Shown: positions 1-64,000 of the stretch, piece after piece
How the letters are laid out: each line of letters starts with the position of its first letter
Position numbering within the stretch: position 1 is the first letter of the stretch
NCBI GenBank assembly: GCA_903901225.1
Contig: CAIUQE010000049.1
Span: forward strand, 5,003-69,002
Length of the DNA stretch: 64,000 nt
Reading direction: 5' to 3'
Source of the DNA: Candidatus Omnitrophota bacterium
GTDB taxonomy: Bacteria > Omnitrophota > Gorgyraeia > Zapsychrales > Fredricksoniimonadaceae
The notes under the pieces: model-generated
Databases searched by the model: none
Told to the model about the DNA's origin: nothing
Seen by the model: only the letters and a program-made list of their open reading frames with translations
Position numbers and translations under genes: made by a program

Positions 1-2184
1 AGCCTGGTGATCATGTTCTTCCTGTGGCATTTTCCGTCCGCGAGCGTGCCCATTGTGACCATCCCCGTGGCTGTCCTCTTGTCATTTATCCCGTTGTTCG
101 CCATGAAGGTCACGACGAACATCATGTCACTGGCGGGCATCGCGATCTCCATCGGTGTCCTGGTCGACGGGGCTATCGTTGAGGTTGAGAATGCTTACAA
201 GAATCTCCAGCTCTGGGAGGCGGGGGGGCGCAAAGGTGCCTATCGTGATGTGCTGTTGGGTTCTCTTAAGGAAGTTGGACCGTCGGTGTTCTTTTCGCTG
301 CTGGTCATTGCCGTCGCTTTTCTGCCTATTTTTACGCTCCTTGACCAGGAAGGGCGGCTGTTCCGGCCCCTTGCCTATAGCAAAAATTTTGCCATGGGTA
401 TCGCCGCATTGCTGGCGATCACCCTCAATCCGGCGATGCGCATGCTCTTCACCCGCATGGCGCCGGTTGAATTTCGTCCGCGCTGGTTCTCTTCGTTCTT
501 CAATACGATCACGGTCGGCAAGTATTACCCCGAGGAGAAGCATCCGGTCAGCCGTGTCCTGTTCAAGGTTTATGAACCGGTGTGCCGCTGGGTGATCCGT
601 CATTGGAAGGCGACGCTGGTGACGGCGGCGCTCCTGGTGGCGGTGAGCGTCCCGGTCTTCCTGCGCCTGGGTTCGGAGTTCATGCCGCCCTTGAACGAGG
701 GGGCCGTGCTTTACATGCCCACGACCCTGCCGGGGATATCCGTGACCGAGGCGCAAAAGCTCCTGCAGTCCATGGATCAGGCCATCATGACGGTCCCCGA
801 AGTGGAGCGCGTGTTCGGCAAGGCCGGCCGCGCTGAAACTTCGACGGATCCCGCGCCTTTCTCCATGATCGAAACAACGATCATCCTCAAGCCTGAGGCA
901 TCCTGGCCGAAGGGGACTACCTACGAGACCATCATTGCCGAACTCGACGGAAAAATGCAGTTTCCCGGCGTGACGAACGCCTGGACCATGCCCATCAAGG
1001 CGCGCATTGACATGCTGGCCACCGGCATCCGCACGCCTGTCGGCATCAAGATCTACGGCAAGGACCTTCGGGAGATCGAGCGCGTTGGTATTGATATCGA
1101 GAAGGTTGTCAAAAAAGTCCCCGGCACGCGCAGCGCTTACGCGGAGCGGGTGACCGGCGGGTATTTCCTGGATTTTAACATCAAGCGTGACGCCTTGGCC
1201 CGTTACGGGCTCACCGTGCAGGATGTGGAAGATACCATCATGGCCGCCATCGGCGGGGAGACCGTCACGACCACGATCGAAGGCCCTGAGCGTTATTCCG
1301 TGAATGTCCGTTATCTGCGGGAAACCAGGAGCGATGTCGCTGATCTCAAACGCGTCCTGGTGGCGACGCCTTCGGGGGCCCAGGTGCCGCTGGGGTTCAT
1401 CGCTGACCTTGAATTTGTCCAGGGCCCTTCGATGATCCGCAACGAGAACGGTATGCTTTCGGGGTATGTGTATGTCGATGTCGCCGGGCGCGATATCGGT
1501 CGTTATGTCCAGGAAGCCAAGGAGGCTGTCAGCCAAAGCATCCATCTGCCCCCGGGTTACGCGCTGGCGTGGAGCGGGCAGTACGAGAACATGATCCGCG
1601 TCAAAGAACGGCTGAAGGTGGTCGTGCCGTTGACGATCTTTCTTATCTTTATGCTGCTTTACATGAATACGCGTTCCGGTGCCAAGGCGGGGATCGTGAT
1701 GCTCGCGGTGCCGTTCTCGCTGGTGGGGGCGGTGTGGCTGTTATATATCCTCGGCTACAATGTTTCCATTGCCGTCTGGGTGGGGATGATCGCGCTCATG
1801 GGCCTGGATGCCGAGACCGGGGTTTTCATGCTCCTGTTCCTCGACCTGGCCTGCAGGGACGCGGCGCTGCGGGGCAAACTGCGCACGCGGGAAGACCTTG
1901 AGGAAGCGGTCGTGCACGGGGCGGTCAAGCGTATCCGTCCGAAGATGATGACGGTCATGGCCATGTTCATGGGCCTCGTGCCCATCATGTGGTCATCGGG
2001 GGCGGGCGCTGACATCATGAAACGCATTGCGGCGCCGATGATCGGAGGGATCTTTTCAAGTTTTATCCTCGAATTGCTGGTTTATCCGGCCGTGTACTTC
2101 ATTTGGAAATGGTATGGCGAGATGAAGAAGGGCACGGTTGACCTTGGTTTATTGCCCGTCGCGGGACCGCATGGGCATTCCTGA
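1..2184 (+). CDS. RND family heavy-metal efflux transporter (CusA/CzcA-like), 5'-truncated by the window edge; C-terminal ~725 aa present
   Basis: Open frame from nt 1. The translation shows multiple TM segments and large periplasmic loops typical of the HME-RND inner-membrane component (e.g. ...AGIAISIGVLVDGAIVEVEN..., ...VMLAVPFSLVGAVWLLYILGYN...). Confidence 0.85.
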   Translation, partial: SLVIMFFLWHFPSASVPIVTIPVAVLLSFIPLFAMKVTTNIMSLAGIAISIGVLVDGAIVEVENAYKNLQLWEAGGRKGAYRDVLLGSLKEVGPSVFFSLLVIAVAFLPIFTLLDQEGRLFRPLAYSKNFAMGIAALLAITLNPAMRMLFTRMAPVEFRPRWFSSFFNTITVGKYYPEEKHPVSRVLFKVYEPVCRWVIRHWKATLVTAALLVAVSVPVFLRLGSEFMPPLNEGAVLYMPTTLPGISVTEAQKLLQSMDQAIMTVPEVERVFGKAGRAETSTDPAPFSMIETTIILKPEASWPKGTTYETIIAELDGKMQFPGVTNAWTMPIKARIDMLATGIRTPVGIKIYGKDLREIERVGIDIEKVVKKVPGTRSAYAERVTGGYFLDFNIKRDALARYGLTVQDVEDTIMAAIGGETVTTTIEGPERYSVNVRYLRETRSDVADLKRVLVATPSGAQVPLGFIADLEFVQGPSMIRNENGMLSGYVYVDVAGRDIGRYVQEAKEAVSQSIHLPPGYALAWSGQYENMIRVKERLKVVVPLTIFLIFMLLYMNTRSGAKAGIVMLAVPFSLVGAVWLLYILGYNVSIAVWVGMIALMGLDAETGVFMLLFLDLACRDAALRGKLRTREDLEEAVVHGAVKRIRPKMMTVMAMFMGLVPIMWSSGAGADIMKRIAAPMIGGIFSSFILELLVYPAVYFIWKWYGEMKKGTVDLGLLPVAGPHGHS

Positions 2185-3478
2185 AAGGTTTGCCGGGTTC
2201 GGGCCCAACAAGCGCCAGGAAATTGCCCGCCTTGTTGTTGAGATCGCCAAACGCGATCGTCTTACACCCGTTACCGTCCTGGAGTGTATTCCCGCGGGTT
2301 GCAAGGCCTATCCTGCCGTCAAAGCGCATTTGCTGGCCCGCCGTTTCCCCGAGGCTTCCCGTCGTGGCGATAAAATATCCGAGGCATTCCCCGCTGTTGA
2401 GATCGATCCGGCCTGCGCCATGCCGCTGGGCCGCGGGGAAAATATCCCCGCTCCGCGGATGATCTACGTTGAAGAAGCCGTAAAGAATTCTGCCCTCGCG
2501 CGCCGTGCCACGCAAAAGTTCCCCGATGCCCGAGTGTCGCTGATCGCTGATTACAAGACCCACACCCGGCGTCAGGCGTTTGACATCCCCGCCTACAACC
2601 GCCGGACACAGGACCTGTTTATCATCAGGGAACAGTACGACCATTTCAAGCCGTGCCCGTGCTCACCGGGTGTTGTGCCGTGCGGGTACCATAATGCCAA
2701 TCTCGGGTTTGGCTGTCCCTTTGAATGCACGTATTGTTTTTTGCAGAGCTACGCGAACGCGCCGGGAATTGTCATTCCCGCCAACATTGAGGATCTTTTT
2801 CACACGTTCGATGGTTATCAGGATGGGGTGCGCGTGGGGTCGGGGGAGACCACGGATTCGCTGGTGTTTGACGGCCTGACGGGATTCGCGGGCGATATTG
2901 TTGAGCATTTCCGCGCCTTTCCGCGGCGTGTTTTTGAGTTCAAGACCAAAAGCACCAATGTCGCGGGGCTCCTGGCTGTCAAGGCGTCCTCCAATATCGT
3001 CGTCGGATGGTCGCTTAATCCGCAGAAGGTGATAGATGCGGAGGAACATTTTACCGCCAGCCTGGCCGGGCGGCTTGAGGCGGCCGCCCGTTGCGCCGCG
3101 CATGGTTACCGCACCGCGTTCCATTTTGATCCGGTCATTTATTTTCCGGGTTGGGAGGGGGCGTATGAGGGGGTGGTGCAGCAGCTTTTCAGGGCGGTCC
3201 CAGCCCAGAGCATTGCCTGGATCAGCGTGGGGACATTACGGATGACGCCTTCGCAGAAAAAAGTCATTGAAAATCGCTTCCCGGAGAATACAATCCTTGA
3301 TGCGGAACTGTTCACGGCCGCTGACGGGAAGTTGCGTTACGCGCCCGCGGTGCGCCGTGAGATCTACCGCGCGATGCTCGCGTGGATCGGACGCGTGGCG
3401 GCCCCATCGACGAAGGTCTATTTGTGCATGGAGACCGCGTCAATGTGGAAAGAAGCCGGGGCGAGGGTGATTTGGTGA
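2138..3478 (+). CDS. Radical SAM DNA-repair-type enzyme (spore photoproduct lyase / SplB-like family)
   Basis: The CxxxCxxC motif GCPFECTYCF sits about 100 aa after the internal Met at nt 2420. The C-terminal half is SplB-like. The true start may be 2420, because the upstream 94 codons overlap the RND gene end. Confidence 0.65.
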   Translation: MTLVYCPSRDRMGIPERFAGFGPNKRQEIARLVVEIAKRDRLTPVTVLECIPAGCKAYPAVKAHLLARRFPEASRRGDKISEAFPAVEIDPACAMPLGRGENIPAPRMIYVEEAVKNSALARRATQKFPDARVSLIADYKTHTRRQAFDIPAYNRRTQDLFIIREQYDHFKPCPCSPGVVPCGYHNANLGFGCPFECTYCFLQSYANAPGIVIPANIEDLFHTFDGYQDGVRVGSGETTDSLVFDGLTGFAGDIVEHFRAFPRRVFEFKTKSTNVAGLLAVKASSNIVVGWSLNPQKVIDAEEHFTASLAGRLEAAARCAAHGYRTAFHFDPVIYFPGWEGAYEGVVQQLFRAVPAQSIAWISVGTLRMTPSQKKVIENRFPENTILDAELFTAADGKLRYAPAVRREIYRAMLAWIGRVAAPSTKVYLCMETASMWKEAGARVIW

Positions 3479-3479
3479 T

Positions 3480-3507
3480 GCGTAGGGGAGGACCTTGTGT
3501 CCTCCCG
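3480..3507. repeat. Small palindromic repeat, GCGTAGGGG-hairpin family, copy 1 (stem gggaggac / gtcctccc, loop cttgt). It begins 2 nt after the stop codon of the SplB-like gene.
   Basis: Direct reading: gcgtaggggaggaccttgtgtcctccc. It shares the 9-nt leader gcgtagggg with the copies at 3940, 13437 and 27727. Confidence 0.6.
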
Positions 3508-3577
3508 TCAGAGAATATAGTATTTGATACCCGGCCATTTATCACCGATATGAGCCAAGGGTATTTGGGTAGATTGG

Positions 3578-3928
3578 ATGAAAAGAACTATGAGCACAAA
3601 AGAAAAGATACACAAAGGCAGTGGCAATATTTTTGCTGATATCGGCGTTGTTCATCCGGAACGGGTGATGGCGCGCGCCCAGGTAATGTCACGGATCACG
3701 GAGATCATTAACGAGCGTGATCTCACGCAGAAGGCTGCTGCCGAGCTTTTGGGCATCCCTCAATCTAAAGTCTCGTGCCTGATGAACGGGAAGATCAGCA
3801 TGTTCTCTCTTGATCATTTATTTGAACTTTTAAACGCGCTTGATAGAGATGTTGAGATCGTTATTCACCCCAAGTTGAAAGGTGAGCGGGTTGCCACGAC
3901 GTATGTGCTGATGACCGCAGCGGCGTGA
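3578..3928 (+). CDS. XRE-family helix-turn-helix protein, antitoxin-like (HigA-type architecture); no cognate toxin gene adjacent
   Basis: An HTH is followed by a C-terminal dimerisation-like segment. ...TQKAAAELLGIPQSKVSCLMNGK... is a typical XRE HTH. The N-terminal GSGNIFADIG motif is common in type II antitoxin-like regulators. Confidence 0.6.
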   Translation: MKRTMSTKEKIHKGSGNIFADIGVVHPERVMARAQVMSRITEIINERDLTQKAAAELLGIPQSKVSCLMNGKISMFSLDHLFELLNALDRDVEIVIHPKLKGERVATTYVLMTAAA

Positions 3929-3939
3929 ATTTTTTTTGC

Positions 3940-3968
3940 GCGTAGGGGCGGGTCTGTGACCCGCCCAC
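3940..3968. repeat. Small palindromic repeat, GCGTAGGGG-hairpin family, copy 2 (stem gggcgggtc / gacccgccc, loop tgt). It is intergenic, 12 nt after the stop of the HTH gene and preceded by a T8 run.
   Basis: gcgtaggggcgggtctgtgacccgcccac. It is identical to the copy at 27727-27754 except for 2 loop nucleotides. Confidence 0.65.
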
Positions 3969-4157
3969 ATGACAGATATGTTAAAAAAGGGGCTAGTAAA
4001 ATGAAAAATTCCCCTCCCCTGCCGGCAGGCAGGCCTTGTGGGAGGGGTTAGGGGAGGGGGTTGAGAGGAGAGGCACAAATCGTAGTAAGGACAGAAGTTA
4101 GATGGATTAAAAGCTAAAATTTTTTACAGAACGATTCGTCAGGATGGTGGGTCATAT

Positions 4158-4478
4158 ATGAAAGAAATTACGGTTAAAGAGCATCTTCAGGAAAAACTTA
4201 AAGACCCATATTTCAGAGAGCTTTACGAACTTGAGCAGCAGAAATTTGGCATCGTCAGGAAAATCATTGATTACAGAATTAAGAACCATTTAAGCCAGAC
4301 GGATCTGGCGGAGAAAATTGGCGTTTCTCAACAGCATATATCGAAGATTGAGAGTGGAGAGTTCAGCAGTGTCGCAACGTTAGAGAAGGTTTTATTGGGT
4401 ATTGGCCTGACCGTCAGAATGGAAGCGGTGAAGTTAAGCCACCCGTTACAGGTAAAAAGAGCTTTGGCCTTAGCTTGA
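4158..4478 (+). CDS. XRE-family HTH transcriptional regulator
   Basis: ...NHLSQTDLAEKIGVSQQHISKIESGEF... is a canonical Cro/C1-type HTH. There is an RBS-like GGTGGG upstream. Confidence 0.65.
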   Translation: MKEITVKEHLQEKLKDPYFRELYELEQQKFGIVRKIIDYRIKNHLSQTDLAEKIGVSQQHISKIESGEFSSVATLEKVLLGIGLTVRMEAVKLSHPLQVKRALALA

Positions 4479-4562
4479 GTTTGCACAGTGAATTGATGAG
4501 TGAATGTTGATACGCGGCAATAGGATCGCAAAGAACAATGAGATCAGGAAGGAAAAACAGAT

Positions 4563-5159
4563 ATGACAGAATACGTAAAACCGGCCTGGAAGGAAGACAC
4601 CCGGAAGGCTGATCCGAAGGCGGTGGCCAGGATCGTCCTGTTGTCGATCATCGGCGTGCTTGTCCTTGCTGTTGTGACGGCGGGGGTATGGTTCCTGCTG
4701 GTGTTCAAGCAATACCGCAATGATGCCGCGAAGGTGCGGTTGTATTATCCGGGCAGCTGGGCGGTCAAGGAAAAGCCCCTGGACAATGTGGTGGCCATTT
4801 TTGTTTCCCCCAAGGAGACGGCCCTTGACAGTTTCCAGGAGACGGTCAATGTTTCGATCTATGACATGACCCCCAACATTATTTCCCAGGACGAGTATGT
4901 CAGGATGGCCCTTGGCCAGATCACGGCGGTGTTCAAGGACCTGACCGTCACGGAGAAGAAACCGTTCCAGGTGGCGGGACATGACGGTTACCGGGTTGAG
5001 CTCAAGGTCAGGGGGGCCCCCGCGATGACCCTCGTCGTCTATCTTTTTACGATCCGCGAAAAAGGGTATAACCTTTTTTACATGGGCACCGAGGACCGTT
5101 ATCCCAAGGACAAGGCCATGCTTGATCTTATGGCGTGGAGCATGCAGGTGGCCTTTTGA
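4563..5159 (+). CDS. Hypothetical membrane-anchored protein (single N-terminal TM segment; extracytoplasmic domain of unknown function)
   Basis: TM helix IVLLSIIGVLVLAVVTAGVWFLLV, followed by a ~150-aa soluble domain. No motif recognised. Confidence 0.5.
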   Translation: MTEYVKPAWKEDTRKADPKAVARIVLLSIIGVLVLAVVTAGVWFLLVFKQYRNDAAKVRLYYPGSWAVKEKPLDNVVAIFVSPKETALDSFQETVNVSIYDMTPNIISQDEYVRMALGQITAVFKDLTVTEKKPFQVAGHDGYRVELKVRGAPAMTLVVYLFTIREKGYNLFYMGTEDRYPKDKAMLDLMAWSMQVAF

Positions 5160-6187
5160 GCCCATCGGCCCCGGCCTGTCCTGTTTTTGGAACTTGCGGC
5201 GGATGCCAGTACCAGCATCTTTCCTATGAGGAGGAGCTCGCCGTCAAGGAACGCGCGTTGAAAGACGCTCTTGCCGCCCGCGTCGCGCTTGAGGACCGTG
5301 TTTTTTCCCCCATTGAGCCTTCGCCGAAAGTTTACCATTACCGCAACAGGCTTGACCTTAAGCTCATCCACCGGCGCAACGGCGACGTCCACGTCGGATT
5401 TTCATCGGCGGAGCGGGGGCCCTTGATCGAGATCGAGGCGTGCCCCATTGCCATGGAGCCGATATCAGATTTCATCCCCCGCCTGCGCGCGGAAGCGGCG
5501 GCGAAGATCCCCAAGGACTATCGCATGGCCAATTTGACCGTGCGTTGCGGCGAGGGGGGCAATGTGCGCTGGGGCGGCATTGGCCACAATTCATTGCGGC
5601 TTGAGGCACGGGATTATTTTTTCACGGACATTTTCGGGCGCAGGATATATTACGCGCTCGACGCGTTCTTTCAGGCGAACCTCTCGATATTGCCGCAGCT
5701 CGTCGGGTTCCTGCGCGCGCGGCCGATGTGGGCCAAAGACACGGTTTTCTTCGACCTTTACGGCGGGGTGGGGCTTTTTGGCCTGTGCCTCAGCGACCTC
5801 GTGGCCCGGGTGGTCAATATCGAGGAGAATGTCCACGCGATCCGCCTGGCGAAGTATAATGCTGTTGCCAATGCCGTGAGCAACGCCGAGATCGTCGAGG
5901 GACGGATGGAAGATGTCCTCCCCGGCCTTGCGGCCAGGGCATTGCCCGGAGCGCATGTCGTCATGGTCGACCCGCCCAGGGCGGGACTCAGCGACAGCGC
6001 GATCGCGCTTTTGAATGGGTTGGCGCAGGCCAAGTATCTGGTCTATCTGTCCTGTGAGCCGGGGAGCCTGGCCGATAATTTGAAGGACCTCCTGACGGGT
6101 GGTTGGTCTGTGGAGCTGGTCAAGCCGTTCGATCTTTTCCCCCGCACACGGCACCTGGAAACACTGGTGATCCTCAAAAGGAGTTGA
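5135..6187 (+). CDS. Class I SAM-dependent RNA (uracil-5-)-methyltransferase, RlmD/RumA-like (no TRAM domain)
   Basis: N-terminal Cys cluster CPVFGTCGGCQYQH (Fe-S site of the RumA family). SAM motif DLYGGVGLFGL. C-terminal catalytic region ...VDPPRAGL... Confidence 0.7.
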   Translation: MEHAGGLLSPSAPACPVFGTCGGCQYQHLSYEEELAVKERALKDALAARVALEDRVFSPIEPSPKVYHYRNRLDLKLIHRRNGDVHVGFSSAERGPLIEIEACPIAMEPISDFIPRLRAEAAAKIPKDYRMANLTVRCGEGGNVRWGGIGHNSLRLEARDYFFTDIFGRRIYYALDAFFQANLSILPQLVGFLRARPMWAKDTVFFDLYGGVGLFGLCLSDLVARVVNIEENVHAIRLAKYNAVANAVSNAEIVEGRMEDVLPGLAARALPGAHVVMVDPPRAGLSDSAIALLNGLAQAKYLVYLSCEPGSLADNLKDLLTGGWSVELVKPFDLFPRTRHLETLVILKRS

Positions 6188-6188
6188 T

Positions 6189-6812
6189 ATGGCCGACGAT
6201 CTTTACATCAGGCAAATGCTCCTGGGCGACCTGGAGAACTTCACGTATATCCTCGCCGACAAGGCCTCGGGCGCGGCGTGCGTGATCGACCCCGCGGCGG
6301 ACCCCGCGACGATCAAGGCCGTGCTTGAGAAGGAAAAATTCTCCCTGAAGATGATCCTTTTGACCCACGGGCACTATGACCATGTGGTCGGTGTCGATAA
6401 ATATGACGTCCCTGTTCACCTGTCATCGGCGGAGGCGGTCTTTTACCTCCCGGCGGCCAAACATTTGACGCGCACGCTCGACGGTGAAAAGGTCCGGCTG
6501 GGGCCGTTCGTCATTGAAGCCCTCCACACGCCGGGGCACACGCCGGGATGCCAGTGTTTCCTGGTGGAGGGGAATTTGTTCACCGGCGACACGCTGTTCA
6601 TGGAGGCGGTCGGCCGCACGGATTTTCCGGGGGGGGATGCCAGGCAGCTGTTCAACAGCCTTCAGCGCGTCAAGGCGCTTCCTGACACGACCGTGGTGTG
6701 GCCGGGACATAATTACGGCTCTGGTCGCAGCGGCATCCTTGGGGACATGAAACGGAGCAATCCGTATCTCGCGTGCGAGGACATTAAAGAATTTTTATCT
6801 TATCTTGGTTAA
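6189..6812 (+). CDS. MBL-fold metallo-hydrolase (glyoxalase II-like)
   Basis: THGHYDH metal-binding motif, with downstream HTPGHTPG and the GD...D pattern. Confidence 0.8.
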   Translation: MADDLYIRQMLLGDLENFTYILADKASGAACVIDPAADPATIKAVLEKEKFSLKMILLTHGHYDHVVGVDKYDVPVHLSSAEAVFYLPAAKHLTRTLDGEKVRLGPFVIEALHTPGHTPGCQCFLVEGNLFTGDTLFMEAVGRTDFPGGDARQLFNSLQRVKALPDTTVVWPGHNYGSGRSGILGDMKRSNPYLACEDIKEFLSYLG

Positions 6813-6827
6813 TAGAAAGGGGTTCAT

Positions 6828-7379
6828 ATGGCTTTGCTCGAATCTGTCAAGGTCCCGCTCGGAACGCTGATGCCGTCCTTCGCCTTGCGCGATCCGTCGG
6901 GAAAAGAATTCCGCGGCGACGACCTTTTCGGCGACCGGGGGCTGCTGGTCATTTTCACCTGCAACCATTGCCCTTATGCCAACGCGGTCTGGCCGCGCCT
7001 GGCCCGCCTTGGCGTCTACGCGGCGGGGATGCGGCTGGGGGTTGTCGCGATCAATCCGAACATCAATCCCGACTTTCCCGATGACGCCCCCGGCAAGATG
7101 GCGGGGAAGGCCCGTGAACTGGGATTAACGTTCCCTTATCTTGCGGACGAGACCCAGTCCGTGGCCAAGGCGTTCAAGGCGCAGTGCACCCCCGATATTT
7201 ATCTTTACAATAAAAACAAGGAACTGGTTTATCACGGGCGCATCGACGACAACTGGAAAGACGAGGATGCCGTGACGCGCGAAGAGCTTAAGGAGGCCAT
7301 GAACAACCTGGCCGCGGGTATTCCGGTTGACAAGAAGCAGATGCCGGCCATGGGCTGTTCGATCAAATGGCGGGGCTGA
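6828..7379 (+). CDS. Thioredoxin-fold thiol-disulfide oxidoreductase (AhpC/TSA-like)
   Basis: CxxC active site FTCNHCPY. Overall thioredoxin-like length. Confidence 0.7.
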   Translation: MALLESVKVPLGTLMPSFALRDPSGKEFRGDDLFGDRGLLVIFTCNHCPYANAVWPRLARLGVYAAGMRLGVVAINPNINPDFPDDAPGKMAGKARELGLTFPYLADETQSVAKAFKAQCTPDIYLYNKNKELVYHGRIDDNWKDEDAVTREELKEAMNNLAAGIPVDKKQMPAMGCSIKWRG

Positions 7380-8653
7380 TCCCGGTCCCCGAAGGCGCGG
7401 GGTCGTGGCGCAAGTTCCTCGCTTTTTTCGGTCCCGGGCTCATGATCGCTGTGGGGTATATCGACCCCGGCAACTGGGCCACGGACCTTTCGGCGGGGGC
7501 GAAGTACGGGTATGAACTTTTGTTCATTATCCTTGGGGCCAATCTTTTTGCCCTCCTGTTCCAGTACCTGGCGTTGAAGCTGGGGATCGTGACGGGCCGC
7601 GACCTGGCCCAGGCGTGCGGTGATCGTTTCTCCAGGCCGGTCAGCGTTGCCTTGTGGTTGTTGTGCGAAGTGGCCATCATTTCGTGCGACCTGGCTGAGG
7701 TGATCGGTTCCGCGATCGCGCTTAACCTTCTTTTTGGTATTCCGCTTGTCGCGGGGATCATCATCACGGGACTGGATGTTTTCGTGGTCCTGGCAGTTCA
7801 GGCCAAGGGGTTCCGCTACCTGGAGTCGTTGGTGGCGGGGCTCATGTTCATCATCGGCGCGGCATTCACCTACGAGATCGTTGTTTCCCATCCGGTCTGG
7901 GGCGCTGTGGCGCGGGGATTCCTGCCGCCGTTAAAGACCGTCGTCGATCCCGGCATGCTTTACGCGGCGATCGGCATCATCGGCGCCACGGTCATGCCGC
8001 ACAATCTTTATCTGCATTCAAGCATTGTTCAGACGCGCGCGTTCAGCCGGGATGATAAAGGAAAGTCGATGGCCGTGAAGTACGCGACGATCGATATCGT
8101 CATGGCGCTCACGTTCGCGTTTTTCATCAACGCGGCGATCCTGGTACTGAGCGCGGCGGCCTTCCATGGCACGGGGCACGCGGACATCGCGGATATCAAT
8201 GACGCCTACCGGCTCCTGGCGCCGACCCTTGGCGCGCCGCTGGCGGGGGTTATTTTCGGGGTCGCACTGCTGGCTTCAGGCCAAAGTTCGACGCTGACCG
8301 GGACCCTGGCGGGGCAGATCGTGATGGAAGGTTTCCTGAACCTCCGCGTGAGGCCGTGGGTAAGGCGCGTCATCACGCGGATGCTCGCCATTATCCCCGC
8401 GATGGGCGTGGCGATGGCGATGGGGAGCCGGGGGGTTGGCCAGTTGCTCGTTCTCAGCCAGGTGATCCTCTCGTTCCAGCTGGCCTTTGCCGTCGTGCCG
8501 CTGGTATGTTTCACGGGCGACGGGCGTTTGATGGGGCGTTTCGTCAACCGCCCGTGGCTGAAGGTCGCGGGTTGGGCCGCGGCCGCGGGCATCATCGGGC
8601 TGAACCTATTTCTTATCGGACAATTGGTGGGCTTATGTATAAAAAGATCCTGA
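7367..8653 (+). CDS. mntH: Nramp-family divalent metal (Mn2+/Fe2+) transporter
   Basis: GPGLMIAVGYIDPGNWATDLSAG and MPHNLYLHSS are signature Nramp motifs. It has ~11 TM segments. Confidence 0.85.
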   Translation: MAGLIPVPEGAGSWRKFLAFFGPGLMIAVGYIDPGNWATDLSAGAKYGYELLFIILGANLFALLFQYLALKLGIVTGRDLAQACGDRFSRPVSVALWLLCEVAIISCDLAEVIGSAIALNLLFGIPLVAGIIITGLDVFVVLAVQAKGFRYLESLVAGLMFIIGAAFTYEIVVSHPVWGAVARGFLPPLKTVVDPGMLYAAIGIIGATVMPHNLYLHSSIVQTRAFSRDDKGKSMAVKYATIDIVMALTFAFFINAAILVLSAAAFHGTGHADIADINDAYRLLAPTLGAPLAGVIFGVALLASGQSSTLTGTLAGQIVMEGFLNLRVRPWVRRVITRMLAIIPAMGVAMAMGSRGVGQLLVLSQVILSFQLAFAVVPLVCFTGDGRLMGRFVNRPWLKVAGWAAAAGIIGLNLFLIGQLVGLCIKRS

Positions 8654-9084
8654 TCCCGCTGGACAATTCAGCGACGGACGCGGCGATCCTCGCGCATATC
8701 CGTCCTCTCGCGCGCGGTTGCGGGGCCGCGCTGGTGTTGGCGCATGTGGCGGACGGTTTCGGGGCGCGCCTGCAGGAACAGCTCGACCTTGCCGATTCCG
8801 AGGAGATCGTCCGGGACCGCGCTTACCTTGAAAGGGTGGCGGCGGAACTTGCCGGCGAGGGGTTTGCCGTCACGCGGCACCTGCTCAAAGGCGACCCGGC
8901 TGACGGGCTGATCGCGCTCGCATTGAAGGAAGGCTGCGATCTTATCGCCATGGCCACGCACGGCCACCGTTTCTTCATGGACTGGTTCATGGGCAGTGTG
9001 GCCGATGAACTGCGCCACAGGGTCAATATCCCCATCCTGATGCTCAAGGGCGGCGGGAGTGAAAATTCACATGGCAAAGGTTGA
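8635..9084 (+). CDS. Universal stress protein (UspA family)
   Basis: MYKKILIPLDNS...LVLAHV... N-terminus and a C-terminal ATP-binding-like segment GSVADELRHRVNIPILML. The start was chosen at the internal ATG (8635), which overlaps the mntH stop. The longer six-frame ORF from 8356 is an overlap artefact. Confidence 0.8.
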   Translation: MYKKILIPLDNSATDAAILAHIRPLARGCGAALVLAHVADGFGARLQEQLDLADSEEIVRDRAYLERVAAELAGEGFAVTRHLLKGDPADGLIALALKEGCDLIAMATHGHRFFMDWFMGSVADELRHRVNIPILMLKGGGSENSHGKG

Positions 9085-9132
9085 AAAAGCCGTCTCGGCC
9101 GTTATAATGAACAAATCATATAAAAAGGATAT

Positions 9133-10407
9133 TTGATGCTGGATATAAAGTTTATTCGTGAAAATGTTGAGCTCGTCCGCAAAGGCCTTGCGGCCAAGAA
9201 CGCCGCGGGGCGCCTTGACGAGGTCCTGGGGCTGGATGAGGAACGCCGCCGCCTTTTGGTGAAGGTCGATGAACTGCGCGCGCGCAAGAACGTTGCCAAC
9301 GACGGGATCACGCAGCTTCTCAAGGAAAAAAAGGACCCGGTGGACGCCATCGCGGCCATGAAGTCCGTGGCTGTTGAGATCGACGCCCTTGAGCCTCCCT
9401 TGAAGGAGTTGGAAGATAAGATCACGGGTATTCTCCAGTTCATCCCTAACCTGCCGCATCCGTCCATTCCCGTGGGCGGGCCTGAAAATAACAGGGAGGT
9501 CCGCAGCTGGGGCACGCGGCGGGAATTCGATTTCAAGCCCAAAGACCATGTCGCGCTGGTCGAAGCGCTCGACATCATTGATTTCAAGCGCGCCACCAAG
9601 ATCAGCGGCTCAAATTTCATCCTTTACAAGAAAGCGGGGGCGCTCCTGGAGCGGGCCCTGATCAATTTCATGCTCGACCTTCATGTCCGCGAGCACGGTT
9701 ATGAGGAGGTTTTTCCGCCGGTGCTGGTGAACGCGGCGTCCATGACCGGGACGGGCCAGCTGCCCAAGATGAAAGACGACATGTACCACTTGCATGAGGA
9801 CGACCTTTATCTGATCCCCACGGCCGAGGTGCCGGTCACCAATATTTACCGGGACGAGATCCTCGACGCGGCCCGGCTTCCGGTCTACCACACGGCGTAT
9901 TCGGACTGTTTCCGCCGTGAGGCCGGGTCCTACGGCAAGGACACGCGGGGTTTGATGCGCGTGCACCAGTTCAACAAGGTCGAGCTGGTCAAGTTCGTCA
10001 GGCCTGAAACGTCCTACGACGAACTGGAGAAGCTTGTGGCGGACGCGGAAAAGGTGTTCCAGCTCCTGCAGCTGCCTTACCGCGTCCTGGAACTCGCTTC
10101 GGGCGACATCAGTTTCGCGGCGGCCAAGTGTTATGACCTGGAGGTTTACGCGCCGGGACTGGACAAATGGCTTGAGGCGTCGAGCTGTTCTAATTTTGAG
10201 GATTTTCAGGCCCGGCGGGCGAATATCCGCTACAAGGGCAAGGACATGAAAAAGCCGGCGTTCGTGCACACACTTAATGGCTCGGGTGTGGCCACGCCGC
10301 GCACGGTGATCGCCATCATTGAAAATTACCAGCAGGACGACGGTTCCATCGCGGTTCCCGACGTGCTGCAGGGATACATGCACGGCATGAAACGCATCAC
10401 AAGGTAG
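9133..10407 (+). CDS. serS: Seryl-tRNA synthetase
   Basis: MLDIKFIREN... N-terminal coiled coil. Class II aaRS motifs FRRE (motif 2) and GSG.A..R (motif 3). 424 aa. Confidence 0.9.
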   Translation: MMLDIKFIRENVELVRKGLAAKNAAGRLDEVLGLDEERRRLLVKVDELRARKNVANDGITQLLKEKKDPVDAIAAMKSVAVEIDALEPPLKELEDKITGILQFIPNLPHPSIPVGGPENNREVRSWGTRREFDFKPKDHVALVEALDIIDFKRATKISGSNFILYKKAGALLERALINFMLDLHVREHGYEEVFPPVLVNAASMTGTGQLPKMKDDMYHLHEDDLYLIPTAEVPVTNIYRDEILDAARLPVYHTAYSDCFRREAGSYGKDTRGLMRVHQFNKVELVKFVRPETSYDELEKLVADAEKVFQLLQLPYRVLELASGDISFAAAKCYDLEVYAPGLDKWLEASSCSNFEDFQARRANIRYKGKDMKKPAFVHTLNGSGVATPRTVIAIIENYQQDDGSIAVPDVLQGYMHGMKRITR

Positions 10408-10413
10408 GCGCCC

Positions 10414-11025
10414 ATGGCTGAAAAGATCATCATCGTCCTTAAATTCGTTTTCGCGGCCCTGCTCCTCCCTTTGGTCATCGGGACCGTCCTGGCGTTGCGC
10501 GGTGAGGTTGCCCAATTCGACGCGGCATTGCAGAACGCCCTTTACGCGGGCACGCTGGCCTATGTGGTGATGAAATTCTTTATCTATGACCTGGACGTTG
10601 TTTATAAATTCGGGCAAAGCATTGTCGGTTTCTGTTTCCAGTTCCTCAAGCCCGTGATGAATTTCGCCCCGTATGTCATCCCCGTTTATACGCTCATCGG
10701 CATTGTCGTTTACGCCATTATCCACGCAACGGGTGTCATCGGGGGCAGGGAACCGCTGGGGCTTATCCTGATCGGCGCCATCGCCTTTACCTTTGCCATG
10801 CACATCATCCTGACCGCGCAGGATCTTTACAAGAAGGATACGATCCCGGCCAAGCCCAATTATTTCTTTGCCATGTCGCTCATCTTCATCGTGGATGTGT
10901 TCTTCATGGCCCTTTTGATGGGCCTCGCGGGCAAGGGGTTCTCTTTTGTGAGTTTTTTCCAGAAGCTTGGCGGCGCTTCAGCCCAGATCTATATGGCCGT
11001 ATTCAAGCAGCTTTTTGGCGTCTGA
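10414..11025 (+). CDS. Hypothetical polytopic membrane protein
   Basis: Five or six hydrophobic helices. No recognised motif. Confidence 0.5.
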   Translation: MAEKIIIVLKFVFAALLLPLVIGTVLALRGEVAQFDAALQNALYAGTLAYVVMKFFIYDLDVVYKFGQSIVGFCFQFLKPVMNFAPYVIPVYTLIGIVVYAIIHATGVIGGREPLGLILIGAIAFTFAMHIILTAQDLYKKDTIPAKPNYFFAMSLIFIVDVFFMALLMGLAGKGFSFVSFFQKLGGASAQIYMAVFKQLFGV

Positions 11026-11050
11026 AGCGGCTGGTTGTTGACATGCCGGC

Positions 11051-11079
11051 TTGACAGGTATGCCTTTCTTGGGTATATT
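11051..11079 (+). promoter_or_regulatory. Sigma70-like promoter: TTGACA (11051-11056), 17 nt spacer, TATATT (11074-11079). It lies upstream of the HTH-REC regulator, with RBS AAAAGGGGAG at 11101-11110.
   Basis: Read directly from the sequence: -35 and -10 hexamers with a 17-nt spacer, about 35 nt upstream of the ATG at 11115. Confidence 0.4.
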
Positions 11080-11114
11080 TAATTTAGTGGATAAACACGA
11101 AAAAGGGGAGTTTT

Positions 11115-11690
11115 ATGGCTAATGAGCGTCCTTTAACGACCGGCGAGATCGCTGACCTTTGCCATGTCCATTTGAGGACCGTCCTCCAATGGGTCCATGA
11201 TGGCAAACTCAAGGCGTATCGCACCCCCGGCAACCACAGCCGCATCAAGATCGATGATTTCCTTGTTTTTCTCAAGCAGTTCAATATGCCCATCCCGGAA
11301 AACCTCGAGGGCCGCGGGGTCGCGCGCAAGGTCCTGATCGTGGATGATGACACCAACATGGTCAGCGCGATCCGGCGCCTGTTCAAGAAAGAGCTTAATT
11401 TCGAGATCGAGGTGGCTTACGACGGTTTTGAGGCGGGCATCAAGCTGCTTTTGTTCAAGCCCGACCTGGTTGTCCTCGACATGAAGATGCCCGGCATGAA
11501 CGGTTATGAGGTGGCGCAGAAGATCAAGCGTTCCGGGAACTGCGAGCACACCAAGATCATCGGCGTTTCCGCGTATTTTGAGGAGACCGATAAACAGCGC
11601 CTGCGCGATATTGGCGTGGAATACTGTTTCGACAAGCCGTTCAATTCCGCGGAACTCGTTGAAAAAGCAAAACTGGTCCTTGGCGTTTGA
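11115..11690 (+). CDS. Response regulator with an N-terminal MerR/excisionase-type HTH and a C-terminal receiver (REC) domain
   Basis: HTH: LTTGEIADLCHVHLRTVLQWVHDGKLKAYRTPGNHSRI. REC: KVLIVDDDTNMV...DLVVLDMKMPGMNGYEV...KIIGVSA. Confidence 0.75.
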   Translation: MANERPLTTGEIADLCHVHLRTVLQWVHDGKLKAYRTPGNHSRIKIDDFLVFLKQFNMPIPENLEGRGVARKVLIVDDDTNMVSAIRRLFKKELNFEIEVAYDGFEAGIKLLLFKPDLVVLDMKMPGMNGYEVAQKIKRSGNCEHTKIIGVSAYFEETDKQRLRDIGVEYCFDKPFNSAELVEKAKLVLGV

Positions 11691-12619
11691 TCCCTCCCGC
11701 GTTCATCGAACGTTTGCGCGCGATCATTCCCGCTGATGACGTCGATGGCGTTATCGGCAGTTTTTCTTCCCCTGACGTTATTGCGATCCGTGTCAATCCC
11801 CTGAAAACATCTGTTCATGATCCTTTGACGGTCCTGCGCGAGCAGGGCGCTGTCCTGGACGCTGTTGCCTGGTGCCCGGGGGCTTTTGTTGTCAAAGGCC
11901 TCGCGCGTGAGGCGGTGTCACATCATGCCCTTGCCGCACAAGGCGTGATCTACCAGCAAAGCCTTGCGAGCCTGATCCCGGCGATCGTCCTGAACCCTGG
12001 CTCCGGGGATATGGTTCTTGATGCTTGCGCCGCTCCCGGAAGCAAAACAGCGCAGATGGCGGGTATGATGAAGAATGACGGTATGATCGTCGCCGTTGAG
12101 GCCGTCAAATCAAGGTTCTTTCGTTTGAAAGCTGTTTGCGCGCTGCTGGAGGCGCGGATCGTCACGTCCAAGCTTTGCGATATCCGCCGGTTCCGTTCGC
12201 CGGAGGGGATGATGTTCGACCGGGTGCTTGTCGACGCGCCCTGCAGTTCGGAAGGACGCTTCAAGGCCGATGAGCCCGAAAGCGTGGCGTATTGGAGTCC
12301 GCGCAAGATCAAGGAAATGAGTTACAAGCAGAAAGGGATTCTGATGAGTGCCTCCCGTCATGTAAAGCCCGGGGGCACTCTTGTTTATTCAACCTGCACC
12401 TACGCGCCGGAAGAGAATGAGGAAGTGGTTGACTGGTTTCTTCATAAGAATGAAGGTTCATTCACCCTTGAGGATTGCCACCTTGCGGGCGTGCCGGCGT
12501 ACCCGTGTTTGACGCGCTGGGGCAGGTCGGAATTCGATCCGGCGGTGCTCAAATGCGTCAGAGTAAAGCCCGTCGACGGGTACACGGGGTTCTTTGTGGC
12601 AAAATTCAGGCGTAAGTAA
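11687..12619 (+). CDS. RsmB/RsmF (NOL1/NOP2/Sun) family rRNA cytosine-C5 methyltransferase
   Basis: SAM motif DACAAPGSKT. Catalytic PCS...TCT motifs (DAPCSSEG, STCTYAPEENE). The start is uncertain. Confidence 0.8.
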   Translation: MIPPAFIERLRAIIPADDVDGVIGSFSSPDVIAIRVNPLKTSVHDPLTVLREQGAVLDAVAWCPGAFVVKGLAREAVSHHALAAQGVIYQQSLASLIPAIVLNPGSGDMVLDACAAPGSKTAQMAGMMKNDGMIVAVEAVKSRFFRLKAVCALLEARIVTSKLCDIRRFRSPEGMMFDRVLVDAPCSSEGRFKADEPESVAYWSPRKIKEMSYKQKGILMSASRHVKPGGTLVYSTCTYAPEENEEVVDWFLHKNEGSFTLEDCHLAGVPAYPCLTRWGRSEFDPAVLKCVRVKPVDGYTGFFVAKFRRK

Positions 12620-12630
12620 AAACCTACCGT

Positions 12631-12676
12631 TTTACATTGCTTAACATCCCTTAACAGAGTTTACAAGAAGTTAACT
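12631..12676 (+). promoter_or_regulatory. Five helically phased TTAACA-like hexamers (tTTACA, TTAACA, TTAACA, TTACAA, TTAACT) at 9-10-bp spacing, 75-120 bp upstream of giant paralog 1
   Basis: Motif starts at 12632, 12641, 12651, 12661 and 12671, read directly. A TATATT box lies at 12708-12713. The RBS AAGAGGA lies 7 nt before the ATG at 12751. Confidence 0.35.
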
Positions 12677-12750
12677 TTTCTGCAGTTTCCTTTTTACAGA
12701 TGGGCTCTATATTTAGAAAGCCTGAGTTTTTCTGAAAAGAGGAATGTGCC

Positions 12751-14865
12751 ATGTTGAGTGATTGTTTCTCTAAAGAATTATTTTCGTCGCGCCTTATGGC
12801 CGGGAGCACTGCGGCGAGTTTCTTGATCTCATTGCTAGTGCCGCCGTTGGTCATGGCGCAAACGCTTGTTCTTCCGGTTCCTGGAATGATGGTGACCCAA
12901 AGTCCGGCGTACATGCCGGTCATGACGCGCGGGCTTAAGGTCCATCCTGAAAATCCCCTTCTGTTTGATTTTATTGTGGATGCCGGTGACTCCGGTTTCG
13001 TGGTTGAAGGTCCGCAGTTCAAGGCTGAATCCGAAAAACTCATCAAATACTTTCTCGCCTCGCTCGCGGTCAAGGAAGACGACCAGTGGGTGAACCTGTC
13101 TCCCTATGAAAAAGACCGCATGATCCCTGAAAACCTGGGGAAGACCGAATTGGGTCACGACATGCTGGCGCAGGACTATATCCTCAAGCAGTTGACGGCT
13201 TCGCTGATTTATCCCGAGAAAGAGCTGGGGAAGGAATTCTGGACCAAGGTGTATGAAAAAGCTCAGGCGCAGTTTGGCAGCATTGATGTGCCGGTGGATA
13301 CGTTCAACAAGGTATGGATCACAGCCGACAAGGCGCGCGTCCTGGAACGCAATAACACGGCGTATGTTGTCGGCGCGCACCTGAAAGTCATGCTTGAGTC
13401 AGACTACGAAGCCATGTCCCGCCAGGATACCCTCGCGCGTAGGGGAGAGGCACTGCCTCGCCTCCAGGACTCGGCATCCCGGGAACTGACCAAACAGATC
13501 ATGCGCGAGGTCATCATACCCCAGATCGAAAAAGAAGTGAACGAAGGCAGGAATTTCAGCCAATTGCGCCAGATATTCTACGCCATGATCCTTTCTACCT
13601 GGTACAAGCGTGCCCTGAAAAACTCCCTTTTGAACCATGTCTACAGCAACAAGTCCAAGACCAACGGCGTCGAGAACGCTGACCCGGCGGTGAAGGAAAA
13701 GATCTACGCCCGGTATCTGGAAGCCTACCGCAAGGGCGTGTTCAACTATGTCAAGGAAGAGACTAACGCGGCGGGCGAAACGATCCCGCGTAAGTATTTC
13801 TCGGGTGGTATTGCCAGGAACCTTGGGCTGAAAGATCATGCGATGGAAGTGGTTGATAAAGCGGCAGTGGGGGATTCTTTTGAACTGAAGAATGCCGCTT
13901 TGGTCGATGCTTCGTTAGTTGATGCCGCGGAGGTAACGGGTAAAAATTTTTCAGGCAGAAAGACGCGGTGGGTGCCACCCCGCAAGCTTTTGATGAAAGA
14001 CGCCGAGAAGTCGCAAGATGCGAGTATGTCAAAGCCAACGCCGATAGGAACGCTTATAAAATTGATCGATCTGTCGGTGGAATATTTGATCAAGTGTATC
14101 GAGGTCATTAATGAAAGCGTCACTTCAGGCAATGTTCATGTTCCTGACATAAAAGATGTTACGAAAGTGGCGGCGTTGCCAAAGGATGGATCAGTCGGTC
14201 CGCGGGCCAACAGTAAAAAAAATCTGTTGCTGGATCCCACGACGCCGCTCAAGAAAGTCATGTCCGAGGTGCGCCTTGCTTTCGCCAAAGAAGATATGAC
14301 ACCGCAACAGATCCAGGATCTGGCCGTTCAGATAAAGATCTATACGTATCAAAAAAGTAATTTTTGGGATATGGGATCCTCAGCAGGAATTATTGAATAC
14401 TTTTTAAATTACGGTATCGATGCGTATGAAAAGTTTAAAAATGAACATAAAGATGATCAGGCGCGGTGTATCGCAATTTTTTTGCAGGAATTAAGCAATG
14501 GCGCTGTCTATGAAAAGACCGACCATCTTGTTGGACTGGAAGATCACAAGGGAGAGGATCTTGTCAAAGAAGTTTCGTGGAGTGTCTGGGGAGAGATGGC
14601 CAGGTCCGGGAAGACAATTCGCCAGGCCAATATTGATCCGGCGGAGGATATCAAACGCGATAGTAAAGCAGTTGATGGTGGTATTGACATCAACGGCAAG
14701 AACCTGACGCTGGATGTGACGCGCGAGGGTAAGGGTGCTGAGACGAAATTCGACCCGGCTATGGTCGCGCGTTTCGAACGCGGCGATTTCACGGGGTTCG
14801 TCCCGATCATTTTGAAGGTAACGCCGCTGGGTAACATTGGCTTGTCGCCGGGAATGGGAGGCTGA
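12751..14865 (+). CDS. Giant-paralog family member 1 (704 aa). It has a signal peptide, a conserved ~330-aa N-terminal domain (unknown family), a variable middle, and a conserved ~60-aa C-terminal tail.
   Basis: The N-domain shares LKVHPENPLLFDFIVD...KYFLASL..DLWVNLSPYEKDR...DTFNKVWI...REVIIP.IEKEVNEG.NF..LRQ....I...WYK...VFNY..EE......IPRKYFSGG with ORFs 14868, 19398, 23914 and 26969. The C-tail is DGGIDINGKNLTLDV...KFDPAMVARF...GFVPIILKVTPL. Confidence 0.85.
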   Translation: MLSDCFSKELFSSRLMAGSTAASFLISLLVPPLVMAQTLVLPVPGMMVTQSPAYMPVMTRGLKVHPENPLLFDFIVDAGDSGFVVEGPQFKAESEKLIKYFLASLAVKEDDQWVNLSPYEKDRMIPENLGKTELGHDMLAQDYILKQLTASLIYPEKELGKEFWTKVYEKAQAQFGSIDVPVDTFNKVWITADKARVLERNNTAYVVGAHLKVMLESDYEAMSRQDTLARRGEALPRLQDSASRELTKQIMREVIIPQIEKEVNEGRNFSQLRQIFYAMILSTWYKRALKNSLLNHVYSNKSKTNGVENADPAVKEKIYARYLEAYRKGVFNYVKEETNAAGETIPRKYFSGGIARNLGLKDHAMEVVDKAAVGDSFELKNAALVDASLVDAAEVTGKNFSGRKTRWVPPRKLLMKDAEKSQDASMSKPTPIGTLIKLIDLSVEYLIKCIEVINESVTSGNVHVPDIKDVTKVAALPKDGSVGPRANSKKNLLLDPTTPLKKVMSEVRLAFAKEDMTPQQIQDLAVQIKIYTYQKSNFWDMGSSAGIIEYFLNYGIDAYEKFKNEHKDDQARCIAIFLQELSNGAVYEKTDHLVGLEDHKGEDLVKEVSWSVWGEMARSGKTIRQANIDPAEDIKRDSKAVDGGIDINGKNLTLDVTREGKGAETKFDPAMVARFERGDFTGFVPIILKVTPLGNIGLSPGMGG
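13437..13465. repeat. GCGTAGGGG-hairpin family, copy 3 (degenerate stem gaggca/tgcctc), embedded in-frame in paralog 1, encoding ...ARRGEALPRLQ...
   Basis: gcgtaggggagaggcactgcctcgcctcc. It has the same 9-nt leader as the intergenic copies. It lies in the variable linker of the N-terminal domain. Confidence 0.45.
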
Positions 14866-14867
14866 TC

Positions 14868-17800
14868 ATGCGCTGTCGCGGCGTTTGTATAATAACAGCT
14901 TTCTTCTTCACTACATCCCAACTGGCATTCCTTCCGGCCAGGGGAGATGCCGCGGTTTACACACCGCCTCAAATGGGCTTTTTGACCCCAACGGCGCCCT
15001 CCCGGGATATCCTTCTCCACGGTCTTGAATTGGACCCGAATACGACCCGCAGGATGAAATTCATGTTCAGGGCTGGTGAGAAAGAGCTTTTGCCGGCCGA
15101 TGCCATGCGGCAGATAAAATATTTTTTGACCGCGCTGACCATTCCCGAGAATGACCTGTGGGTCAATTTGTCGCCGTTTGAAGCAGACCGTATCATTTCC
15201 TATCCTTTTGGCGTGACGGATATGGGACGAGGGTTTCTGGAGCAGGATTATATTTTAAAACAGTTTTGCGCGTCATTGCTTCACCCGGAAAGCCCCAGTG
15301 GCAGGGAATTCTGGGCACGGATCCGCCAGGCCGGGCTTGGATCAGCGGCATTGGACAACAATGGCCAGTTCAAATTTATCGACAAGGTATGGATCACACC
15401 GAGGGATGCCATCGTTAAACAGGATCACGGCAGGGTTTATATCCGCAAGAGCCGTCTGCAGGTCATGTTCCGGGAAGATCCCGGAGTTGTTGCCGTTTCA
15501 TCCGAAAAGATCTCCGGGATCATCAGGGAAGTCCTCTTGCCATATATTGACAGGGAGGTCAACGAAGGAAAGCTTTTTATGACACTGCGTCAGATGTACG
15601 CGGCGATGATCCTCGCGGAATGGTTCAAGCGCTACGTTGCCGGAAAGTCTGTATGGCGGCAGGCTTTCATTGGCCAGAAGAAGGTGGGCGGTCTTGATAT
15701 TGATGACCCTGCTGTTCCCCTAAAGGTTTACGGCAATTATTTAAGAGCGGTTGAAACGGGGGTTTTTAATTATGTCCATGAAGACGTGGATCCGGGGACC
15801 GGAGAAGTCATTCCACGGAAATATTTTGCCGGCGGGATCTCGGCCGGTTCAGGCCCGTCCAGCCTGAGGCATATCTTGCGTGTCGAGGACAATGATCTGC
15901 CTTCCGATTTCGCGGAAAAATCTCCTGACAAGGACACGGAGATACCGGTGTGGATGCAGGATATCCCGGCGAGGCCTGTGGATGTTAATAGTCAGCTGAA
16001 AGACCAGGTCAGGAAAGGCCTTGTCTGCCGGGTTACGCGCAAGGAGGACGGATTTGTTTTTAAACCGGAAGTCCCTTATGGCATAGAACCTGACCTGATC
16101 AGGGTGTATTCCATGACCGCGAAAACATTCGTGCTGCAAAAGCAATACGCGGCGTACCTTGAGGCGGCGCGCGCACGCCAGGCACTTTTGGATGCCATGC
16201 AACACCATGAGGAAGCGTTCAGGGATTATACGGCTTCCCGGAAGGAGGCGCTTGTGCGTATCGCTTCGGAGATCGACCTGTACCTTGTGAACGGGAGTTT
16301 TACTTTGTTCCGTAACGGACCTTTAACACATATTCGCTGGGGAACGTATCGTAGTGACAATGATCTTTCCTATTCCGGCATCTGGCTTGGTGAGCGTGTG
16401 TTGTCGGCGTTGGATCAGGATGAATTTTCCGCGTTCCTGTTGCTGGAAGCGCGCAATTTTCTGGATGGGAACAATGAAAAGATGGAAGCCTATCCTTTGT
16501 ACAGGAAGATCGCGGCGTTGTCAGGATCTTCAGGCGAAACAATACCGCTCATGGAAGGGCAGGATCAGTCCCTGACATCGTTGCGTCAAAGGCCGGAAAA
16601 CAGCCCCGGTAACAGCGCATTTTTTATTAACAGCACACTGCCTCAGGAACGCCAGCTTTACAAAGAATCTCTGGCGGCTCGTTTTGCCGGTACGGACTTG
16701 ACAGTGAATGAAAGAATGAAGGTCGTTAACGCGTTGGCGAGGATATCTGATGAAGCGCTGCGCCTGCGCCGTGAAAGCTGGCCTTTTTTGGAGGCGCAGA
16801 AGATTTCCCGCCAGGAGGATATTGACGCCGTTGCCATGGCTAAAAACCTTCTTGCGGAAAAGAACAAATACGCGTTGTTGCAAAACGAGGTTTACGAAGC
16901 ACTCTTCTCCTCTGATGAGGTCGAGTCTTTGTTGTTCAAGAAGCTTATTCCGTATGCCTGGGTCGAGCTTCTTCTTCATGAAGGTGCTTCTACCAAAAGC
17001 ATCCTTTTCCTTTGCCAGCATAGTGATGATCCGCTCGGCCAATGGGAAAAGATATGCGCTTTCAGGGCAGTTTACGAGAAAGACGGTGTGCCGCCGGCAT
17101 GGGCGCTTCTTTTGTCTTTTTCGGGGAAGAAGGTCATGGACCTGTGGGAAACCACTTTAAAAAATGAGCGAGAGGATCTGGTTCGTCAGGGACTTGACCC
17201 GTTGTGGGCCACGTATCTTGTCCTGATGCATCCACGCGATGCCGTGCGTTACTGGAATGATGACATTGAACCTAAGAAAAGAAAGATCCAGCAGGAACGC
17301 GGATTGAGCGACGCCTGGGCAACCTTTTATGCCGTGTTTGACAATGAAAGTTTGAAACACGACGATTCTCCTTTCGCGTTCCTTAGGGGGGCTGATTCCC
17401 TGAATTTGCAAGCTCCGGACCTGGCTCTTCTGCAGGATGAGGGGGTTGCGATGGGGCTTGATCTGCCTCACGACGGAAAGGTGCAATGGGAGCAACAGAT
17501 ACAGCACTGGCAAAGCGCCTTGATGAAGAAGGGTTTTGAAGAGCCTCTTTTGACGTACCTTCTGCGCGCTTATCAGAACCCGATGGAGAAAGCGGTCAAG
17601 ATCGAGGAGCTGGCACTGCTGATCAAGAGGTTCGATCCGCGGGTCAAATGGCAGGAAGCGTTATTGACAGCGTTCAAGCTTTTTCATCCGCGATCTTATG
17701 CGGACAAACAGGAGGCGCGCGGTACCGGCGATATCATCAAGCATCTTCTGTTCGGGCGCGGCAAGCGGGGGCACAGGAATTATTATCAGGGATATATTTT

Positions 17801-18659
17801 CGCTTCAAAGTTCGAACGCGACACAGCCATTATCCTGCGGTATTTCGGATTGATCGGGAATATTCAAATGGGGAAGAACTGGCAGGTGCCGATGGATCAG
17901 CTTTGCGTCGATTTCAAGTTCGAATATAAGGGCAGGCAGATCATCATGGAGCCTCACCAGGAGCCGCAGGGCCAGTTGTATCTTGTCAATCGGGCGGATA
18001 TCGAACATATACTGGGGAATGACCCGCGGACCCTGGAGTATTTGTTCGTTAATCCGAGTATGAGATCGTTGAAATTCCATCCTGATTTTCTGTCCAGAGT
18101 GGATCGGCTTTCTTTGGCTGACGTCAGAAAAGATATTCTCAGGAATCTTTGGCAGATCAATATGGGGCGGACCATCTCCAGTTACGCGGCCGACCGTGAA
18201 AATACCCTGCGTCAGTTCGAACACACGAATTTTTCCTTGTATGCCTTTGAGTCCACACAGAAACTCTATGGCATCCTTCAGGATTATTTCGATATAACGG
18301 TCACTTCAAACGATAAAAAAGCGATCTCTCGGCTTATAACGGAAGCGAATTCCAGGAGTGATTATCATATTGTCAACAGCCTGTTGATGTACTGGACCGG
18401 CATGAGCAATTTACAAAAAGCGCTTGAGGGCGAGGGCGTGTTGAAGAAGAGAGCGCGAGATCTTGCCGGCACAACGGTTGGGTCGGAGAACGGCGGTATT
18501 GATTTTGATCAGAAATACCTGGATCTGAAAGTTGAGCCTGGAGAAGAAATTCAGGACAGCTTCCATGCGCCATATCCTGCTATTTCGGACAGGGGTCTGG
18601 ATGGCTTGAGGCCTGTGATCCTTCATGTCAACGCGCGCTTTATCGATATCAGTTTGTAA
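14868..18659 (+). CDS. Giant-paralog family member 2 (1263 aa). The conserved N-domain is the most divergent copy. It has a long unique middle of unknown function and the conserved C-tail.
   Basis: N-domain: ...KYFLTALTIPENDLWVNLSPFEADR...KVWITPRDAIV...REVLLPYIDREVNEGKLF..LRQMYAAMILAEWFK...VFNYVHEDVDP.TGEVIPRKYFAGG. C-tail: NGGIDFDQKYLDLKV...RPVILHVNARF. RBS GGGAGG lies before the ATG. Confidence 0.85.
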   Translation: MRCRGVCIITAFFFTTSQLAFLPARGDAAVYTPPQMGFLTPTAPSRDILLHGLELDPNTTRRMKFMFRAGEKELLPADAMRQIKYFLTALTIPENDLWVNLSPFEADRIISYPFGVTDMGRGFLEQDYILKQFCASLLHPESPSGREFWARIRQAGLGSAALDNNGQFKFIDKVWITPRDAIVKQDHGRVYIRKSRLQVMFREDPGVVAVSSEKISGIIREVLLPYIDREVNEGKLFMTLRQMYAAMILAEWFKRYVAGKSVWRQAFIGQKKVGGLDIDDPAVPLKVYGNYLRAVETGVFNYVHEDVDPGTGEVIPRKYFAGGISAGSGPSSLRHILRVEDNDLPSDFAEKSPDKDTEIPVWMQDIPARPVDVNSQLKDQVRKGLVCRVTRKEDGFVFKPEVPYGIEPDLIRVYSMTAKTFVLQKQYAAYLEAARARQALLDAMQHHEEAFRDYTASRKEALVRIASEIDLYLVNGSFTLFRNGPLTHIRWGTYRSDNDLSYSGIWLGERVLSALDQDEFSAFLLLEARNFLDGNNEKMEAYPLYRKIAALSGSSGETIPLMEGQDQSLTSLRQRPENSPGNSAFFINSTLPQERQLYKESLAARFAGTDLTVNERMKVVNALARISDEALRLRRESWPFLEAQKISRQEDIDAVAMAKNLLAEKNKYALLQNEVYEALFSSDEVESLLFKKLIPYAWVELLLHEGASTKSILFLCQHSDDPLGQWEKICAFRAVYEKDGVPPAWALLLSFSGKKVMDLWETTLKNEREDLVRQGLDPLWATYLVLMHPRDAVRYWNDDIEPKKRKIQQERGLSDAWATFYAVFDNESLKHDDSPFAFLRGADSLNLQAPDLALLQDEGVAMGLDLPHDGKVQWEQQIQHWQSALMKKGFEEPLLTYLLRAYQNPMEKAVKIEELALLIKRFDPRVKWQEALLTAFKLFHPRSYADKQEARGTGDIIKHLLFGRGKRGHRNYYQGYIFASKFERDTAIILRYFGLIGNIQMGKNWQVPMDQLCVDFKFEYKGRQIIMEPHQEPQGQLYLVNRADIEHILGNDPRTLEYLFVNPSMRSLKFHPDFLSRVDRLSLADVRKDILRNLWQINMGRTISSYAADRENTLRQFEHTNFSLYAFESTQKLYGILQDYFDITVTSNDKKAISRLITEANSRSDYHIVNSLLMYWTGMSNLQKALEGEGVLKKRARDLAGTTVGSENGGIDFDQKYLDLKVEPGEEIQDSFHAPYPAISDRGLDGLRPVILHVNARFIDISL

Positions 18660-18672
18660 ATATTCCCGAGGG

Positions 18673-19302
18673 TTATTGGACAACAGACGGATGCATTTTC
18701 CGTTGAATGGCTTGAGTGGTTGGGTCACCAGTGGGCAAAGCGCTCAGCATTTGATCCAGGGCGTATTTGAGGTTTTTGACGTCCTCCCGTAAACCGGGAA
18801 CGTCCTGAGCGGTGATTTGCGCTTTAAAGTTGTTGAGTTGTTCATTGATATCGTCACATTGTTTGTTCAGATCAGGGATCTGATTTCGCGCGGCATCTGT
18901 TTTTTCTTCAACCTTGAGCAAGGTTGTCACGTAGTCTTTTTGCCAGCCGTTCATTGTTTTTTTCAGTGCGTCCGTTTCTTCGCGCGTTGTTTTTAAGGCA
19001 TCATTGGTTGTTGAAAGTATATGCGTGGTTTTGTCAGTCAGTTCTTTCTGGGAAGTCAGCAGGGAGCTTTGCTCGTTGAGCTGTCGTTTCAGGGTTTCGA
19101 TGTCAGCGCGCAGGGCGCGGGTCTGTTCGTTCTGATCGAGCAGTTTCATGTTGGCGGTCTTAAGGTCGTTGCGTTGCTGGTTGCAGGAAAAGTACAGGTA
19201 GAGGAGCATCGACACGGCCGCTATCGCGAGGATCCCGAGCGAGACAGGTCGCGCGGATTTCCGGATATTAGAAAGTAATAGTTGTGGTGTTTGCTTGTCC
19301 AT
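18673..19302 (-). CDS. Coiled-coil membrane protein (N-terminal TM helix, then a ~150-aa Q/K/E/L-rich coiled coil). It is embedded on the opposite strand between giant paralogs 2 and 3.
   Basis: TM LGILAIAAVSMLLYLYF, then heptad-like ...LKRQLNEQSSLLTSQKELTDKTTHIL...ETDALKKTMNGWQKDYVTTLLKVEEK.... It is the only gene interrupting the array. Confidence 0.5.
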   Translation of the reverse strand: MDKQTPQLLLSNIRKSARPVSLGILAIAAVSMLLYLYFSCNQQRNDLKTANMKLLDQNEQTRALRADIETLKRQLNEQSSLLTSQKELTDKTTHILSTTNDALKTTREETDALKKTMNGWQKDYVTTLLKVEEKTDAARNQIPDLNKQCDDINEQLNNFKAQITAQDVPGLREDVKNLKYALDQMLSALPTGDPTTQAIQRKMHPSVVQ

Positions 19303-19397
19303 GGCTGCCGTTCCAGGTCACGTTTGTTTTGCCAGGAAGTATAAACCATGATTTTTCAATAAACAAGTGTTGGATGAAAATTACCCGGAGATCACCA

Positions 19398-22300
19398 ATG
19401 AAAAAGACCATAGCGTTCCTTGTTCTTGTTAGTTTTTTTGTTACAAACATCGGCCAAAGTGCAACGTATGCCCAAAGTTTTCACTTGCCCGCAGCCGGAG
19501 GCATGGTCCATCTAAGTTCACCGTTCGACCCGATAATGCTTCAAGGCATTAAAGTTCATCCTGAAGATCCGTTCAGGTTCGATTTTATTGTTGATAAGGG
19601 CGATAGCTCACTGGGTCATGATCAGTTCAAAGGGGAATCAGGAAAATTGATCCGGTACTTTCTTGCCAGTCTGACGACGCCGGAAAAAGACCTGTGGGTC
19701 AATCTTTCGCCTTACGAAAAGGATCGTGTTATTCCTGATAGTTTTGGTTTGACGGAAATGGGCCGTGACTTGCTGGCGGAAGATTACATTCTTAAACAGG
19801 TCACAGCCTCATTGATCTATCCGGAGGATGCCATAGGAAAAGAATTCTGGAAACGTGTTTATGAAGAAGCCGCAAGGAAATTTGGCAGGACAGATATCCC
19901 GCTTGATACCTTCAATAAAGTTTGGATCGTTCCCCAAAAGGCTGTGGTGTACGAGAATGTTAAAGCGGGGATAGCTTATGTCGTGGAAGCCAGGCTTAAC
20001 GTCATGCTTGAGCAGGATTATTTATCTCTCCAGCAACATGTGACAACACGACCTGAACAGGGCACGGCGGAAGAGGCCAATCAGCTGGGAAGCCAGATAG
20101 TACGTGAAGTGGTTATCCCTGAATTAACCCAAGAGATCAACCGGAACAGCAACTTTGCCCGTCTGCGACAGGTCTATAATGCATTGATCCTGGCCACATG
20201 GTACAAAAAGAAGATCAAAAACAGCATATTGTCCCGGATTTATGTCGACAAAGATAAAACGGCCGGGGTCCAATATGCCTCGACAGTCCTTCCGCCTGCA
20301 AAGGGCGTCAGGGCCAAGGATGATGTTGAGGGGATCTATCAGGAATATGTGAAAGCATTTCAAAAGGGTGTTTATAACTATATCAAGGAAAGTGAGGATC
20401 CTGTGACGGGGCAGGTTGTCCCCAGGAAATATTTTTCAGGTGGTTTTGGTGCGACAGACCTTTCCCAGGTGACGTTTGAAACGACACAAGATCCCGCGGC
20501 GGTTTCATTGGAGAAAAAGCCTCTATGGGACATATCCGTACAGCTTGCCGGTGCCAAAGGCCCGCGCGATGCGTCGATGCTTCCCAGGCCTTTGGGAATG
20601 GAACATGTTCGGGAGCTGCTGGATGCTTATATTGCTGATCACAGATCGCGGGATTTATTCCGGGATTTAAAGGGAATGGGGATCGAGCCAAACCAATTTA
20701 AAGACGTATTGCACGCGCAATTTCAGGCCATTTACCAGGATTATCCGCACGGGGCTGTGAATCCGGTGCAATTGATCAAGGAGGATCCCCGGTTGAAAGA
20801 TTTCCTGGTACGTCTTTTCACTCAAAGAAAAGTTCGCGCGGGGATGGATCCTGAGGTGATGAACAAAGTTTTTGACAAATTGATCCAATATGGGGAAGAC
20901 CCTGAATTGGCAAGGCATAAAGTTTATGAGGAGGTCATTGATTTTGAACGTGATCGGGATTGGCTCAAGTTCAGGGGGAAAAAAGATGTTTCCGACCATG
21001 GGTTAGCTCAGATTCTGCCGTTTATTCAGGATATTAACCTGCTTTCTGGGGCTACTGTTGTCAATGTGGGGGCCAATAATTCCGGGTTAGGCGCCATGAT
21101 CGCTGAAAAGTTCCCGGGTTTAAATATAGTAGATTCTGACATTGAATCAGCCAGGACCGTCGGTTGGGAAAATCCTGCGGGTCTTGCGAATCTCTCCTTT
21201 CACCATCAACCTGGCCCCATGCAGACAGGGTTTGATGATAAATCTGTTGATGTCATTATTTTAAGCAGCATGCTCCATCATGTGACGATCCAGGCTTTCG
21301 ATGGATTCATTAAAGAATTGCGCAGGATCCTTAAGCCTGGAGGGAGGATCATTTTGCGAGAAGACAGTTTTTCATATTCTGAACAGGTGGCTGCAACGGA
21401 TGGACTCAATGAGGCATTAACGCGCGAATTTTTGAGCCATGATGAACAATTCATCATTAACGCGTTCATTTTTATTGACTGGTTTGCCAATACGGTCATG
21501 AACAAGCGCATTATGCCGATGCCGTTTGATTTTCAATCACAGGAGACATGGCAAAAGGTTTTCGCGCATTACGGGTTTTCAGAAGAGAGCGCAACTACCT
21601 ACGGCATGCCTTATATGCGTTCAATGCAGGAATTCCGGTTGACGTCAAATGCAACGCCGCGTGTGCCGCTCGCCATTCGCGTTGACCCGAACACCAGGTT
21701 AAACCTTCTTTTTAGCCTTCTCTTCACACCTGTGCAGCAAAAGAGTCTGCAAATTTCCTATGGGATCAGGGACGTGGAACGTGCTGGTTGGGTGTTCAAT
21801 AAGATTCTTTCCCCTGAAACAGTTGCCGATCATAGCTGGGGAACAACGCTACTGGCATTGTTGTTGGCACCTTCAACATTGGATGTGAAGCGTGTTATCG
21901 CGATGGCCTTAATGCATGATATTGCCGAAGGTCCCATGAAGAAAGATTATCGTCCTGGAGAGATCGATGAGAAAGTAAAGCATGCCATGGAGGAAGCTGT
22001 CTTTTCAAAAGTCATACAGCCTTTTTCCCAGCGGGACGAATGGGACAGTATGTTTAAGGAGTTAAATCTGGCTACAACCCCTGAAGCAAGGTTCCTCAAA
22101 GTTGTGGACAGATTTGATATGTGGTTACAGGCGAGATTTTATAAGAAAGTGTACGGGGACAGGATCGATTTCGAAAGTTTCTTTAATAATGCCAGAGCCA
22201 TGTTTGAAAAACAGGGTGACATTGGAAAACATGTCCTGGGTATTGTTGATAATCCTTCAAAAAACAAGGACCTCCTTGACGCGCTGGACAAAATTTATGA

Positions 22301-23819
22301 ATTAAAGCTGTCATCTGAAATGAGGAAGGGATCCCCGGCTTCAGAGGCATGGACAAAAAGCTGGACATACCTGAGCACAACATCGGTAGAAAACGACATT
22401 TTACCAGGCCTAGGTTTGTTAACGTTGGCGCCCATACTTGCTCGACCAGATCTCAAGGGCTCTTTAGATGTAATTTTAGAACATTCGTATAATCCCAAGT
22501 TTTTACAGAACGTTGTTGAAACAGCCGGGAATGAGCAAAATCGCGGTTTGATCGATGATATCACGCAAATTGTCAACAGGATCTCCAATGACCGTATCAA
22601 GGGGGCGGTTCCGCAAGATACATCGATCCTGCTCAAGACAGACAAGGATATACTTCATTTTCTTCTCCTTGCGGCCCAGGATCGTCCGAAGGAATATCCA
22701 TTGGCCCGGGTTGCCGCAGGGTTTGTGGCGGGCAATGATCGTTTATCGGATGAGATCGGGGTTAATCATTATGGCTCTCATGAACATGCCGAAATAAACC
22801 TGATCTTAAGCATACTTGAAAAAGAAGCTGTCAATGTGCAGCCTAAAAGGCAAGGCAAATATGAAAAGTTGCTAAAACAGGTACGGAAGTTTGTAAAAAA
22901 GGAGAAATTAGATACTAAGAAAGGATTGTTTTTGATCCGCAAGGTCCTTAGGTTAGCGGACCAGCCGTTCAAGGATGGAAGTTTTTATGTGACACTCATG
23001 CCATGCAGTTCTTGCCAGAATATTTTGAAAGAACTCGGCCTTAAAAGGATCATTTATTCTGAAATACATCCTGATTCCCAAAAAGCAGAAAAGTGGCAGC
23101 GTCAATTTGAAAAGCTTTCCAAGAAGAATGGGATCAAAATTATTCACGTTGACATGTTGGCGGCCGAAGTTCAGCCCAATCAGCTTTTCGCTTCAATTGT
23201 CGCAAAGTCCCCGGAAGGGCATAGCCGGTTTCAGGAAGCATATCACGGGTTCATAGATCGGAACATGGATGAGGATGCCGTTGCATTAATTGACAAATGG
23301 TTGTCAGTTCATAAGAGCAAGCTTGTTGATATCATTGCGTTCTTCGGGAATGTGATGCCGGATGACGCTCCGGTTCTTTTTGATATTTTGTTTGGTCGCG
23401 TTGTGGATGTCGACAAGTTGAAGGATGTATTTCAGCGATATGGGGATACGGAAGGATTTGCTTCATATCTGAGCGCGGTCCATCGTATCTCGCATAGCAC
23501 GTATGTTGATCAAGTTATCAATAAAGCGTCCATGAGTGTTATTGAAAGAAGTCCTGATAAGGCCATGCGAACAACAGATGGTGGTATTGATCTGGGTCCG
23601 GATAAAATGAATTTGGAACTGCGGCAGGATGATGGGGAAATTCAATTTAATCTGGATCCAGGCATGGTCGAACAATTTCGGGCGGTTCCTGGTTTCGTGC
23701 CGGTTATTTTCAATATCCAGCCGATGACGAACCTGAAGATGTTTTTAGGGTTGAAGGAGCAGGGAGATCAGCAGATGATAGGCGCCGTTGCATCGACGCC
23801 GCCCGGCATGGCAACCTGA
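19398..23819 (+). CDS. Giant-paralog family member 3 (about 1470 aa from the ATG at 19398). It has a signal peptide and the conserved N-domain. Its cargo has a class-I SAM-MTase-like segment, an HD phosphohydrolase domain, and a CDA-like zinc deaminase motif. It ends with the conserved C-tail.
   Basis: Signal peptide MKKTIAFLVLVSFFVTNIGQSATYAQS (RBS GGAG 7 nt upstream). MTase-like VVNVGANNSGLG...LKPGGRIILRED. HD: HSWGTTLLALLL...ALMHDIAEGP. Deaminase: GSHEHAEINLI (22779-22793) ...YVTLMPCSSCQNILKELGLKRIIYSE (PCxxC at 23001-23015). C-tail: DGGIDLGPDKMNLEL...NLDPGMVEQF...GFVPVIFNIQPMTNLKMF. Confidence 0.85.
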   Translation: MKKTIAFLVLVSFFVTNIGQSATYAQSFHLPAAGGMVHLSSPFDPIMLQGIKVHPEDPFRFDFIVDKGDSSLGHDQFKGESGKLIRYFLASLTTPEKDLWVNLSPYEKDRVIPDSFGLTEMGRDLLAEDYILKQVTASLIYPEDAIGKEFWKRVYEEAARKFGRTDIPLDTFNKVWIVPQKAVVYENVKAGIAYVVEARLNVMLEQDYLSLQQHVTTRPEQGTAEEANQLGSQIVREVVIPELTQEINRNSNFARLRQVYNALILATWYKKKIKNSILSRIYVDKDKTAGVQYASTVLPPAKGVRAKDDVEGIYQEYVKAFQKGVYNYIKESEDPVTGQVVPRKYFSGGFGATDLSQVTFETTQDPAAVSLEKKPLWDISVQLAGAKGPRDASMLPRPLGMEHVRELLDAYIADHRSRDLFRDLKGMGIEPNQFKDVLHAQFQAIYQDYPHGAVNPVQLIKEDPRLKDFLVRLFTQRKVRAGMDPEVMNKVFDKLIQYGEDPELARHKVYEEVIDFERDRDWLKFRGKKDVSDHGLAQILPFIQDINLLSGATVVNVGANNSGLGAMIAEKFPGLNIVDSDIESARTVGWENPAGLANLSFHHQPGPMQTGFDDKSVDVIILSSMLHHVTIQAFDGFIKELRRILKPGGRIILREDSFSYSEQVAATDGLNEALTREFLSHDEQFIINAFIFIDWFANTVMNKRIMPMPFDFQSQETWQKVFAHYGFSEESATTYGMPYMRSMQEFRLTSNATPRVPLAIRVDPNTRLNLLFSLLFTPVQQKSLQISYGIRDVERAGWVFNKILSPETVADHSWGTTLLALLLAPSTLDVKRVIAMALMHDIAEGPMKKDYRPGEIDEKVKHAMEEAVFSKVIQPFSQRDEWDSMFKELNLATTPEARFLKVVDRFDMWLQARFYKKVYGDRIDFESFFNNARAMFEKQGDIGKHVLGIVDNPSKNKDLLDALDKIYELKLSSEMRKGSPASEAWTKSWTYLSTTSVENDILPGLGLLTLAPILARPDLKGSLDVILEHSYNPKFLQNVVETAGNEQNRGLIDDITQIVNRISNDRIKGAVPQDTSILLKTDKDILHFLLLAAQDRPKEYPLARVAAGFVAGNDRLSDEIGVNHYGSHEHAEINLILSILEKEAVNVQPKRQGKYEKLLKQVRKFVKKEKLDTKKGLFLIRKVLRLADQPFKDGSFYVTLMPCSSCQNILKELGLKRIIYSEIHPDSQKAEKWQRQFEKLSKKNGIKIIHVDMLAAEVQPNQLFASIVAKSPEGHSRFQEAYHGFIDRNMDEDAVALIDKWLSVHKSKLVDIIAFFGNVMPDDAPVLFDILFGRVVDVDKLKDVFQRYGDTEGFASYLSAVHRISHSTYVDQVINKASMSVIERSPDKAMRTTDGGIDLGPDKMNLELRQDDGEIQFNLDPGMVEQFRAVPGFVPVIFNIQPMTNLKMFLGLKEQGDQQMIGAVASTPPGMAT

Positions 23820-23913
23820 AAACGACAGAGTTCACGCCGATTTCACATTCAGTCATTATTGAGATGTTACACTTTTCCCAAGATCAAGTGTCGAATTAAT
23901 AATTAGAGAAGCT

Positions 23914-26871
23914 ATGAATCTTCGTAAGAAAACTTTTATGTTTCGCTTGATGGCAGGCTGGATCATTTGCAGTTTTGTGTCTTCTGCCGTGATCCCGTCG
24001 GGTGCGCATGCCCAGGCGCTTAATTTGCCGGCGCCCGGCACCCGCATTTCTTTGAGCCCCGGTTTCACGCCGCCGCTTCTTAAGGGCATCAAGGTTTTTC
24101 CCGACGATCCGTTCCGTATTGATTTTATCCTTGATAAAGGTGATTCTGCCGGAACAGATGATCAGGTCAAGACAGATTCTAACCGGCTCATCAAGTACTT
24201 CCTCGCGTCGCTCACTGTTCCCGAAAAAGACCTTTGGGTTAATCTGTCGCCGTATGAAAAAGACCGTACTGTGCCAGATGCTTTTGGCCGGACCGAGATG
24301 GGCCGTGACCTGCTGGCCCAGGATTATATGCTGAAACAGATCACAGCATCTGTTTTCTCCCCGGATGGTGAACTCGGCAGGGCATTTTGGGCCAGGGTTT
24401 ATGCCGAAGCTCAAAAGCGTTACGGCACAACGGATATTCCGGTGGATACTTTTAACAAGGTCTGGATCATGGCGGACAAAGCCGTTGTTTACGACAACAA
24501 AGACACGGCTTTTGTTGCCGAAAGCCGCTTGAAGGTTTTGCTTGAAGAGGATTACCTGGCCTTGAAGCAGGAAGCGGGGGAGGGCCATGGTGACGCCCAC
24601 ACACTGGCTTCCAATGTGATCCGTGAGGTGATAATTCCCGCTCTTGAGAAAGAAGTCAATGAAGGCCGGAATTTCAGCACATTGCGACAGGTGTATCGGT
24701 CCCTGATCCTGGCGATATGGTACAGGAAGAAATTGCAAGGTGGGATCCTGACGCGGGCTTATGTTGGCAGGAACAAGGTGGCAGGCATCAATATCCGTGA
24801 CCCTTTTGAAAACCAGAAGATCTACAGCCGCTATGTGCAGGCATTCCGGGATGGCGCGTTTAATTACATTAAAGAAGAGGTGGACCGTTCTTCCGGGCAG
24901 ATGATCCCGCGGAAATATTTCTCCGGAGGCTTGGGTTTTATGGACGCGGCGGAGCACGTTGTCAGTTTGCCTATGAGTTACAGCGTTATGCCAGCTGTTG
25001 ACAAAGGACAGGGATGCTGTCACATCACGACACGGCTACAACCCCTTTCCAGTCCAGAACGGGTACTGGCCGCTGGCCATATTTTGTTGATACCTGACGG
25101 GAAGAACAGCACGCGCGTGGAGATGGGGATCCCGCCGGATGTCAGACTCTCTATGGTCGAGAAGATGCGCAAGGCCGAAGATTTTTCCATGACGAGCGAT
25201 GGTCAGGGATCCAGGCGCCTGAGATTCAGGATCAACAGTTCGGTAGAGAAGATCAGGAGTTTTCTGAATTTTGTTCCCTGGGAGCGGCATGCGGCCAAGG
25301 TCCTGGTGGCCGGGACAATGGTCTTTTCGTTTGTTGCGCTTTCATCACAGGTGCCGGAACGCGCCATCACCGTGGTGGACATGGTGCTGGTCGCGTTTAT
25401 CCTGCTTCTGGAATTGCTGGAGCGCCAGGAAAAGAGATTTCTTTCGGACCATGATTATTGGCTGAAGGTGCTGGAACGTTTCTATGACCAGGGGGTGTTC
25501 TCTAACGGTCATTCCGCACAGGAAGTGATGAGATTTTATCGTCGCTATTATCAGGAATTTGTGGACAACCTGGATGATGACCGGGAAGAAGAGACCCTGG
25601 AGTTGCTGGTCGGGACTTTGCCTGAGAAGGATATTCTGGATCTGACACACACGCCGCGCACAAAGTTCGAGGAGCGTCTCGGGTGGGCCTGGAGCAGGCG
25701 TGCGGAGAAATATAAGGAATTTATGAAGGCCCATCAAGGCTATGGGCACGTATTCCAAGCCAGCGGCCAGGAGAATTTGAAGGGTTTATCCCAGGAATTC
25801 GTGACACAGGCGTTGCAATTTTATAATACCCAGGACCATGCGGTCAGGTATTTTCTGAGCAAAACAGAGCGGGACGATCTGGCCAGGTTCCTGGCCGGGC
25901 ATATACCGGCCATACAAAAGTCCCGGATCATTGATGTGGGACCGCACCAGCCAAGCGTTATTCAGCAGTTGATGTACTGGGATCTTGTCTACCAGGCCGT
26001 GGATACGTTTTCATCGTCGTCAAAGGATGATTCCCAATCGACTGAAAAAGAGATGTCGATGAAAATAAGGAATGAGCTGGAAGGATTCGGCTTTGATTGG
26101 CGCAACGGGAAAGTCTTCTGGGATCCGCTGAAGAACAGGCATGCTGAATGGGATCCGGACATCTCATGGGTTCCAAAGGATGGTGGGTTGGATGTCAAGG
26201 AAATGGGAGACTTGCCATCTCTTGAAATTGAAGGCATGTTGCCTTATACAGCGTCATCACATGCCTTGTTCCTGAGTGTGGTCGACATTAAAGGACGCCG
26301 TCTACCCGTGGTTATTAAGCAGTATGATGATGTATCAGGGGGTGTAGGTTATTATGTTATGGCGTTTGTTCCTGGGGAAGCAAGGACATTATCGAGAATC
26401 AGTTCTTTGGAGAGGGACGGATTCCTGCCCCTTGATCTGGTAGATAAACGTAAGCAGGTCACCAGGTTCTTTGTTAAAAAATTTTATCATCCTCCTGAGG
26501 AATTTATTTATACGCCCAAGGGTAATGTGATCCCCATTGATCCGGAAGAGTTTGATAGCATGGCCGGAACGTTGAAGGTGCCCTCCGTAGAGCCTGCCAA
26601 GGCATATATTTGGGGCCAGTTAGGTGGGCCGGAATTCTATGGCCTTGTCAAATTTTCAATAAATGGCAGCGGTCAGACGCATGAGAACGAGGGAGGGGTC
26701 GATCTGACCACGGGCACGATAGACTGGCGGGCCCAAGATCAGGGGGGAAGAGAAGGATCGGATACCGACTTTGCCATGTTGCGGGGCCTGGACAGGGTCA
26801 CAGGTATTTCGCCCATGATCGTGAGTATCCAACCCGTGACGGACATGAAATCATTTTTCCATATAAAATAA
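23914..26871 (+). CDS. Giant-paralog family member 4 (985 aa). It has a signal peptide, the conserved N-domain, a unique middle containing a hydrophobic helix, and the conserved C-tail.
   Basis: N-domain: ...IKVFPDDPFRIDFILDKGDS...KYFLASLTVPEKDLWVNLSPYEKDR...DTFNKVWIMADKAVVY...REVIIPALEKEVNEGRNFSTLRQVYRSLILAIWYRKK...AFNYIKEEVD..SGQMIPRKYFSGG. Hydrophobic stretch VLVAGTMVFSFVALSS...VLVAFILLLELL. C-tail: EGGVDLTTGTIDW...FAMLRGL...GISPMIVSIQPVTDMKSF. Confidence 0.85.
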   Translation: MNLRKKTFMFRLMAGWIICSFVSSAVIPSGAHAQALNLPAPGTRISLSPGFTPPLLKGIKVFPDDPFRIDFILDKGDSAGTDDQVKTDSNRLIKYFLASLTVPEKDLWVNLSPYEKDRTVPDAFGRTEMGRDLLAQDYMLKQITASVFSPDGELGRAFWARVYAEAQKRYGTTDIPVDTFNKVWIMADKAVVYDNKDTAFVAESRLKVLLEEDYLALKQEAGEGHGDAHTLASNVIREVIIPALEKEVNEGRNFSTLRQVYRSLILAIWYRKKLQGGILTRAYVGRNKVAGINIRDPFENQKIYSRYVQAFRDGAFNYIKEEVDRSSGQMIPRKYFSGGLGFMDAAEHVVSLPMSYSVMPAVDKGQGCCHITTRLQPLSSPERVLAAGHILLIPDGKNSTRVEMGIPPDVRLSMVEKMRKAEDFSMTSDGQGSRRLRFRINSSVEKIRSFLNFVPWERHAAKVLVAGTMVFSFVALSSQVPERAITVVDMVLVAFILLLELLERQEKRFLSDHDYWLKVLERFYDQGVFSNGHSAQEVMRFYRRYYQEFVDNLDDDREEETLELLVGTLPEKDILDLTHTPRTKFEERLGWAWSRRAEKYKEFMKAHQGYGHVFQASGQENLKGLSQEFVTQALQFYNTQDHAVRYFLSKTERDDLARFLAGHIPAIQKSRIIDVGPHQPSVIQQLMYWDLVYQAVDTFSSSSKDDSQSTEKEMSMKIRNELEGFGFDWRNGKVFWDPLKNRHAEWDPDISWVPKDGGLDVKEMGDLPSLEIEGMLPYTASSHALFLSVVDIKGRRLPVVIKQYDDVSGGVGYYVMAFVPGEARTLSRISSLERDGFLPLDLVDKRKQVTRFFVKKFYHPPEEFIYTPKGNVIPIDPEEFDSMAGTLKVPSVEPAKAYIWGQLGGPEFYGLVKFSINGSGQTHENEGGVDLTTGTIDWRAQDQGGREGSDTDFAMLRGLDRVTGISPMIVSIQPVTDMKSFFHIK

Positions 26872-26968
26872 TTCGTGTTTGCTGCGGATATGTCTGTGCA
26901 GAATTATGTTGTCGTTGGCAAGATACAAACATGTTACAACATAAAAGGATATATTTCATATTTTAGGC

Positions 26969-29900
26969 ATGCTCAAAAAGACAGTTTCCTCTTTTTTGTT
27001 GTTTGTTTTCTGCCTGACCAGTGTGGCAGCCCCGGACGGCCGTGTGTTCGGCCAGACCGTGGCTGTCCTTCCGGCTCCTGGAATGTTGGTGACCCCAAGT
27101 CCGGCGTATATGCCGGTCATGGCGCGCGGGTTAAAAGTCCATCCGGAAAACCCCCTTTTGTTTGATTTTATTGTGGATGTCGGTGATCCCGGTTTCGTCG
27201 TTGAAGGATCTCAGTTCAAGGCTGAGTCCGAAAAACTCATCAAATATTTCCTCGCTTCGTTGACAGTTCCCGAAAAAGATCTTTGGGTGAATCTTAGCCC
27301 TTACGAAAAAGACAGGATCGTTCCGGAAGCTTTTGGCCGGACAGAAATGGGGCGGGATTTGCTCGCCCAGGACTACATTTTGAAACAGATAACAGCATCG
27401 CTCATTTACCCGGATGAGAAGACAGGCAAGGAGTTCTGGGATAAGGTCTACGCCCAGGCGTTGAAACGTTATGGCACTACGGATGTCCCGGTAGACACGT
27501 TCAATAAAGTGTGGATCGTCCCCGAGAAAGCCACGGTTTATGAGAACAATGATGCGGCTTATGTCGTTGAATCCGGATTAAAGGTTATGCTGGAGAGTGA
27601 TTACGTAGCCATGTCCCATCAGAAGGACATGGCGGAGTCCTCGGCACCCGCCGAGGATGTGACCATGTCCCATCAGAAGGACATGGCGGAGTCCTCGGCT
27701 CCCGCCATGCAAAATGAGGAAATGGTGCGTAGGGGCGGGTCTCAGACCCGCCCACTTGAGACGGCTACGCAAGAATTAGCCAAACCGGTTCTTCGTGAAA
27801 TCATCATTCCCATTCTCGAAAAAGAAGTGAACGAGGGCAAGAATTTCACAGCGTTACGCCAGGTCTACAGCTCGCTGATCCTCGCGACATGGTACAAGCG
27901 GAAGTTCAAGGCCGGAATTTTCGGCCAGGCCTACGTCGATCAACAGAAGACCGCTGGCGTAGACATTGCTGATAAGAACGAGAAAGAGAAGATCTGGGCG
28001 CAGTATGTTGAGGCGTTCCAAAAGGGTACCTATAACCTGATCAGAGAGGAAGTTGACCCAACAACGCAAGCGATAGTGCCAAGAAAGTATTTTTCAGGTG
28101 GCTGTGATCTGGCGATGGATGTGTTCAAGACGGCCTCGTCTGCTGTATTACCAGTGTTGGCTGATCGCGCGGCCATTGTTGAGGTGAAGGTCGATTACGC
28201 ACAGGAGGATCAGGAGGGATCTGACACGCCTCCCAGTTTGACCCGTATTGACGATATTAAGCGGCTTTTTACCGGGCTCAATGATCTGGACGACCGGCTG
28301 GGAGTTCCTCATTATAATTCCAGATGGCATCGTGAAGGAGGTTATGACGCCACACTCAAGGATCATTTACAGCGGATATTGAATGTGAAGAATGATATCC
28401 TCAGCCATAATTTTCCAGGGAGCGATCAGGATCAGGAGCTGATCTCCCTGGTGAGAGCGTATGCGTCCAGGGACAATGATGAACTGGATGCCATGATCTT
28501 GTTGCATGATCATGGGAAAAAAGAAGCGGCTTTCAGGAATAAGCATGGCGATATGGGGTTTAAGGGGCATGAAGAAAAAGCTTATCGTTCGCTCATTAAT
28601 AACAAGGTGATGTATAAAGGGAAAGCCTTGTCCCATAGGATCAAAATGGCTGTTAAATATCACGATATGCACTGGAAGATCAATTATGCCCATCCGGGAG
28701 AGTTTGAAAAAACAATCCACATGATGCGGAAGGATTTTAATGGGTCACTGGATGACTTTGAAGAAGCCTGCGAGTTTATAACAGCATTCTCTGTGATCGA
28801 TGTTCTGGGATCTTTATGGGAAGGCGATCGTCGGGGTGATCTGGGTAGCGTCAGAACATTCCATGAGCATTTTCTGGCCTGGAAAAAGGCGCGCAAGAAG
28901 TTTGACAGGGCGGAGGATCATTCCGTTGTTTTTGGAGGCGGGAAGTTAAATTTGGATCATCCGCTGGTCATATCAGGGCGGATCATTGGCATTGAGGATT
29001 ACGACAATGTCGGTGGATCAAATTTGGCGGATTATGCCAGGAAGAAAGATGTTAAACGTATTTATTTTGACCTGGACCTGACGGTCTTCCGGTCCATGGG
29101 GTATGTTTCTTCCAGCCAGTGGTTTGAGCACGCGTCTAAAGAGTTCGGACTGGAACAGACCTTATGGTGGTGGGGTAACAGGGGTCATGAGGCGCGCCAG
29201 ATCGATAACGATTTTTTCTTCAGGTTAATGGATCCCGGGATCCCGGCCATGATCGAAGGTTTGAAAGCACAGGGCATTGAATGCGTTGGATTGACCGCGC
29301 GCGATAATGACAAGGATGAACCGCGCACGCAGGAGATCCTTGCGAGATTTGGCGTTGAAATGAATGATGTGATCTTTGCGTCCGGCGCGGCGGCCAAGGC
29401 CCAGGCTGTGGATGATTATGAGAAAGGTCATGGCCGTTTGCGGGCCTTGTTTGTGGAAGACAGTTTCTTTAATTTGGAGAAATTTTTGCCTGTTCACGCG
29501 CATGTGGATGCTATTTTTTACCGGCCTGTGAATGCCAATCAGGAAGATGAATGGGATCATAAGGTCTATCTTGAAAAAGCCCGTGCGGACACGTCCAACG
29601 GGCATAAGTTTGAATATTATTTCAATGCCGTGGTCAAGATCCTGGAATTAAAGGGCATTACTCGTGAGATCGCCTATGAGCAGTTGCATCAGATCCATCA
29701 CGAGCTTCTGCGGTTGCCAGACCCCAAGCCGGCAGGGTATGACAAATTAATTCAGGTCCTGGAGATCAGTAAGAAAGGCCAGTCGTATTTGTTCCATGAT
29801 CCAGAGGCGCGGGAATTGCGGGAGAAGAGATCCAAAGACAGGGCGATGCTCAGGGATCCCGGCGGTATCGACCTTACCCCCGGCAAGATCGCCCTGAAGA

Positions 29901-30043
29901 CCAGAGATATTGGTGAGGCGATCAAGTTCAACAGTGATCCTGCCATGCTCCAGAGATTACAAAAGGCTTCTGGCGTGACTCCCGTCATTATTGGCATTCA
30001 TTCATTGGACAGCCTCCGGAAGTTCATGAATGTTGGCCCATGA
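26969..30043 (+). CDS. Giant-paralog family member 5 (1024 aa). Its conserved N-domain carries a tandem duplication and a palindromic-repeat insertion. Its cargo has an HD-like segment and a HAD-superfamily phosphatase-like segment. It ends with the conserved C-tail.
   Basis: The N-domain is ~88% identical at the nucleotide level to paralog 1 over the first ~200 nt compared. HD-like: AMILLHDHGKKE. HAD motif I: RIYFDLDLTVF (29066-29086), with later FVEDS. C-tail: DPGGIDLTPGKIALK...KFNSDPAMLQRL...GVTPVIIGIHSLDSLRKF. Confidence 0.85.
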   Translation: MLKKTVSSFLLFVFCLTSVAAPDGRVFGQTVAVLPAPGMLVTPSPAYMPVMARGLKVHPENPLLFDFIVDVGDPGFVVEGSQFKAESEKLIKYFLASLTVPEKDLWVNLSPYEKDRIVPEAFGRTEMGRDLLAQDYILKQITASLIYPDEKTGKEFWDKVYAQALKRYGTTDVPVDTFNKVWIVPEKATVYENNDAAYVVESGLKVMLESDYVAMSHQKDMAESSAPAEDVTMSHQKDMAESSAPAMQNEEMVRRGGSQTRPLETATQELAKPVLREIIIPILEKEVNEGKNFTALRQVYSSLILATWYKRKFKAGIFGQAYVDQQKTAGVDIADKNEKEKIWAQYVEAFQKGTYNLIREEVDPTTQAIVPRKYFSGGCDLAMDVFKTASSAVLPVLADRAAIVEVKVDYAQEDQEGSDTPPSLTRIDDIKRLFTGLNDLDDRLGVPHYNSRWHREGGYDATLKDHLQRILNVKNDILSHNFPGSDQDQELISLVRAYASRDNDELDAMILLHDHGKKEAAFRNKHGDMGFKGHEEKAYRSLINNKVMYKGKALSHRIKMAVKYHDMHWKINYAHPGEFEKTIHMMRKDFNGSLDDFEEACEFITAFSVIDVLGSLWEGDRRGDLGSVRTFHEHFLAWKKARKKFDRAEDHSVVFGGGKLNLDHPLVISGRIIGIEDYDNVGGSNLADYARKKDVKRIYFDLDLTVFRSMGYVSSSQWFEHASKEFGLEQTLWWWGNRGHEARQIDNDFFFRLMDPGIPAMIEGLKAQGIECVGLTARDNDKDEPRTQEILARFGVEMNDVIFASGAAAKAQAVDDYEKGHGRLRALFVEDSFFNLEKFLPVHAHVDAIFYRPVNANQEDEWDHKVYLEKARADTSNGHKFEYYFNAVVKILELKGITREIAYEQLHQIHHELLRLPDPKPAGYDKLIQVLEISKKGQSYLFHDPEARELREKRSKDRAMLRDPGGIDLTPGKIALKTRDIGEAIKFNSDPAMLQRLQKASGVTPVIIGIHSLDSLRKFMNVGP
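27611..27706 (+). repeat. In-frame tandem duplication, 54-bp unit x 1.8 copies, encoding MSHQKDMAESSAPAEDVT / MSHQKDMAESSAPA, inside the N-domain linker of paralog 5
   Basis: Unit 1 is 27611-27664 and unit 2 is 27665-27706. There is a single mismatch (gcaccc versus gctccc). Confidence 0.8.
27727..27754. repeat. GCGTAGGGG-hairpin family, copy 4 (stem gggcgggtc / gacccgccc, loop tca), embedded in-frame in paralog 5, encoding ...VRRGGSQTRPLE...
   Basis: gcgtaggggcgggtctcagacccgcccac. This is the same 29-mer as the intergenic copy at 3940-3968 except for 2 loop nucleotides. Confidence 0.65.
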
Positions 30044-30114
30044 AGATCTGAGAAATTGTGTAACGTAAAAAAGAGAAGGTTGAAGGAACAGAAACATTTT
30101 GCAAAACAGGCCTA

Positions 30115-30642
30115 ATGGGGTATGCTGAAAAAATGGCAGCCATGAAAACAATATTAATTCTTGTTCTGGAGATCTTTTTATCCGGCGCCGTCCACGCCGC
30201 AGAGCCGATGATCCTGACAAGCCCCGATTTTCGCCCTGGCGATTATATTGACCGGAAATTCACGTGCCAGGGGGCAAACACGGCGCCGCGGCTTGAGTTC
30301 GTGAATATACCTGATGAGGCAAAAACCCTTGTGCTCATCGTGCATGACCCGGACGCGCCTTCGGGCGGCTGGACGCATTGGGTGGTGTTCAACATCGATC
30401 CTTCCAAGTTCGAGATCAACGCGTCCGAATTCCCGGGGACGGACGGCAAGAATGATTTTGGCGACAAAGGATGGGGCGGCCCCTGCCCTCCGTCGGGAAC
30501 GCACCATTATGTTTTTAACGGTTACGCGCTCGATATCCGCCTTGACCTGAAAGAGGGCGCCGCGCGATCCGCGATCGAGAAAGCCATGAGCGGCCATGTC
30601 CTGGCCAAAGCCGAGCTCATTGCTTTATATGAGAAATTCTAG
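30115..30642 (+). CDS. YbhB/YbcL-family PEBP (Raf-kinase-inhibitor-like) protein with signal peptide
   Basis: PEBP signature ...LVLIVHDPDAPSGGWTHWVVFNI... and GYNGP-like ...GDKGWGGPCPPSGTHHYVF. The start may be at the internal Met 30133 or 30142. Confidence 0.75.
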   Translation: MGYAEKMAAMKTILILVLEIFLSGAVHAAEPMILTSPDFRPGDYIDRKFTCQGANTAPRLEFVNIPDEAKTLVLIVHDPDAPSGGWTHWVVFNIDPSKFEINASEFPGTDGKNDFGDKGWGGPCPPSGTHHYVFNGYALDIRLDLKEGAARSAIEKAMSGHVLAKAELIALYEKF

Positions 30643-30668
30643 CCTCAGCCGCGCGATTTGTACTATAA

Positions 30669-32192
<1,524 letters not shown>

Positions 32193-32256
32193 TGTTGCAA
32201 AGCCCCCGGCCTTCCAGTAGGTTGCTCTCCAAGGCTATTTAAGTTTTATGAGCGGG

Positions 32257-34077
32257 TCAGATCAAGGCGAGGCGCCTGGCGCAGGCGTTGAGTTCATTCA
32301 GCATTGAGGTCCGGGTGATCTCGGTCTCTTCGGTGATCTGGGGGATGAGCGTGCGGTAGTAAGCGATCCCGTCGGTAATGTTCTGGCGGAATTCTTCGAT
32401 GGCCGCGTCTTTTGTTTCAGCGGCGCGGGCTTTCTTGTCCGCGCATAAACGCGTGAATTGGTCCAGGTTCAACTTCAGTTCCTTCAGGAACATATGCGGC
32501 CTGTTGGGGAACGGCATGATGTTGATACGGCCATAGATATGGTCGATCATTTCTTTGAGGCTGGCGGCCCGGTTGAAATACGCGATGTTCGGCCCGGGGC
32601 ATACCGCGGGAAAAGTGCCGATCTTCTTGTCCTGGTGGATATTCTTGTAAAACCCGTCGCCAAGCTGGGCGCAGATGCAGGCTTTCGACGTGACCAGGCC
32701 GACCTGCCGTTCATATTCTTCCTTCGGTAGACCGAGCGCCTTGAGCGCTTCCAGCTTTAATTTCTGGTATGTCCTTGATGCCGTGCAGATCGGGTTTTTC
32801 GTGAACTCGGTATTGGTCGCCAGATGGCCAAGCAGGCAGGGGCTTCCCGGAGCGCCGTCATGGATGAGCTGGCACTTTCTGAGTTCACTTAATGAATTCC
32901 TCAAATTGTTGAACGCCACATTCAGAGGGGAAACGTCGCTCAGATAAATGTCGTTCTCGCCGGCGGCCGCAAGCTTGTCCAACGTCACTTTGTCTATCTG
33001 GATGGCTTCCGGGACCAGGAGGAAGGGCGAACCCCATCCGGTCGAAGCAACCCCGTAAAAACGTTTGAGGAACGTGTCTTCGTTGAACGTGCCAATCCCG
33101 CCCTGCGCGGTCAGGCGGAACGAAGGCGGTATGGCAGGGATGACTTTGCTCTTGAGTTTCAACGCTTCGAGATAGATCGAGGAGAGCTGGTCGGTCAGTT
33201 CCTGGCGTTTCTGTTTGAATTCCTCGAGCACGGGGCCCATCAGGTTGCCGGCGCCCGCGAAGGCGTGGCCGCCGCAATTGAGCCCGGATTCGACGCGGAA
33301 TTCCGATATCCACAAGCCTTTTTTCGCCAGGAATTTTCCCTGGGTGATCGCGGAGCGGTGATCGCTGACCTTGAGGATGATCTCTTTCCGGAAATTTCCC
33401 GCCGCGTCAGCGTAGAAATCGTTGAATTCCTCGATATACGTGTAAAGGCGGCGGTTGAATCCCGCGGAAAGTTCAATGGCGGCGTGCAAGGCGCTTTGGG
33501 CAAAACCACGCAACGCGGCAAGGGCGTCCGAGAATTGTTCGGGTAAAGGATTGCCTTCGCGGTCGACGTTCGGGCGGTCGAGCTTCGTCATGATATTGAC
33601 ATCAATGCGCCCGGGCACGATACGGGACCGGAGCTCATTCTCGAGTACAGTTCTTTCGGCGGCGTCTTTGGTGGCAAGCATTGTCCTGTAGGACGCTTTC
33701 AGCGGCGAATTCTCGGGAAGGAATTCAAAGTACCGGGTGATCTCGGTGCCGGCCGTGAACGCTGTTTTTTTGAGGTCTTCCATCTGTTTTTTGACGATGC
33801 GGTCAACTAGGTCGAGGTACGCGGTGATGCGGCGCGCGCGCCAGTCATCGTCAAATTTTTCAATGGGCGTGAAGGGTTCATTGTAACGGTTGGCGTAGAA
33901 CTTGCGGACATCCTCGATCAGGCTGTCATCGACAAGGGAGATCACCGACGAAATGCCGTAGCGCGCCACGCGGATCGGGGAGTCGATGGTAAAACAGGTC
34001 CCCATGACGGGAATATGGAATGTGTGGGCGCTGGACATAAAACTAGGATAGAGGAAATGATATGAAAAGCAAGGCAT
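32257..34077 (-). CDS. Conserved hypothetical protein (606 aa), family not recognised
   Basis: Long uninterrupted ORF on the minus strand with protein-like composition, e.g. ...RVESGLNCGGHAFAGAGNLMGPVLEEF.... It lies between thiC and the bioB-like gene. No catalytic motif could be assigned confidently. Confidence 0.55.
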   Translation of the reverse strand: MPCFSYHFLYPSFMSSAHTFHIPVMGTCFTIDSPIRVARYGISSVISLVDDSLIEDVRKFYANRYNEPFTPIEKFDDDWRARRITAYLDLVDRIVKKQMEDLKKTAFTAGTEITRYFEFLPENSPLKASYRTMLATKDAAERTVLENELRSRIVPGRIDVNIMTKLDRPNVDREGNPLPEQFSDALAALRGFAQSALHAAIELSAGFNRRLYTYIEEFNDFYADAAGNFRKEIILKVSDHRSAITQGKFLAKKGLWISEFRVESGLNCGGHAFAGAGNLMGPVLEEFKQKRQELTDQLSSIYLEALKLKSKVIPAIPPSFRLTAQGGIGTFNEDTFLKRFYGVASTGWGSPFLLVPEAIQIDKVTLDKLAAAGENDIYLSDVSPLNVAFNNLRNSLSELRKCQLIHDGAPGSPCLLGHLATNTEFTKNPICTASRTYQKLKLEALKALGLPKEEYERQVGLVTSKACICAQLGDGFYKNIHQDKKIGTFPAVCPGPNIAYFNRAASLKEMIDHIYGRINIMPFPNRPHMFLKELKLNLDQFTRLCADKKARAAETKDAAIEEFRQNITDGIAYYRTLIPQITEETEITRTSMLNELNACARRLALI

Positions 34078-34108
34078 TTCTGGGCGTTTCTGTTAAAATA
34101 TCCGCGCT

Positions 34109-35179
34109 ATGGAAATTTATCCACGGATAGAAAAAATGATCGAACGCGATGAGCCTTTAAGCCTGACGGACGCTTTGGCGCTCCTGGATGGCGGGAGCGT
34201 TGAATTGCTCCGGCTGCTTGATCTGGCCTACCGGTCGCGAAAAAAATATTTTTCCAACAAGGTGACACTGCATGTCCTGAACAATGTCCAGAACGGGCTT
34301 TGTCCCGAGGATTGCCGTTATTGCGCCCAATCATCCGCTTCGTCAGCGGCCATCGAAGCGTATCCCATGAAGCCTGATGAGGAGATACTGGCCGAAGCGG
34401 CCGCGGCGCATCAGAATGGCGCGGGCCGCTACTGCATGGTCTTTGCCGGGACCGGCCCTTCGGAAGACAGGGTCCGCCACCTGGCGGGGTTGATCCGGGA
34501 GATCAAGCGCCGTTACGCGATCGAAGTTTGTGTTTCCCCCGGTGTGATCAACGCGGCGCAGGCCCGCGCGCTCAAGGAAGCCGGGCTTGACCGTTTGAAC
34601 CACAATCTCAATACATCCGAGAGATATTACGGCCATATTTGCGGGTCCCACACGTACGCGGACCGCCTGGCGACGCTCGCGGCGGCCCAATCCGTCGGGC
34701 TGGATGTGTGTTCGGGCGTGATCATCGGCATGGGCGAGGGGCCGGAGGATGTTTATGCCATGGCAAAAAAAGTAAGGGATCTTAATGTGCGTTCTATCCC
34801 CGTTAATTTCTTTATCCCGATCCCGGGTGTCGCGTTGAAAGAAGCGCGGGGACTAACGCCGGAATATTGCCTGAGGGTCCTGTGCCTTTTCCGGCTCATG
34901 AATCCCCGCAGCGAGATACGGATGGCCGCGGGGCGGGAGATCCATTTACGCTCGTTGCAGCCGCTGGGGCTTTATCCGGCGAATTCGCTTTTTCTGCAGG
35001 GTTATCTCAATGCCCGGGGCTCTTCGGACGCGGCGACCCTGCGCATGATCAGGGACATGGGCTTTGCCATTGAATCAGAGGTCCCGCTGGATGGCTTGCT
35101 GGATAATAAGGATGATCTGCCCGGCGGGAACGGGTTAAAGGACCAGGAAGAATTAAGACCATTTCAGGGGAGGGGATAA
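34109..35179 (+). CDS. Biotin synthase-like radical SAM enzyme (BioB family; HydE/ThiH-type cannot be excluded)
   Basis: GLCPEDCRYCAQSS (CxxxCxxC with the BioB-like context). Additional Cys residues at BioB-like positions (CMVFAG, CVSPG, CSGVIIGMGE). Confidence 0.65.
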   Translation: MEIYPRIEKMIERDEPLSLTDALALLDGGSVELLRLLDLAYRSRKKYFSNKVTLHVLNNVQNGLCPEDCRYCAQSSASSAAIEAYPMKPDEEILAEAAAAHQNGAGRYCMVFAGTGPSEDRVRHLAGLIREIKRRYAIEVCVSPGVINAAQARALKEAGLDRLNHNLNTSERYYGHICGSHTYADRLATLAAAQSVGLDVCSGVIIGMGEGPEDVYAMAKKVRDLNVRSIPVNFFIPIPGVALKEARGLTPEYCLRVLCLFRLMNPRSEIRMAAGREIHLRSLQPLGLYPANSLFLQGYLNARGSSDAATLRMIRDMGFAIESEVPLDGLLDNKDDLPGGNGLKDQEELRPFQGRG

Positions 35180-36118
35180 ATGGAAGAACTTATCATTATC
35201 GGTTCGGGCCCGTCGGGACATACGGCGGCCATTTACGCGGCGCGCGCTAATCTGAACCCTTTGATGTTAGAGGGCATGATGGCCGGAGGCATCGCGGCGG
35301 GCGGGCAGTTGACCACGACGACCGAGATCGAGAATTTTCCGGGATTTCCCGAAGGTGTCAGCGGCCCTGATCTCATGGACCGCATGCGGGCACAGTCCCT
35401 GAAGCACGGGACGCGTATCGAGACCCAGACGGTGGAACGGGTCGACCTTTCAAAGAGACCGTGGCGCGTCGTGACCGAAGAAGGCGCTTCCTTCGAGGCC
35501 AAAGCGCTGATCATCGCCACGGGCGCGACGGCCCGGCGGATGAATATTCCCGGTGAGGACAAATTTTGGCAGCGGGGCATTTCGGCCTGCGCTGTCTGTG
35601 ACGGCGCGTTGCCCATCTTTCGCAACAAGGTCGTTGTGGTGGTGGGCGGCGGCGACTCGGCGGTCGAGGAGGCTTGCCACCTGACCAAATTCGCGGCGAA
35701 GGTCATCCTCATGCACCGTCGGGGCGAATTGCGCGCGTCCAAGGCCATGCAAAAACGCGCTTTCAGTGACCCGAAGATCGAGATCATGTGGCATACTGTT
35801 CCTGCCGAGGCTACGGGTGAAAAATTCCTGTCGGGGCTGAAGGTCAGGGATGTCAGGACTGAAGCGGTGTCTGACCTTCCCTGCAGCGGGCTTTTTTACG
35901 CGATCGGGCATCAACCGAACACGGCGTTCCTGGGCGGGCAGCTTGAACTTGATGAACTCGGTTACATTAAAACGGTCCCGGGAACGACCCGGACAACGAT
36001 TGACGGTGTTTTTGCCTGCGGCGATGTTCAGGACAAGAAATATCGCCAGGCGATCACTTCGGCGGGATCAGGATGCATGGCGGCCCTGGAAGCGGAGAAA
36101 TTCCTGCATGAGCACTGA
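35180..36118 (+). CDS. trxB: Thioredoxin-disulfide reductase
   Basis: FAD motif [12 protein letters not shown]. Redox-active CAVCDG. NADPH motif [14 protein letters not shown]. Confidence 0.9.
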
Positions 36119-36788
36119 GATCTTCAATGCCATCGCCCCTCGATATGACGCGACGAATTACGCGCTTTCGCTGGGCATGGACATCGGTTGGCGCCGGCGG
36201 ATCACCGACCATCTTCCCGTCGGGGATAGCCTCGCGGCGCTTGATCTGGCCACGGGCACCGCTGATGTGGCGCTCGTTTTGGCCCGTCATCCGCGCGTGG
36301 GAAGGGTCGTTGGCATCGATGTGGCCACGGGGATGCTGGACCTGGCCCGCGCGAAGGTCCGCAAGGCAGGGTTTGAGCGCAAGATAGAACTTGCGGCGGG
36401 AGATGCGCTGGCCCTGGATTTTCCCGATGAAAGTTTTGACGTTCTTACGGTCGCTTTCGGGATACGTAATTTTTCTGATCTGATGCGTGGCCTGGCTGAA
36501 GCTTATCGTGTTTTGAAGCCCGGGGGGTGCTTTATCGTCCTGGAATTCTCGACCCCGCGGGGTTTTGTCCAGAGAGCCGTGCACGGTTTCTATTTGAAAC
36601 ACATGGTCCCGTTCATCGGCATGCTCCTGACGGGCAGGAAAGAGGCGTACGCGTACCTGTCCAGGACCGTGAAGGCGTTCCCGTACGGTGACCGTTTTTC
36701 CCGCATCATACGGCAGGCCGGTTTCGGCCATGTGGAACGCGTGGAACTGGCCATGGGCACGGCGACGATCTATGTGGCGAAGAAATGA
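36108..36788 (+). CDS. ubiE: Demethylmenaquinone / ubiquinone C-methyltransferase
   Basis: YD.TN N-terminal motif ([23 protein letters not shown]). SAM motif LDLATGT. The start was chosen at the ATG 36108, which overlaps the trxB end. Confidence 0.8.
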
Positions 36789-36804
36789 AATATCCTGAGA
36801 AGGG

Positions 36805-38178
36805 TTGTACATGATGCGTTATGGTCTGGAAGAAGCCAGGAAAAAGTTATTGCGGGATCTTGAAAAAGAAACCTCTGATCCCGCGGCCCCGCCATCGTTC
36901 CCGGTTGTCGTCCGGTTGAAACTTCCGGTCGTTGACATCGACCTTCTGCAATGGCTGCGGGGGCAGAAAGATGCCCGCAAGGTCTTCTGGCATTCGCCGG
37001 ATGAAGTTTTCACGGCGGCAGGTATCGGAGCCGCGTTCGAGGTTTCGGCGGAAGGATGGTCCGGGTTTGAGGAGGCGTGGGGTGATGTCCGGGAGTTCAT
37101 GGACGCGTGCCCCCAGGCCAGGCTTTTCACGGGGATGAGTTTCGCGCGCTCCATGACGGGGGCCGAGTGGCAGGGCTTTACGGCCCTCAAGTTCATTTGT
37201 CCGGCGGTCGAGCTTACGCGGGACCGGGAAGGTTGCTGGTTGGGTGTCAACGCGGTCCGGGGGCGGGATGGCGAGCCTTTTGGGCCGGTATCCCGCGCGA
37301 CGCTTGAAAACATGCGGTTCACGGAGCAGATATCCGATGAGGACGCGGTCACGCTCTTCCGTGAAGATGTCCCTGATTACGAGGATTGGCTCTGCTCGGC
37401 GGACGCTGTCCTCGGCGCGATGGAAAATGAAGGCGTGGAGAAGGTGGTCATGGCCCGCCGTACGACGTTCGGATTGCAGGGGCCGTTCTCACCGGAAAAT
37501 TCTCTCGCGATGTTCATGGAAGGGCAAAAGAAAGCTTTCATGTTCTCCTTCACGATCGACGGGAGGTCTTTTTTCGGTTCATCGTCAAAACTTTTGTACA
37601 GCCGCCGCGGTTTGCGCGTGCAAAGCCGTGCCATTGCCGGAGGCCGTCCGCGCGGGAAAGATCCTGCCGAGGATGATGAATTGCGCGCGGACCTTCTCAA
37701 GTCGGGCCAGGACCAGAATGAGCATCGCCTGGTGGCCAAGGCGATCATCGAGGTGTTCCGCGAATTTTGCCGTTCTTACCAGGTGGATTGTGAGCAGGAG
37801 GTCATGAAGCTGAAGCGTTATCAGCATTTGCTGATGAAAGTTTCGGGCGTGGCCAATGAAGGGATAACGGACAAAGAATTCCTCCTCGCGCTCCATCCGC
37901 CATCCATTGCCTGCGGTGTCCCGGCGGAAAAAGCCCGGATGTTCCTCCAGGAGTACGAGGTTTTTGACCGCGGCTGGTTTTCGGGGTCCGTAGGGTATTT
38001 GAGCCGTGAACAGGCCGAGTTCGCGGTCGTGACGCGGGGGTGCCTCCTGGAACAGGGCAAGCTCCATGGTTACGCGGGGGTCCCGTGCGTCAGGGGTGCT
38101 GACCCGTTTGCTTTGTGGGAGGCGGCGGCGGGTGAGATGAAGGTCAGCATGAACATTGTCCGGGGCGTCCGGGTTTGA
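36805..38178 (+). CDS. menF: Isochorismate synthase (menaquinone pathway context)
   Basis: Chorismate-binding C-terminal domain ...IAGGRPRGKDPAEDDELRADLLKSGQDQNEHRLV...GVP...FDRGWFSGSVGY. It is adjacent to ubiE/menG. Confidence 0.75.
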   Translation: MYMMRYGLEEARKKLLRDLEKETSDPAAPPSFPVVVRLKLPVVDIDLLQWLRGQKDARKVFWHSPDEVFTAAGIGAAFEVSAEGWSGFEEAWGDVREFMDACPQARLFTGMSFARSMTGAEWQGFTALKFICPAVELTRDREGCWLGVNAVRGRDGEPFGPVSRATLENMRFTEQISDEDAVTLFREDVPDYEDWLCSADAVLGAMENEGVEKVVMARRTTFGLQGPFSPENSLAMFMEGQKKAFMFSFTIDGRSFFGSSSKLLYSRRGLRVQSRAIAGGRPRGKDPAEDDELRADLLKSGQDQNEHRLVAKAIIEVFREFCRSYQVDCEQEVMKLKRYQHLLMKVSGVANEGITDKEFLLALHPPSIACGVPAEKARMFLQEYEVFDRGWFSGSVGYLSREQAEFAVVTRGCLLEQGKLHGYAGVPCVRGADPFALWEAAAGEMKVSMNIVRGVRV

Positions 38179-38197
38179 AAGGAAGGAACAATAAATT

Positions 38198-39316
38198 ATG
38201 ATCTCGCCAGCCATGATCCTTAACGCGCGGATCCTTGTCGTTGAAGACGACAAGATGAGCCGCAAGCTCCTTGTCAGGATACTGACATCGTCAGGGTTCA
38301 AGAATGTCCACGCGTTGCCGAATGCCACGCGCCTGCGCTCTTACTACGCGAAGTTCAAGCCCGATCTTCTGATCCTGGACCTTGTGTTGCCCGGCGGGGT
38401 GGACGGGTTCCAGGCCATGCAGTATTTGCGCGAGGACCACCCTGAAGATTATCTGCCGATCCTTGTCATATCGGCGGAAGCCCGCGACAAGGTGCATTTG
38501 CGCGCCCTGGCGTCCGGAGCCAAGGATTACCTGTCGAAACCCTATGACGCGCCCAAGGTGATCTTGCGCTGCCGCAACCTTATTGAAGTCCGCCTTCTTT
38601 ATGTGGCGTTGCAGGGCAAGAATGAGGAACTTGATGCCAAAGTGCGTGAACGCACCAGGGAACTGCGGGAGACGCGGCTCGATGTCGTACGGCGCCTGGG
38701 TTACGCGGCGGAATGCCGTGATACCGATACGGGGCAGCATATCGTGCGCATGAGCCGTTACTGCGCCTGCCTCGCGCGCGCCATGGGCATGTCGGATGAA
38801 GAGTGTGACCTTGTCCTGGCCACCTCGCCACTGCATGACATCGGCAAGATCGCCATCGCGGACAGGATACTTCTCAAGACGGGGCCGCTGACCCCCGAGG
38901 AATTCGCCGTCATGAAAACACATACCACGATCGGCGCGGAGATCCTTTCGGGGGGGAATTCGTTGTTCCTGAAGATGGCCGAGGAGATCGCCCGGACGCA
39001 TCATGAACATTGGGACGGGAAAGGTTATCCTGACGGGCTCAAAGGCGACGAGATCCCCCTTGTCGGAAGGATATGTGCCGTGTCAGACGTGTTCGATGCC
39101 CTCACCTCCGCGCGCCCATATAAACAAGCCTGGTCAGTGGACGACGCTGTTAAAGAGATCAAAAAAATGAGCGGCAAAAATTTTGACCCCGCGGTGGTGG
39201 ATGTTTTTACGGCGATCCTGCCGGATATCTGTTCGATCAAAAAGGACGTGGACGCGATGGTCGGCCGGGTCGCGCGGGAAGTGAAGGCCAAGTTTTTATT
39301 GACAGATCCCCGCTGA
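38198..39316 (+). CDS. Two-component response regulator with an HD-GYP c-di-GMP phosphodiesterase output domain (RpfG-like)
   Basis: REC: ILVVEDDKMSRKL...LLILDLVLPGGVDGF. HD-GYP: SPLHDIGKIAI ... HHEHWDGKGYPDGLKG. Confidence 0.85.
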   Translation: MISPAMILNARILVVEDDKMSRKLLVRILTSSGFKNVHALPNATRLRSYYAKFKPDLLILDLVLPGGVDGFQAMQYLREDHPEDYLPILVISAEARDKVHLRALASGAKDYLSKPYDAPKVILRCRNLIEVRLLYVALQGKNEELDAKVRERTRELRETRLDVVRRLGYAAECRDTDTGQHIVRMSRYCACLARAMGMSDEECDLVLATSPLHDIGKIAIADRILLKTGPLTPEEFAVMKTHTTIGAEILSGGNSLFLKMAEEIARTHHEHWDGKGYPDGLKGDEIPLVGRICAVSDVFDALTSARPYKQAWSVDDAVKEIKKMSGKNFDPAVVDVFTAILPDICSIKKDVDAMVGRVAREVKAKFLLTDPR

Positions 39317-39395
39317 TTCCCTTGCATTAGCAAAAACGTGACTATATAATAAAAAATCGTTGGGATAAATCCGCAAAATTACGGGGAGGTCGCTG

Positions 39396-40715
39396 ATGGA
39401 ACATCATTCTCAGGCAGGTCAGCCCGCGAAGCTCATCCTTGACGGGAACACGTTCGAGCTTCCCGTGGTGGTGGGGTCCGAGGGCGAAAAAGGGATCGAC
39501 ATCTCCAAACTCAGGGGGCAGACCAATTATGTCACCCTTGACCACGGTTTTGGCAATACCTCCAACTGCGAGAGCGCGATCACTTACCTCGACGGTGACG
39601 CTGGCATCCTGCGTTACCGCGGGTATCCCATTGAACAGCTGGCCGAGAACACCAGTTTCCTGGAAGTGGCCCACTTGCTGATCTACGGCGAGCTTCCGAC
39701 CGCGGATGAGTTGAGCCATCTATCCGAACGTTTCACCGAACATTCCATGCTCCACGAGGACATGAAGAGATTTTTTAACGGGTTCCCTTCTTCGGCGCAT
39801 CCCATGGCGGTCTTGGCGTCGATGATATGCTCCCTCTCGGCATTCCATCCCGGGATCGACATGACGAACCCGACAGGGGAGGATTTTAACCGCATCGCGG
39901 CGCAGCTCATGTCCAAGGTGCGCACGATCGTCGCCTTCGCCCATAAGAAATCGATAGGCGAGCCGTTCATTTATCCGCGCGGCGACCTGGAGTATGTGCC
40001 GAACCTCCTGAACATGATGTTCTCCTCACCGACCAAGGAATACAAGATCTACGATGAGGTCGTTCAGGCGATGAAGGTCCTTTTCATCCTGCACGCCGAC
40101 CATGAGCAGAATTGCTCGACATCGACGGTGCGCCTTGTCGGCAGCGCCAGGACGAACCTTTTTGCCTCGGTCTCCGCCGGTATCTGCGCGTTGTGGGGCC
40201 CGTTGCACGGCGGGGCGAACGAGGAGGTTATCCACATGCTGGAGATGATCCACAAGGATGGCGGCGGCATCGACAAATACATCGACATGGCCAAGGATAA
40301 GACCAAGAACTTTCGCCTGATGGGCGTCGGCCACCGTGTTTACAAGAGTTACGACCCCCGCGCGAAGATCATCAAGCAGTGCGTCCATGACCTTCTGGGA
40401 AAGCTGGGGATCGACGATCCTTTATTGGAGATCGCGATCAAGCTCGAGGAGCGCGTTCTTAAAGATCCGTATTTCGTGGAACGCAATCTTTATCCGAACG
40501 TCGATTTCTATAGCGGCCTCATTTATAAGGCCATCGGCATCCCCAAGGACATGTTCACGGTCATGTTCGCCATCGGCCGCATGCCGGGTTGGATCGCCCA
40601 CTGGAAAGAGATGATGGAAGTTCCCGGCGGCAGCAAGATCGGCCGTCCGCGCCAGATCTATGTCGGGCCAACGAAGCGTGATTATGTGCCTATCATCAAG
40701 AGGGGGTTGGCGTGA
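39396..40715 (+). CDS. gltA: Citrate synthase
   Basis: Type II citrate synthase signatures GYRGY, LHGGANE and MGVGHRVYK. 439 aa. RBS GGGGAGG. Confidence 0.9.
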   Translation: MEHHSQAGQPAKLILDGNTFELPVVVGSEGEKGIDISKLRGQTNYVTLDHGFGNTSNCESAITYLDGDAGILRYRGYPIEQLAENTSFLEVAHLLIYGELPTADELSHLSERFTEHSMLHEDMKRFFNGFPSSAHPMAVLASMICSLSAFHPGIDMTNPTGEDFNRIAAQLMSKVRTIVAFAHKKSIGEPFIYPRGDLEYVPNLLNMMFSSPTKEYKIYDEVVQAMKVLFILHADHEQNCSTSTVRLVGSARTNLFASVSAGICALWGPLHGGANEEVIHMLEMIHKDGGGIDKYIDMAKDKTKNFRLMGVGHRVYKSYDPRAKIIKQCVHDLLGKLGIDDPLLEIAIKLEERVLKDPYFVERNLYPNVDFYSGLIYKAIGIPKDMFTVMFAIGRMPGWIAHWKEMMEVPGGSKIGRPRQIYVGPTKRDYVPIIKRGLA

Positions 40716-42163
40716 TCAGATTTTCTTCCCATGCGACATTCAGGCATCCCGCGGCGCTTGTCCTGTTGACGGCGTCACAGGCTAAAACGAAAAAGTTCAA
40801 GGCGGCCCCGGCGGAAATTGCCGCGGCCGTTACCGAGGCGCTGGCCCAGGAGCGTTTTGAAGGCGGTAAGGGGGAGTTATTCCCTGTGGTGGCCGATAAA
40901 CGCCTTGTCGTCCTTCTTGGCCTGGGGAAGGAAGAAGAGCTGACACTCTCATCCTTGCGCGTGCTTGTGCGCAGGGCGCTTTTGTCGGCGTATTTCAAGA
41001 AAGCCGCGGATATCGAATTGCTGCCGCATCGGGACAGCGTTGAGGTGGTCCAGGCTATCATTGACGCCCAGATCATCGGTACGTATGCCTGGAAGAAATA
41101 CGTCACAAAGAAAAAGGATGACAAGACCGTTGAAAAAAAGACGGTCCATGTTGTTGCCGCCTCCAATGATGGCTACGCCGAAGCGGTCGCCATCAATGAG
41201 GCGGTCAATTTTACGCGTGATCTGATCAATGAGAACGCGGATGTGACGACGGCTGAATTCCTTGAAACCACGGCCCGCGCGCTGATCCACGGCAAGGCAG
41301 GCGTCACGATCGAGGTCCTTGACCGCAAGAAACTGCGGCAGAAGAATTTTGGACTTCTGCTTGCGGTCAATAAGGGCAGTGCCCATGAGCCGCGGGTCGT
41401 TACTGTCAGGTATAACGGTGGAAAAAAGAACGATCCTTATATCGCTTTTGTCGGCAAGGGGCTCACGTTCGATTCCGGCGGACTTAACTTGAAACCATCA
41501 GGGAGCATGGAGACCATGCGTTCCGATATGAGTGGCGCCGCCTCTGTGCTGGGCGCGCTGAAGGCGACCCTGGCGCTCAAGCTGAAAAAGAATGTTATTT
41601 TTGCGTTTGGCGCGGCGGAAAACGCTATCGATGCCAATTCCTATAAGCCCGGAGATGTTTTCGTGGGTTATGCCGGTAAATCGGTCGAGATCGGTAATAC
41701 GGATGCCGAAGGGCGGCTTGTTTTGGCCGACGTCATCGCTTATGTCATCGATGTTCATAAGCCTTCGCGCCTCGTTGATCTTGCCACGCTCACCGGGGCA
41801 TGCGTCGTCGGTCTGGGGAATGATTACGCGGGGCTTATGTCCAACAATGATGATCTTGCCGCCTTAGTGGCGGCATCCGCCGAGCTGACCGATGACAGGG
41901 CCTGGCGTTTGCCTCTTTATCCCGAGTTGAAGGACATGATCAAGTCCAAGATCGCGGATATCAAAAATATCAGCAACCAGCGGGGTTCCGCGGGCGCCAT
42001 GACCGCGGCGGAATTCCTGCATAGCTTTGTCGGGAAGACCCCGTGGGCGCATCTGGATATCGCGGGGCCTTCGTTCGTTGACGGTGACAGCCGGATGTAC
42101 TATGGCCACGGGGCCACGGGTTACGGCGTGCGCCTGTGCGTGGACCTGATTAAAAAGAGCTGA
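40712..42163 (+). CDS. pepA: Leucyl aminopeptidase (M17 family)
   Basis: NTDAEGRL signature and [14 protein letters not shown] start overlapping the gltA stop. Confidence 0.85.
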
Positions 42164-42164
42164 C

Positions 42165-43553
42165 ATGGAATATCGTATCGAATCCGACAGCATGGGTGAG
42201 GTGAAGGTCCCGGCGGATATGTTTTACGGGGCGCAGACCCAAAGGTCCCGCGAGAATTTCCGTATTGGCGGAGAAACCTTTCCTCCAGAGTTCATTAAAG
42301 CGCTGGCGCTTGTTAAAAAGGCTTCCGCCCTGGCCAATGCCCGTCTCGGATGCCTTGACCCCAAAATAGCCGACGCCATTGTCGTTGCCGCTGATGAGGT
42401 TATCCGCGGGGAACACGCGGCGCATTTTCCGCTGGTCATATGGCAGACCGGCAGCGGGACCCAGACCAACATGAACGTCAATGAGGTCATTGCCAACCGC
42501 GCCTGCGCGATCATGGGCGGTGTGATGGGGAAGAAAACGCCGGTCCATCCGAATGACCATGTCAATAAAGGCCAGTCTTCCAACGATGTTTTTCCGACCG
42601 CCATGCATATCGCGGCAGCGGAAGCTGTCCATGCGACGTTGATCCCCGCTTTGACAGGATTGTTGGCTGTTGTGGAACACAAGGCGGCGGCTTTTAAGGA
42701 TATCGTCAAAATAGGGCGGACCCATTTGATGGATGCCACGCCGTTGACCCTGGGGCAGGAGTTCTCGGGTTATGCCCGGCAGGTTGCCAATGGTATTGAG
42801 CGGCTGAACGCGGCCTGGCCCCGCCTGATGGAACTGCCGCTGGGCGGGACGGCGGTAGGAACTGGCCTGAACACACACAGAGATTTTTCAGTGATCGCCA
42901 TTGGCGTGATCGCGGAGGGTTCGCATTTGCCGTTCGTTCCCGGGCGTAACCAGTTTGAGGGGCTTGCCGCGCATGATGCCATGGTCGAGCTTTCCGGCGC
43001 GCTCAAGACCATTGCCTGCTCGTTGATGAAGATCGCCAATGATGTGCGCTGGATGGCCTCCGGCCCGCGTTGCGGCATCGGGGAAATTGATATTCCCGAG
43101 AATGAGCCGGGGAGTTCCATCATGCCTGGCAAGGTCAACCCCACCCAATGCGAAGCTTTGACCATGGTTTGCGTTCAGGTGATGGGCAATGACACCGCGG
43201 TCACCTTTGCCGGCGCGTCGGGGAATTTTGAGCTCAATGTCTATAAGCCGGTCATCATTTCCAATATTTTGCGTTCCATCCGGCTTCTTTCCGACGCCGC
43301 ACAGAGTTTTACGGAAAATTGTCTTAAGGGTCTTGAGGCCAACGAGGCGCGTATTAACGAGCATTTGCAAAATTCCCTGATGCTTGTGACGGCCCTCGCG
43401 CCGCATATCGGTTATGATAAAGCCGCCAAAGTCGCCAAAAAAGCTCACGTTGAGAACAAGACGCTCAAGGCCGCGTCCATTGAGCTTGGTTTTGTCACGG
43501 CCGAGGAGTTTGACCGTTTTGTTCAGCCCGCTCAAATGACACGACCCGAGTGA
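42165..43553 (+). CDS. fumC: Class II fumarate hydratase
   Basis: [16 protein letters not shown] signature. 462 aa. Confidence 0.9.
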
Positions 43554-43566
43554 TCCCAGAGGCCTT

Positions 43567-43923
43567 ATGCCAAAGAAAACCGCCCAGAAAAAGATCCCTG
43601 AACGCCGCGATGGTTGCCGTATCAATCGTATTGTGGCCGTGAGCCATCGCTTGGCTGTCGCCAGGAAGAACAAACCCCTGGCGGCTTGGAGCCTTTCGAC
43701 GACGAAGAACATGAGCCACAGCGGCCTTTTGTTCGTGAGCGCCGTCCCGTACCGCAAGAATGCTGTCCTTGAGCTTCAGGTCGTCATGTCAGGGATCATC
43801 GATCTTTATAACGGGCAGGCCATGGTGATGCGCGTCCAAGAGGTCGGCAATACCTTGTTCGAGATCGGCGTTAAATTCCTTCCATCAAGACAGCCGGCGC
43901 GCCGCGCGAAGGCGTATCGTTGA
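43567..43923 (+). CDS. PilZ-domain c-di-GMP binding protein
   Basis: RRxxxR-like ERRDGCRINR, and a downstream D.S.GG-like TTKNMSHSGLLF. Confidence 0.6.
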   Translation: MPKKTAQKKIPERRDGCRINRIVAVSHRLAVARKNKPLAAWSLSTTKNMSHSGLLFVSAVPYRKNAVLELQVVMSGIIDLYNGQAMVMRVQEVGNTLFEIGVKFLPSRQPARRAKAYR

Positions 43924-44070
43924 TGAAGTTTCCCTCCTTATGAATGTTGATGGGCTGAGGTACTTTTTTCCCTGAAAATATGAAGTTAGGAGGGGAGAGT
44001 TTATTTCATATCCCCGTTAGTCGTTCAAAGGGCGTTACCTGACCGGTCGGTATACCTTAAGGGGACGTTT

Positions 44071-44463
44071 GTGAAAGCAACACATGTGATCCTTGTGCTT
44101 ACAAGTTTGTTACTAGTGCTTGTATTGGATGAGGTGGTAATAAGAATTTCTAGTAATTTTGTTCCAAAGTACGATATCGAGATGACGCGGCACGCTACTC
44201 TCTTAAAGGTAACGAGTTTGGATCAAGATCAAGGTTATTATCATGGAAAAAATGCCAAAGCTCATTTAATGGGAGTGGATATAGTTACGAATTCTTTGGG
44301 TTTGCGTGATATTTTTGGGAAAGACAACTGTTTAGTTTATTATAAAAAGCTTTATAAAGATTCAAACCTTGGATGGGCGCGGTGCAAAGGTGCTATGTGG
44401 GAATTGTATAATTTCTGCATGAAGAAAAAAGTTCTTGATGATTTTTATCCTGGAGTTTCATGA
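44071..44463 (+). CDS. Hypothetical small membrane-anchored protein (GTG start). Its N-terminal anchor resembles the island's SGNH-like family.
   Basis: Hydrophobic N-terminus VILVLTSLLLVLVLDEVVIRI (compare the LLEVGxRL anchors of ORFs 46126, 50864, 58423 and 59860). This is the first gene of the AT-rich island. Confidence 0.35.
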   Translation: MKATHVILVLTSLLLVLVLDEVVIRISSNFVPKYDIEMTRHATLLKVTSLDQDQGYYHGKNAKAHLMGVDIVTNSLGLRDIFGKDNCLVYYKKLYKDSNLGWARCKGAMWELYNFCMKKKVLDDFYPGVS

Positions 44464-44563
44464 TCTAAGCGATTTTTATTCGTTTTAACGGTAGCATGAG
44501 CGGGTTGGGGATTTTATCAATATAAGATCGATAAGGGACTGCTGGAATAAGGTTTTTTGAAAT

Positions 44564-46129
44564 ATGTCGACAAAAAGACCGGGACATTTCTCTGGCGAAG
44601 TGAAGAAAATATTTTCCGGTGATATTTATCTGGTCTTGATCTTATTCATGGCCGTGGCGCTGCGATTTTATGGCATCCAGAATAAAGGATTGTGGGCGGA
44701 TGACGCGTATGGCGTAAGCTTTATTTCCTATCCATGGCATGATCTGTGGGGCCATCGTTATCTTAACCGGCCGCTATATTTTGTTTTTTTGAAACTGTGG
44801 AGTGGTTTATTTGGTGTTGGGGAATTTTCTCTCCGATTCCCATCTGTTGTTTTCGGTGCGCTTTCCGTGCCTGCCTTATATCGTCTGGGGAATATGCTTT
44901 TCGATAGGAAGACCGCTTTGATCGCGGCATTCCTGCTCGCGGTTTCGCCGTTTCATATCTACTGGTCTCAAGAAGTCCGCAATCTTTCGCTCGCCGTCCT
45001 CTTATTCCTGGTCAATATGTGTTTTTTCTTTAGTTTGATCAAGTTTAAGGAAAAGAAGCATTATCTTGGACATGCGGTCAGTGGCATTGCTTTATTTTAT
45101 GCCCATCCGATGGGGTTGTATTTGATGCCTCTCCAATATTTATTTTGCCTGCTGGCGTTCGATAAAACCCGATTGCTCAATGACCTAAAACACTGGATCA
45201 TTTTATTGGTAGCCATGTTGCCCGTTATTTTTCTTTGTTTGGATGATCACGGCAAAAACATGTTTGTTTATTTGCACAGGTCACTTTTCCAAATATTCGA
45301 GGCTTTTAATTTTGGCGGACCTTGTCAGGCGCATGGCCAGTCTGGTTTTTTGATCCCTGCGGGCCAGCTTGTTATTCCCCGGGTGCTTGATGTTCTGTTT
45401 TTATGCTTCTTTTTCTTGGGGTTTAAGATCTTGCTCGAGAGAGGAAGGTCGCCTGATAACAAAGATGTTCGTAATAAAACAATATTTTTGTCATTGTGGC
45501 TGGCGATCCCGCTCTTGTTCCCGTTTTTTTTATTGAGGCATACTGTTATTGCTTTGCCGGCCTATTATTTGATCGTGGCCTTGGGTTTTGCTTCTATCAG
45601 GAACAGGGGAATTTTCATGATGGTTTTTATCATAATATCGGTTCCCTTGGGCTTTGCGTTACGCAATTATTATCATCTTGGGAGTGCAAGGGTTTCTTGG
45701 AGAGAGGCGGGGCCCTATGTGCATAGAAATATTCAAAAGAATGATGTGGTTGTATTCGTTCCCACGGATCAGATGCCGCCTTTTTTCTATTATTTTAGTG
45801 ATAAGCCAGATGGGAAAGTGATCAAGTATATTGACAGAAAAGGATATTGGACAGGAAGTGGTTTTAAGCGTCAGTTTTGGGTCGCAGATAATCTTTATGT
45901 AGGGGTTGATCTGTTCGCAGAAAAAGTTTTTATTAATGCAAACCCGTTGGCCCTTTTCGCACAACAGAAACGAAGTGTATGGCTTGTGATATCGCCATAC
46001 TGGTTTGGCGTGGATCCGGGAGTTATTCAAACGTATTTTGAACAATATTACAGCCAGGATTCACGCATGATCCTGGATTATAATGGTGTCGAAGTGCGTC
46101 ATTATCAGCCAAAGGCCGGTGTAAATTGA
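44564..46129 (+). CDS. GT-C fold membrane glycosyltransferase (ArnT / GT39-GT83 dolichyl-phosphate-mannose-protein mannosyltransferase-like)
   Basis: About 11 TM helices, with the PMT/ArnT N-terminal motif region ...WADDAYGVSF...RPLYFVFLKLWSGLFG.SEFSLRFPSVVFGALSVPALY... It is paired with a GT2 polyprenol-phosphate sugar transferase downstream. Confidence 0.7.
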   Translation: MSTKRPGHFSGEVKKIFSGDIYLVLILFMAVALRFYGIQNKGLWADDAYGVSFISYPWHDLWGHRYLNRPLYFVFLKLWSGLFGVGEFSLRFPSVVFGALSVPALYRLGNMLFDRKTALIAAFLLAVSPFHIYWSQEVRNLSLAVLLFLVNMCFFFSLIKFKEKKHYLGHAVSGIALFYAHPMGLYLMPLQYLFCLLAFDKTRLLNDLKHWIILLVAMLPVIFLCLDDHGKNMFVYLHRSLFQIFEAFNFGGPCQAHGQSGFLIPAGQLVIPRVLDVLFLCFFFLGFKILLERGRSPDNKDVRNKTIFLSLWLAIPLLFPFFLLRHTVIALPAYYLIVALGFASIRNRGIFMMVFIIISVPLGFALRNYYHLGSARVSWREAGPYVHRNIQKNDVVVFVPTDQMPPFFYYFSDKPDGKVIKYIDRKGYWTGSGFKRQFWVADNLYVGVDLFAEKVFINANPLALFAQQKRSVWLVISPYWFGVDPGVIQTYFEQYYSQDSRMILDYNGVEVRHYQPKAGVN

Positions 46130-47127
46130 AAAGCATCCTTTTAAAAGTCAGTCTTATTCTTTTGGTTATAATCATTTCATTTCTATGCCTGGAGTGTTGC
46201 CTGAGGTTGTTCCCTTTGAAGCGGTCTGCATATCCGATTGATGCTTTTGAGTATGATGCCGCGTGTATGGTGAGTTTCAAGAAAGATCTGAACCGTTTCA
46301 TAACTACGGATTATCAGCAAGAACTTCATACAAATATGCTGAGGACGGTAAACTTTCAAGAAGATTTCTCCGGTTATCAGGATTTAATATTTGCTTTGGG
46401 AGATTCTTACACACATGGGACGGGTTTGCCTGTTGACGCTGCCTATCCCTTTCAGCTAGATCTAATGTTAAATTTTAATAACGGAGTTTATACAAAGAGA
46501 TACGGCGTTGTAAATTTAGGCCATGATGGGATAGGCGGAAAACAAGCGCTCTGTATCCTTAAGAAATACTCAGCCTGCCTTAAAAACCCAAGATTTATTT
46601 TATATCAGGGGTGTGATAATGATTATATTGATGATTTTGTCTATTCAGAATTAGCTCAAGTTATGCCTTTTTCTGGGAATCCTCGTGTCACCGGGGTCCT
46701 GCAGTGGTTTGTGGAGCATTCTGAAACCGTTGCTACTTTGTATAAAGTGTATTTTGGTCATTACAGGAATCAAATCGCAAACCATATTCGATTTTCTAAT
46801 AGGGGGGCCTTGCAGGAGCCTGTGCTTAATGAATTGAAAGCATTGGCGGATACGTTGAATGCCAGGCTCATTATTACATGGGCGGATATTTACTCTGAAG
46901 ATGCCTATTATTGGGTAAGATCCTGGGCAGAAAAGCATGACGTATTGTTTGCCGACTGGGCAAAGGGCGTTAAGTCAACGGAACATGAGTTATCAGGTAT
47001 TCCCTTGAAGAACCATCATTCTGCCGGGCATTACAGGACTTGGGTGAACTATATTATTGCAAGATCATTTGAGGATAAGATTAAACAGGTCAATGATCAA
47101 GTATTAACTGGTAATAAGGGCCTTTAA
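46126..47127 (+). CDS. SGNH/GDSL-like hydrolase family protein, N-terminally membrane-anchored (TTG start)
   Basis: Anchor LILLVIIISFLCLECCLRLF, and a GDS-block ALGDSYTHGTGLP. Confidence 0.6.
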   Translation: MKSILLKVSLILLVIIISFLCLECCLRLFPLKRSAYPIDAFEYDAACMVSFKKDLNRFITTDYQQELHTNMLRTVNFQEDFSGYQDLIFALGDSYTHGTGLPVDAAYPFQLDLMLNFNNGVYTKRYGVVNLGHDGIGGKQALCILKKYSACLKNPRFILYQGCDNDYIDDFVYSELAQVMPFSGNPRVTGVLQWFVEHSETVATLYKVYFGHYRNQIANHIRFSNRGALQEPVLNELKALADTLNARLIITWADIYSEDAYYWVRSWAEKHDVLFADWAKGVKSTEHELSGIPLKNHHSAGHYRTWVNYIIARSFEDKIKQVNDQVLTGNKGL

Positions 47128-47873
47128 TGGATCTGAGCGTCATTATTCCTGTTTATAACGAGGCATCAAGCATCCGGCCCCTCTATGAGGAGCTCAACAG
47201 GGTGCTCCCAGAGCTCTTCGGGCTTAATTATGAAATTATATTTATCAATGATGGCAGTGAAGACGCGACGGCTTCGCAAGTCGCGGGGGTTATGAAAAAC
47301 GATAGTCGTGTATATTTAATATCATTTACAAGGCACTTTGGGTTAAGTGCCGGGTTAGCCGCAGGGTTTGAGTTTGCCAAAGGTGAAGTGTTCGTTTCCA
47401 TGGACGGAGATCTTCAACATGATCCTCAAGATATTCCCAGGTTGTTGCATGAATTGCATAAGGGTTATGATCTGGTGTGCGGCAATAGAAAGATGCCCCG
47501 GTACACGTCATTTACAAGAAATTTATGCTCGCTTTCTGCAAACTACATCGGGCGGATATTTTTTGGAGTGCCTATCCATGATCTTAGTACGACGTTCAGG
47601 GCTTACAGGTCTGCCACGCTGAAAAGCCTGCTGATATTCAATGGTGCTCACCGGTTTATCCCCGTTCTGGCTTGGATGAATAATTTTAAGATCAGTGAAG
47701 TTGTCGTTTCTTATAGATTAAGGCAACACGGATATTCGAAAGTTCGGATCATTCCGCGGTTATTCAAGGTTGTATATGATGCCATCTTGATCAGGATTAG
47801 TTTTTTTTGTGTTAAATCTTGCAGGGGCATTTTCTTCAAGAAAGTCCAATATGACATTCAATACAAACATTAA
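47127..47873 (+). CDS. GT2 family glycosyltransferase, polyprenol-phosphate sugar synthase type (ArnC/DPM1-like)
   Basis: VIIPVYNEASSI..., DGSEDAT, and the DxD region SMDGDLQHDP. 248 aa. Confidence 0.8.
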   Translation: MDLSVIIPVYNEASSIRPLYEELNRVLPELFGLNYEIIFINDGSEDATASQVAGVMKNDSRVYLISFTRHFGLSAGLAAGFEFAKGEVFVSMDGDLQHDPQDIPRLLHELHKGYDLVCGNRKMPRYTSFTRNLCSLSANYIGRIFFGVPIHDLSTTFRAYRSATLKSLLIFNGAHRFIPVLAWMNNFKISEVVVSYRLRQHGYSKVRIIPRLFKVVYDAILIRISFFCVKSCRGIFFKKVQYDIQYKH

Positions 47874-47926
47874 ACGGGCTCTGTGAGCGCGCATTGTTTT
47901 TTAGTGGTAAATGGGCCAGGTGAATA

Positions 47927-49417
47927 ATGCTAAAGATTGGTTTCTTTTGTCCTGGGTATGAGAGTTTGGGAATCGAGTTTCTTTCCGCCTCGTTATGCCG
48001 GCAAGGGTTTGATACGAAACTTTTTTTTGATCCTGTTTTGTTCTCTGAAAGCAACTTCATCGATCAAGCATGGTTAGCGCATTGTTTTTCATTTCGTTGC
48101 AAGATCCTTAAGGATTTGAAAGAATATTCTCCTGATATGGTTTGTTTCTCTGTTATCAGTGATAATTATCAATGGGCTTGCCGTTGGGCTAAGGATGTAA
48201 AGGCAGCAACAGGGGCGCGTATTATTTTCGGAGGGATACATCCCACATCAGTTCCGGAGAATGTTATTCATGAACAATATGTCGATTATATTTGTCTGGG
48301 GGAGGGGGATGGGGCTTTGGTTGAGTTAGCCCGTGCCATGGCTAATGGCGGCGACGATACCGGCATCCGGAATATATGGAAAAAACAGGGACATGAAATT
48401 TATCGGAATCCTTTGCGGCCGTTGGTCAGTGATCTGGATTCTTTGCCTTTTCCTGATAAGGGAATCTTTTATAAAGCGTATCCGATCTTTCGTGATGGAT
48501 ATTTAACAATTACCTCGCGGGGCTGTCCATATTCATGCGCGTATTGCTGTAATAATGTCTATCATGAATTGTATAAAAGCGACTCTTCATATTTTCGTCG
48601 AAGAAGTGTCGGGCATGTGATGGCGGAATTAGAATTGGCTAAGCAGTGCTATAACCCTCGTTATATTGCTTTCGCCGATGATTGTTTCAATCATCGTGGG
48701 CCGTGGTTGCAGGACTTTCTCCAGCACTACCGCCATAAGGTCGCACTGCCGTTTTCTTGTTATTTGTATCCCGACATGGTTGATGAAGATCAAGTGCGCC
48801 ATTTAAAGGAGGCCGGATGTTTCAAGGTGCAGATGGGGATGCAGGTTATTTCTCAGGAGAAGCGCAACCGCATTCTTGGCAGGCGCTCGTCACAGGATAA
48901 TATTGCCCGTGCCATCGATCTTTTTCGTCGCTATGATATTTTTGTTGTGTGTGATGCTATTTTTGGATTTCCGGATGAAACCGAAGATGAGCTGGCTCAG
49001 CTAGCTCGATTTTATATTGATCATCCACCGGACCATTGCGAGAACTTTTGGCTGCGTTATTATCCGGGGACCGAGATAACACGTTCGGCGCTGGCAAAGG
49101 GATATATTGATGAGCAGCGGTATGCCGCCATTGAGTCTGGAGCACTAAAGTTTGGTCTTTGCAAGCGTCCGGAACAGCCTGTTGGCACAACGTATGCATA
49201 TCAGATCAGGATGCTGTTGATGCTTTATCCGTTTTTTTCTTATAATATGAGGGAATGGTGGCTTGAAAAGAGGCGATATCGTTACATTCCAGTTATTTCT
49301 TCGATGTTAATGTATGTTTTTGTTCGTTTGTTGCATCATCCGCCGTTAGATTTGAATTCCCAGAGGACATGGCGACGGTATGTATATTTCATTAAACTGA
49401 AGTGTTTTGGCGTATGA
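47927..49417 (+). CDS. B12-binding domain radical SAM protein (class B rSAM, probable methyltransferase)
   Basis: N-terminal cobalamin-binding Rossmann-like segment (GYESLGIEFLSASLCRQGFDT...GGIHPT). rSAM motif RGCPYSCAYCCN. Confidence 0.8.
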   Translation: MLKIGFFCPGYESLGIEFLSASLCRQGFDTKLFFDPVLFSESNFIDQAWLAHCFSFRCKILKDLKEYSPDMVCFSVISDNYQWACRWAKDVKAATGARIIFGGIHPTSVPENVIHEQYVDYICLGEGDGALVELARAMANGGDDTGIRNIWKKQGHEIYRNPLRPLVSDLDSLPFPDKGIFYKAYPIFRDGYLTITSRGCPYSCAYCCNNVYHELYKSDSSYFRRRSVGHVMAELELAKQCYNPRYIAFADDCFNHRGPWLQDFLQHYRHKVALPFSCYLYPDMVDEDQVRHLKEAGCFKVQMGMQVISQEKRNRILGRRSSQDNIARAIDLFRRYDIFVVCDAIFGFPDETEDELAQLARFYIDHPPDHCENFWLRYYPGTEITRSALAKGYIDEQRYAAIESGALKFGLCKRPEQPVGTTYAYQIRMLLMLYPFFSYNMREWWLEKRRYRYIPVISSMLMYVFVRLLHHPPLDLNSQRTWRRYVYFIKLKCFGV

Positions 49418-49498
49418 AGGATTTATTGTCGTATTACTTGAATTGCAGGATAAACGGGCCGTTTTGTTCTAAACATGTATCGTTTGAAAGTGAGATCG

Positions 49499-50863
49499 AT
49501 GGCACGCGATAAAAAAATTGAAGTTGATTTGTTGATCCTGGGGGCGGGGTGGAGTGGACTGCTTGCTGCGTTATTATATTCAAGAGAAAAGAAAGGCAGT
49601 GTTCTAATCCTGGAAAAAGAAGCATTGTTTGGCGGTCTGGCGCAGACGATGGATATCCAGGGGTTCAAAGCCGATATCGGTGGGCATGCGCTTTTCTTCA
49701 AAAAAAAGGAGAATATTTCCTTTCTTAAGGAAATCATGCGCGAGGATATTTTGATTTTACGCACGAGAAAGGCCAGGATTTATATCGAAGGGAAGTATCT
49801 TCATTACCCTCCTAATCTTGATTTTGTTTGGAAATTCAACAAGAAATATTTATTGGGCATCTTGTTTGATTTGTTTAGGTTTAGATCAGGCAAGAAAATA
49901 TCAAATTTTGAGGATTGGGTCAAATTTCATTACGGTGAGACGCTTTACAGACTAGTATTTAAGGAATATTCTCAGAAAGTTTGGGGCCAGCATTGCGCCG
50001 GGCTGTCTTATTCCTGGGCTGAAAACCGCATAGGCAAGGATGGTTTGCTTAATTTCTTTTTGAATTATTTTTTTAAAAAGAGTACCGTAAAAGAAAGAGA
50101 TAAATGCTTTTATTATCCCCAGCTCGGGATAGGTTCGCTGGTTACGGCTTTGCAATCACGCTTGAGCTGTGATGTACAAATGACGACAGGTGTCAGTCTG
50201 GTCGGCTTTTCCATGGATGGCGCTCGGCTTTCTTCCCTGCGATATCTTTCGGAGGGTAATACGCACGAAGTTAACTTTAAGGAGATCATCTCAACGATTC
50301 CATTAACTGAGCTGGTGCCGGCTATTCCTGATATTCCTTCGGTCATTGTTGAAGAAGCAAAAAATGGAATAAGGTATCGGAGTTTGATCATGGTTTATCT
50401 TATTATCGACAAGCCTATTGTTTCTGACTGGTCCTGGTGCTATTTTCCGTCCGAAAAGTTTATATTTTCTCGAATTCATGAGCCAAAGCTTTGGAGTGAA
50501 TCTTTGGCTCCGGAAGGAAAAACGCTATTAAGCGTCGAAATATTTTGTGATCATATGGATAGTCGTTGGAATATGGATGACGCGTTGATCATTGGGAAAG
50601 TGAAGGATGCCCTGAAAGTAGTCGGATTGCTGAGCGTTGAAGACAGCTTTGTTCATGCACAGATCATGAGAGTCAAATATGCCTACCCTTTGCTATATAG
50701 TGGGTTTGAAGTACCGCTTTCCCGTGTGAAGGATTGGTTGAACAATTATATCAATTTGCATCTGGCGGGAAGAAACGGGACGTCTTCGTATTTTGACATG
50801 GAAGATTGTCTTGACGATGTCAAGAAGGTAGTGCGCCGGTTAATTGATAAGGGGGCTAATTAA
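49499..50863 (+). CDS. FAD/NAD(P)-binding oxidoreductase (amine-oxidase / PPOX / UDP-galactopyranose-mutase-like fold)
   Basis: The dinucleotide-binding motif LILGAGWSGLLAA comes immediately after the chosen start MARDKK. Confidence 0.65.
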   Translation: MARDKKIEVDLLILGAGWSGLLAALLYSREKKGSVLILEKEALFGGLAQTMDIQGFKADIGGHALFFKKKENISFLKEIMREDILILRTRKARIYIEGKYLHYPPNLDFVWKFNKKYLLGILFDLFRFRSGKKISNFEDWVKFHYGETLYRLVFKEYSQKVWGQHCAGLSYSWAENRIGKDGLLNFFLNYFFKKSTVKERDKCFYYPQLGIGSLVTALQSRLSCDVQMTTGVSLVGFSMDGARLSSLRYLSEGNTHEVNFKEIISTIPLTELVPAIPDIPSVIVEEAKNGIRYRSLIMVYLIIDKPIVSDWSWCYFPSEKFIFSRIHEPKLWSESLAPEGKTLLSVEIFCDHMDSRWNMDDALIIGKVKDALKVVGLLSVEDSFVHAQIMRVKYAYPLLYSGFEVPLSRVKDWLNNYINLHLAGRNGTSSYFDMEDCLDDVKKVVRRLIDKGAN

Positions 50864-52141
50864 ATGATCAGAGGCAGCATGAGAAGAATATTTGTTTTTT
50901 TTATTGGAATAATCACGGCGTTGTTCTTGTTGGAGGTTGGCACAAGACTTTTTGGTCATATTTACCAGATGAATCGCAGTATTTCCGTTCGCCCGTTGCT
51001 GCAAGGCCAGTCCAAGCCTTTTATTATTTTATGTTTAGGGAATTCTTATACTGCTGGCGATGGTGCGCTTCCTCACATGAGCTATCCGGCACAGTTAGAG
51101 CGCATGTTTGCGTCGCGAATAAAGGATAAAGATGTTTTGGTTATTAACGAAGGAGTCGGGAATCAGAATACGGCTGAATTACTAAGGGCCTTGAAGTCAA
51201 ATATTAAGACATACCACCCTGAACTTATCATTCTTCAAACGGGTCAACCCAATAGTTGGAATTATTTGAAATATACCGACTACTTAAGAAGAGGCAAGAA
51301 GGACGTAACTTTTCTTGAACAGCTTAGTTATTATTTGAGTGAATTCTTGCATGAGAGCGTCAGCTACAGGCTTTATAGTTTGTTTCGTTATAATGGAGCC
51401 CATGACTTTCTCTCTTTCACTTCGGGGTTTGAGAATGAAAAAAAGTATCAGAAATTCGTAAAATTCAGAAAGGAAAGGGAAAACGCTGGAAACTACGCGG
51501 CTGTGGATCACGCGCAGATGGTTGAAGCTTTGGATTTATTTATGAAAGCGATAAAAGCCCACCCGGGGCATCCGCAAAATTATTTTGAAGTAGCGTTCCT
51601 TTATAGAATTCAGAATAATTATAAGGAAGCGGTGAAATGGTATTTGAAAGCATATGATGTTGCCTTGGCGAGTGACTGGCGTCCGATGTTATTTCAAGCA
51701 TCTAAACGTATCAGAGACATTCGCTATATGGATAAAGGTTTGCAAATAAATAAAGAAATCAATGAATTTGTATCTTTAAAACCAAATCAAAGAATTAATT
51801 TTATTGGTTTAGAAGAGTCGGATGTTTCTGAATGGGTGATGTCGGATATTAAAGAAGTTGTCAGGATTATTCAACATGAAAAGATCGTGTTAATTATACA
51901 AAATTATCCCAGAGCCTTCCCTGTTAATGTGGTTTTGTCAACAATAGCCAAGGACTTAAAGTTGCCTTTTGTGGATAATTATGACATTTTTAATGGAAAA
52001 ATAGCTCAAGGGATTGCTGAAGAAGAATTGTTCGTTCCCGATAATCATTGTAGTGCCAAAGGTTATGGGGTGATAGCAGAAAATTTGTTTAATAAAATTA
52101 TGGAAGAGGGATTTCTTAAAGTGGTTGATAAAAAACGATGA
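50864..52141 (+). CDS. SGNH-like protein paralog A (TM anchor, GNSYT block, TPR-like middle, conserved C-terminal ...HC..GYG... segment)
   Basis: MRRIFVFFIGIITALFLLEVGTRLFG...ILCLGNSYTAGDGA...SYPAQLERMF. It shares this architecture with 58423 and 59860. Confidence 0.65.
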   Translation: MIRGSMRRIFVFFIGIITALFLLEVGTRLFGHIYQMNRSISVRPLLQGQSKPFIILCLGNSYTAGDGALPHMSYPAQLERMFASRIKDKDVLVINEGVGNQNTAELLRALKSNIKTYHPELIILQTGQPNSWNYLKYTDYLRRGKKDVTFLEQLSYYLSEFLHESVSYRLYSLFRYNGAHDFLSFTSGFENEKKYQKFVKFRKERENAGNYAAVDHAQMVEALDLFMKAIKAHPGHPQNYFEVAFLYRIQNNYKEAVKWYLKAYDVALASDWRPMLFQASKRIRDIRYMDKGLQINKEINEFVSLKPNQRINFIGLEESDVSEWVMSDIKEVVRIIQHEKIVLIIQNYPRAFPVNVVLSTIAKDLKLPFVDNYDIFNGKIAQGIAEEELFVPDNHCSAKGYGVIAENLFNKIMEEGFLKVVDKKR

Positions 52142-52188
52142 TGCCTAAGAATTAATGGTGGCGGATTAATACAGCGATGCCGTAGTGT

Positions 52189-52986
52189 ATGAAGAATTAT
52201 CTGACATTTGATTGGGAAGAATGGAGTGATACAGCTTCGATGGAGGGATGGAATTCTTCTGCCACATCAGTGAAGATACTGCAATCTGCCACAGAGCGTA
52301 TTCTGGAGATGATAAGGCCTCTTTCGGCAACTTTTTTTGTACTGGCGACCCGCGTAAAAGAGCATGTTGCTTTGATCAGACGAATATCTAAAGATGGACA
52401 TGAGATTGCCCTGCATGGGCTTGAGCATGTGCCGATGTCGCGGTATTCCCCGGTTAGATTCAGAGAAGATATTTTGACCGCGAAAAATATCGTAGAAGAT
52501 ATTACAGGTGTGCCGGTGATCGGTTTTAGAGCGCCTAATTTTTCAATGACCGTTCAACATCGATGGGCATTGGATATCCTTTTCTCGTGTGGGTTTAAGT
52601 ATGACTCGAGTATGTCGTTGCGTGTTTTTCGTGATTATTCGCGCAGGGGTTGTCTGCCGATACGGGAGGTTCCCAGGTCCGGTGTTGGGCCTGGAATGCT
52701 GCCATTGCCTTTCGGTGGCGGCGTTTTTTTGAGGATATATCCGTATGCCTGGACGCGTTCCTGGATTCGTCAGGCAAACGCATGTGGCGAACGCTCAATG
52801 GTTTATGTTCATCCCTGGGAATTAGATGCTTCATGGATGAAAGTGCATCGGCTTCCCTGGCGTGCACGAGCTTTGATGGGATCCGGGGTCGCCGCAGCGA
52901 AAGAAAGGCTTTCTAGGCTTTTGAAAGACTTTTTGTTTGGCAGTATTAGAGATATTCTCGATGATGAAAAGGTCAATGATAGATGA
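52189..52986 (+). CDS. Polysaccharide deacetylase family protein (NodB-homology; resembles the exosortase/PEP-CTERM-locus subfamily)
   Basis: ...LTFDWEEW...ATFFVLATRVKEHVALIRRISKDGHEIALHGLEH...GFRAPNFS... Confidence 0.7.
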   Translation: MKNYLTFDWEEWSDTASMEGWNSSATSVKILQSATERILEMIRPLSATFFVLATRVKEHVALIRRISKDGHEIALHGLEHVPMSRYSPVRFREDILTAKNIVEDITGVPVIGFRAPNFSMTVQHRWALDILFSCGFKYDSSMSLRVFRDYSRRGCLPIREVPRSGVGPGMLPLPFGGGVFLRIYPYAWTRSWIRQANACGERSMVYVHPWELDASWMKVHRLPWRARALMGSGVAAAKERLSRLLKDFLFGSIRDILDDEKVNDR

Positions 52987-53858
52987 CAGGCAGGTTATCC
53001 TCCAGTGAACCCTCATTTACTATCATTATCCCCGTGTTTAACGAAGAGAGATCGGTGCGTTTGGTTGTTGATCAGGTGTGCAGTTATTATCCGCAGGCGG
53101 AGTTGATTGTGGTTGATGACGGCTCGACGGATGCAACAGCGTCCATGCTTGAAGATACGTCTGTCCGTGTCTTAAGGCATGAATATAATCGTGGATACGG
53201 CGCGGCCCTTAAAACAGGGATTGCTGCGGCAATGCGCGAGGTCATTGTGACCATTGATGCTGACGGGGAGCATATGCCGGAGGATATCGGTATTTTGATC
53301 GGGGCTCTGCCTGGTGTCGATATGGCTGTCGGTTCGCGGAGGGGGGGGGGATTTCCCGGGATGATAAAAGTTTTAGGCCGAATGGTTTTTGTTTGGATTT
53401 CATGTTTTTTGGCATCGGCCAGGATACCAGATATTAATTCGGGACTTCGGGCTTTCAGGAAGAAGTCCGTGATGAAATATTTGCATATGTTTCCGGACTC
53501 TTTTTCTTTTCACACGACAAGTACAATGGCGATCCTTTTTTCCGGCGGATGTATTAAATATATTCCTGTAAATATTTGCCCAAGGATTGGTGTGAGTAAA
53601 GTCCGCCTTCGTGATGGGTTGATCAGCCTGAGGTATGTGATCATGTTGGCCGCTAAATTTCGCCCGTTCCGGGTATGGACGGGTATTTGGGGGGTGCTGA
53701 TCGTTATCCTTTGTGGCATTTTGATCGTGGTGTCATTGCCCAACATGATCAAGGTCCTAGTAATGATTGGGCTGATTAGCACAGGTGTGATTTCCGAACG
53801 ATTATCTCAAGACAAGAAAATGACGGAAAAGATTCTCAAGGTGAACAAGTTTGTCTAA
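52983..53858 (+). CDS. GT2 family glycosyltransferase (polyprenol-phosphate sugar synthase type) containing an in-frame G10 homopolymer
   Basis: FTIIIPVFNEERSV...VVDDGSTDAT...TIDADGEHMPEDI, with C-terminal TM helices. The G10 tract is at 53341-53350. Confidence 0.8.
   Translation: MTGRLSSSEPSFTIIIPVFNEERSVRLVVDQVCSYYPQAELIVVDDGSTDATASMLEDTSVRVLRHEYNRGYGAALKTGIAAAMREVIVTIDADGEHMPEDIGILIGALPGVDMAVGSRRGGGFPGMIKVLGRMVFVWISCFLASARIPDINSGLRAFRKKSVMKYLHMFPDSFSFHTTSTMAILFSGGCIKYIPVNICPRIGVSKVRLRDGLISLRYVIMLAAKFRPFRVWTGIWGVLIVILCGILIVVSLPNMIKVLVMIGLISTGVISERLSQDKKMTEKILKVNKFV
53341..53350 (+). repeat. Poly-G (G10) homopolymeric tract inside the GT2 coding sequence (encodes RRGGGF). It is a candidate slipped-strand phase-variation site, currently in the ON frame.
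   Basis: Read directly: cggagggggggggga. A G10 run is conspicuous in a ~40% GC region. Confidence 0.6.
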
Positions 53859-55242
53859 AGTCCTCCTATTAAATCCGCCCAATGACTTGCTCTGTATGCG
53901 GGATTACTTCTGCAGCAAGATCTCAAAAGGGGCGCATTGTTACCATCCGGTAGATTTTGTTGTGCTGAGCGGGATCCTTTCGGCGCAACATCAACTTTCT
54001 CTTGTTGATGCAGTTATCGAACGGCTTGATTTTAAAGGGGCTTTGGATGCTGTTCGGCGCTGTAATCCGGATGTTATTATTTTTCTGACTGGAGTTGTAT
54101 CTTTTGAAGACGATGGTCCATTCTTATCTGAAGTTGCACGCTTGACGAATGCCCGCATGATAGGTCTCGGGGATGTTTTTTTGGAGTCGCCAGAAAAGAT
54201 ATTTGATCTTTGGCATTGGCTCGATGCCGTATTGCTGGATTTCACCACCGATGATGTTTTACGGTTGGTGGCTGATCAGTTGCAGGCGACGAAAAATGCT
54301 ATCGTACGGATGGGGGATGGACGGGTGGTTTCATTTCCCATAGTTCATGAGAAAGGTGATTGGGCGTTGATGACGCCTCTGCATGAGCTTTTTTTATCGT
54401 TAAATTATTCATTTCCTTTTTCTCGACGAAATAAGTTTGCTACGGTTTTGACAAATTTTGGATGTCCGTACGCGTGCGACTATTGTACGGTAAGCCGATT
54501 TGCATACAAGGAAAGAGCTGTTGAAGATTTGCAACTTGAATTTAATAAGTTGCAGGACTTGGGTATTAAAGAGATTTTTTTCAAGGATCAGGCCTTTGGA
54601 ACAGAACGAAAAAGGATTCTTAAGATTTGTGATGAACTTTCTAATCGCAATGTCCCTTTCGGGTGGACATGTTTTCTAAGACCGGAATTAGCAGATCCAA
54701 TAATTCTCGAAAAGATGGCTTTGGCGGGATGTCACACAATTATTTTTGGTGTTGAGAGTGGCGACGAAGTTGTTAGGAGTATCTACCGCAGAGAATACAC
54801 GGATCGGTTGCTGAAAGATATTTTTTCCCTGTGTCGACACTTTGGGATCGAAACCGTTGCGACATTTATGATGGGGTTGCCCGGGGAAACACGCACATCA
54901 CTTGAGAAAACAATCCGTTTGGCAAAGGCACTGGAATGTGACTATGCCTCCTTTAATGTTTTTGTTCCAGCTTACGGGACTTCGTTGCGTAGGAGGTTGA
55001 TCGCAGACGGGATAATACCGGGTGGTTTTATGTTTATGGATAGCGGGGTCAGTCGGCCATGTTTTTCAACAGATTCCTTGAATGCTGATGTCGTTTGGAG
55101 CATGCGCAACAAGGCATTAGCTGAGTTTTATGCACGGCCATCTTTTTTGATAAAAATGATATTAAAAGCGGGAAGTTTTTCAAGGTTGTTGTGCCATTTA
55201 AAAGAAGGTTGGGCGATTATGATGTCAAGGGGAAGCATATGA
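53851..55242 (+). CDS. B12-binding domain radical SAM protein
   Basis: N-terminal B12-binding-like segment. rSAM motif FGCPYACDYCTVS. Confidence 0.8.
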   Translation: MSKVLLLNPPNDLLCMRDYFCSKISKGAHCYHPVDFVVLSGILSAQHQLSLVDAVIERLDFKGALDAVRRCNPDVIIFLTGVVSFEDDGPFLSEVARLTNARMIGLGDVFLESPEKIFDLWHWLDAVLLDFTTDDVLRLVADQLQATKNAIVRMGDGRVVSFPIVHEKGDWALMTPLHELFLSLNYSFPFSRRNKFATVLTNFGCPYACDYCTVSRFAYKERAVEDLQLEFNKLQDLGIKEIFFKDQAFGTERKRILKICDELSNRNVPFGWTCFLRPELADPIILEKMALAGCHTIIFGVESGDEVVRSIYRREYTDRLLKDIFSLCRHFGIETVATFMMGLPGETRTSLEKTIRLAKALECDYASFNVFVPAYGTSLRRRLIADGIIPGGFMFMDSGVSRPCFSTDSLNADVVWSMRNKALAEFYARPSFLIKMILKAGSFSRLLCHLKEGWAIMMSRGSI

Positions 55243-56855
55243 GTAGGAAGTCAAATGGGATGGCATCGTTTGTTTTTGTTTGTGCCATTGTGCTTTTCTC
55301 AGTTTTTATTGTTTTTTATTGTCAATCCGCTGGCTTGGGAAATCCTTACGCGGTCAATGATGATGCGCGGCAGTATTTGTTCCCGTTTTTTAGTTGGTCG
55401 GATCCAAGCCTTTTTCAAGCTGACCTGATAGCTAATTATGCCTCGTCGGTTACCCCTTTGGGAGTAAAGGCCGTTTATTGGGGCTTTCTACCCTGGTTGG
55501 ACGTTGTTAGTATTTCCAAGGTTCTGCCGTTTCTCCTGTGTCCCTTAACAGCCGTTTTTTTGTTTCTGACGGGACGGCGGATATGGTCGGCAACAGCGGG
55601 GACGTTTACCGCTGTATGTCTGGTGCTTTATGCGTGGCATATCACCTGTTTCTCCGGCGGATTCCCGCGCGCCTTCGGATTTCCTTTGTGCGCACTTTTT
55701 ATGTACCTGTGTGCATCCAGGAGGTGGTTTTACGCAGGTGTTGTGTGCCTCTCCCAGGCGTTTTTTTATCCGCCGTTGGCTTTGGTGTGCGGCAGTGTTG
55801 TGATCATATGGCGTGTTGCTGAAGAAAAAGAATGTGTAAATTGGGTTAAGGTGTGGATGGTGCTTGTCGTTATGATGTTGGGGTTGGTGGCCGTGGTATT
55901 GACCAGCCGTGTTTATGGCAGTCCATGGTTTGGGAAGATGTACACATGGACTGAGATGCGGCATATGCCGGAGTTCTTTCTTGATGGCCGGACGCCGATC
56001 TTCGTTGACAATTGGCATCGACTGACAACAGATCTTACGATCCAGGAACGTGTGTGGGGTATCGATGCGGCGTCACCGCTATCTGGTTTGATGGCTGTTC
56101 TTTCTGTGATCGGCGTTTACTTGTTCTATCGCGGGGTATTAAAGATGCCGGCGTTCATCATGGCAGGTTTCATGGCTGCCGTGGCGTGGTATTTTTTGGC
56201 CTGGTTTCTTTTGCTGGATCTTTTTTTACCTGGGCGAATTCTGAAATTTGTTTTACCAGTGATGTTGGCCCTTGTTTCAGGGGCAGTATGGTCTTGGATG
56301 GCCCAACAGTTTAATCGTCTGGGGGCGGTGTTTTTCCATTTGGCGACAGCATATTTACTTTTTTCATTTTCCTGGCCGTTATTGCTGCCGCAAGTCTATG
56401 ATTACTCTGAGAATAAGGATCTTTACGCGTTTCTTTCTACATTGCCAAAAGATGCAGTGATCGCGGGACATCCTCGTGAAATGGATGGCGTTCCCTTGTT
56501 CTCTAAAAGGAGAGCGTATGTTATTGAAGAACTGTCGTTACCGTTCAACCGTTCTTATTACAAGGAGATTCAAAGACGGACGGTAGCGGTATTTTTGATC
56601 TATTACGCAACCAACAAGGTTCAGCTAAAAGAGGCTTGCGCTCGGGAGCATATCCGCTTCATTGTGATCAGGTCAGCGGATTTTGAAAAAGCTTATTTAA
56701 ATCGCGGTGTGTTTTATTTGGAGCCTTATAATGCAATCATTAAGAATCTGATTGCGCGGGAACATGGACAAGGATTTGTGCTTGAGAGCGTTAGAGACAA
56801 GGCAGTTGTCTTTAAATCGAAGGATGTTCGTGTTATTGATGTCAGTATGATGTAA
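55239..56855 (+). CDS. Polytopic integral membrane protein of unknown function (candidate glycan polymerase, flippase or GT-C-like component)
   Basis: More than ten hydrophobic helices. No MBOAT His motif was recognised. The start is taken at ATG 55239 (MSRKSNGMASFVFV...). Confidence 0.5.
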   Translation: MSRKSNGMASFVFVCAIVLFSVFIVFYCQSAGLGNPYAVNDDARQYLFPFFSWSDPSLFQADLIANYASSVTPLGVKAVYWGFLPWLDVVSISKVLPFLLCPLTAVFLFLTGRRIWSATAGTFTAVCLVLYAWHITCFSGGFPRAFGFPLCALFMYLCASRRWFYAGVVCLSQAFFYPPLALVCGSVVIIWRVAEEKECVNWVKVWMVLVVMMLGLVAVVLTSRVYGSPWFGKMYTWTEMRHMPEFFLDGRTPIFVDNWHRLTTDLTIQERVWGIDAASPLSGLMAVLSVIGVYLFYRGVLKMPAFIMAGFMAAVAWYFLAWFLLLDLFLPGRILKFVLPVMLALVSGAVWSWMAQQFNRLGAVFFHLATAYLLFSFSWPLLLPQVYDYSENKDLYAFLSTLPKDAVIAGHPREMDGVPLFSKRRAYVIEELSLPFNRSYYKEIQRRTVAVFLIYYATNKVQLKEACAREHIRFIVIRSADFEKAYLNRGVFYLEPYNAIIKNLIAREHGQGFVLESVRDKAVVFKSKDVRVIDVSMM

Positions 56856-56919
56856 TGTAAAAAACTCATTATTACCCATAAAAAGCATATAATTTTTTAT
56901 ACTTTAGAGGTGATGAAAC

Positions 56920-58038
56920 ATGCGGTTAATTGCTTGTACGTTCGGTTGCTTGACAACCAGCATTAAAAAACTATTCCTGCTTTATAGACTGGGATTAGCC
57001 AGGATGACGTTTTTGAAATTGTTTCGTGTGATCGTGTACGTGTATCGGACAAAGATCCTAAGAGTAGAATGTCCCGGAGCTATTATCATAGGTCTTACAT
57101 ACCGCTGTCAATGTAAGTGCGTCCATTGTTCTGTCGGTCTTTATTCTGTTGAACCTGAGCATGAAATGAGCGTTGATAAAATAAAATCATTGTTGAATCA
57201 GATTGTGAAACTTAACATCCCTAAAGTTAATTTCTTTGGCGGTGAACCGCTGCTTCGAGGAAGAGATTTAGTGGCGCTTGTTCAATATGGGAACGATTTA
57301 GGTCTGCATATTTCCGTAGACACTAATGGAATTGCATTGGCAGAGGGATTTTCCAGAGAATTAAAGGAGGCAGGGATAAACAATATAAATATAAGTGTTG
57401 ATAGTGCGGACAGGAATATTCATGACAATTTAAGGGGTTTTGAGGGGGCCTTTGACAGCGCGATGACAGCGATAAAGAATTGCCTTAATGAAAGAATTCC
57501 CTGTGTAATTTCAACATATGCTTCTAAAAGAGCCATATATTCCGGAGATTTGAACGAGATAATAACTTTGGGCAGAAGAATGAAAGTATCTGCCGTTAAA
57601 ATATTGCTTCCTATCATGTCCGGCAGATGGGCGCATAGTGAGTGTGAACGATTGAGCCAGGAAGAAAGGAAGAAAGTGAATGACATGCTTGACCCAGGAT
57701 TTGTGTATTTGGAAAGTCCTTTGTTTAGTGTGAAGTCGGACAAGAAAATATGTGAAGCTTTGGATAAGAAAATGGTTTATATTTCGCCCCATGGGGATGT
57801 CCAGGCTTGTTACGCCGTTCCATTTTCCTTTGGTAATATCAATAATGAAGCTCTTCATGCAATACTGGCAAGAATGTGGTCTAGTGAATTCTTTTGTAAA
57901 ATTGGCAATGATCACGAATGTGTTATGAATAATCCGCATTTCAGGAAAATCGTAGGGCCTGAATTGGATAAAGCCTCCGGCTTTCCTATAAATTATCAAA
58001 AGATAGATACGGCCTGCCAGGGTTGTACCAAAATTTAG
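56920..58038 (+). CDS. Radical SAM / SPASM-domain protein with a ~55-aa hydrophobic N-terminal extension
   Basis: rSAM motif LTYRCQCKCVHCSVG (C-x3-C-x2-C). C-terminal Cys-rich SPASM-like region ...GDVQACYAV...IDTACQGCTKI. It is a paralog of 61136-62161. Confidence 0.75.
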   Translation: MRLIACTFGCLTTSIKKLFLLYRLGLARMTFLKLFRVIVYVYRTKILRVECPGAIIIGLTYRCQCKCVHCSVGLYSVEPEHEMSVDKIKSLLNQIVKLNIPKVNFFGGEPLLRGRDLVALVQYGNDLGLHISVDTNGIALAEGFSRELKEAGINNINISVDSADRNIHDNLRGFEGAFDSAMTAIKNCLNERIPCVISTYASKRAIYSGDLNEIITLGRRMKVSAVKILLPIMSGRWAHSECERLSQEERKKVNDMLDPGFVYLESPLFSVKSDKKICEALDKKMVYISPHGDVQACYAVPFSFGNINNEALHAILARMWSSEFFCKIGNDHECVMNNPHFRKIVGPELDKASGFPINYQKIDTACQGCTKI

Positions 58039-58046
58039 ATCAAAGG

Positions 58047-58139
58047 TTTGTGGCACACGTTTTGTATATTAATCCTGGGGCAGAATGTTTGGGAGTTGAA
58101 TATTTTACGGCAGTTCTCAAGAAAGAAGCCGTAAGGTGA
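58047..58139 (+). pseudogene. Remnant of the 5' end of a B12-binding radical SAM gene (about 30 codons: FVAHVLYINPGAECLGVEYFTAVLKKEAVR*)
   Basis: It is homologous to the N-termini of ORFs 62176 (MSRVLFVSNPYENLGIEYMSSVLRRSGHQV) and 47927 (MLKIGFFCPGYESLGIEFLSASLCRQGF). It sits in the position that the intact paralog occupies after the second rSAM/SPASM gene. The same frame continues to 58310 with weak similarity to a B12-rSAM C-terminus (...RLFK...). Confidence 0.5.
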
Positions 58140-58422
58140 CAATTCTTTTGGATGCTGATTTTTAGTCATTCGTTTATGTATAGGCGTGGCGTCAGGATAA
58201 TGCGTTATTGCTGGCTAATACGGCTATTTAAGAGAAGTCGGATCTTATTTGTTACCCCTTCTTGTCTGACCATTGTGGTTGGTCATCTTCCGACATTGTG
58301 GACACAATGAGTCGATTTGCTTTTGCATAAAATGAAGAATTAAAAAGAAACGGGAATTATTGTTTTTTGCGCAAAGTGAAATATTAACCGCAGTGTATGA
58401 AATGAAAAATTACTAAAATTTT

Positions 58423-59740
58423 ATGTTTTTATCAAAGTCATTAAAAAATTGCGTACAAATTCTTTTTATCTTTTTTGTTGGAGTTATTGCCGCTCTATTT
58501 TTATTAGAGATTGGTTTACGATTATGGAGTTTTACATATCAAAAGAGTCGGCGAGTTCCTGTGCATCAGGGTGTAGACATGCACATTGAAAAGCCGTATA
58601 TAATACTTTGTTTGGGAAATTCTTATACTGTTGGCGTTGGGGCACCTTTGAACAAAAGTTATCCTTCTCAGTTGCAACAGTTATTGAATAACCGGATAAA
58701 GGGTAGAGGCATTCTTGTTATAAATAAGGGGGTTGTTGCACAAAATACTGCAGAACTATTGATCGACTTGAAGTTGATTATTCTTGAATATCATCCAGAT
58801 CTTGTAATTCTTCAATCTGGCCAAGCTAATCAGTTTAATAATTTAAAATATACAAATTATTTGAGGAGAAAAGAAAAAAGCCTATCTTTTTGGAATGCGA
58901 TCAATTATTTTTGTTTGGAATTTTTCCATGAAAGTCGTGTTTATAAATTAATTAGAATTTTTAATTATGACAAAAAATTGCGCGTAGCGTCTGTTGGTTC
59001 TTCATATCAACAAAATGAGAAATATTTAAATGCAGTGGCATTTATTGATACTTTATTAGATCGGGTCGCGTTTTCATATACGGATCAACTGAAGATTCAA
59101 GAAGCGCATAAAATATTTAAAGATGGGATTTTAAAAGAACCTGGAAACCCGCAGAATTATGCTGAAATTGCTTTTATTTATGGGATTCAAGGGGACTATG
59201 GCAAATCTTTTTACTGGCATAATATGGCACTTAATGTTGCGCGAGCGTCTCATTCAAGGGATTGGATAATTGGAGAATCACGGTGGATCCGAAATATTAA
59301 AAAATGCTCACGTTTATATGTTTTCAATCCAATTTTTAAACATTTAGACAATTCTATTTGTAACTATATTTTTAGCGATCTTAAAAGGCCGGATAAAGAT
59401 TTCTTGCTTGTTCCTTTAGAAGATATCGAAATTATTCAATGGATTGAATTTGATCTTAAGGAAATTATTGGAATTCTTGAAGATAGACATATTAAATTGA
59501 TTATTCAGGATTATCCTGTATTTGATAATGTAAATGTTGTTTTATCAAATATCGCTAATGAATTTCACTTGCCATTTGTAAATAATTATAAAATTTTTCA
59601 AGCAAAATTGCAGAAGGTGTGCCTGTAAATAATTTATTTGTTCATGATAAACATTGCAATGCTGAGGGTTATGGCCTTATGGCTAGAAATGTACTTGATA
59701 AGATTGCAGCTGAAGGGTTCCTTAAAAGTCATATTAATTG
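58423..59740 (+). pseudogene. SGNH-like protein paralog B. It is disrupted by a -1 frameshift in a T5 run near 59596-59600; the C-terminal ~45 codons continue in another frame to the TGA at 59738-59740.
   Basis: The six-frame ORF ends ...NNYKIFQAKLQKVCL* at 59628. The shifted frame reads ...SSKIAEGVPVNNLFVHDKHCNAEGYGLMARNVLDKIAAEGFLKSHIN*, matching paralog A (...IAQGIAEEELFVPDNHCSAKGYGVIAENLFNKIMEEGFLK). Confidence 0.6.
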
Positions 59741-59859
59741 ATTTTTTTGTTATCGCAAAAATATTTTTTCAGAGTGGGTTCTTTTTATTGATTATATAAA
59801 ATTTTTTTTGCATCTACTGGATATTGCATGAGAAATTATATAATTGCTGGTAACACGCG

Positions 59860-61146
59860 ATGAATATGGTAAGAAGAATTTTTGTATTTTTTGCTGGAGT
59901 TTTTTTAGCTCTTTTCTTGTTGGAGGTCGGGCTAAGATTGACGGGGTTTATTGTTCAGCACAAGGCAAATATTTGCAACATGCGTGTAGGTAAGAACATC
60001 AGCAATCCGTATGTTGTATTGTGTTTGGGAAATTCGTATACCAAGGGAACTGGAGCGCCGCCGGAGATGAGTTATCCGGCGCAACTGCAGCGCATGTTCA
60101 TTGAGAAATTTAGGCTTTCAAACATTCTTGTAATTAATAATGGGATTGGGGGGCAAAATTCAACAGAATTATTAAGAGAGTTACCGGAGAATATAAGAAA
60201 ATTTAATCCCAAGCTTATTGTTCTTCAGACGGGTCAGGTTAATAAATGGGATCATTCGGGCTTTACTGATTATTTAAAAAGAAAAAATAAACAACAATCA
60301 TTTGCAAGGTTGATTGCTTATCGTTTATCCGAATATATTTATCAATGCCGTGTTTATAAACTTTTTATTTTATTTTGTAGCCAGATAACTACTAAGTTCA
60401 ATCATCCTGCGGCATCTTTAAGCTATCGATCGGGAAAGGAGTATATTAAAGCTAAGGAATTCGCAGATCATGCATTAGCCAATTTATTATTGAAAAATTC
60501 TATAAAGATGGATCAATTAGAAGCTCAGAAAGCGCTTGATATATTTACTAATGCGATGAAGGTTGATCCAGCGTTTTCTGATAATTACATATCGGCGGGC
60601 ATTATTTATAGATTGCAATCTAATTATGCAGAAGCATTGGAGTGTTTCTTTAAAGGCGTAAGTATTGGATTGCCAAATGATCATTATAAAATTTACGGGT
60701 ATCAACAGATCCGGGATATTAGAATGATTTTTAAGGGGAAAAACAATTCTGAGATAAATAAGAAAATAGAAATTTTCATTTCAAAATACAATCGGGAGAA
60801 TCTTAATGAGGATTTTAATCTATTTTTTTTAAGTGATAGTGATGTTTCTGAATGGGTAGAATCAGATATCCGAGAAATTGTCAAAATTATTAGACGGGAT
60901 AGAATTGGATTAATTTTGCATGATTACCCTTTGTGGGATATAGAGAACGCGACTTTGTTGGCTATTGCAGATGAGTTAAGAGTGCCTTTTGTTAGTAATT
61001 TCAAGGTATTTCAAGAGAAAATCTCTCTGGGGATGGCAGAAGAGAGTTTGTTTGTATTGGATGGACATTGCAATGGAAGAGGGTATGGATTAATGGCGGC
61101 GAATGTATTTAATGAAATTGTCAGAGAATACTACTATGAGAAATAA
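59860..61146 (+). CDS. SGNH-like protein paralog C
   Basis: MVRRIFVFFAGVFLALFLLEVGLRLTGF...VLCLGNSYTKGTGAPPEMSYPAQLQRMF...LDGHCNGRGYGLMAANVFNEI. Confidence 0.65.
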   Translation: MNMVRRIFVFFAGVFLALFLLEVGLRLTGFIVQHKANICNMRVGKNISNPYVVLCLGNSYTKGTGAPPEMSYPAQLQRMFIEKFRLSNILVINNGIGGQNSTELLRELPENIRKFNPKLIVLQTGQVNKWDHSGFTDYLKRKNKQQSFARLIAYRLSEYIYQCRVYKLFILFCSQITTKFNHPAASLSYRSGKEYIKAKEFADHALANLLLKNSIKMDQLEAQKALDIFTNAMKVDPAFSDNYISAGIIYRLQSNYAEALECFFKGVSIGLPNDHYKIYGYQQIRDIRMIFKGKNNSEINKKIEIFISKYNRENLNEDFNLFFLSDSDVSEWVESDIREIVKIIRRDRIGLILHDYPLWDIENATLLAIADELRVPFVSNFKVFQEKISLGMAEESLFVLDGHCNGRGYGLMAANVFNEIVREYYYEK

Positions 61147-62161
61147 ATTTAAGTTATTTCTAAATTTTTTATATTTATTTGGATTTATATTCAGGATCAT
61201 CCGGTGGAAATCATTGTCCAGGTTCTTTCTGTTCTTTCTCAAACACAGCATATTCAGGCATAAAATACCTGGCTTTGCGATCTTGGCACTCACTTATAAA
61301 TGTCAAAGTCGTTGTGTCCATTGTTCAGCAGGGCTGTTGAAATCCAAAAGAAGTGAACTGGATACTGAGCAATGGAAACGAGTACTTAATGATTTGACAG
61401 CCATGGGGGTTCCTCGGTTGCATCTTAGCGGAGGGGAGCCGTTGCTGAAAGACGGGATTGAAGAGATCGTTAGGTATGCTTCTTCCATGGGGATGGTTGT
61501 TTTTCTTGAGACCAATGGTTATCTTCTGGATGAAAGTACTTTGTGGCGACTCAAGAAGGCAGGGGTCAGCAGTATTGACATAAGCCTGGATAGCGTTGAA
61601 CCTGAGGTTCATGACAGATTGCGGGGTTTGAAAGGTTCGTTTGTTAAGGCGATCGAAGCGCTAAAGTTATGCAGCAAATTGAATATCCCGTGCATGATCT
61701 CTACCTATGTGACGCATGAAAGAATATTGTCGGGTGATATTCAAAAACTTTTTTTATTGGGTAAACAGCTCAACGCATCAGTTATAAGGATATTATTGCC
61801 TCAGCCATCCGGAAGATGGTTGATTGACCCGCCGGCAAAGTTGGACCGTGCTGATAAGATGCGGTTGCGGAGCAGTTTTATTAATTTTCCTGTATTAGAT
61901 CGGACAGATACCCCGATTTGTCCTGTAAAGAGAAGATATGCGATCTTTATCGGCCCTGATGGTGAAATGGGTTTTTGTTCGCATGTGCCGGTTTCTTTTG
62001 GGAGTGTTCTTGACGAAAGTATTGAACATATTCTCGATAGAATGGGGAATAGCCCATTATTCAGTGATAATCTGGGTTGTTATGTTAGCAACTCCGACTT
62101 TAGGTCAAAATATATTCTTCCCGCCCTTGAGTCCGGTAAAGACTTTCCGGTAAGATTTTAG
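61136..62161 (+). CDS. Radical SAM / SPASM-domain protein (paralog of 56920), with a hydrophobic N-terminal extension
   Basis: LTYKCQSRCVHCSAG rSAM motif. C-terminal Cys-rich ...GEMGFCSHVP... region. The start was chosen at ATG 61136, which overlaps the upstream stop (an alternative is 61103). Confidence 0.75.
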   Translation: MRNKFKLFLNFLYLFGFIFRIIRWKSLSRFFLFFLKHSIFRHKIPGFAILALTYKCQSRCVHCSAGLLKSKRSELDTEQWKRVLNDLTAMGVPRLHLSGGEPLLKDGIEEIVRYASSMGMVVFLETNGYLLDESTLWRLKKAGVSSIDISLDSVEPEVHDRLRGLKGSFVKAIEALKLCSKLNIPCMISTYVTHERILSGDIQKLFLLGKQLNASVIRILLPQPSGRWLIDPPAKLDRADKMRLRSSFINFPVLDRTDTPICPVKRRYAIFIGPDGEMGFCSHVPVSFGSVLDESIEHILDRMGNSPLFSDNLGCYVSNSDFRSKYILPALESGKDFPVRF

Positions 62162-62175
62162 TCAGGCATCATATT

Positions 62176-63714
62176 ATGAGCAGGGTTCTATTTGTCAGTA
62201 ATCCTTATGAAAACCTTGGCATAGAATATATGTCGAGTGTTTTACGCCGCTCCGGGCATCAGGTTGCCCTCGTCATTGACCCTTCCCTTTTTTTAAATCC
62301 GTATCATTCCAATAGGGTGTTAAATAAGCTCTTTTGTTGTACTGATGTTATTTTGAAAAAAGTTGAAGATTTTTCACCGGATATGATCTGTTTTTCTGTT
62401 GTAACGGATACGTATCAGTGGGCGTTAGGTTTGGCTAAATCCATAAAAATCAGGTTCGATATACCTGTTGTTTTTGGAGGGATTCATGCGACCGTGGTCC
62501 CTGAATTGCTCCTTGCTGAAAGTTGCATTGATTATGTTTGTGTAGGCGAGGGGGAACTGGCTGTCCTGGATCTTGCTGACAGGATTTCAAAAAAGGACGA
62601 TTGTCAGAGTATTTCTAATATTTGGACCAGAGGTCTCGAAGGTATTGTTCGGAATCCGCCCAGGCCTGTTATTGATGATCTCGACATCCTTCCATTTCCG
62701 GATAAAGGTATCTATTATTCAGAGAACAACGTTTACAAGGATGAATATTTTATAATGACTGGAAGAGGGTGTCAGTATTCTTGCTCATTCTGTTGTAATC
62801 AAATATTGATCAAACAGTATGGTATGAATTATGTGCGCAGGCGTTCTGTAGACAATGTGATCCAGGAACTTCTCTGGGCGAAGAAAAAGTACCCCTTTAA
62901 GTTTGTGTGGTTTATGGATGACAACTTTTGTTTCAGCATCGACTGGATCAAAGAATTCGGTCGCGCGTATAAAAACCACATTGCTCTCCCCTTTTTTTGT
63001 TACGCACATCCTAATAACATGTCCATGGAAGTGGCGGCATTACTTAAAGATGCAGGTTGCTCAGAAGTTGCCATCGGTGTGGAGAGCCTGAACGCCGACA
63101 CGTGTAAATTTGTTGACAGGGTTTCCGAAAAGAAGATTGTTGCCTGCGCTATCCGTGCGCTGCGTTTTCATGGGATCAGCTCTATAACAGAAAATATCCT
63201 GGGGTTTCCCGGCGAAGGAGAGGAGGATCTGATACGTCTTGTAGAATTTTACAGCGTAGAAAGGCCGGATCTCGTGGTATTTAGCTGGCTGAAGATATTC
63301 CCCGGAACAAGGATATTGAAAGTTCTTAGTGATAATGGAGCCATAAGTTGTGAGCAATTGAAAGATATCTCCGAAGGAAACGATAAGTCTTTGGCTTTAG
63401 GCGGCAATTGTACGGATGGAAAGATATTTCGAACGGCGGCGTGCCTGCTTGTCCTTGTCCCTTTTTTGCCAAGAAAATTTGTTGTATTTTTGGTCAATAC
63501 ACGGCTATTTAAATTGTTGGGTGTGTTAAGCCCTGTCGTATTATTGCGTGTGCTAAGAATATTTAAGAGTTTTTTTATAATCATAGGGAAGACACATGAT
63601 TCCGGCTTGAGGGTGAATTTAAGGATTTATAAATATTATACTTTTAGGATCATAAAAATAAAATGCGTACGAACAATACGTACCTGGTTTGGCATGTTCG
63701 GAGCGGTTAGATGA
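62176..63714 (+). CDS. B12-binding domain radical SAM protein (paralog of 47927)
   Basis: MSRVLFVSNPYENLGIEYMSSVLRRSGHQV...GGIHATVVPE B12-binding-like segment. rSAM motif TGRGCQYSCSFCCNQ. Confidence 0.8.
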   Translation: MSRVLFVSNPYENLGIEYMSSVLRRSGHQVALVIDPSLFLNPYHSNRVLNKLFCCTDVILKKVEDFSPDMICFSVVTDTYQWALGLAKSIKIRFDIPVVFGGIHATVVPELLLAESCIDYVCVGEGELAVLDLADRISKKDDCQSISNIWTRGLEGIVRNPPRPVIDDLDILPFPDKGIYYSENNVYKDEYFIMTGRGCQYSCSFCCNQILIKQYGMNYVRRRSVDNVIQELLWAKKKYPFKFVWFMDDNFCFSIDWIKEFGRAYKNHIALPFFCYAHPNNMSMEVAALLKDAGCSEVAIGVESLNADTCKFVDRVSEKKIVACAIRALRFHGISSITENILGFPGEGEEDLIRLVEFYSVERPDLVVFSWLKIFPGTRILKVLSDNGAISCEQLKDISEGNDKSLALGGNCTDGKIFRTAACLLVLVPFLPRKFVVFLVNTRLFKLLGVLSPVVLLRVLRIFKSFFIIIGKTHDSGLRVNLRIYKYYTFRIIKIKCVRTIRTWFGMFGAVR

Positions 63715-63720
63715 TGCCAC

Positions 63721-64000
63721 ATGATTGAAGTAGTCCCTTTGACCGATGTGCAGGATGCATGTTATCCGGATTTGGACAGCAGTCATCTCCCGTACTGTTA
63801 TGAAAAATCCTGGATTAATATGTTTCGACAGGTTTTTCCTTATGAACTGAAAGGTTATGGACTTCGTGTTCATGGCGAGCTTATAGGATCTTTCATTTAT
63901 GTTGTGATGAAGTCACGGTTCTGGGGGAATCGGATCATTTCTTTGCCTTTCAGCGATGAAGGAGGGATCGTGCTTCGCGACTTTGGTAAGTTGACACCTT
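63721..64000 (+). CDS. FemAB-like / GNAT-fold acyl- or aminoacyl-transferase (exosortase-locus FemAB-related type), 3' end beyond the window
   Basis: The open frame from ATG 63721 reads MIEVVPLTDVQDACYPDLDSSHLPYCYEKSWINMFRQVFPYELKGYGLRVHGELIGSFIYVVMKSRFWGNRIISLPFSDEGGIV.... The ...ISLPFSD.GG motif is typical of the FemAB-related family. Confidence 0.4.
   Translation, partial: MIEVVPLTDVQDACYPDLDSSHLPYCYEKSWINMFRQVFPYELKGYGLRVHGELIGSFIYVVMKSRFWGNRIISLPFSDEGGIVLRDFGKLTP

Follow-up and report, generated by a model that had tools for sequence, protein, structure and literature searches.

The window analysed here, a 64,000-nt stretch of DNA from a Candidatus Omnitrophota bacterium, changes at about 44 kb from GC-rich to AT-rich sequence dense in glycosyltransferase and radical SAM (rSAM) genes. 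What does this locus make, and how did it come to lie there? We consider it rather probable that it is a variable envelope-glycoconjugate cassette, introduced or exchanged by recombination with a lower-GC member of the same phylum and working along the same lines as the Arn, Lgm and PpgS/Rv3779 systems.

The island begins at a sharp compositional break

GC content in 2-kb windows was 0.55-0.59 at 30-44 kb and then 0.41 at 44-52 kb, 0.45 at 52-57 kb, 0.33 at 58-61 kb, and 0.41 from there to the window end (about 41% across the island, range 33-47%, versus 55-59% before). In a 200-bp profile, it fell from 0.51 to 0.36 between 43,800 and 44,300, which corresponds to the 147-nt gap 3' of the PilZ gene (43567-43923).

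43924..44070, no strand: left boundary, intergenic gap (GC fall and end of synteny with relatives)

GC3 was 0.648-0.786 in core genes versus 0.251-0.524 in island genes, two disjoint ranges with a difference of 0.30. The GC discontinuity that the initial annotation had judged by eye was thus borne out by both the windowed profile and codon positions.

The island ORFs in the window number 16, all on the + strand. The island passes position 64,000 and extends to at least window-equivalent 70,118, that is, at least 6 kb further, giving a block of about 26 kb. Beyond the window lie the rest of a FemAB-like gene, a PaaK-like ligase, a second deacetylase, and two further GT-C genes; assembly L001 matches the window with full identity over 11,825 nt. 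On the right, the boundary falls in unassembled sequence: L001-L003, which are independent assemblies, break off at most ~110 nt past the last GT-C gene.

Glycosyltransferases, deacetylases and acylation genes

Domain searches confirmed, with corrections given below, the envelope-glycoconjugate gene content proposed initially (GT-C, two GT2, a deacetylase, an SGNH family, and a FemAB-like gene). No island protein reached an NCBIfam equivalog cut-off, and all assignments are at superfamily level. Genes are named by their first coordinate.

44564..46129, +: GT-C glycosyltransferase, PMT_2 family, 521 aa (PF13231, 60 bits; cut-off 26)
47127..47873, +: GT2 of the polyprenyl-phosphate sugar synthase type, 248 aa, no TM segment (PF00535, 115 bits)
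49475..50863, +: UDP-galactopyranose-mutase (UGM)-like flavoenzyme, PRK07208 family (Amino_oxidase and NAD_binding_8)
52189..52986, +: NodB-type deacetylase with DUF3473, cytoplasmic (PF01522, PF11959)
52983..53858, +: GT2 glycosyltransferase of the polyprenyl-phosphate type, with TM helices at the C-terminus (PF00535; TM scan)
55191..56855, +: Pfam-less membrane glycosyltransferase of predicted GT-C fold (predicted structure)
63721..64000, +: FemAB-like (GNAT-fold) transferase, N-terminal 93 codons, truncated by the window (translation; Acetyltransf_6)

The PMT_2 protein 44564 has at least eight hydrophobic segments in a TM scan and a 'WADDAY' motif in its first loop; a sequence search of the PDB gave no match. 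The GT2 47127 carries its DxD motif as 'DGD' at residue 93, and its best NCBIfam scores were PgfS (126 bits) and ArnC (118 bits), both well under cut-offs. In 52983, the motif is 'DAD' at residue 92, and the best NCBIfam matches were PpgS, AglJ and DPM-type families.

Gene 55191, described at first as a polytopic membrane protein, is indeed one, and by its predicted fold it is a further GT-C. It had no match in Pfam or NCBIfam. An AF2 model (pLDDT 85.8, pTM 0.87) searched with Foldseek against the PDB returned GT-C enzymes in all of the top 27 matches (STT3, PglB, AglB, DPY19, AftA, ALG9/12; best E 1.6e-8), and the first-loop Asp58 was invariant in 20 homologues. Its start is probably Met17 or Met24 (55239 or 55260). 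The total for the block is therefore four GT-C enzymes, two of the PMT_2 family and two of the Pfam-less family. The "FAD oxidoreductase" 49475 is a flavoenzyme as proposed, and more specifically UGM-like: it scored 247 bits for PRK07208, under the cut-off, and its best PDB matches were all UGM (E 3e-14).

The deacetylase 52189 scored 164 bits for TIGR03006 (cut-off 276); its stop overlaps the start of 52983, and the deacetylase, GT2 and rSAM genes at 52189-55242 overlap by 4-8 nt. A segment scan found no TM or signal segment in the deacetylases. The full FemAB-like gene in L001 encodes 355 aa, scoring 91 bits for TIGR03019 (cut-off 260) with a family profile that matches FemX (E 2e-4), and the 436-aa gene downstream of the window matches PaaK (E 1.7e-38). 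The PaaK-like ligase, the FemAB-like gene and the deacetylases together suggest that an amino sugar has its N-acyl group exchanged. The C-methylation theme of the initial annotation thus has to share its place with a modification that is at least equally prominent.

SGNH proteins and gene debris

46126..47127, +: TM-anchored SGNH-like protein with GDS motif, distant relative of the SGNH-TPR proteins (BLASTP and motif)
50864..52141, +: SGNH-TPR paralog 1 (Lipase_GDSL_2, 36 bits, and TPR matches)
58423..59741, +: SGNH-TPR paralog 2, frameshifted (blastx of the tail)
59860..61146, +: SGNH-TPR paralog 3, intact (domain, motif and alignment)
44071..44577, +: orphan 130-aa ORF (44071-44463) with one N-terminal TM segment (GC 0.36)

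Three close SGNH paralogs and a more distant member had been recognised from the outset, and alignment agreed: 50864, 58423 and 59860 share 36-43% mutual identity, and 46126, with 'LGDSYTHG' at residue 92, matched 59860, 58423 and 50864 by BLASTP at E 3e-8 to 2e-5. Protein 50864 is anchored by an N-in TM segment and carries a GNS nucleophile block, a D-x-H block at its C-terminus, and a helical insert of TPR-like type. In 58423, where the GC of the island is at its lowest (0.31), the catalytic D-x-H block lies in another frame (59604-59741; tail versus the 50864 C-terminus, E 2.4e-13), and the split is called identically in other assemblies. The family of 59860 has 180 representatives at E<=1e-30 among 1.84 billion proteins. 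Orthologues of 46126 with 58% identity occur in the comparator loci L024 and L088, and no homologue of 50864 was present in the comparator loci. The three SGNH-TPR genes are lineage-specific additions.

The entry 44071..44577 is probably gene debris. Its ORF had no Pfam or NCBIfam match and no homologue among the comparator loci. The sequence 'GFLKYVDKK' in 44503-44577 may be left over from the C-terminus of an SGNH-TPR gene; blastx matched it weakly to the end of 50864 (E 0.16).

Five radical-SAM enzymes related to sugar-tailoring enzymes

47927..49417, +: B12-binding rSAM (class B), paralog 1 (PF02310 and PF04055)
53851..55242, +: AprD4/HpnJ-like rSAM with no detectable B12 domain (PF04055 alone)
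56920..58038, +: rSAM with SPASM/twitch-type C-terminal domain, paralog 1 (PF04055; PF13186, 26.3 bits, cut-off 21.5)
58050..58327, +: possible B12-rSAM gene relic, two colinear fragments in different frames (weak blastx)
61103..62161, +: rSAM, SPASM/twitch-type, paralog 2 (PF04055, 94 bits; SPASM, 21.1 bits, cut-off 21.5)
62176..63714, +: B12-binding rSAM, paralog 2, with hydrophobic C-terminal tail (PF02310, 73 bits; PF04055)

The window holds five rSAM enzymes: two B12-binding, one AprD4/HpnJ-like and two SPASM-type. Three had been listed as B12-binding, of which 47927 and 62176 (35% mutual identity) retain that assignment through the Pfam domain. The third, 53851, was rejected as a B12-rSAM, because it has no Pfam B12-binding domain and, among solved structures, stands closest to AprD4 (6fd2, E 5.7e-24), which does not bind cobalamin (PMC12931638). 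It carries CPYACDYC at residue 205 and scored 111 bits for HpnJ (cut-off 578) and 95 for the AprD4 family (cut-off 500). The motif is CPYSCAYC at residue 200 in 47927, whose orthologues in L024, L017 and L088 are 67% identical, and CQYSCSFC at residue 199 in 62176, which has TM-like segments at residues 422-471 and nearest homologues in Omnitrophota (52-56% identity).

Both proposed SPASM proteins, 56920 and 61103, were recovered, with 34% mutual identity. The true start of 61103 is probably 61136, giving 341 aa, the length called in other assemblies. The best PDB matches of 56920 were BlsE (1.4e-12), GDGT-MAS (5e-10) and PqqE, and its orthologue in relatives is fused with a B12-rSAM. Such B12-rSAM::SPASM fusions, of 849-872 aa in homologous cassettes, tie both rSAM classes to one pathway. 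The possible relic weakly matched 62176 residues 1-27 (58050-58130, E 0.015) and 47927 residues 70-102 (58241-58327, E 0.87).

The best-characterised relatives of these enzymes are sugar-tailoring ones: AprD4, BlsE, and the class holding GenK, GenD1 and MoeK5 (PMC12931638). The island enzymes have matches among lipid-modifying enzymes too (HpnJ, GDGT-MAS/Tes, the 'ladderane' B12-rSAM), so that the rSAMs might instead cross-link or methylate a membrane-lipid hydrocarbon, as Tes/Mss, Hbs/Hgm and HpnP/R do, the product being a glycosylated modified lipid in place of a carrier-linked sugar handed on to a glycan. The clustered SPASM and B12-rSAM pairs resemble the Hbs/Hgm pattern, homologues of Hbs have been reported from Omnitrophota (10.1101/2023.10.20.563219), the B12-rSAMs scored 92 bits for TIGR04072 ('lipid biosynthesis B12/rSAM'), and the match of 56920 to GDGT-MAS and the hydrophobic tails on rSAMs fit as well. 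We nevertheless regard this as improbable: lipid-family scores lie far under cut-offs and not above those for sugar enzymes, Tes, Mss, Ger and fatty-acid or isoprenoid genes are absent from the 26 kb and the homologous cassettes, and the genes most tightly associated with the rSAMs encode deacetylases, GT2, GT-C, aminotransferases and epimerases.

A released secondary metabolite, RiPP-like or aminoglycoside/moenomycin-like, seems very improbable. B12-rSAM with SPASM is typical of RiPP tailoring (matches to TIGR03975, ApyD, PqqE and SkfB), AprD4-, GenK- and MoeK5-type chemistry belongs to antibiotic biosynthesis, and the PaaK-like and FemAB-like proteins could make a peptide or acyl part. Yet no precursor peptide was found among small ORFs of the 58030-58430 gap, and no gene for a protease, a cyclase, an exporter or resistance turned up; four GT-C and two polyprenyl-P GT2 are envelope machinery, and the TM-anchored SGNH proteins face outward in a segment scan.

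A recurring cassette and its origin

In three Omnitrophota relatives (fumarase 75-76% identical), nine-gene upstream synteny was kept and then lost right after PilZ; all share the fumarase and the ~120-aa PilZ-like gene at the boundary, beyond which they diverge. At this position the locus is, as had been supposed, not conserved core in relatives. In one of them, GCA_015232235.1, a homologous cassette lies on a different contig. Core proteins share 48-88% identity with the three relatives, and cassette proteins 27-56% with the GCA_015232235.1 cassette. In L088, about 20 kb is syntenic with the island (39-67% identity); L005, L006 and L046 have the common order SPASM, B12-rSAM, FemAB-like, PaaK-like, deacetylase; and Elusimicrobiota loci have 7-10 of the island's families in common. 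Homologous cassettes additionally contain DegT aminotransferases and sugar epimerase/dehydratases. Judged by this homology, the island is a member of a recurring, uncharacterised rSAM-rich cassette in Omnitrophota and Elusimicrobiota.

Such recurrence might reflect vertical inheritance of an ancestral Omnitrophota cassette, its low GC and divergence arising from relaxed or diversifying selection with local rearrangement. Cassettes homologous to the island are widespread in Omnitrophota, and a preprint on the phylum reports that hypervariable polysaccharide cassettes are usual in its genomes. All conspecific contigs (18/18) have the island, with no presence/absence polymorphism. Searches of the island for tRNA genes, Rfam matches, integrase or transposase domains, and flanking or direct repeats were empty, in agreement with the unmarked boundary noted at first. 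The low GC could in part come from an AT bias common in surface-glycan loci and not from recent transfer. Against vertical descent stand the GC3 fall between disjoint gene sets, the GCA_015232235.1 cassette, which on its separate contig has the GC of its core (0.476 versus 0.481 genomic), and sub-block GC of 0.31-0.47, which with the gene relics suggests stepwise mosaic assembly. Homologous cassettes span GC 0.33-0.72, following their hosts, so low GC is not intrinsic to these genes. We therefore hold vertical descent to be unlikely. Horizontal acquisition, as first proposed, is supported by the coincidence of the compositional and synteny breaks, but as a recurring cassette and not a one-off event; given this recurrence and the Omnitrophota host, the direction of transfer that we infer is most likely within the phylum.

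A proposed pathway and its counterparts

Most likely, the island assembles amino sugars on a lipid carrier, modifies them chemically and exports them to the cell surface; the substrates, step order, acceptor and product are those that we infer from the gene set. At the cytoplasmic face, the two GT2 would load a hexose, probably N-acetylated, onto polyprenyl phosphate, and the signal-less DUF3473 deacetylases would then unmask the amine. Membrane-associated rSAM enzymes would tailor the lipid-linked sugar, the AprD4/HpnJ-like enzyme being a candidate for deoxygenation or ring contraction and the BlsE-like SPASM enzymes and B12-dependent C-methylases further candidates; the UGM-like flavoenzyme may join them. 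The free amine would be re-acylated by the PaaK-like adenylating ligase and the FemAB-like transferase. After flipping (no flippase, nucleotide-sugar synthesis or acceptor-defining gene was detected in the window), the four GT-C enzymes would pass the products to surface acceptors, and the TM-anchored SGNH proteins may put on or take off O-acyl groups at the outer face.

This scheme is likened to the Arn, Lgm and PpgS systems: 52983 is nearest to ArnC (2e-13), DPMS (1e-11) and GtrB (9e-8) in the PDB, and 47127 to PgfS and ArnC among NCBIfam families. For the order of glycosyltransferase, deacetylase and rSAM acting on lipid-bound GlcNAc, HpnI, HpnK and HpnJ provide a precedent (PMC13459092).

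Gene content and extent of the island

Pfam searches of the low-GC island agreed with the gene list of the initial annotation: a GT-C protein with a PMT_2 domain, two GT2 glycosyltransferases, a NodB+DUF3473 deacetylase, a flavoenzyme, a polytopic membrane protein, three SGNH-TPR paralogues with a more distant SGNH-like gene, and five radical-SAM (rSAM) enzymes. The exception was the count of three B12-binding rSAMs: only 47927 and 62176 have the B12 domain, and 53851 lacks it. The ORF at 44071 was rejected as an additional, fifth SGNH gene, since it shows no resemblance to that family; it is an orphan ORF.

The island outruns the window. L001, a contig of another assembly, matches the window without a single difference for 11,825 nt and then continues for 6.1 kb, which completes the FemAB-like gene beginning at 63721 and adds four more genes.

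Genes of the island, with the strand of those that start in the window, named by their start in the window; coordinates beyond 64,000 are window equivalents on L001.
44071, +, orphan ORF
44564, +, GT-C protein with PMT_2 domain
46126, +, distant SGNH-like protein
47127, +, GT2 glycosyltransferase
47927, +, B12-binding rSAM
49475, +, flavoenzyme
50864-52141, +, SGNH-TPR paralogue
52189, +, NodB+DUF3473 deacetylase
52983, +, GT2 glycosyltransferase
53851, +, AprD4/HpnJ-like rSAM
55191, +, polytopic membrane protein with predicted GT-C fold
56920, +, SPASM-type rSAM
58423-59741, +, SGNH-TPR paralogue, frameshifted
59860-61146, +, SGNH-TPR paralogue
61103, +, SPASM/twitch-like rSAM
62176, +, B12-binding rSAM
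63721-64788, +, FemAB-like gene
64785-66095 (L001:12610-13920), PaaK-like ligase, 436 aa
66175-67005, second DUF3473 deacetylase
67065-68729 (L001:14890), paralogue of 55191
68731-69996 (L001:16556), second PMT_2 GT-C protein

Three independent assemblies from different samples (L001-L003) all end at most about 110 nt past the last PMT_2 gene, in the stretch L001 17832-17943 (window-equivalent 70,007-70,118), which probably holds a repeat or a strain-variable junction. Island families are duplicated internally at 19-43% identity, and the island consists of roughly three modules, each with a GT-C gene, an rSAM gene, and a GT2 gene and/or a deacetylase. No island protein reached an NCBIfam equivalog cut-off.

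Composition and left boundary

The initial annotation placed a fall in GC at about 44.0 kb, directly after the PilZ gene, with no integrase, tRNA or transposase to mark it, and computed profiles bore this out. GC in 2-kb windows was 0.55-0.59 at 30-44 kb and 0.41 at 44-52 kb; further into the island it was 0.45 at 52-57 kb, 0.33 at 58-61 kb, and 0.41 at 61-64 kb. At 200-bp resolution the drop was placed at 43,800-44,300, that is, in the 147-nt gap 3' of the PilZ gene (43567-43923). GC3 gave complete separation, with 0.648-0.786 in 21 core genes versus 0.251-0.524 in 16 island genes. Gaps between island ORFs are short, or the ORFs overlap. The tRNA and Rfam scans of the left side and interior were empty, Pfam found no integrase or transposase domain in the island, and searches of the left boundary for flanking repeats, promoters and terminators gave nothing above chance. 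Of the traits of a classical genomic island, deviant composition and lack of the block at this site in relatives are present; an integrase or transposase, a tRNA target and flanking direct repeats were not found on the left side or inside.

Elsewhere in the window, a second lower-GC tract at 12751-30043 (GC 0.44-0.51 vs 0.55-0.60; GC3 0.49-0.61) encodes five very large proteins on the + strand (704, 1263, 1511, 985 and 1024 aa). Domains were found solely in the 1511-aa protein (SAM methyltransferase, HD_3, and cytidine/dCMP deaminase), which also carries both of the marginal PADLOC matches, mad2 and dCTPase; Pfam and PADLOC gave nothing for the other four. The tract is perhaps an island for nucleotide modification or defence, or it may encode giant proteins as reported for Omnitrophota. 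Near the window start, 2138-3478 is a spore-photoproduct-lyase-like rSAM gene, followed by about 1 kb (3479-4469) in which GC is lower (0.51), with positive AT skew, no ORF of at least 150 aa on either strand, and no Rfam hit.

A recurring cassette at a site that differs among relatives

The named homologues nearest to the flanking fumarase (73-76% identity) come from Candidatus Omnitrophota. Three of these relatives have in common the upstream order of nine genes: BATS-rSAM, Pyr_redox, methyltransferase, chorismate-binding, response regulator-HD, citrate synthase, peptidase M17, fumarase, and a PilZ-like gene of about 120 aa. In these Omnitrophota the PilZ gene always follows fumarase (11401-11760 and 11406-11777 in L085 and L086, the core loci of relatives) and is 53-54% identical; with it synteny ends, ahead of the variable region. 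On its 3' side, a 1290-aa protein and then transhydrogenase genes occur in one relative, and hypothetical genes with a secretin/T2SS set in another; the contig of the third stops there. Because these genes differ, synteny breaks exactly at the island start. Set against relatives, as the initial annotation had proposed, the block is not at this site and so is not conserved core there. The same comparison within the species gave no polymorphism: the island lies directly 3' of PilZ in 18 of 18 conspecific contigs and is fixed in the sampled population.

Homologous cassettes exist elsewhere. In one of the three relatives, GCA_015232235.1, the cassette is on a different contig (L005), with a GC of 0.476 vs 0.481 for the core. 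Core proteins of the window are 48-88% identical to those of L085 and L086 (median about 72%), and cassette proteins are 27-56% identical to those of L005. Since homologous cassettes are carried by genomes whose GC ranges from 0.33 to 0.72, the cassette genes are not intrinsically low in GC. The low GC in the window marks the block as foreign to the present chromosome. Vertical inheritance with a local AT bias would be compatible with the ubiquity of the cassette in the phylum and with its fixation in the population; we regard it as unlikely, given that the relative's cassette has the GC of its own core and sits elsewhere. Under the preferred reading of a transferred block, the island would be a clean example of surface-cassette exchange within a phylum. 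The nearest homologues of 62176 (52-56% identity) again belong to Omnitrophota.

The best comparator is an Omnitrophica contig (L088). Apart from a single local reordering, almost all of the island has a colinear counterpart there, at 39-67% identity. The genes of L088 run PMT_2, 46126-like, GT2, flavoenzyme, B12-rSAM, deacetylase, GT2, 53851-like rSAM, 55191-like, SPASM, SPASM, B12-rSAMs, and finally a 14890-like GT-C. The right-hand order SPASM, B12-rSAM, FemAB-like, PaaK-like, deacetylase is common to the comparator loci L005, L006 and L046, and four Elusimicrobiota loci (L007, L018, L050, L068) have 8-10 of the families in common. An Elusimicrobia cluster of nitrogenase-paralogue rSAMs was set aside, as there are no Nif-like genes in the window, L001, L005, L006 or L088. 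A search of the full-text literature found no description of this cassette.

SGNH-TPR genes and traces of possible remodelling

The SGNH-TPR proteins (50864-52141 and 59860-61146) are unusual in architecture: positive residues are followed by a single TM helix, SGNH blocks I-III lie at residues of about 55-130 and block V at about 395-405, and a helical, TPR-like stretch some 250 residues long splits the SGNH fold between them. Because of the charge before the helix, the catalytic domain is predicted to face outward. The family has 180 representatives at E<=1e-30 and 1,748 at E<=1e-10, with no annotation; the structural model, from an alignment of the three window paralogues only, reached pLDDT 55 and was too poor for fold search. 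No homologue occurs in 82 comparator loci or in the L088 gene list, and these genes have the lowest GC in the island (0.31-0.375). They appear to have been inserted into the cassette backbone later.

The paralogue 58423 is frameshifted near 59600, which puts its conserved, catalytic C-terminal D-x-H block (59604-59741) into a different frame. The split recurs in independent assemblies and is therefore probably genuine decay rather than a sequencing error. Weak colinear relics of a B12-rSAM N-terminus lie at 58050-58327, after the SPASM gene 56920, at a place that a B12-rSAM or SPASM gene occupies in relatives, and a weak relic of an SGNH-TPR C-terminus ('GFLKYVDKK') lies at 44503-44577, just 5' of the GT-C gene 44564. 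These relics suggest stepwise remodelling of the cassette.

Glycosyltransferases, deacetylases and associated enzymes

The DxD motif is kept in both GT2 proteins. GT2 52983 has C-terminal TM helices, its best PDB matches were ArnC, DPMS and GtrB, and its nearest NCBIfam families were PpgS and AglJ; those of 47127 were PgfS and ArnC. As a domain-level match, the pair is consistent with the loading of sugar on polyprenyl phosphate. The two NodB+DUF3473 deacetylases have neither signal peptide nor TM segment and are therefore predicted to act in the cytoplasm. The genes 52189, 52983 and 53851 overlap by 4-8 nt and are translationally coupled.

The PMT_2 domain is present in 44564 and in L001:16556; a sequence search with 44564 against solved structures gave no match. 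The membrane protein 55191 had no hit in Pfam or NCBIfam, and its family profile gave only a non-significant match to GPI-mannosyltransferase (E 0.08) among solved structures. Because sequence searches of solved structures gave nothing significant, a fold search was needed. The predicted structure (pLDDT 85.8, pTM 0.87) had GT-C enzymes as all of its 27 best PDB matches, including STT3, PglB, AglB, DPY19, AftA and ALG9/12, with E down to 1.6e-8, and all of 20 homologues keep an Asp in their first external loop. Counting the L001 genes with 44564 and 55191, the island has four genes of GT-C type.

Among solved structures with a named function, the flavoenzyme 49475 matched only UDP-galactopyranose mutases (E 3e-14). 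A profile of seven homologues of the PaaK-like ligase matched phenylacetate-CoA ligases (PaaK) at E 1.7e-38, and its invariant residues fit the ANL core motifs (SGGTxG, YxSTE, YRTGD, and a C-terminal Lys).

Radical-SAM enzymes

Two proteins, 47927 and 62176, have the sequence features of class B rSAMs, namely CX3CX2C and an N-terminal cobalamin-binding domain (PF02310, 49 and 73 bits). The profile of the B12-rSAMs matched AprD4, CysS, TsrM, TokK and OxsB. Class-B enzymes C-methylate sugars in the gentamicin and moenomycin pathways (GenK, GenD1, MoeK5; PMC12931638). The third enzyme, 53851, has the Cys motif and no B12 domain hit; its best solved relative was AprD4 (E 5.7e-24), a cobalamin-free rSAM diol-dehydratase of apramycin biosynthesis (PMC12931638), and its top NCBIfam hit was HpnJ. 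SPASM-type 56920 (PF13186, 26.3 bits vs the cut-off of 21.5) matched in the PDB the sugar decarboxylase BlsE (E 1.4e-12), then GDGT-MAS and PqqE. The other, 61103, scored 21.1 bits, just under that cut-off; its five Cys outside the rSAM motif would fit a twitch-like domain with a single cluster. The resemblance to HpnJ, AprD4 and BlsE is one of fold and domain, with scores of 111 bits vs the equivalog cut-off of 578, 95 vs 500, and 59 vs 400, respectively. A hydrophobic tail on 62176 and, by eye, a hydrophobic N-terminus on 61103 would fit membrane-bound substrates.

B12-rSAM and 56920-like SPASM proteins are separate genes in the window. They are fused in several genomes as proteins of 849-872 aa (P0059, P0065, P0104).

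B12-rSAM::SPASM fusions in comparator loci.
L005 6317-8908, B12-rSAM::SPASM fusion
L006 6379-8997, B12-rSAM::SPASM fusion

These natural fusions provide a Rosetta-stone link between the two classes. In addition, homologous cassettes carry three to six consecutive B12-rSAM paralogues (L005 14047-21524, L020 2331-11446, L088 13724-18280), which points to methylation that is iterative or acts at several sites, or to substrate specificities that diversify rapidly.

The pairing of SPASM and B12 enzymes is also Hbs/Hgm-like, and together with the Tes/GDGT-MAS match it would suit a system that modifies a lipid core. We consider that quite improbable, because no lipid-synthesis genes lie alongside the cassette, and its steady partners are sugar enzymes.

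A proposed lipid-carrier amino-sugar pathway

By analogy with Arn, Lgm and PpgS/Rv3779, the island on balance probably encodes a lipid-carrier amino-sugar pathway of that general kind. A GT2 enzyme would put HexNAc on polyprenyl phosphate, the cytoplasmic deacetylase would expose the amine, tailoring of the sugar would come next, and a GT-C enzyme would hand the sugar over on the outer face. The B12-rSAMs may C-methylate it in the manner of GenK, GenD1 and MoeK5, and the SPASM enzymes may oxidise or decarboxylate it. The PaaK-like ligase and the FemAB-like transferase adjoin the second deacetylase, which suggests that N-acetyl is swapped for another acyl or aminoacyl group. We infer substrates and step order from these likenesses, and any single step is much less secure than the scheme. 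That the cassette makes a released natural product is very improbable, since genes for precursors, export and resistance are lacking.

A broader reading of the lipid-carrier pathway can be put forward only tentatively. The cassette may encode an uncharacterised cross-phylum pathway, found in Omnitrophota and Elusimicrobiota and represented by single components in DPANN, CPR and Planctomycetota. A battery of rSAMs (an AprD4-like enzyme, SPASM enzymes resembling BlsE, and B12 methylases, which number one to eight and are sometimes fused) would perform aminoglycoside-style tailoring directly on a polyprenyl-phosphate-linked amino sugar. The deacetylase, PaaK-like and FemAB-like proteins would swap the N-acyl group, and a new GT-C family would deliver the sugar to the surface, giving a new class of hyper-modified surface sugars in ultra-small anaerobes. 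To our knowledge, radical-SAM sugar chemistry has so far been confined to antibiotics and to hopanoid or archaeal head groups; if the lipid-carrier reading is right, it would extend to bacterial envelope glycans. Omnitrophota and Elusimicrobiota are abundant and nearly all uncultured. Since many of them are regarded as nanobacteria that depend on a host or live as predators, attachment and recognition are probably decided by the chemistry of their surface. The three-gene unit 52189-55242 is a concrete, expressible test piece.

Comparison with known systems

In overall logic the island resembles Arn (ArnC/ArnD/ArnT), the lipid A aminoarabinose pathway, Bordetella LgmABC, and PpgS/Rv3779, which adds GalN in mycobacteria. 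These combine a GT2 polyprenyl-phosphate sugar synthase with a cytoplasmic NodB deacylase and an outside GT-C enzyme, and the island has candidates for all three. The likeness stays far below equivalog cut-offs (ArnC 118 and 54 bits vs 529; PpgS 79 vs 370), and the second deacetylase matches ArnD weakly (21 bits vs 382). Unlike Arn-type systems, the island lacks nucleotide-sugar genes of the ArnA/ArnB type, and no small multi-TM ORF that could be an ArnE/F or GtrA-like flippase was found in 44-64 kb or L001. On the other hand, it has as extras the five rSAMs, the UGM-like flavoenzyme, the ligase and FemAB-like pair, the SGNH proteins, and four GT-C genes.

HpnI/HpnK/HpnJ, considered here with the archaeal calditol synthase Cds, convert bacteriohopanetetrol glucosamine to the cyclitol ether. 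GlcNAc is added to the lipid and deacetylated, and the rSAM then rearranges the lipid-bound sugar (PMC13459092). The island genes 52189, 52983 and 53851 match this step order of glycosyltransferase, deacetylase and rSAM; however, hopanoid genes are absent, the GT2 is of the polyprenyl-phosphate type, and HpnJ scores 111 bits vs 578. HpnK is a deacetylase of another family. With the sugar-tailoring rSAMs (AprD4, BlsE, BtrN, GenK/GenD1, MoeK5) the likeness is at the domain level only; the island context is envelope machinery, not an antibiotic cluster, and the substrates are presumably lipid-linked.

The XrtA/PEP-CTERM exopolysaccharide loci have the rare TIGR03006 and TIGR03019 pair side by side, as in the island (164 and 233 bits vs the cut-off of 276; 91 vs 260), and both have an adenylate-forming ligase. 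No exosortase or PEP-CTERM protein was found among the genes of the window or L001. We know of no characterisation of the XrtA-locus enzymes themselves. In structure, 55191 comes nearest to the oligosaccharyltransferases STT3, PglB and AglB and to DPY19 (TM about 0.5, E 1e-8 to 1e-5), with the C-terminal globular domain matched too; WWDxG is absent, however, identity is 8-12%, and there is no Pfam STT3 hit. According to the model, 55191 shares the OST/DPY19 fold and is not a member of the family.

Complete Omnitrophota genomes are described as carrying hypervariable surface-polysaccharide blocks of about 25 kb that vary by strain or species (10.64898/2026.06.07.730766). The passages retrieved from that preprint mention neither this gene set nor rSAM content in such blocks, and, unlike the cassettes described there, the present island is not polymorphic in its population. 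The parts of the island belong to known superfamilies and its overall logic has precedents. What is new is the structure-supported, Pfam-less candidate GT-C family, the density of rSAMs and their fusions in an envelope-glycan context, and the deacetylase-ligase-FemAB module; the cassette joins the lipid-carrier, GT2, deacetylase and GT-C logic of the known systems to an unusually dense rSAM set and a putative module for N-acyl exchange.
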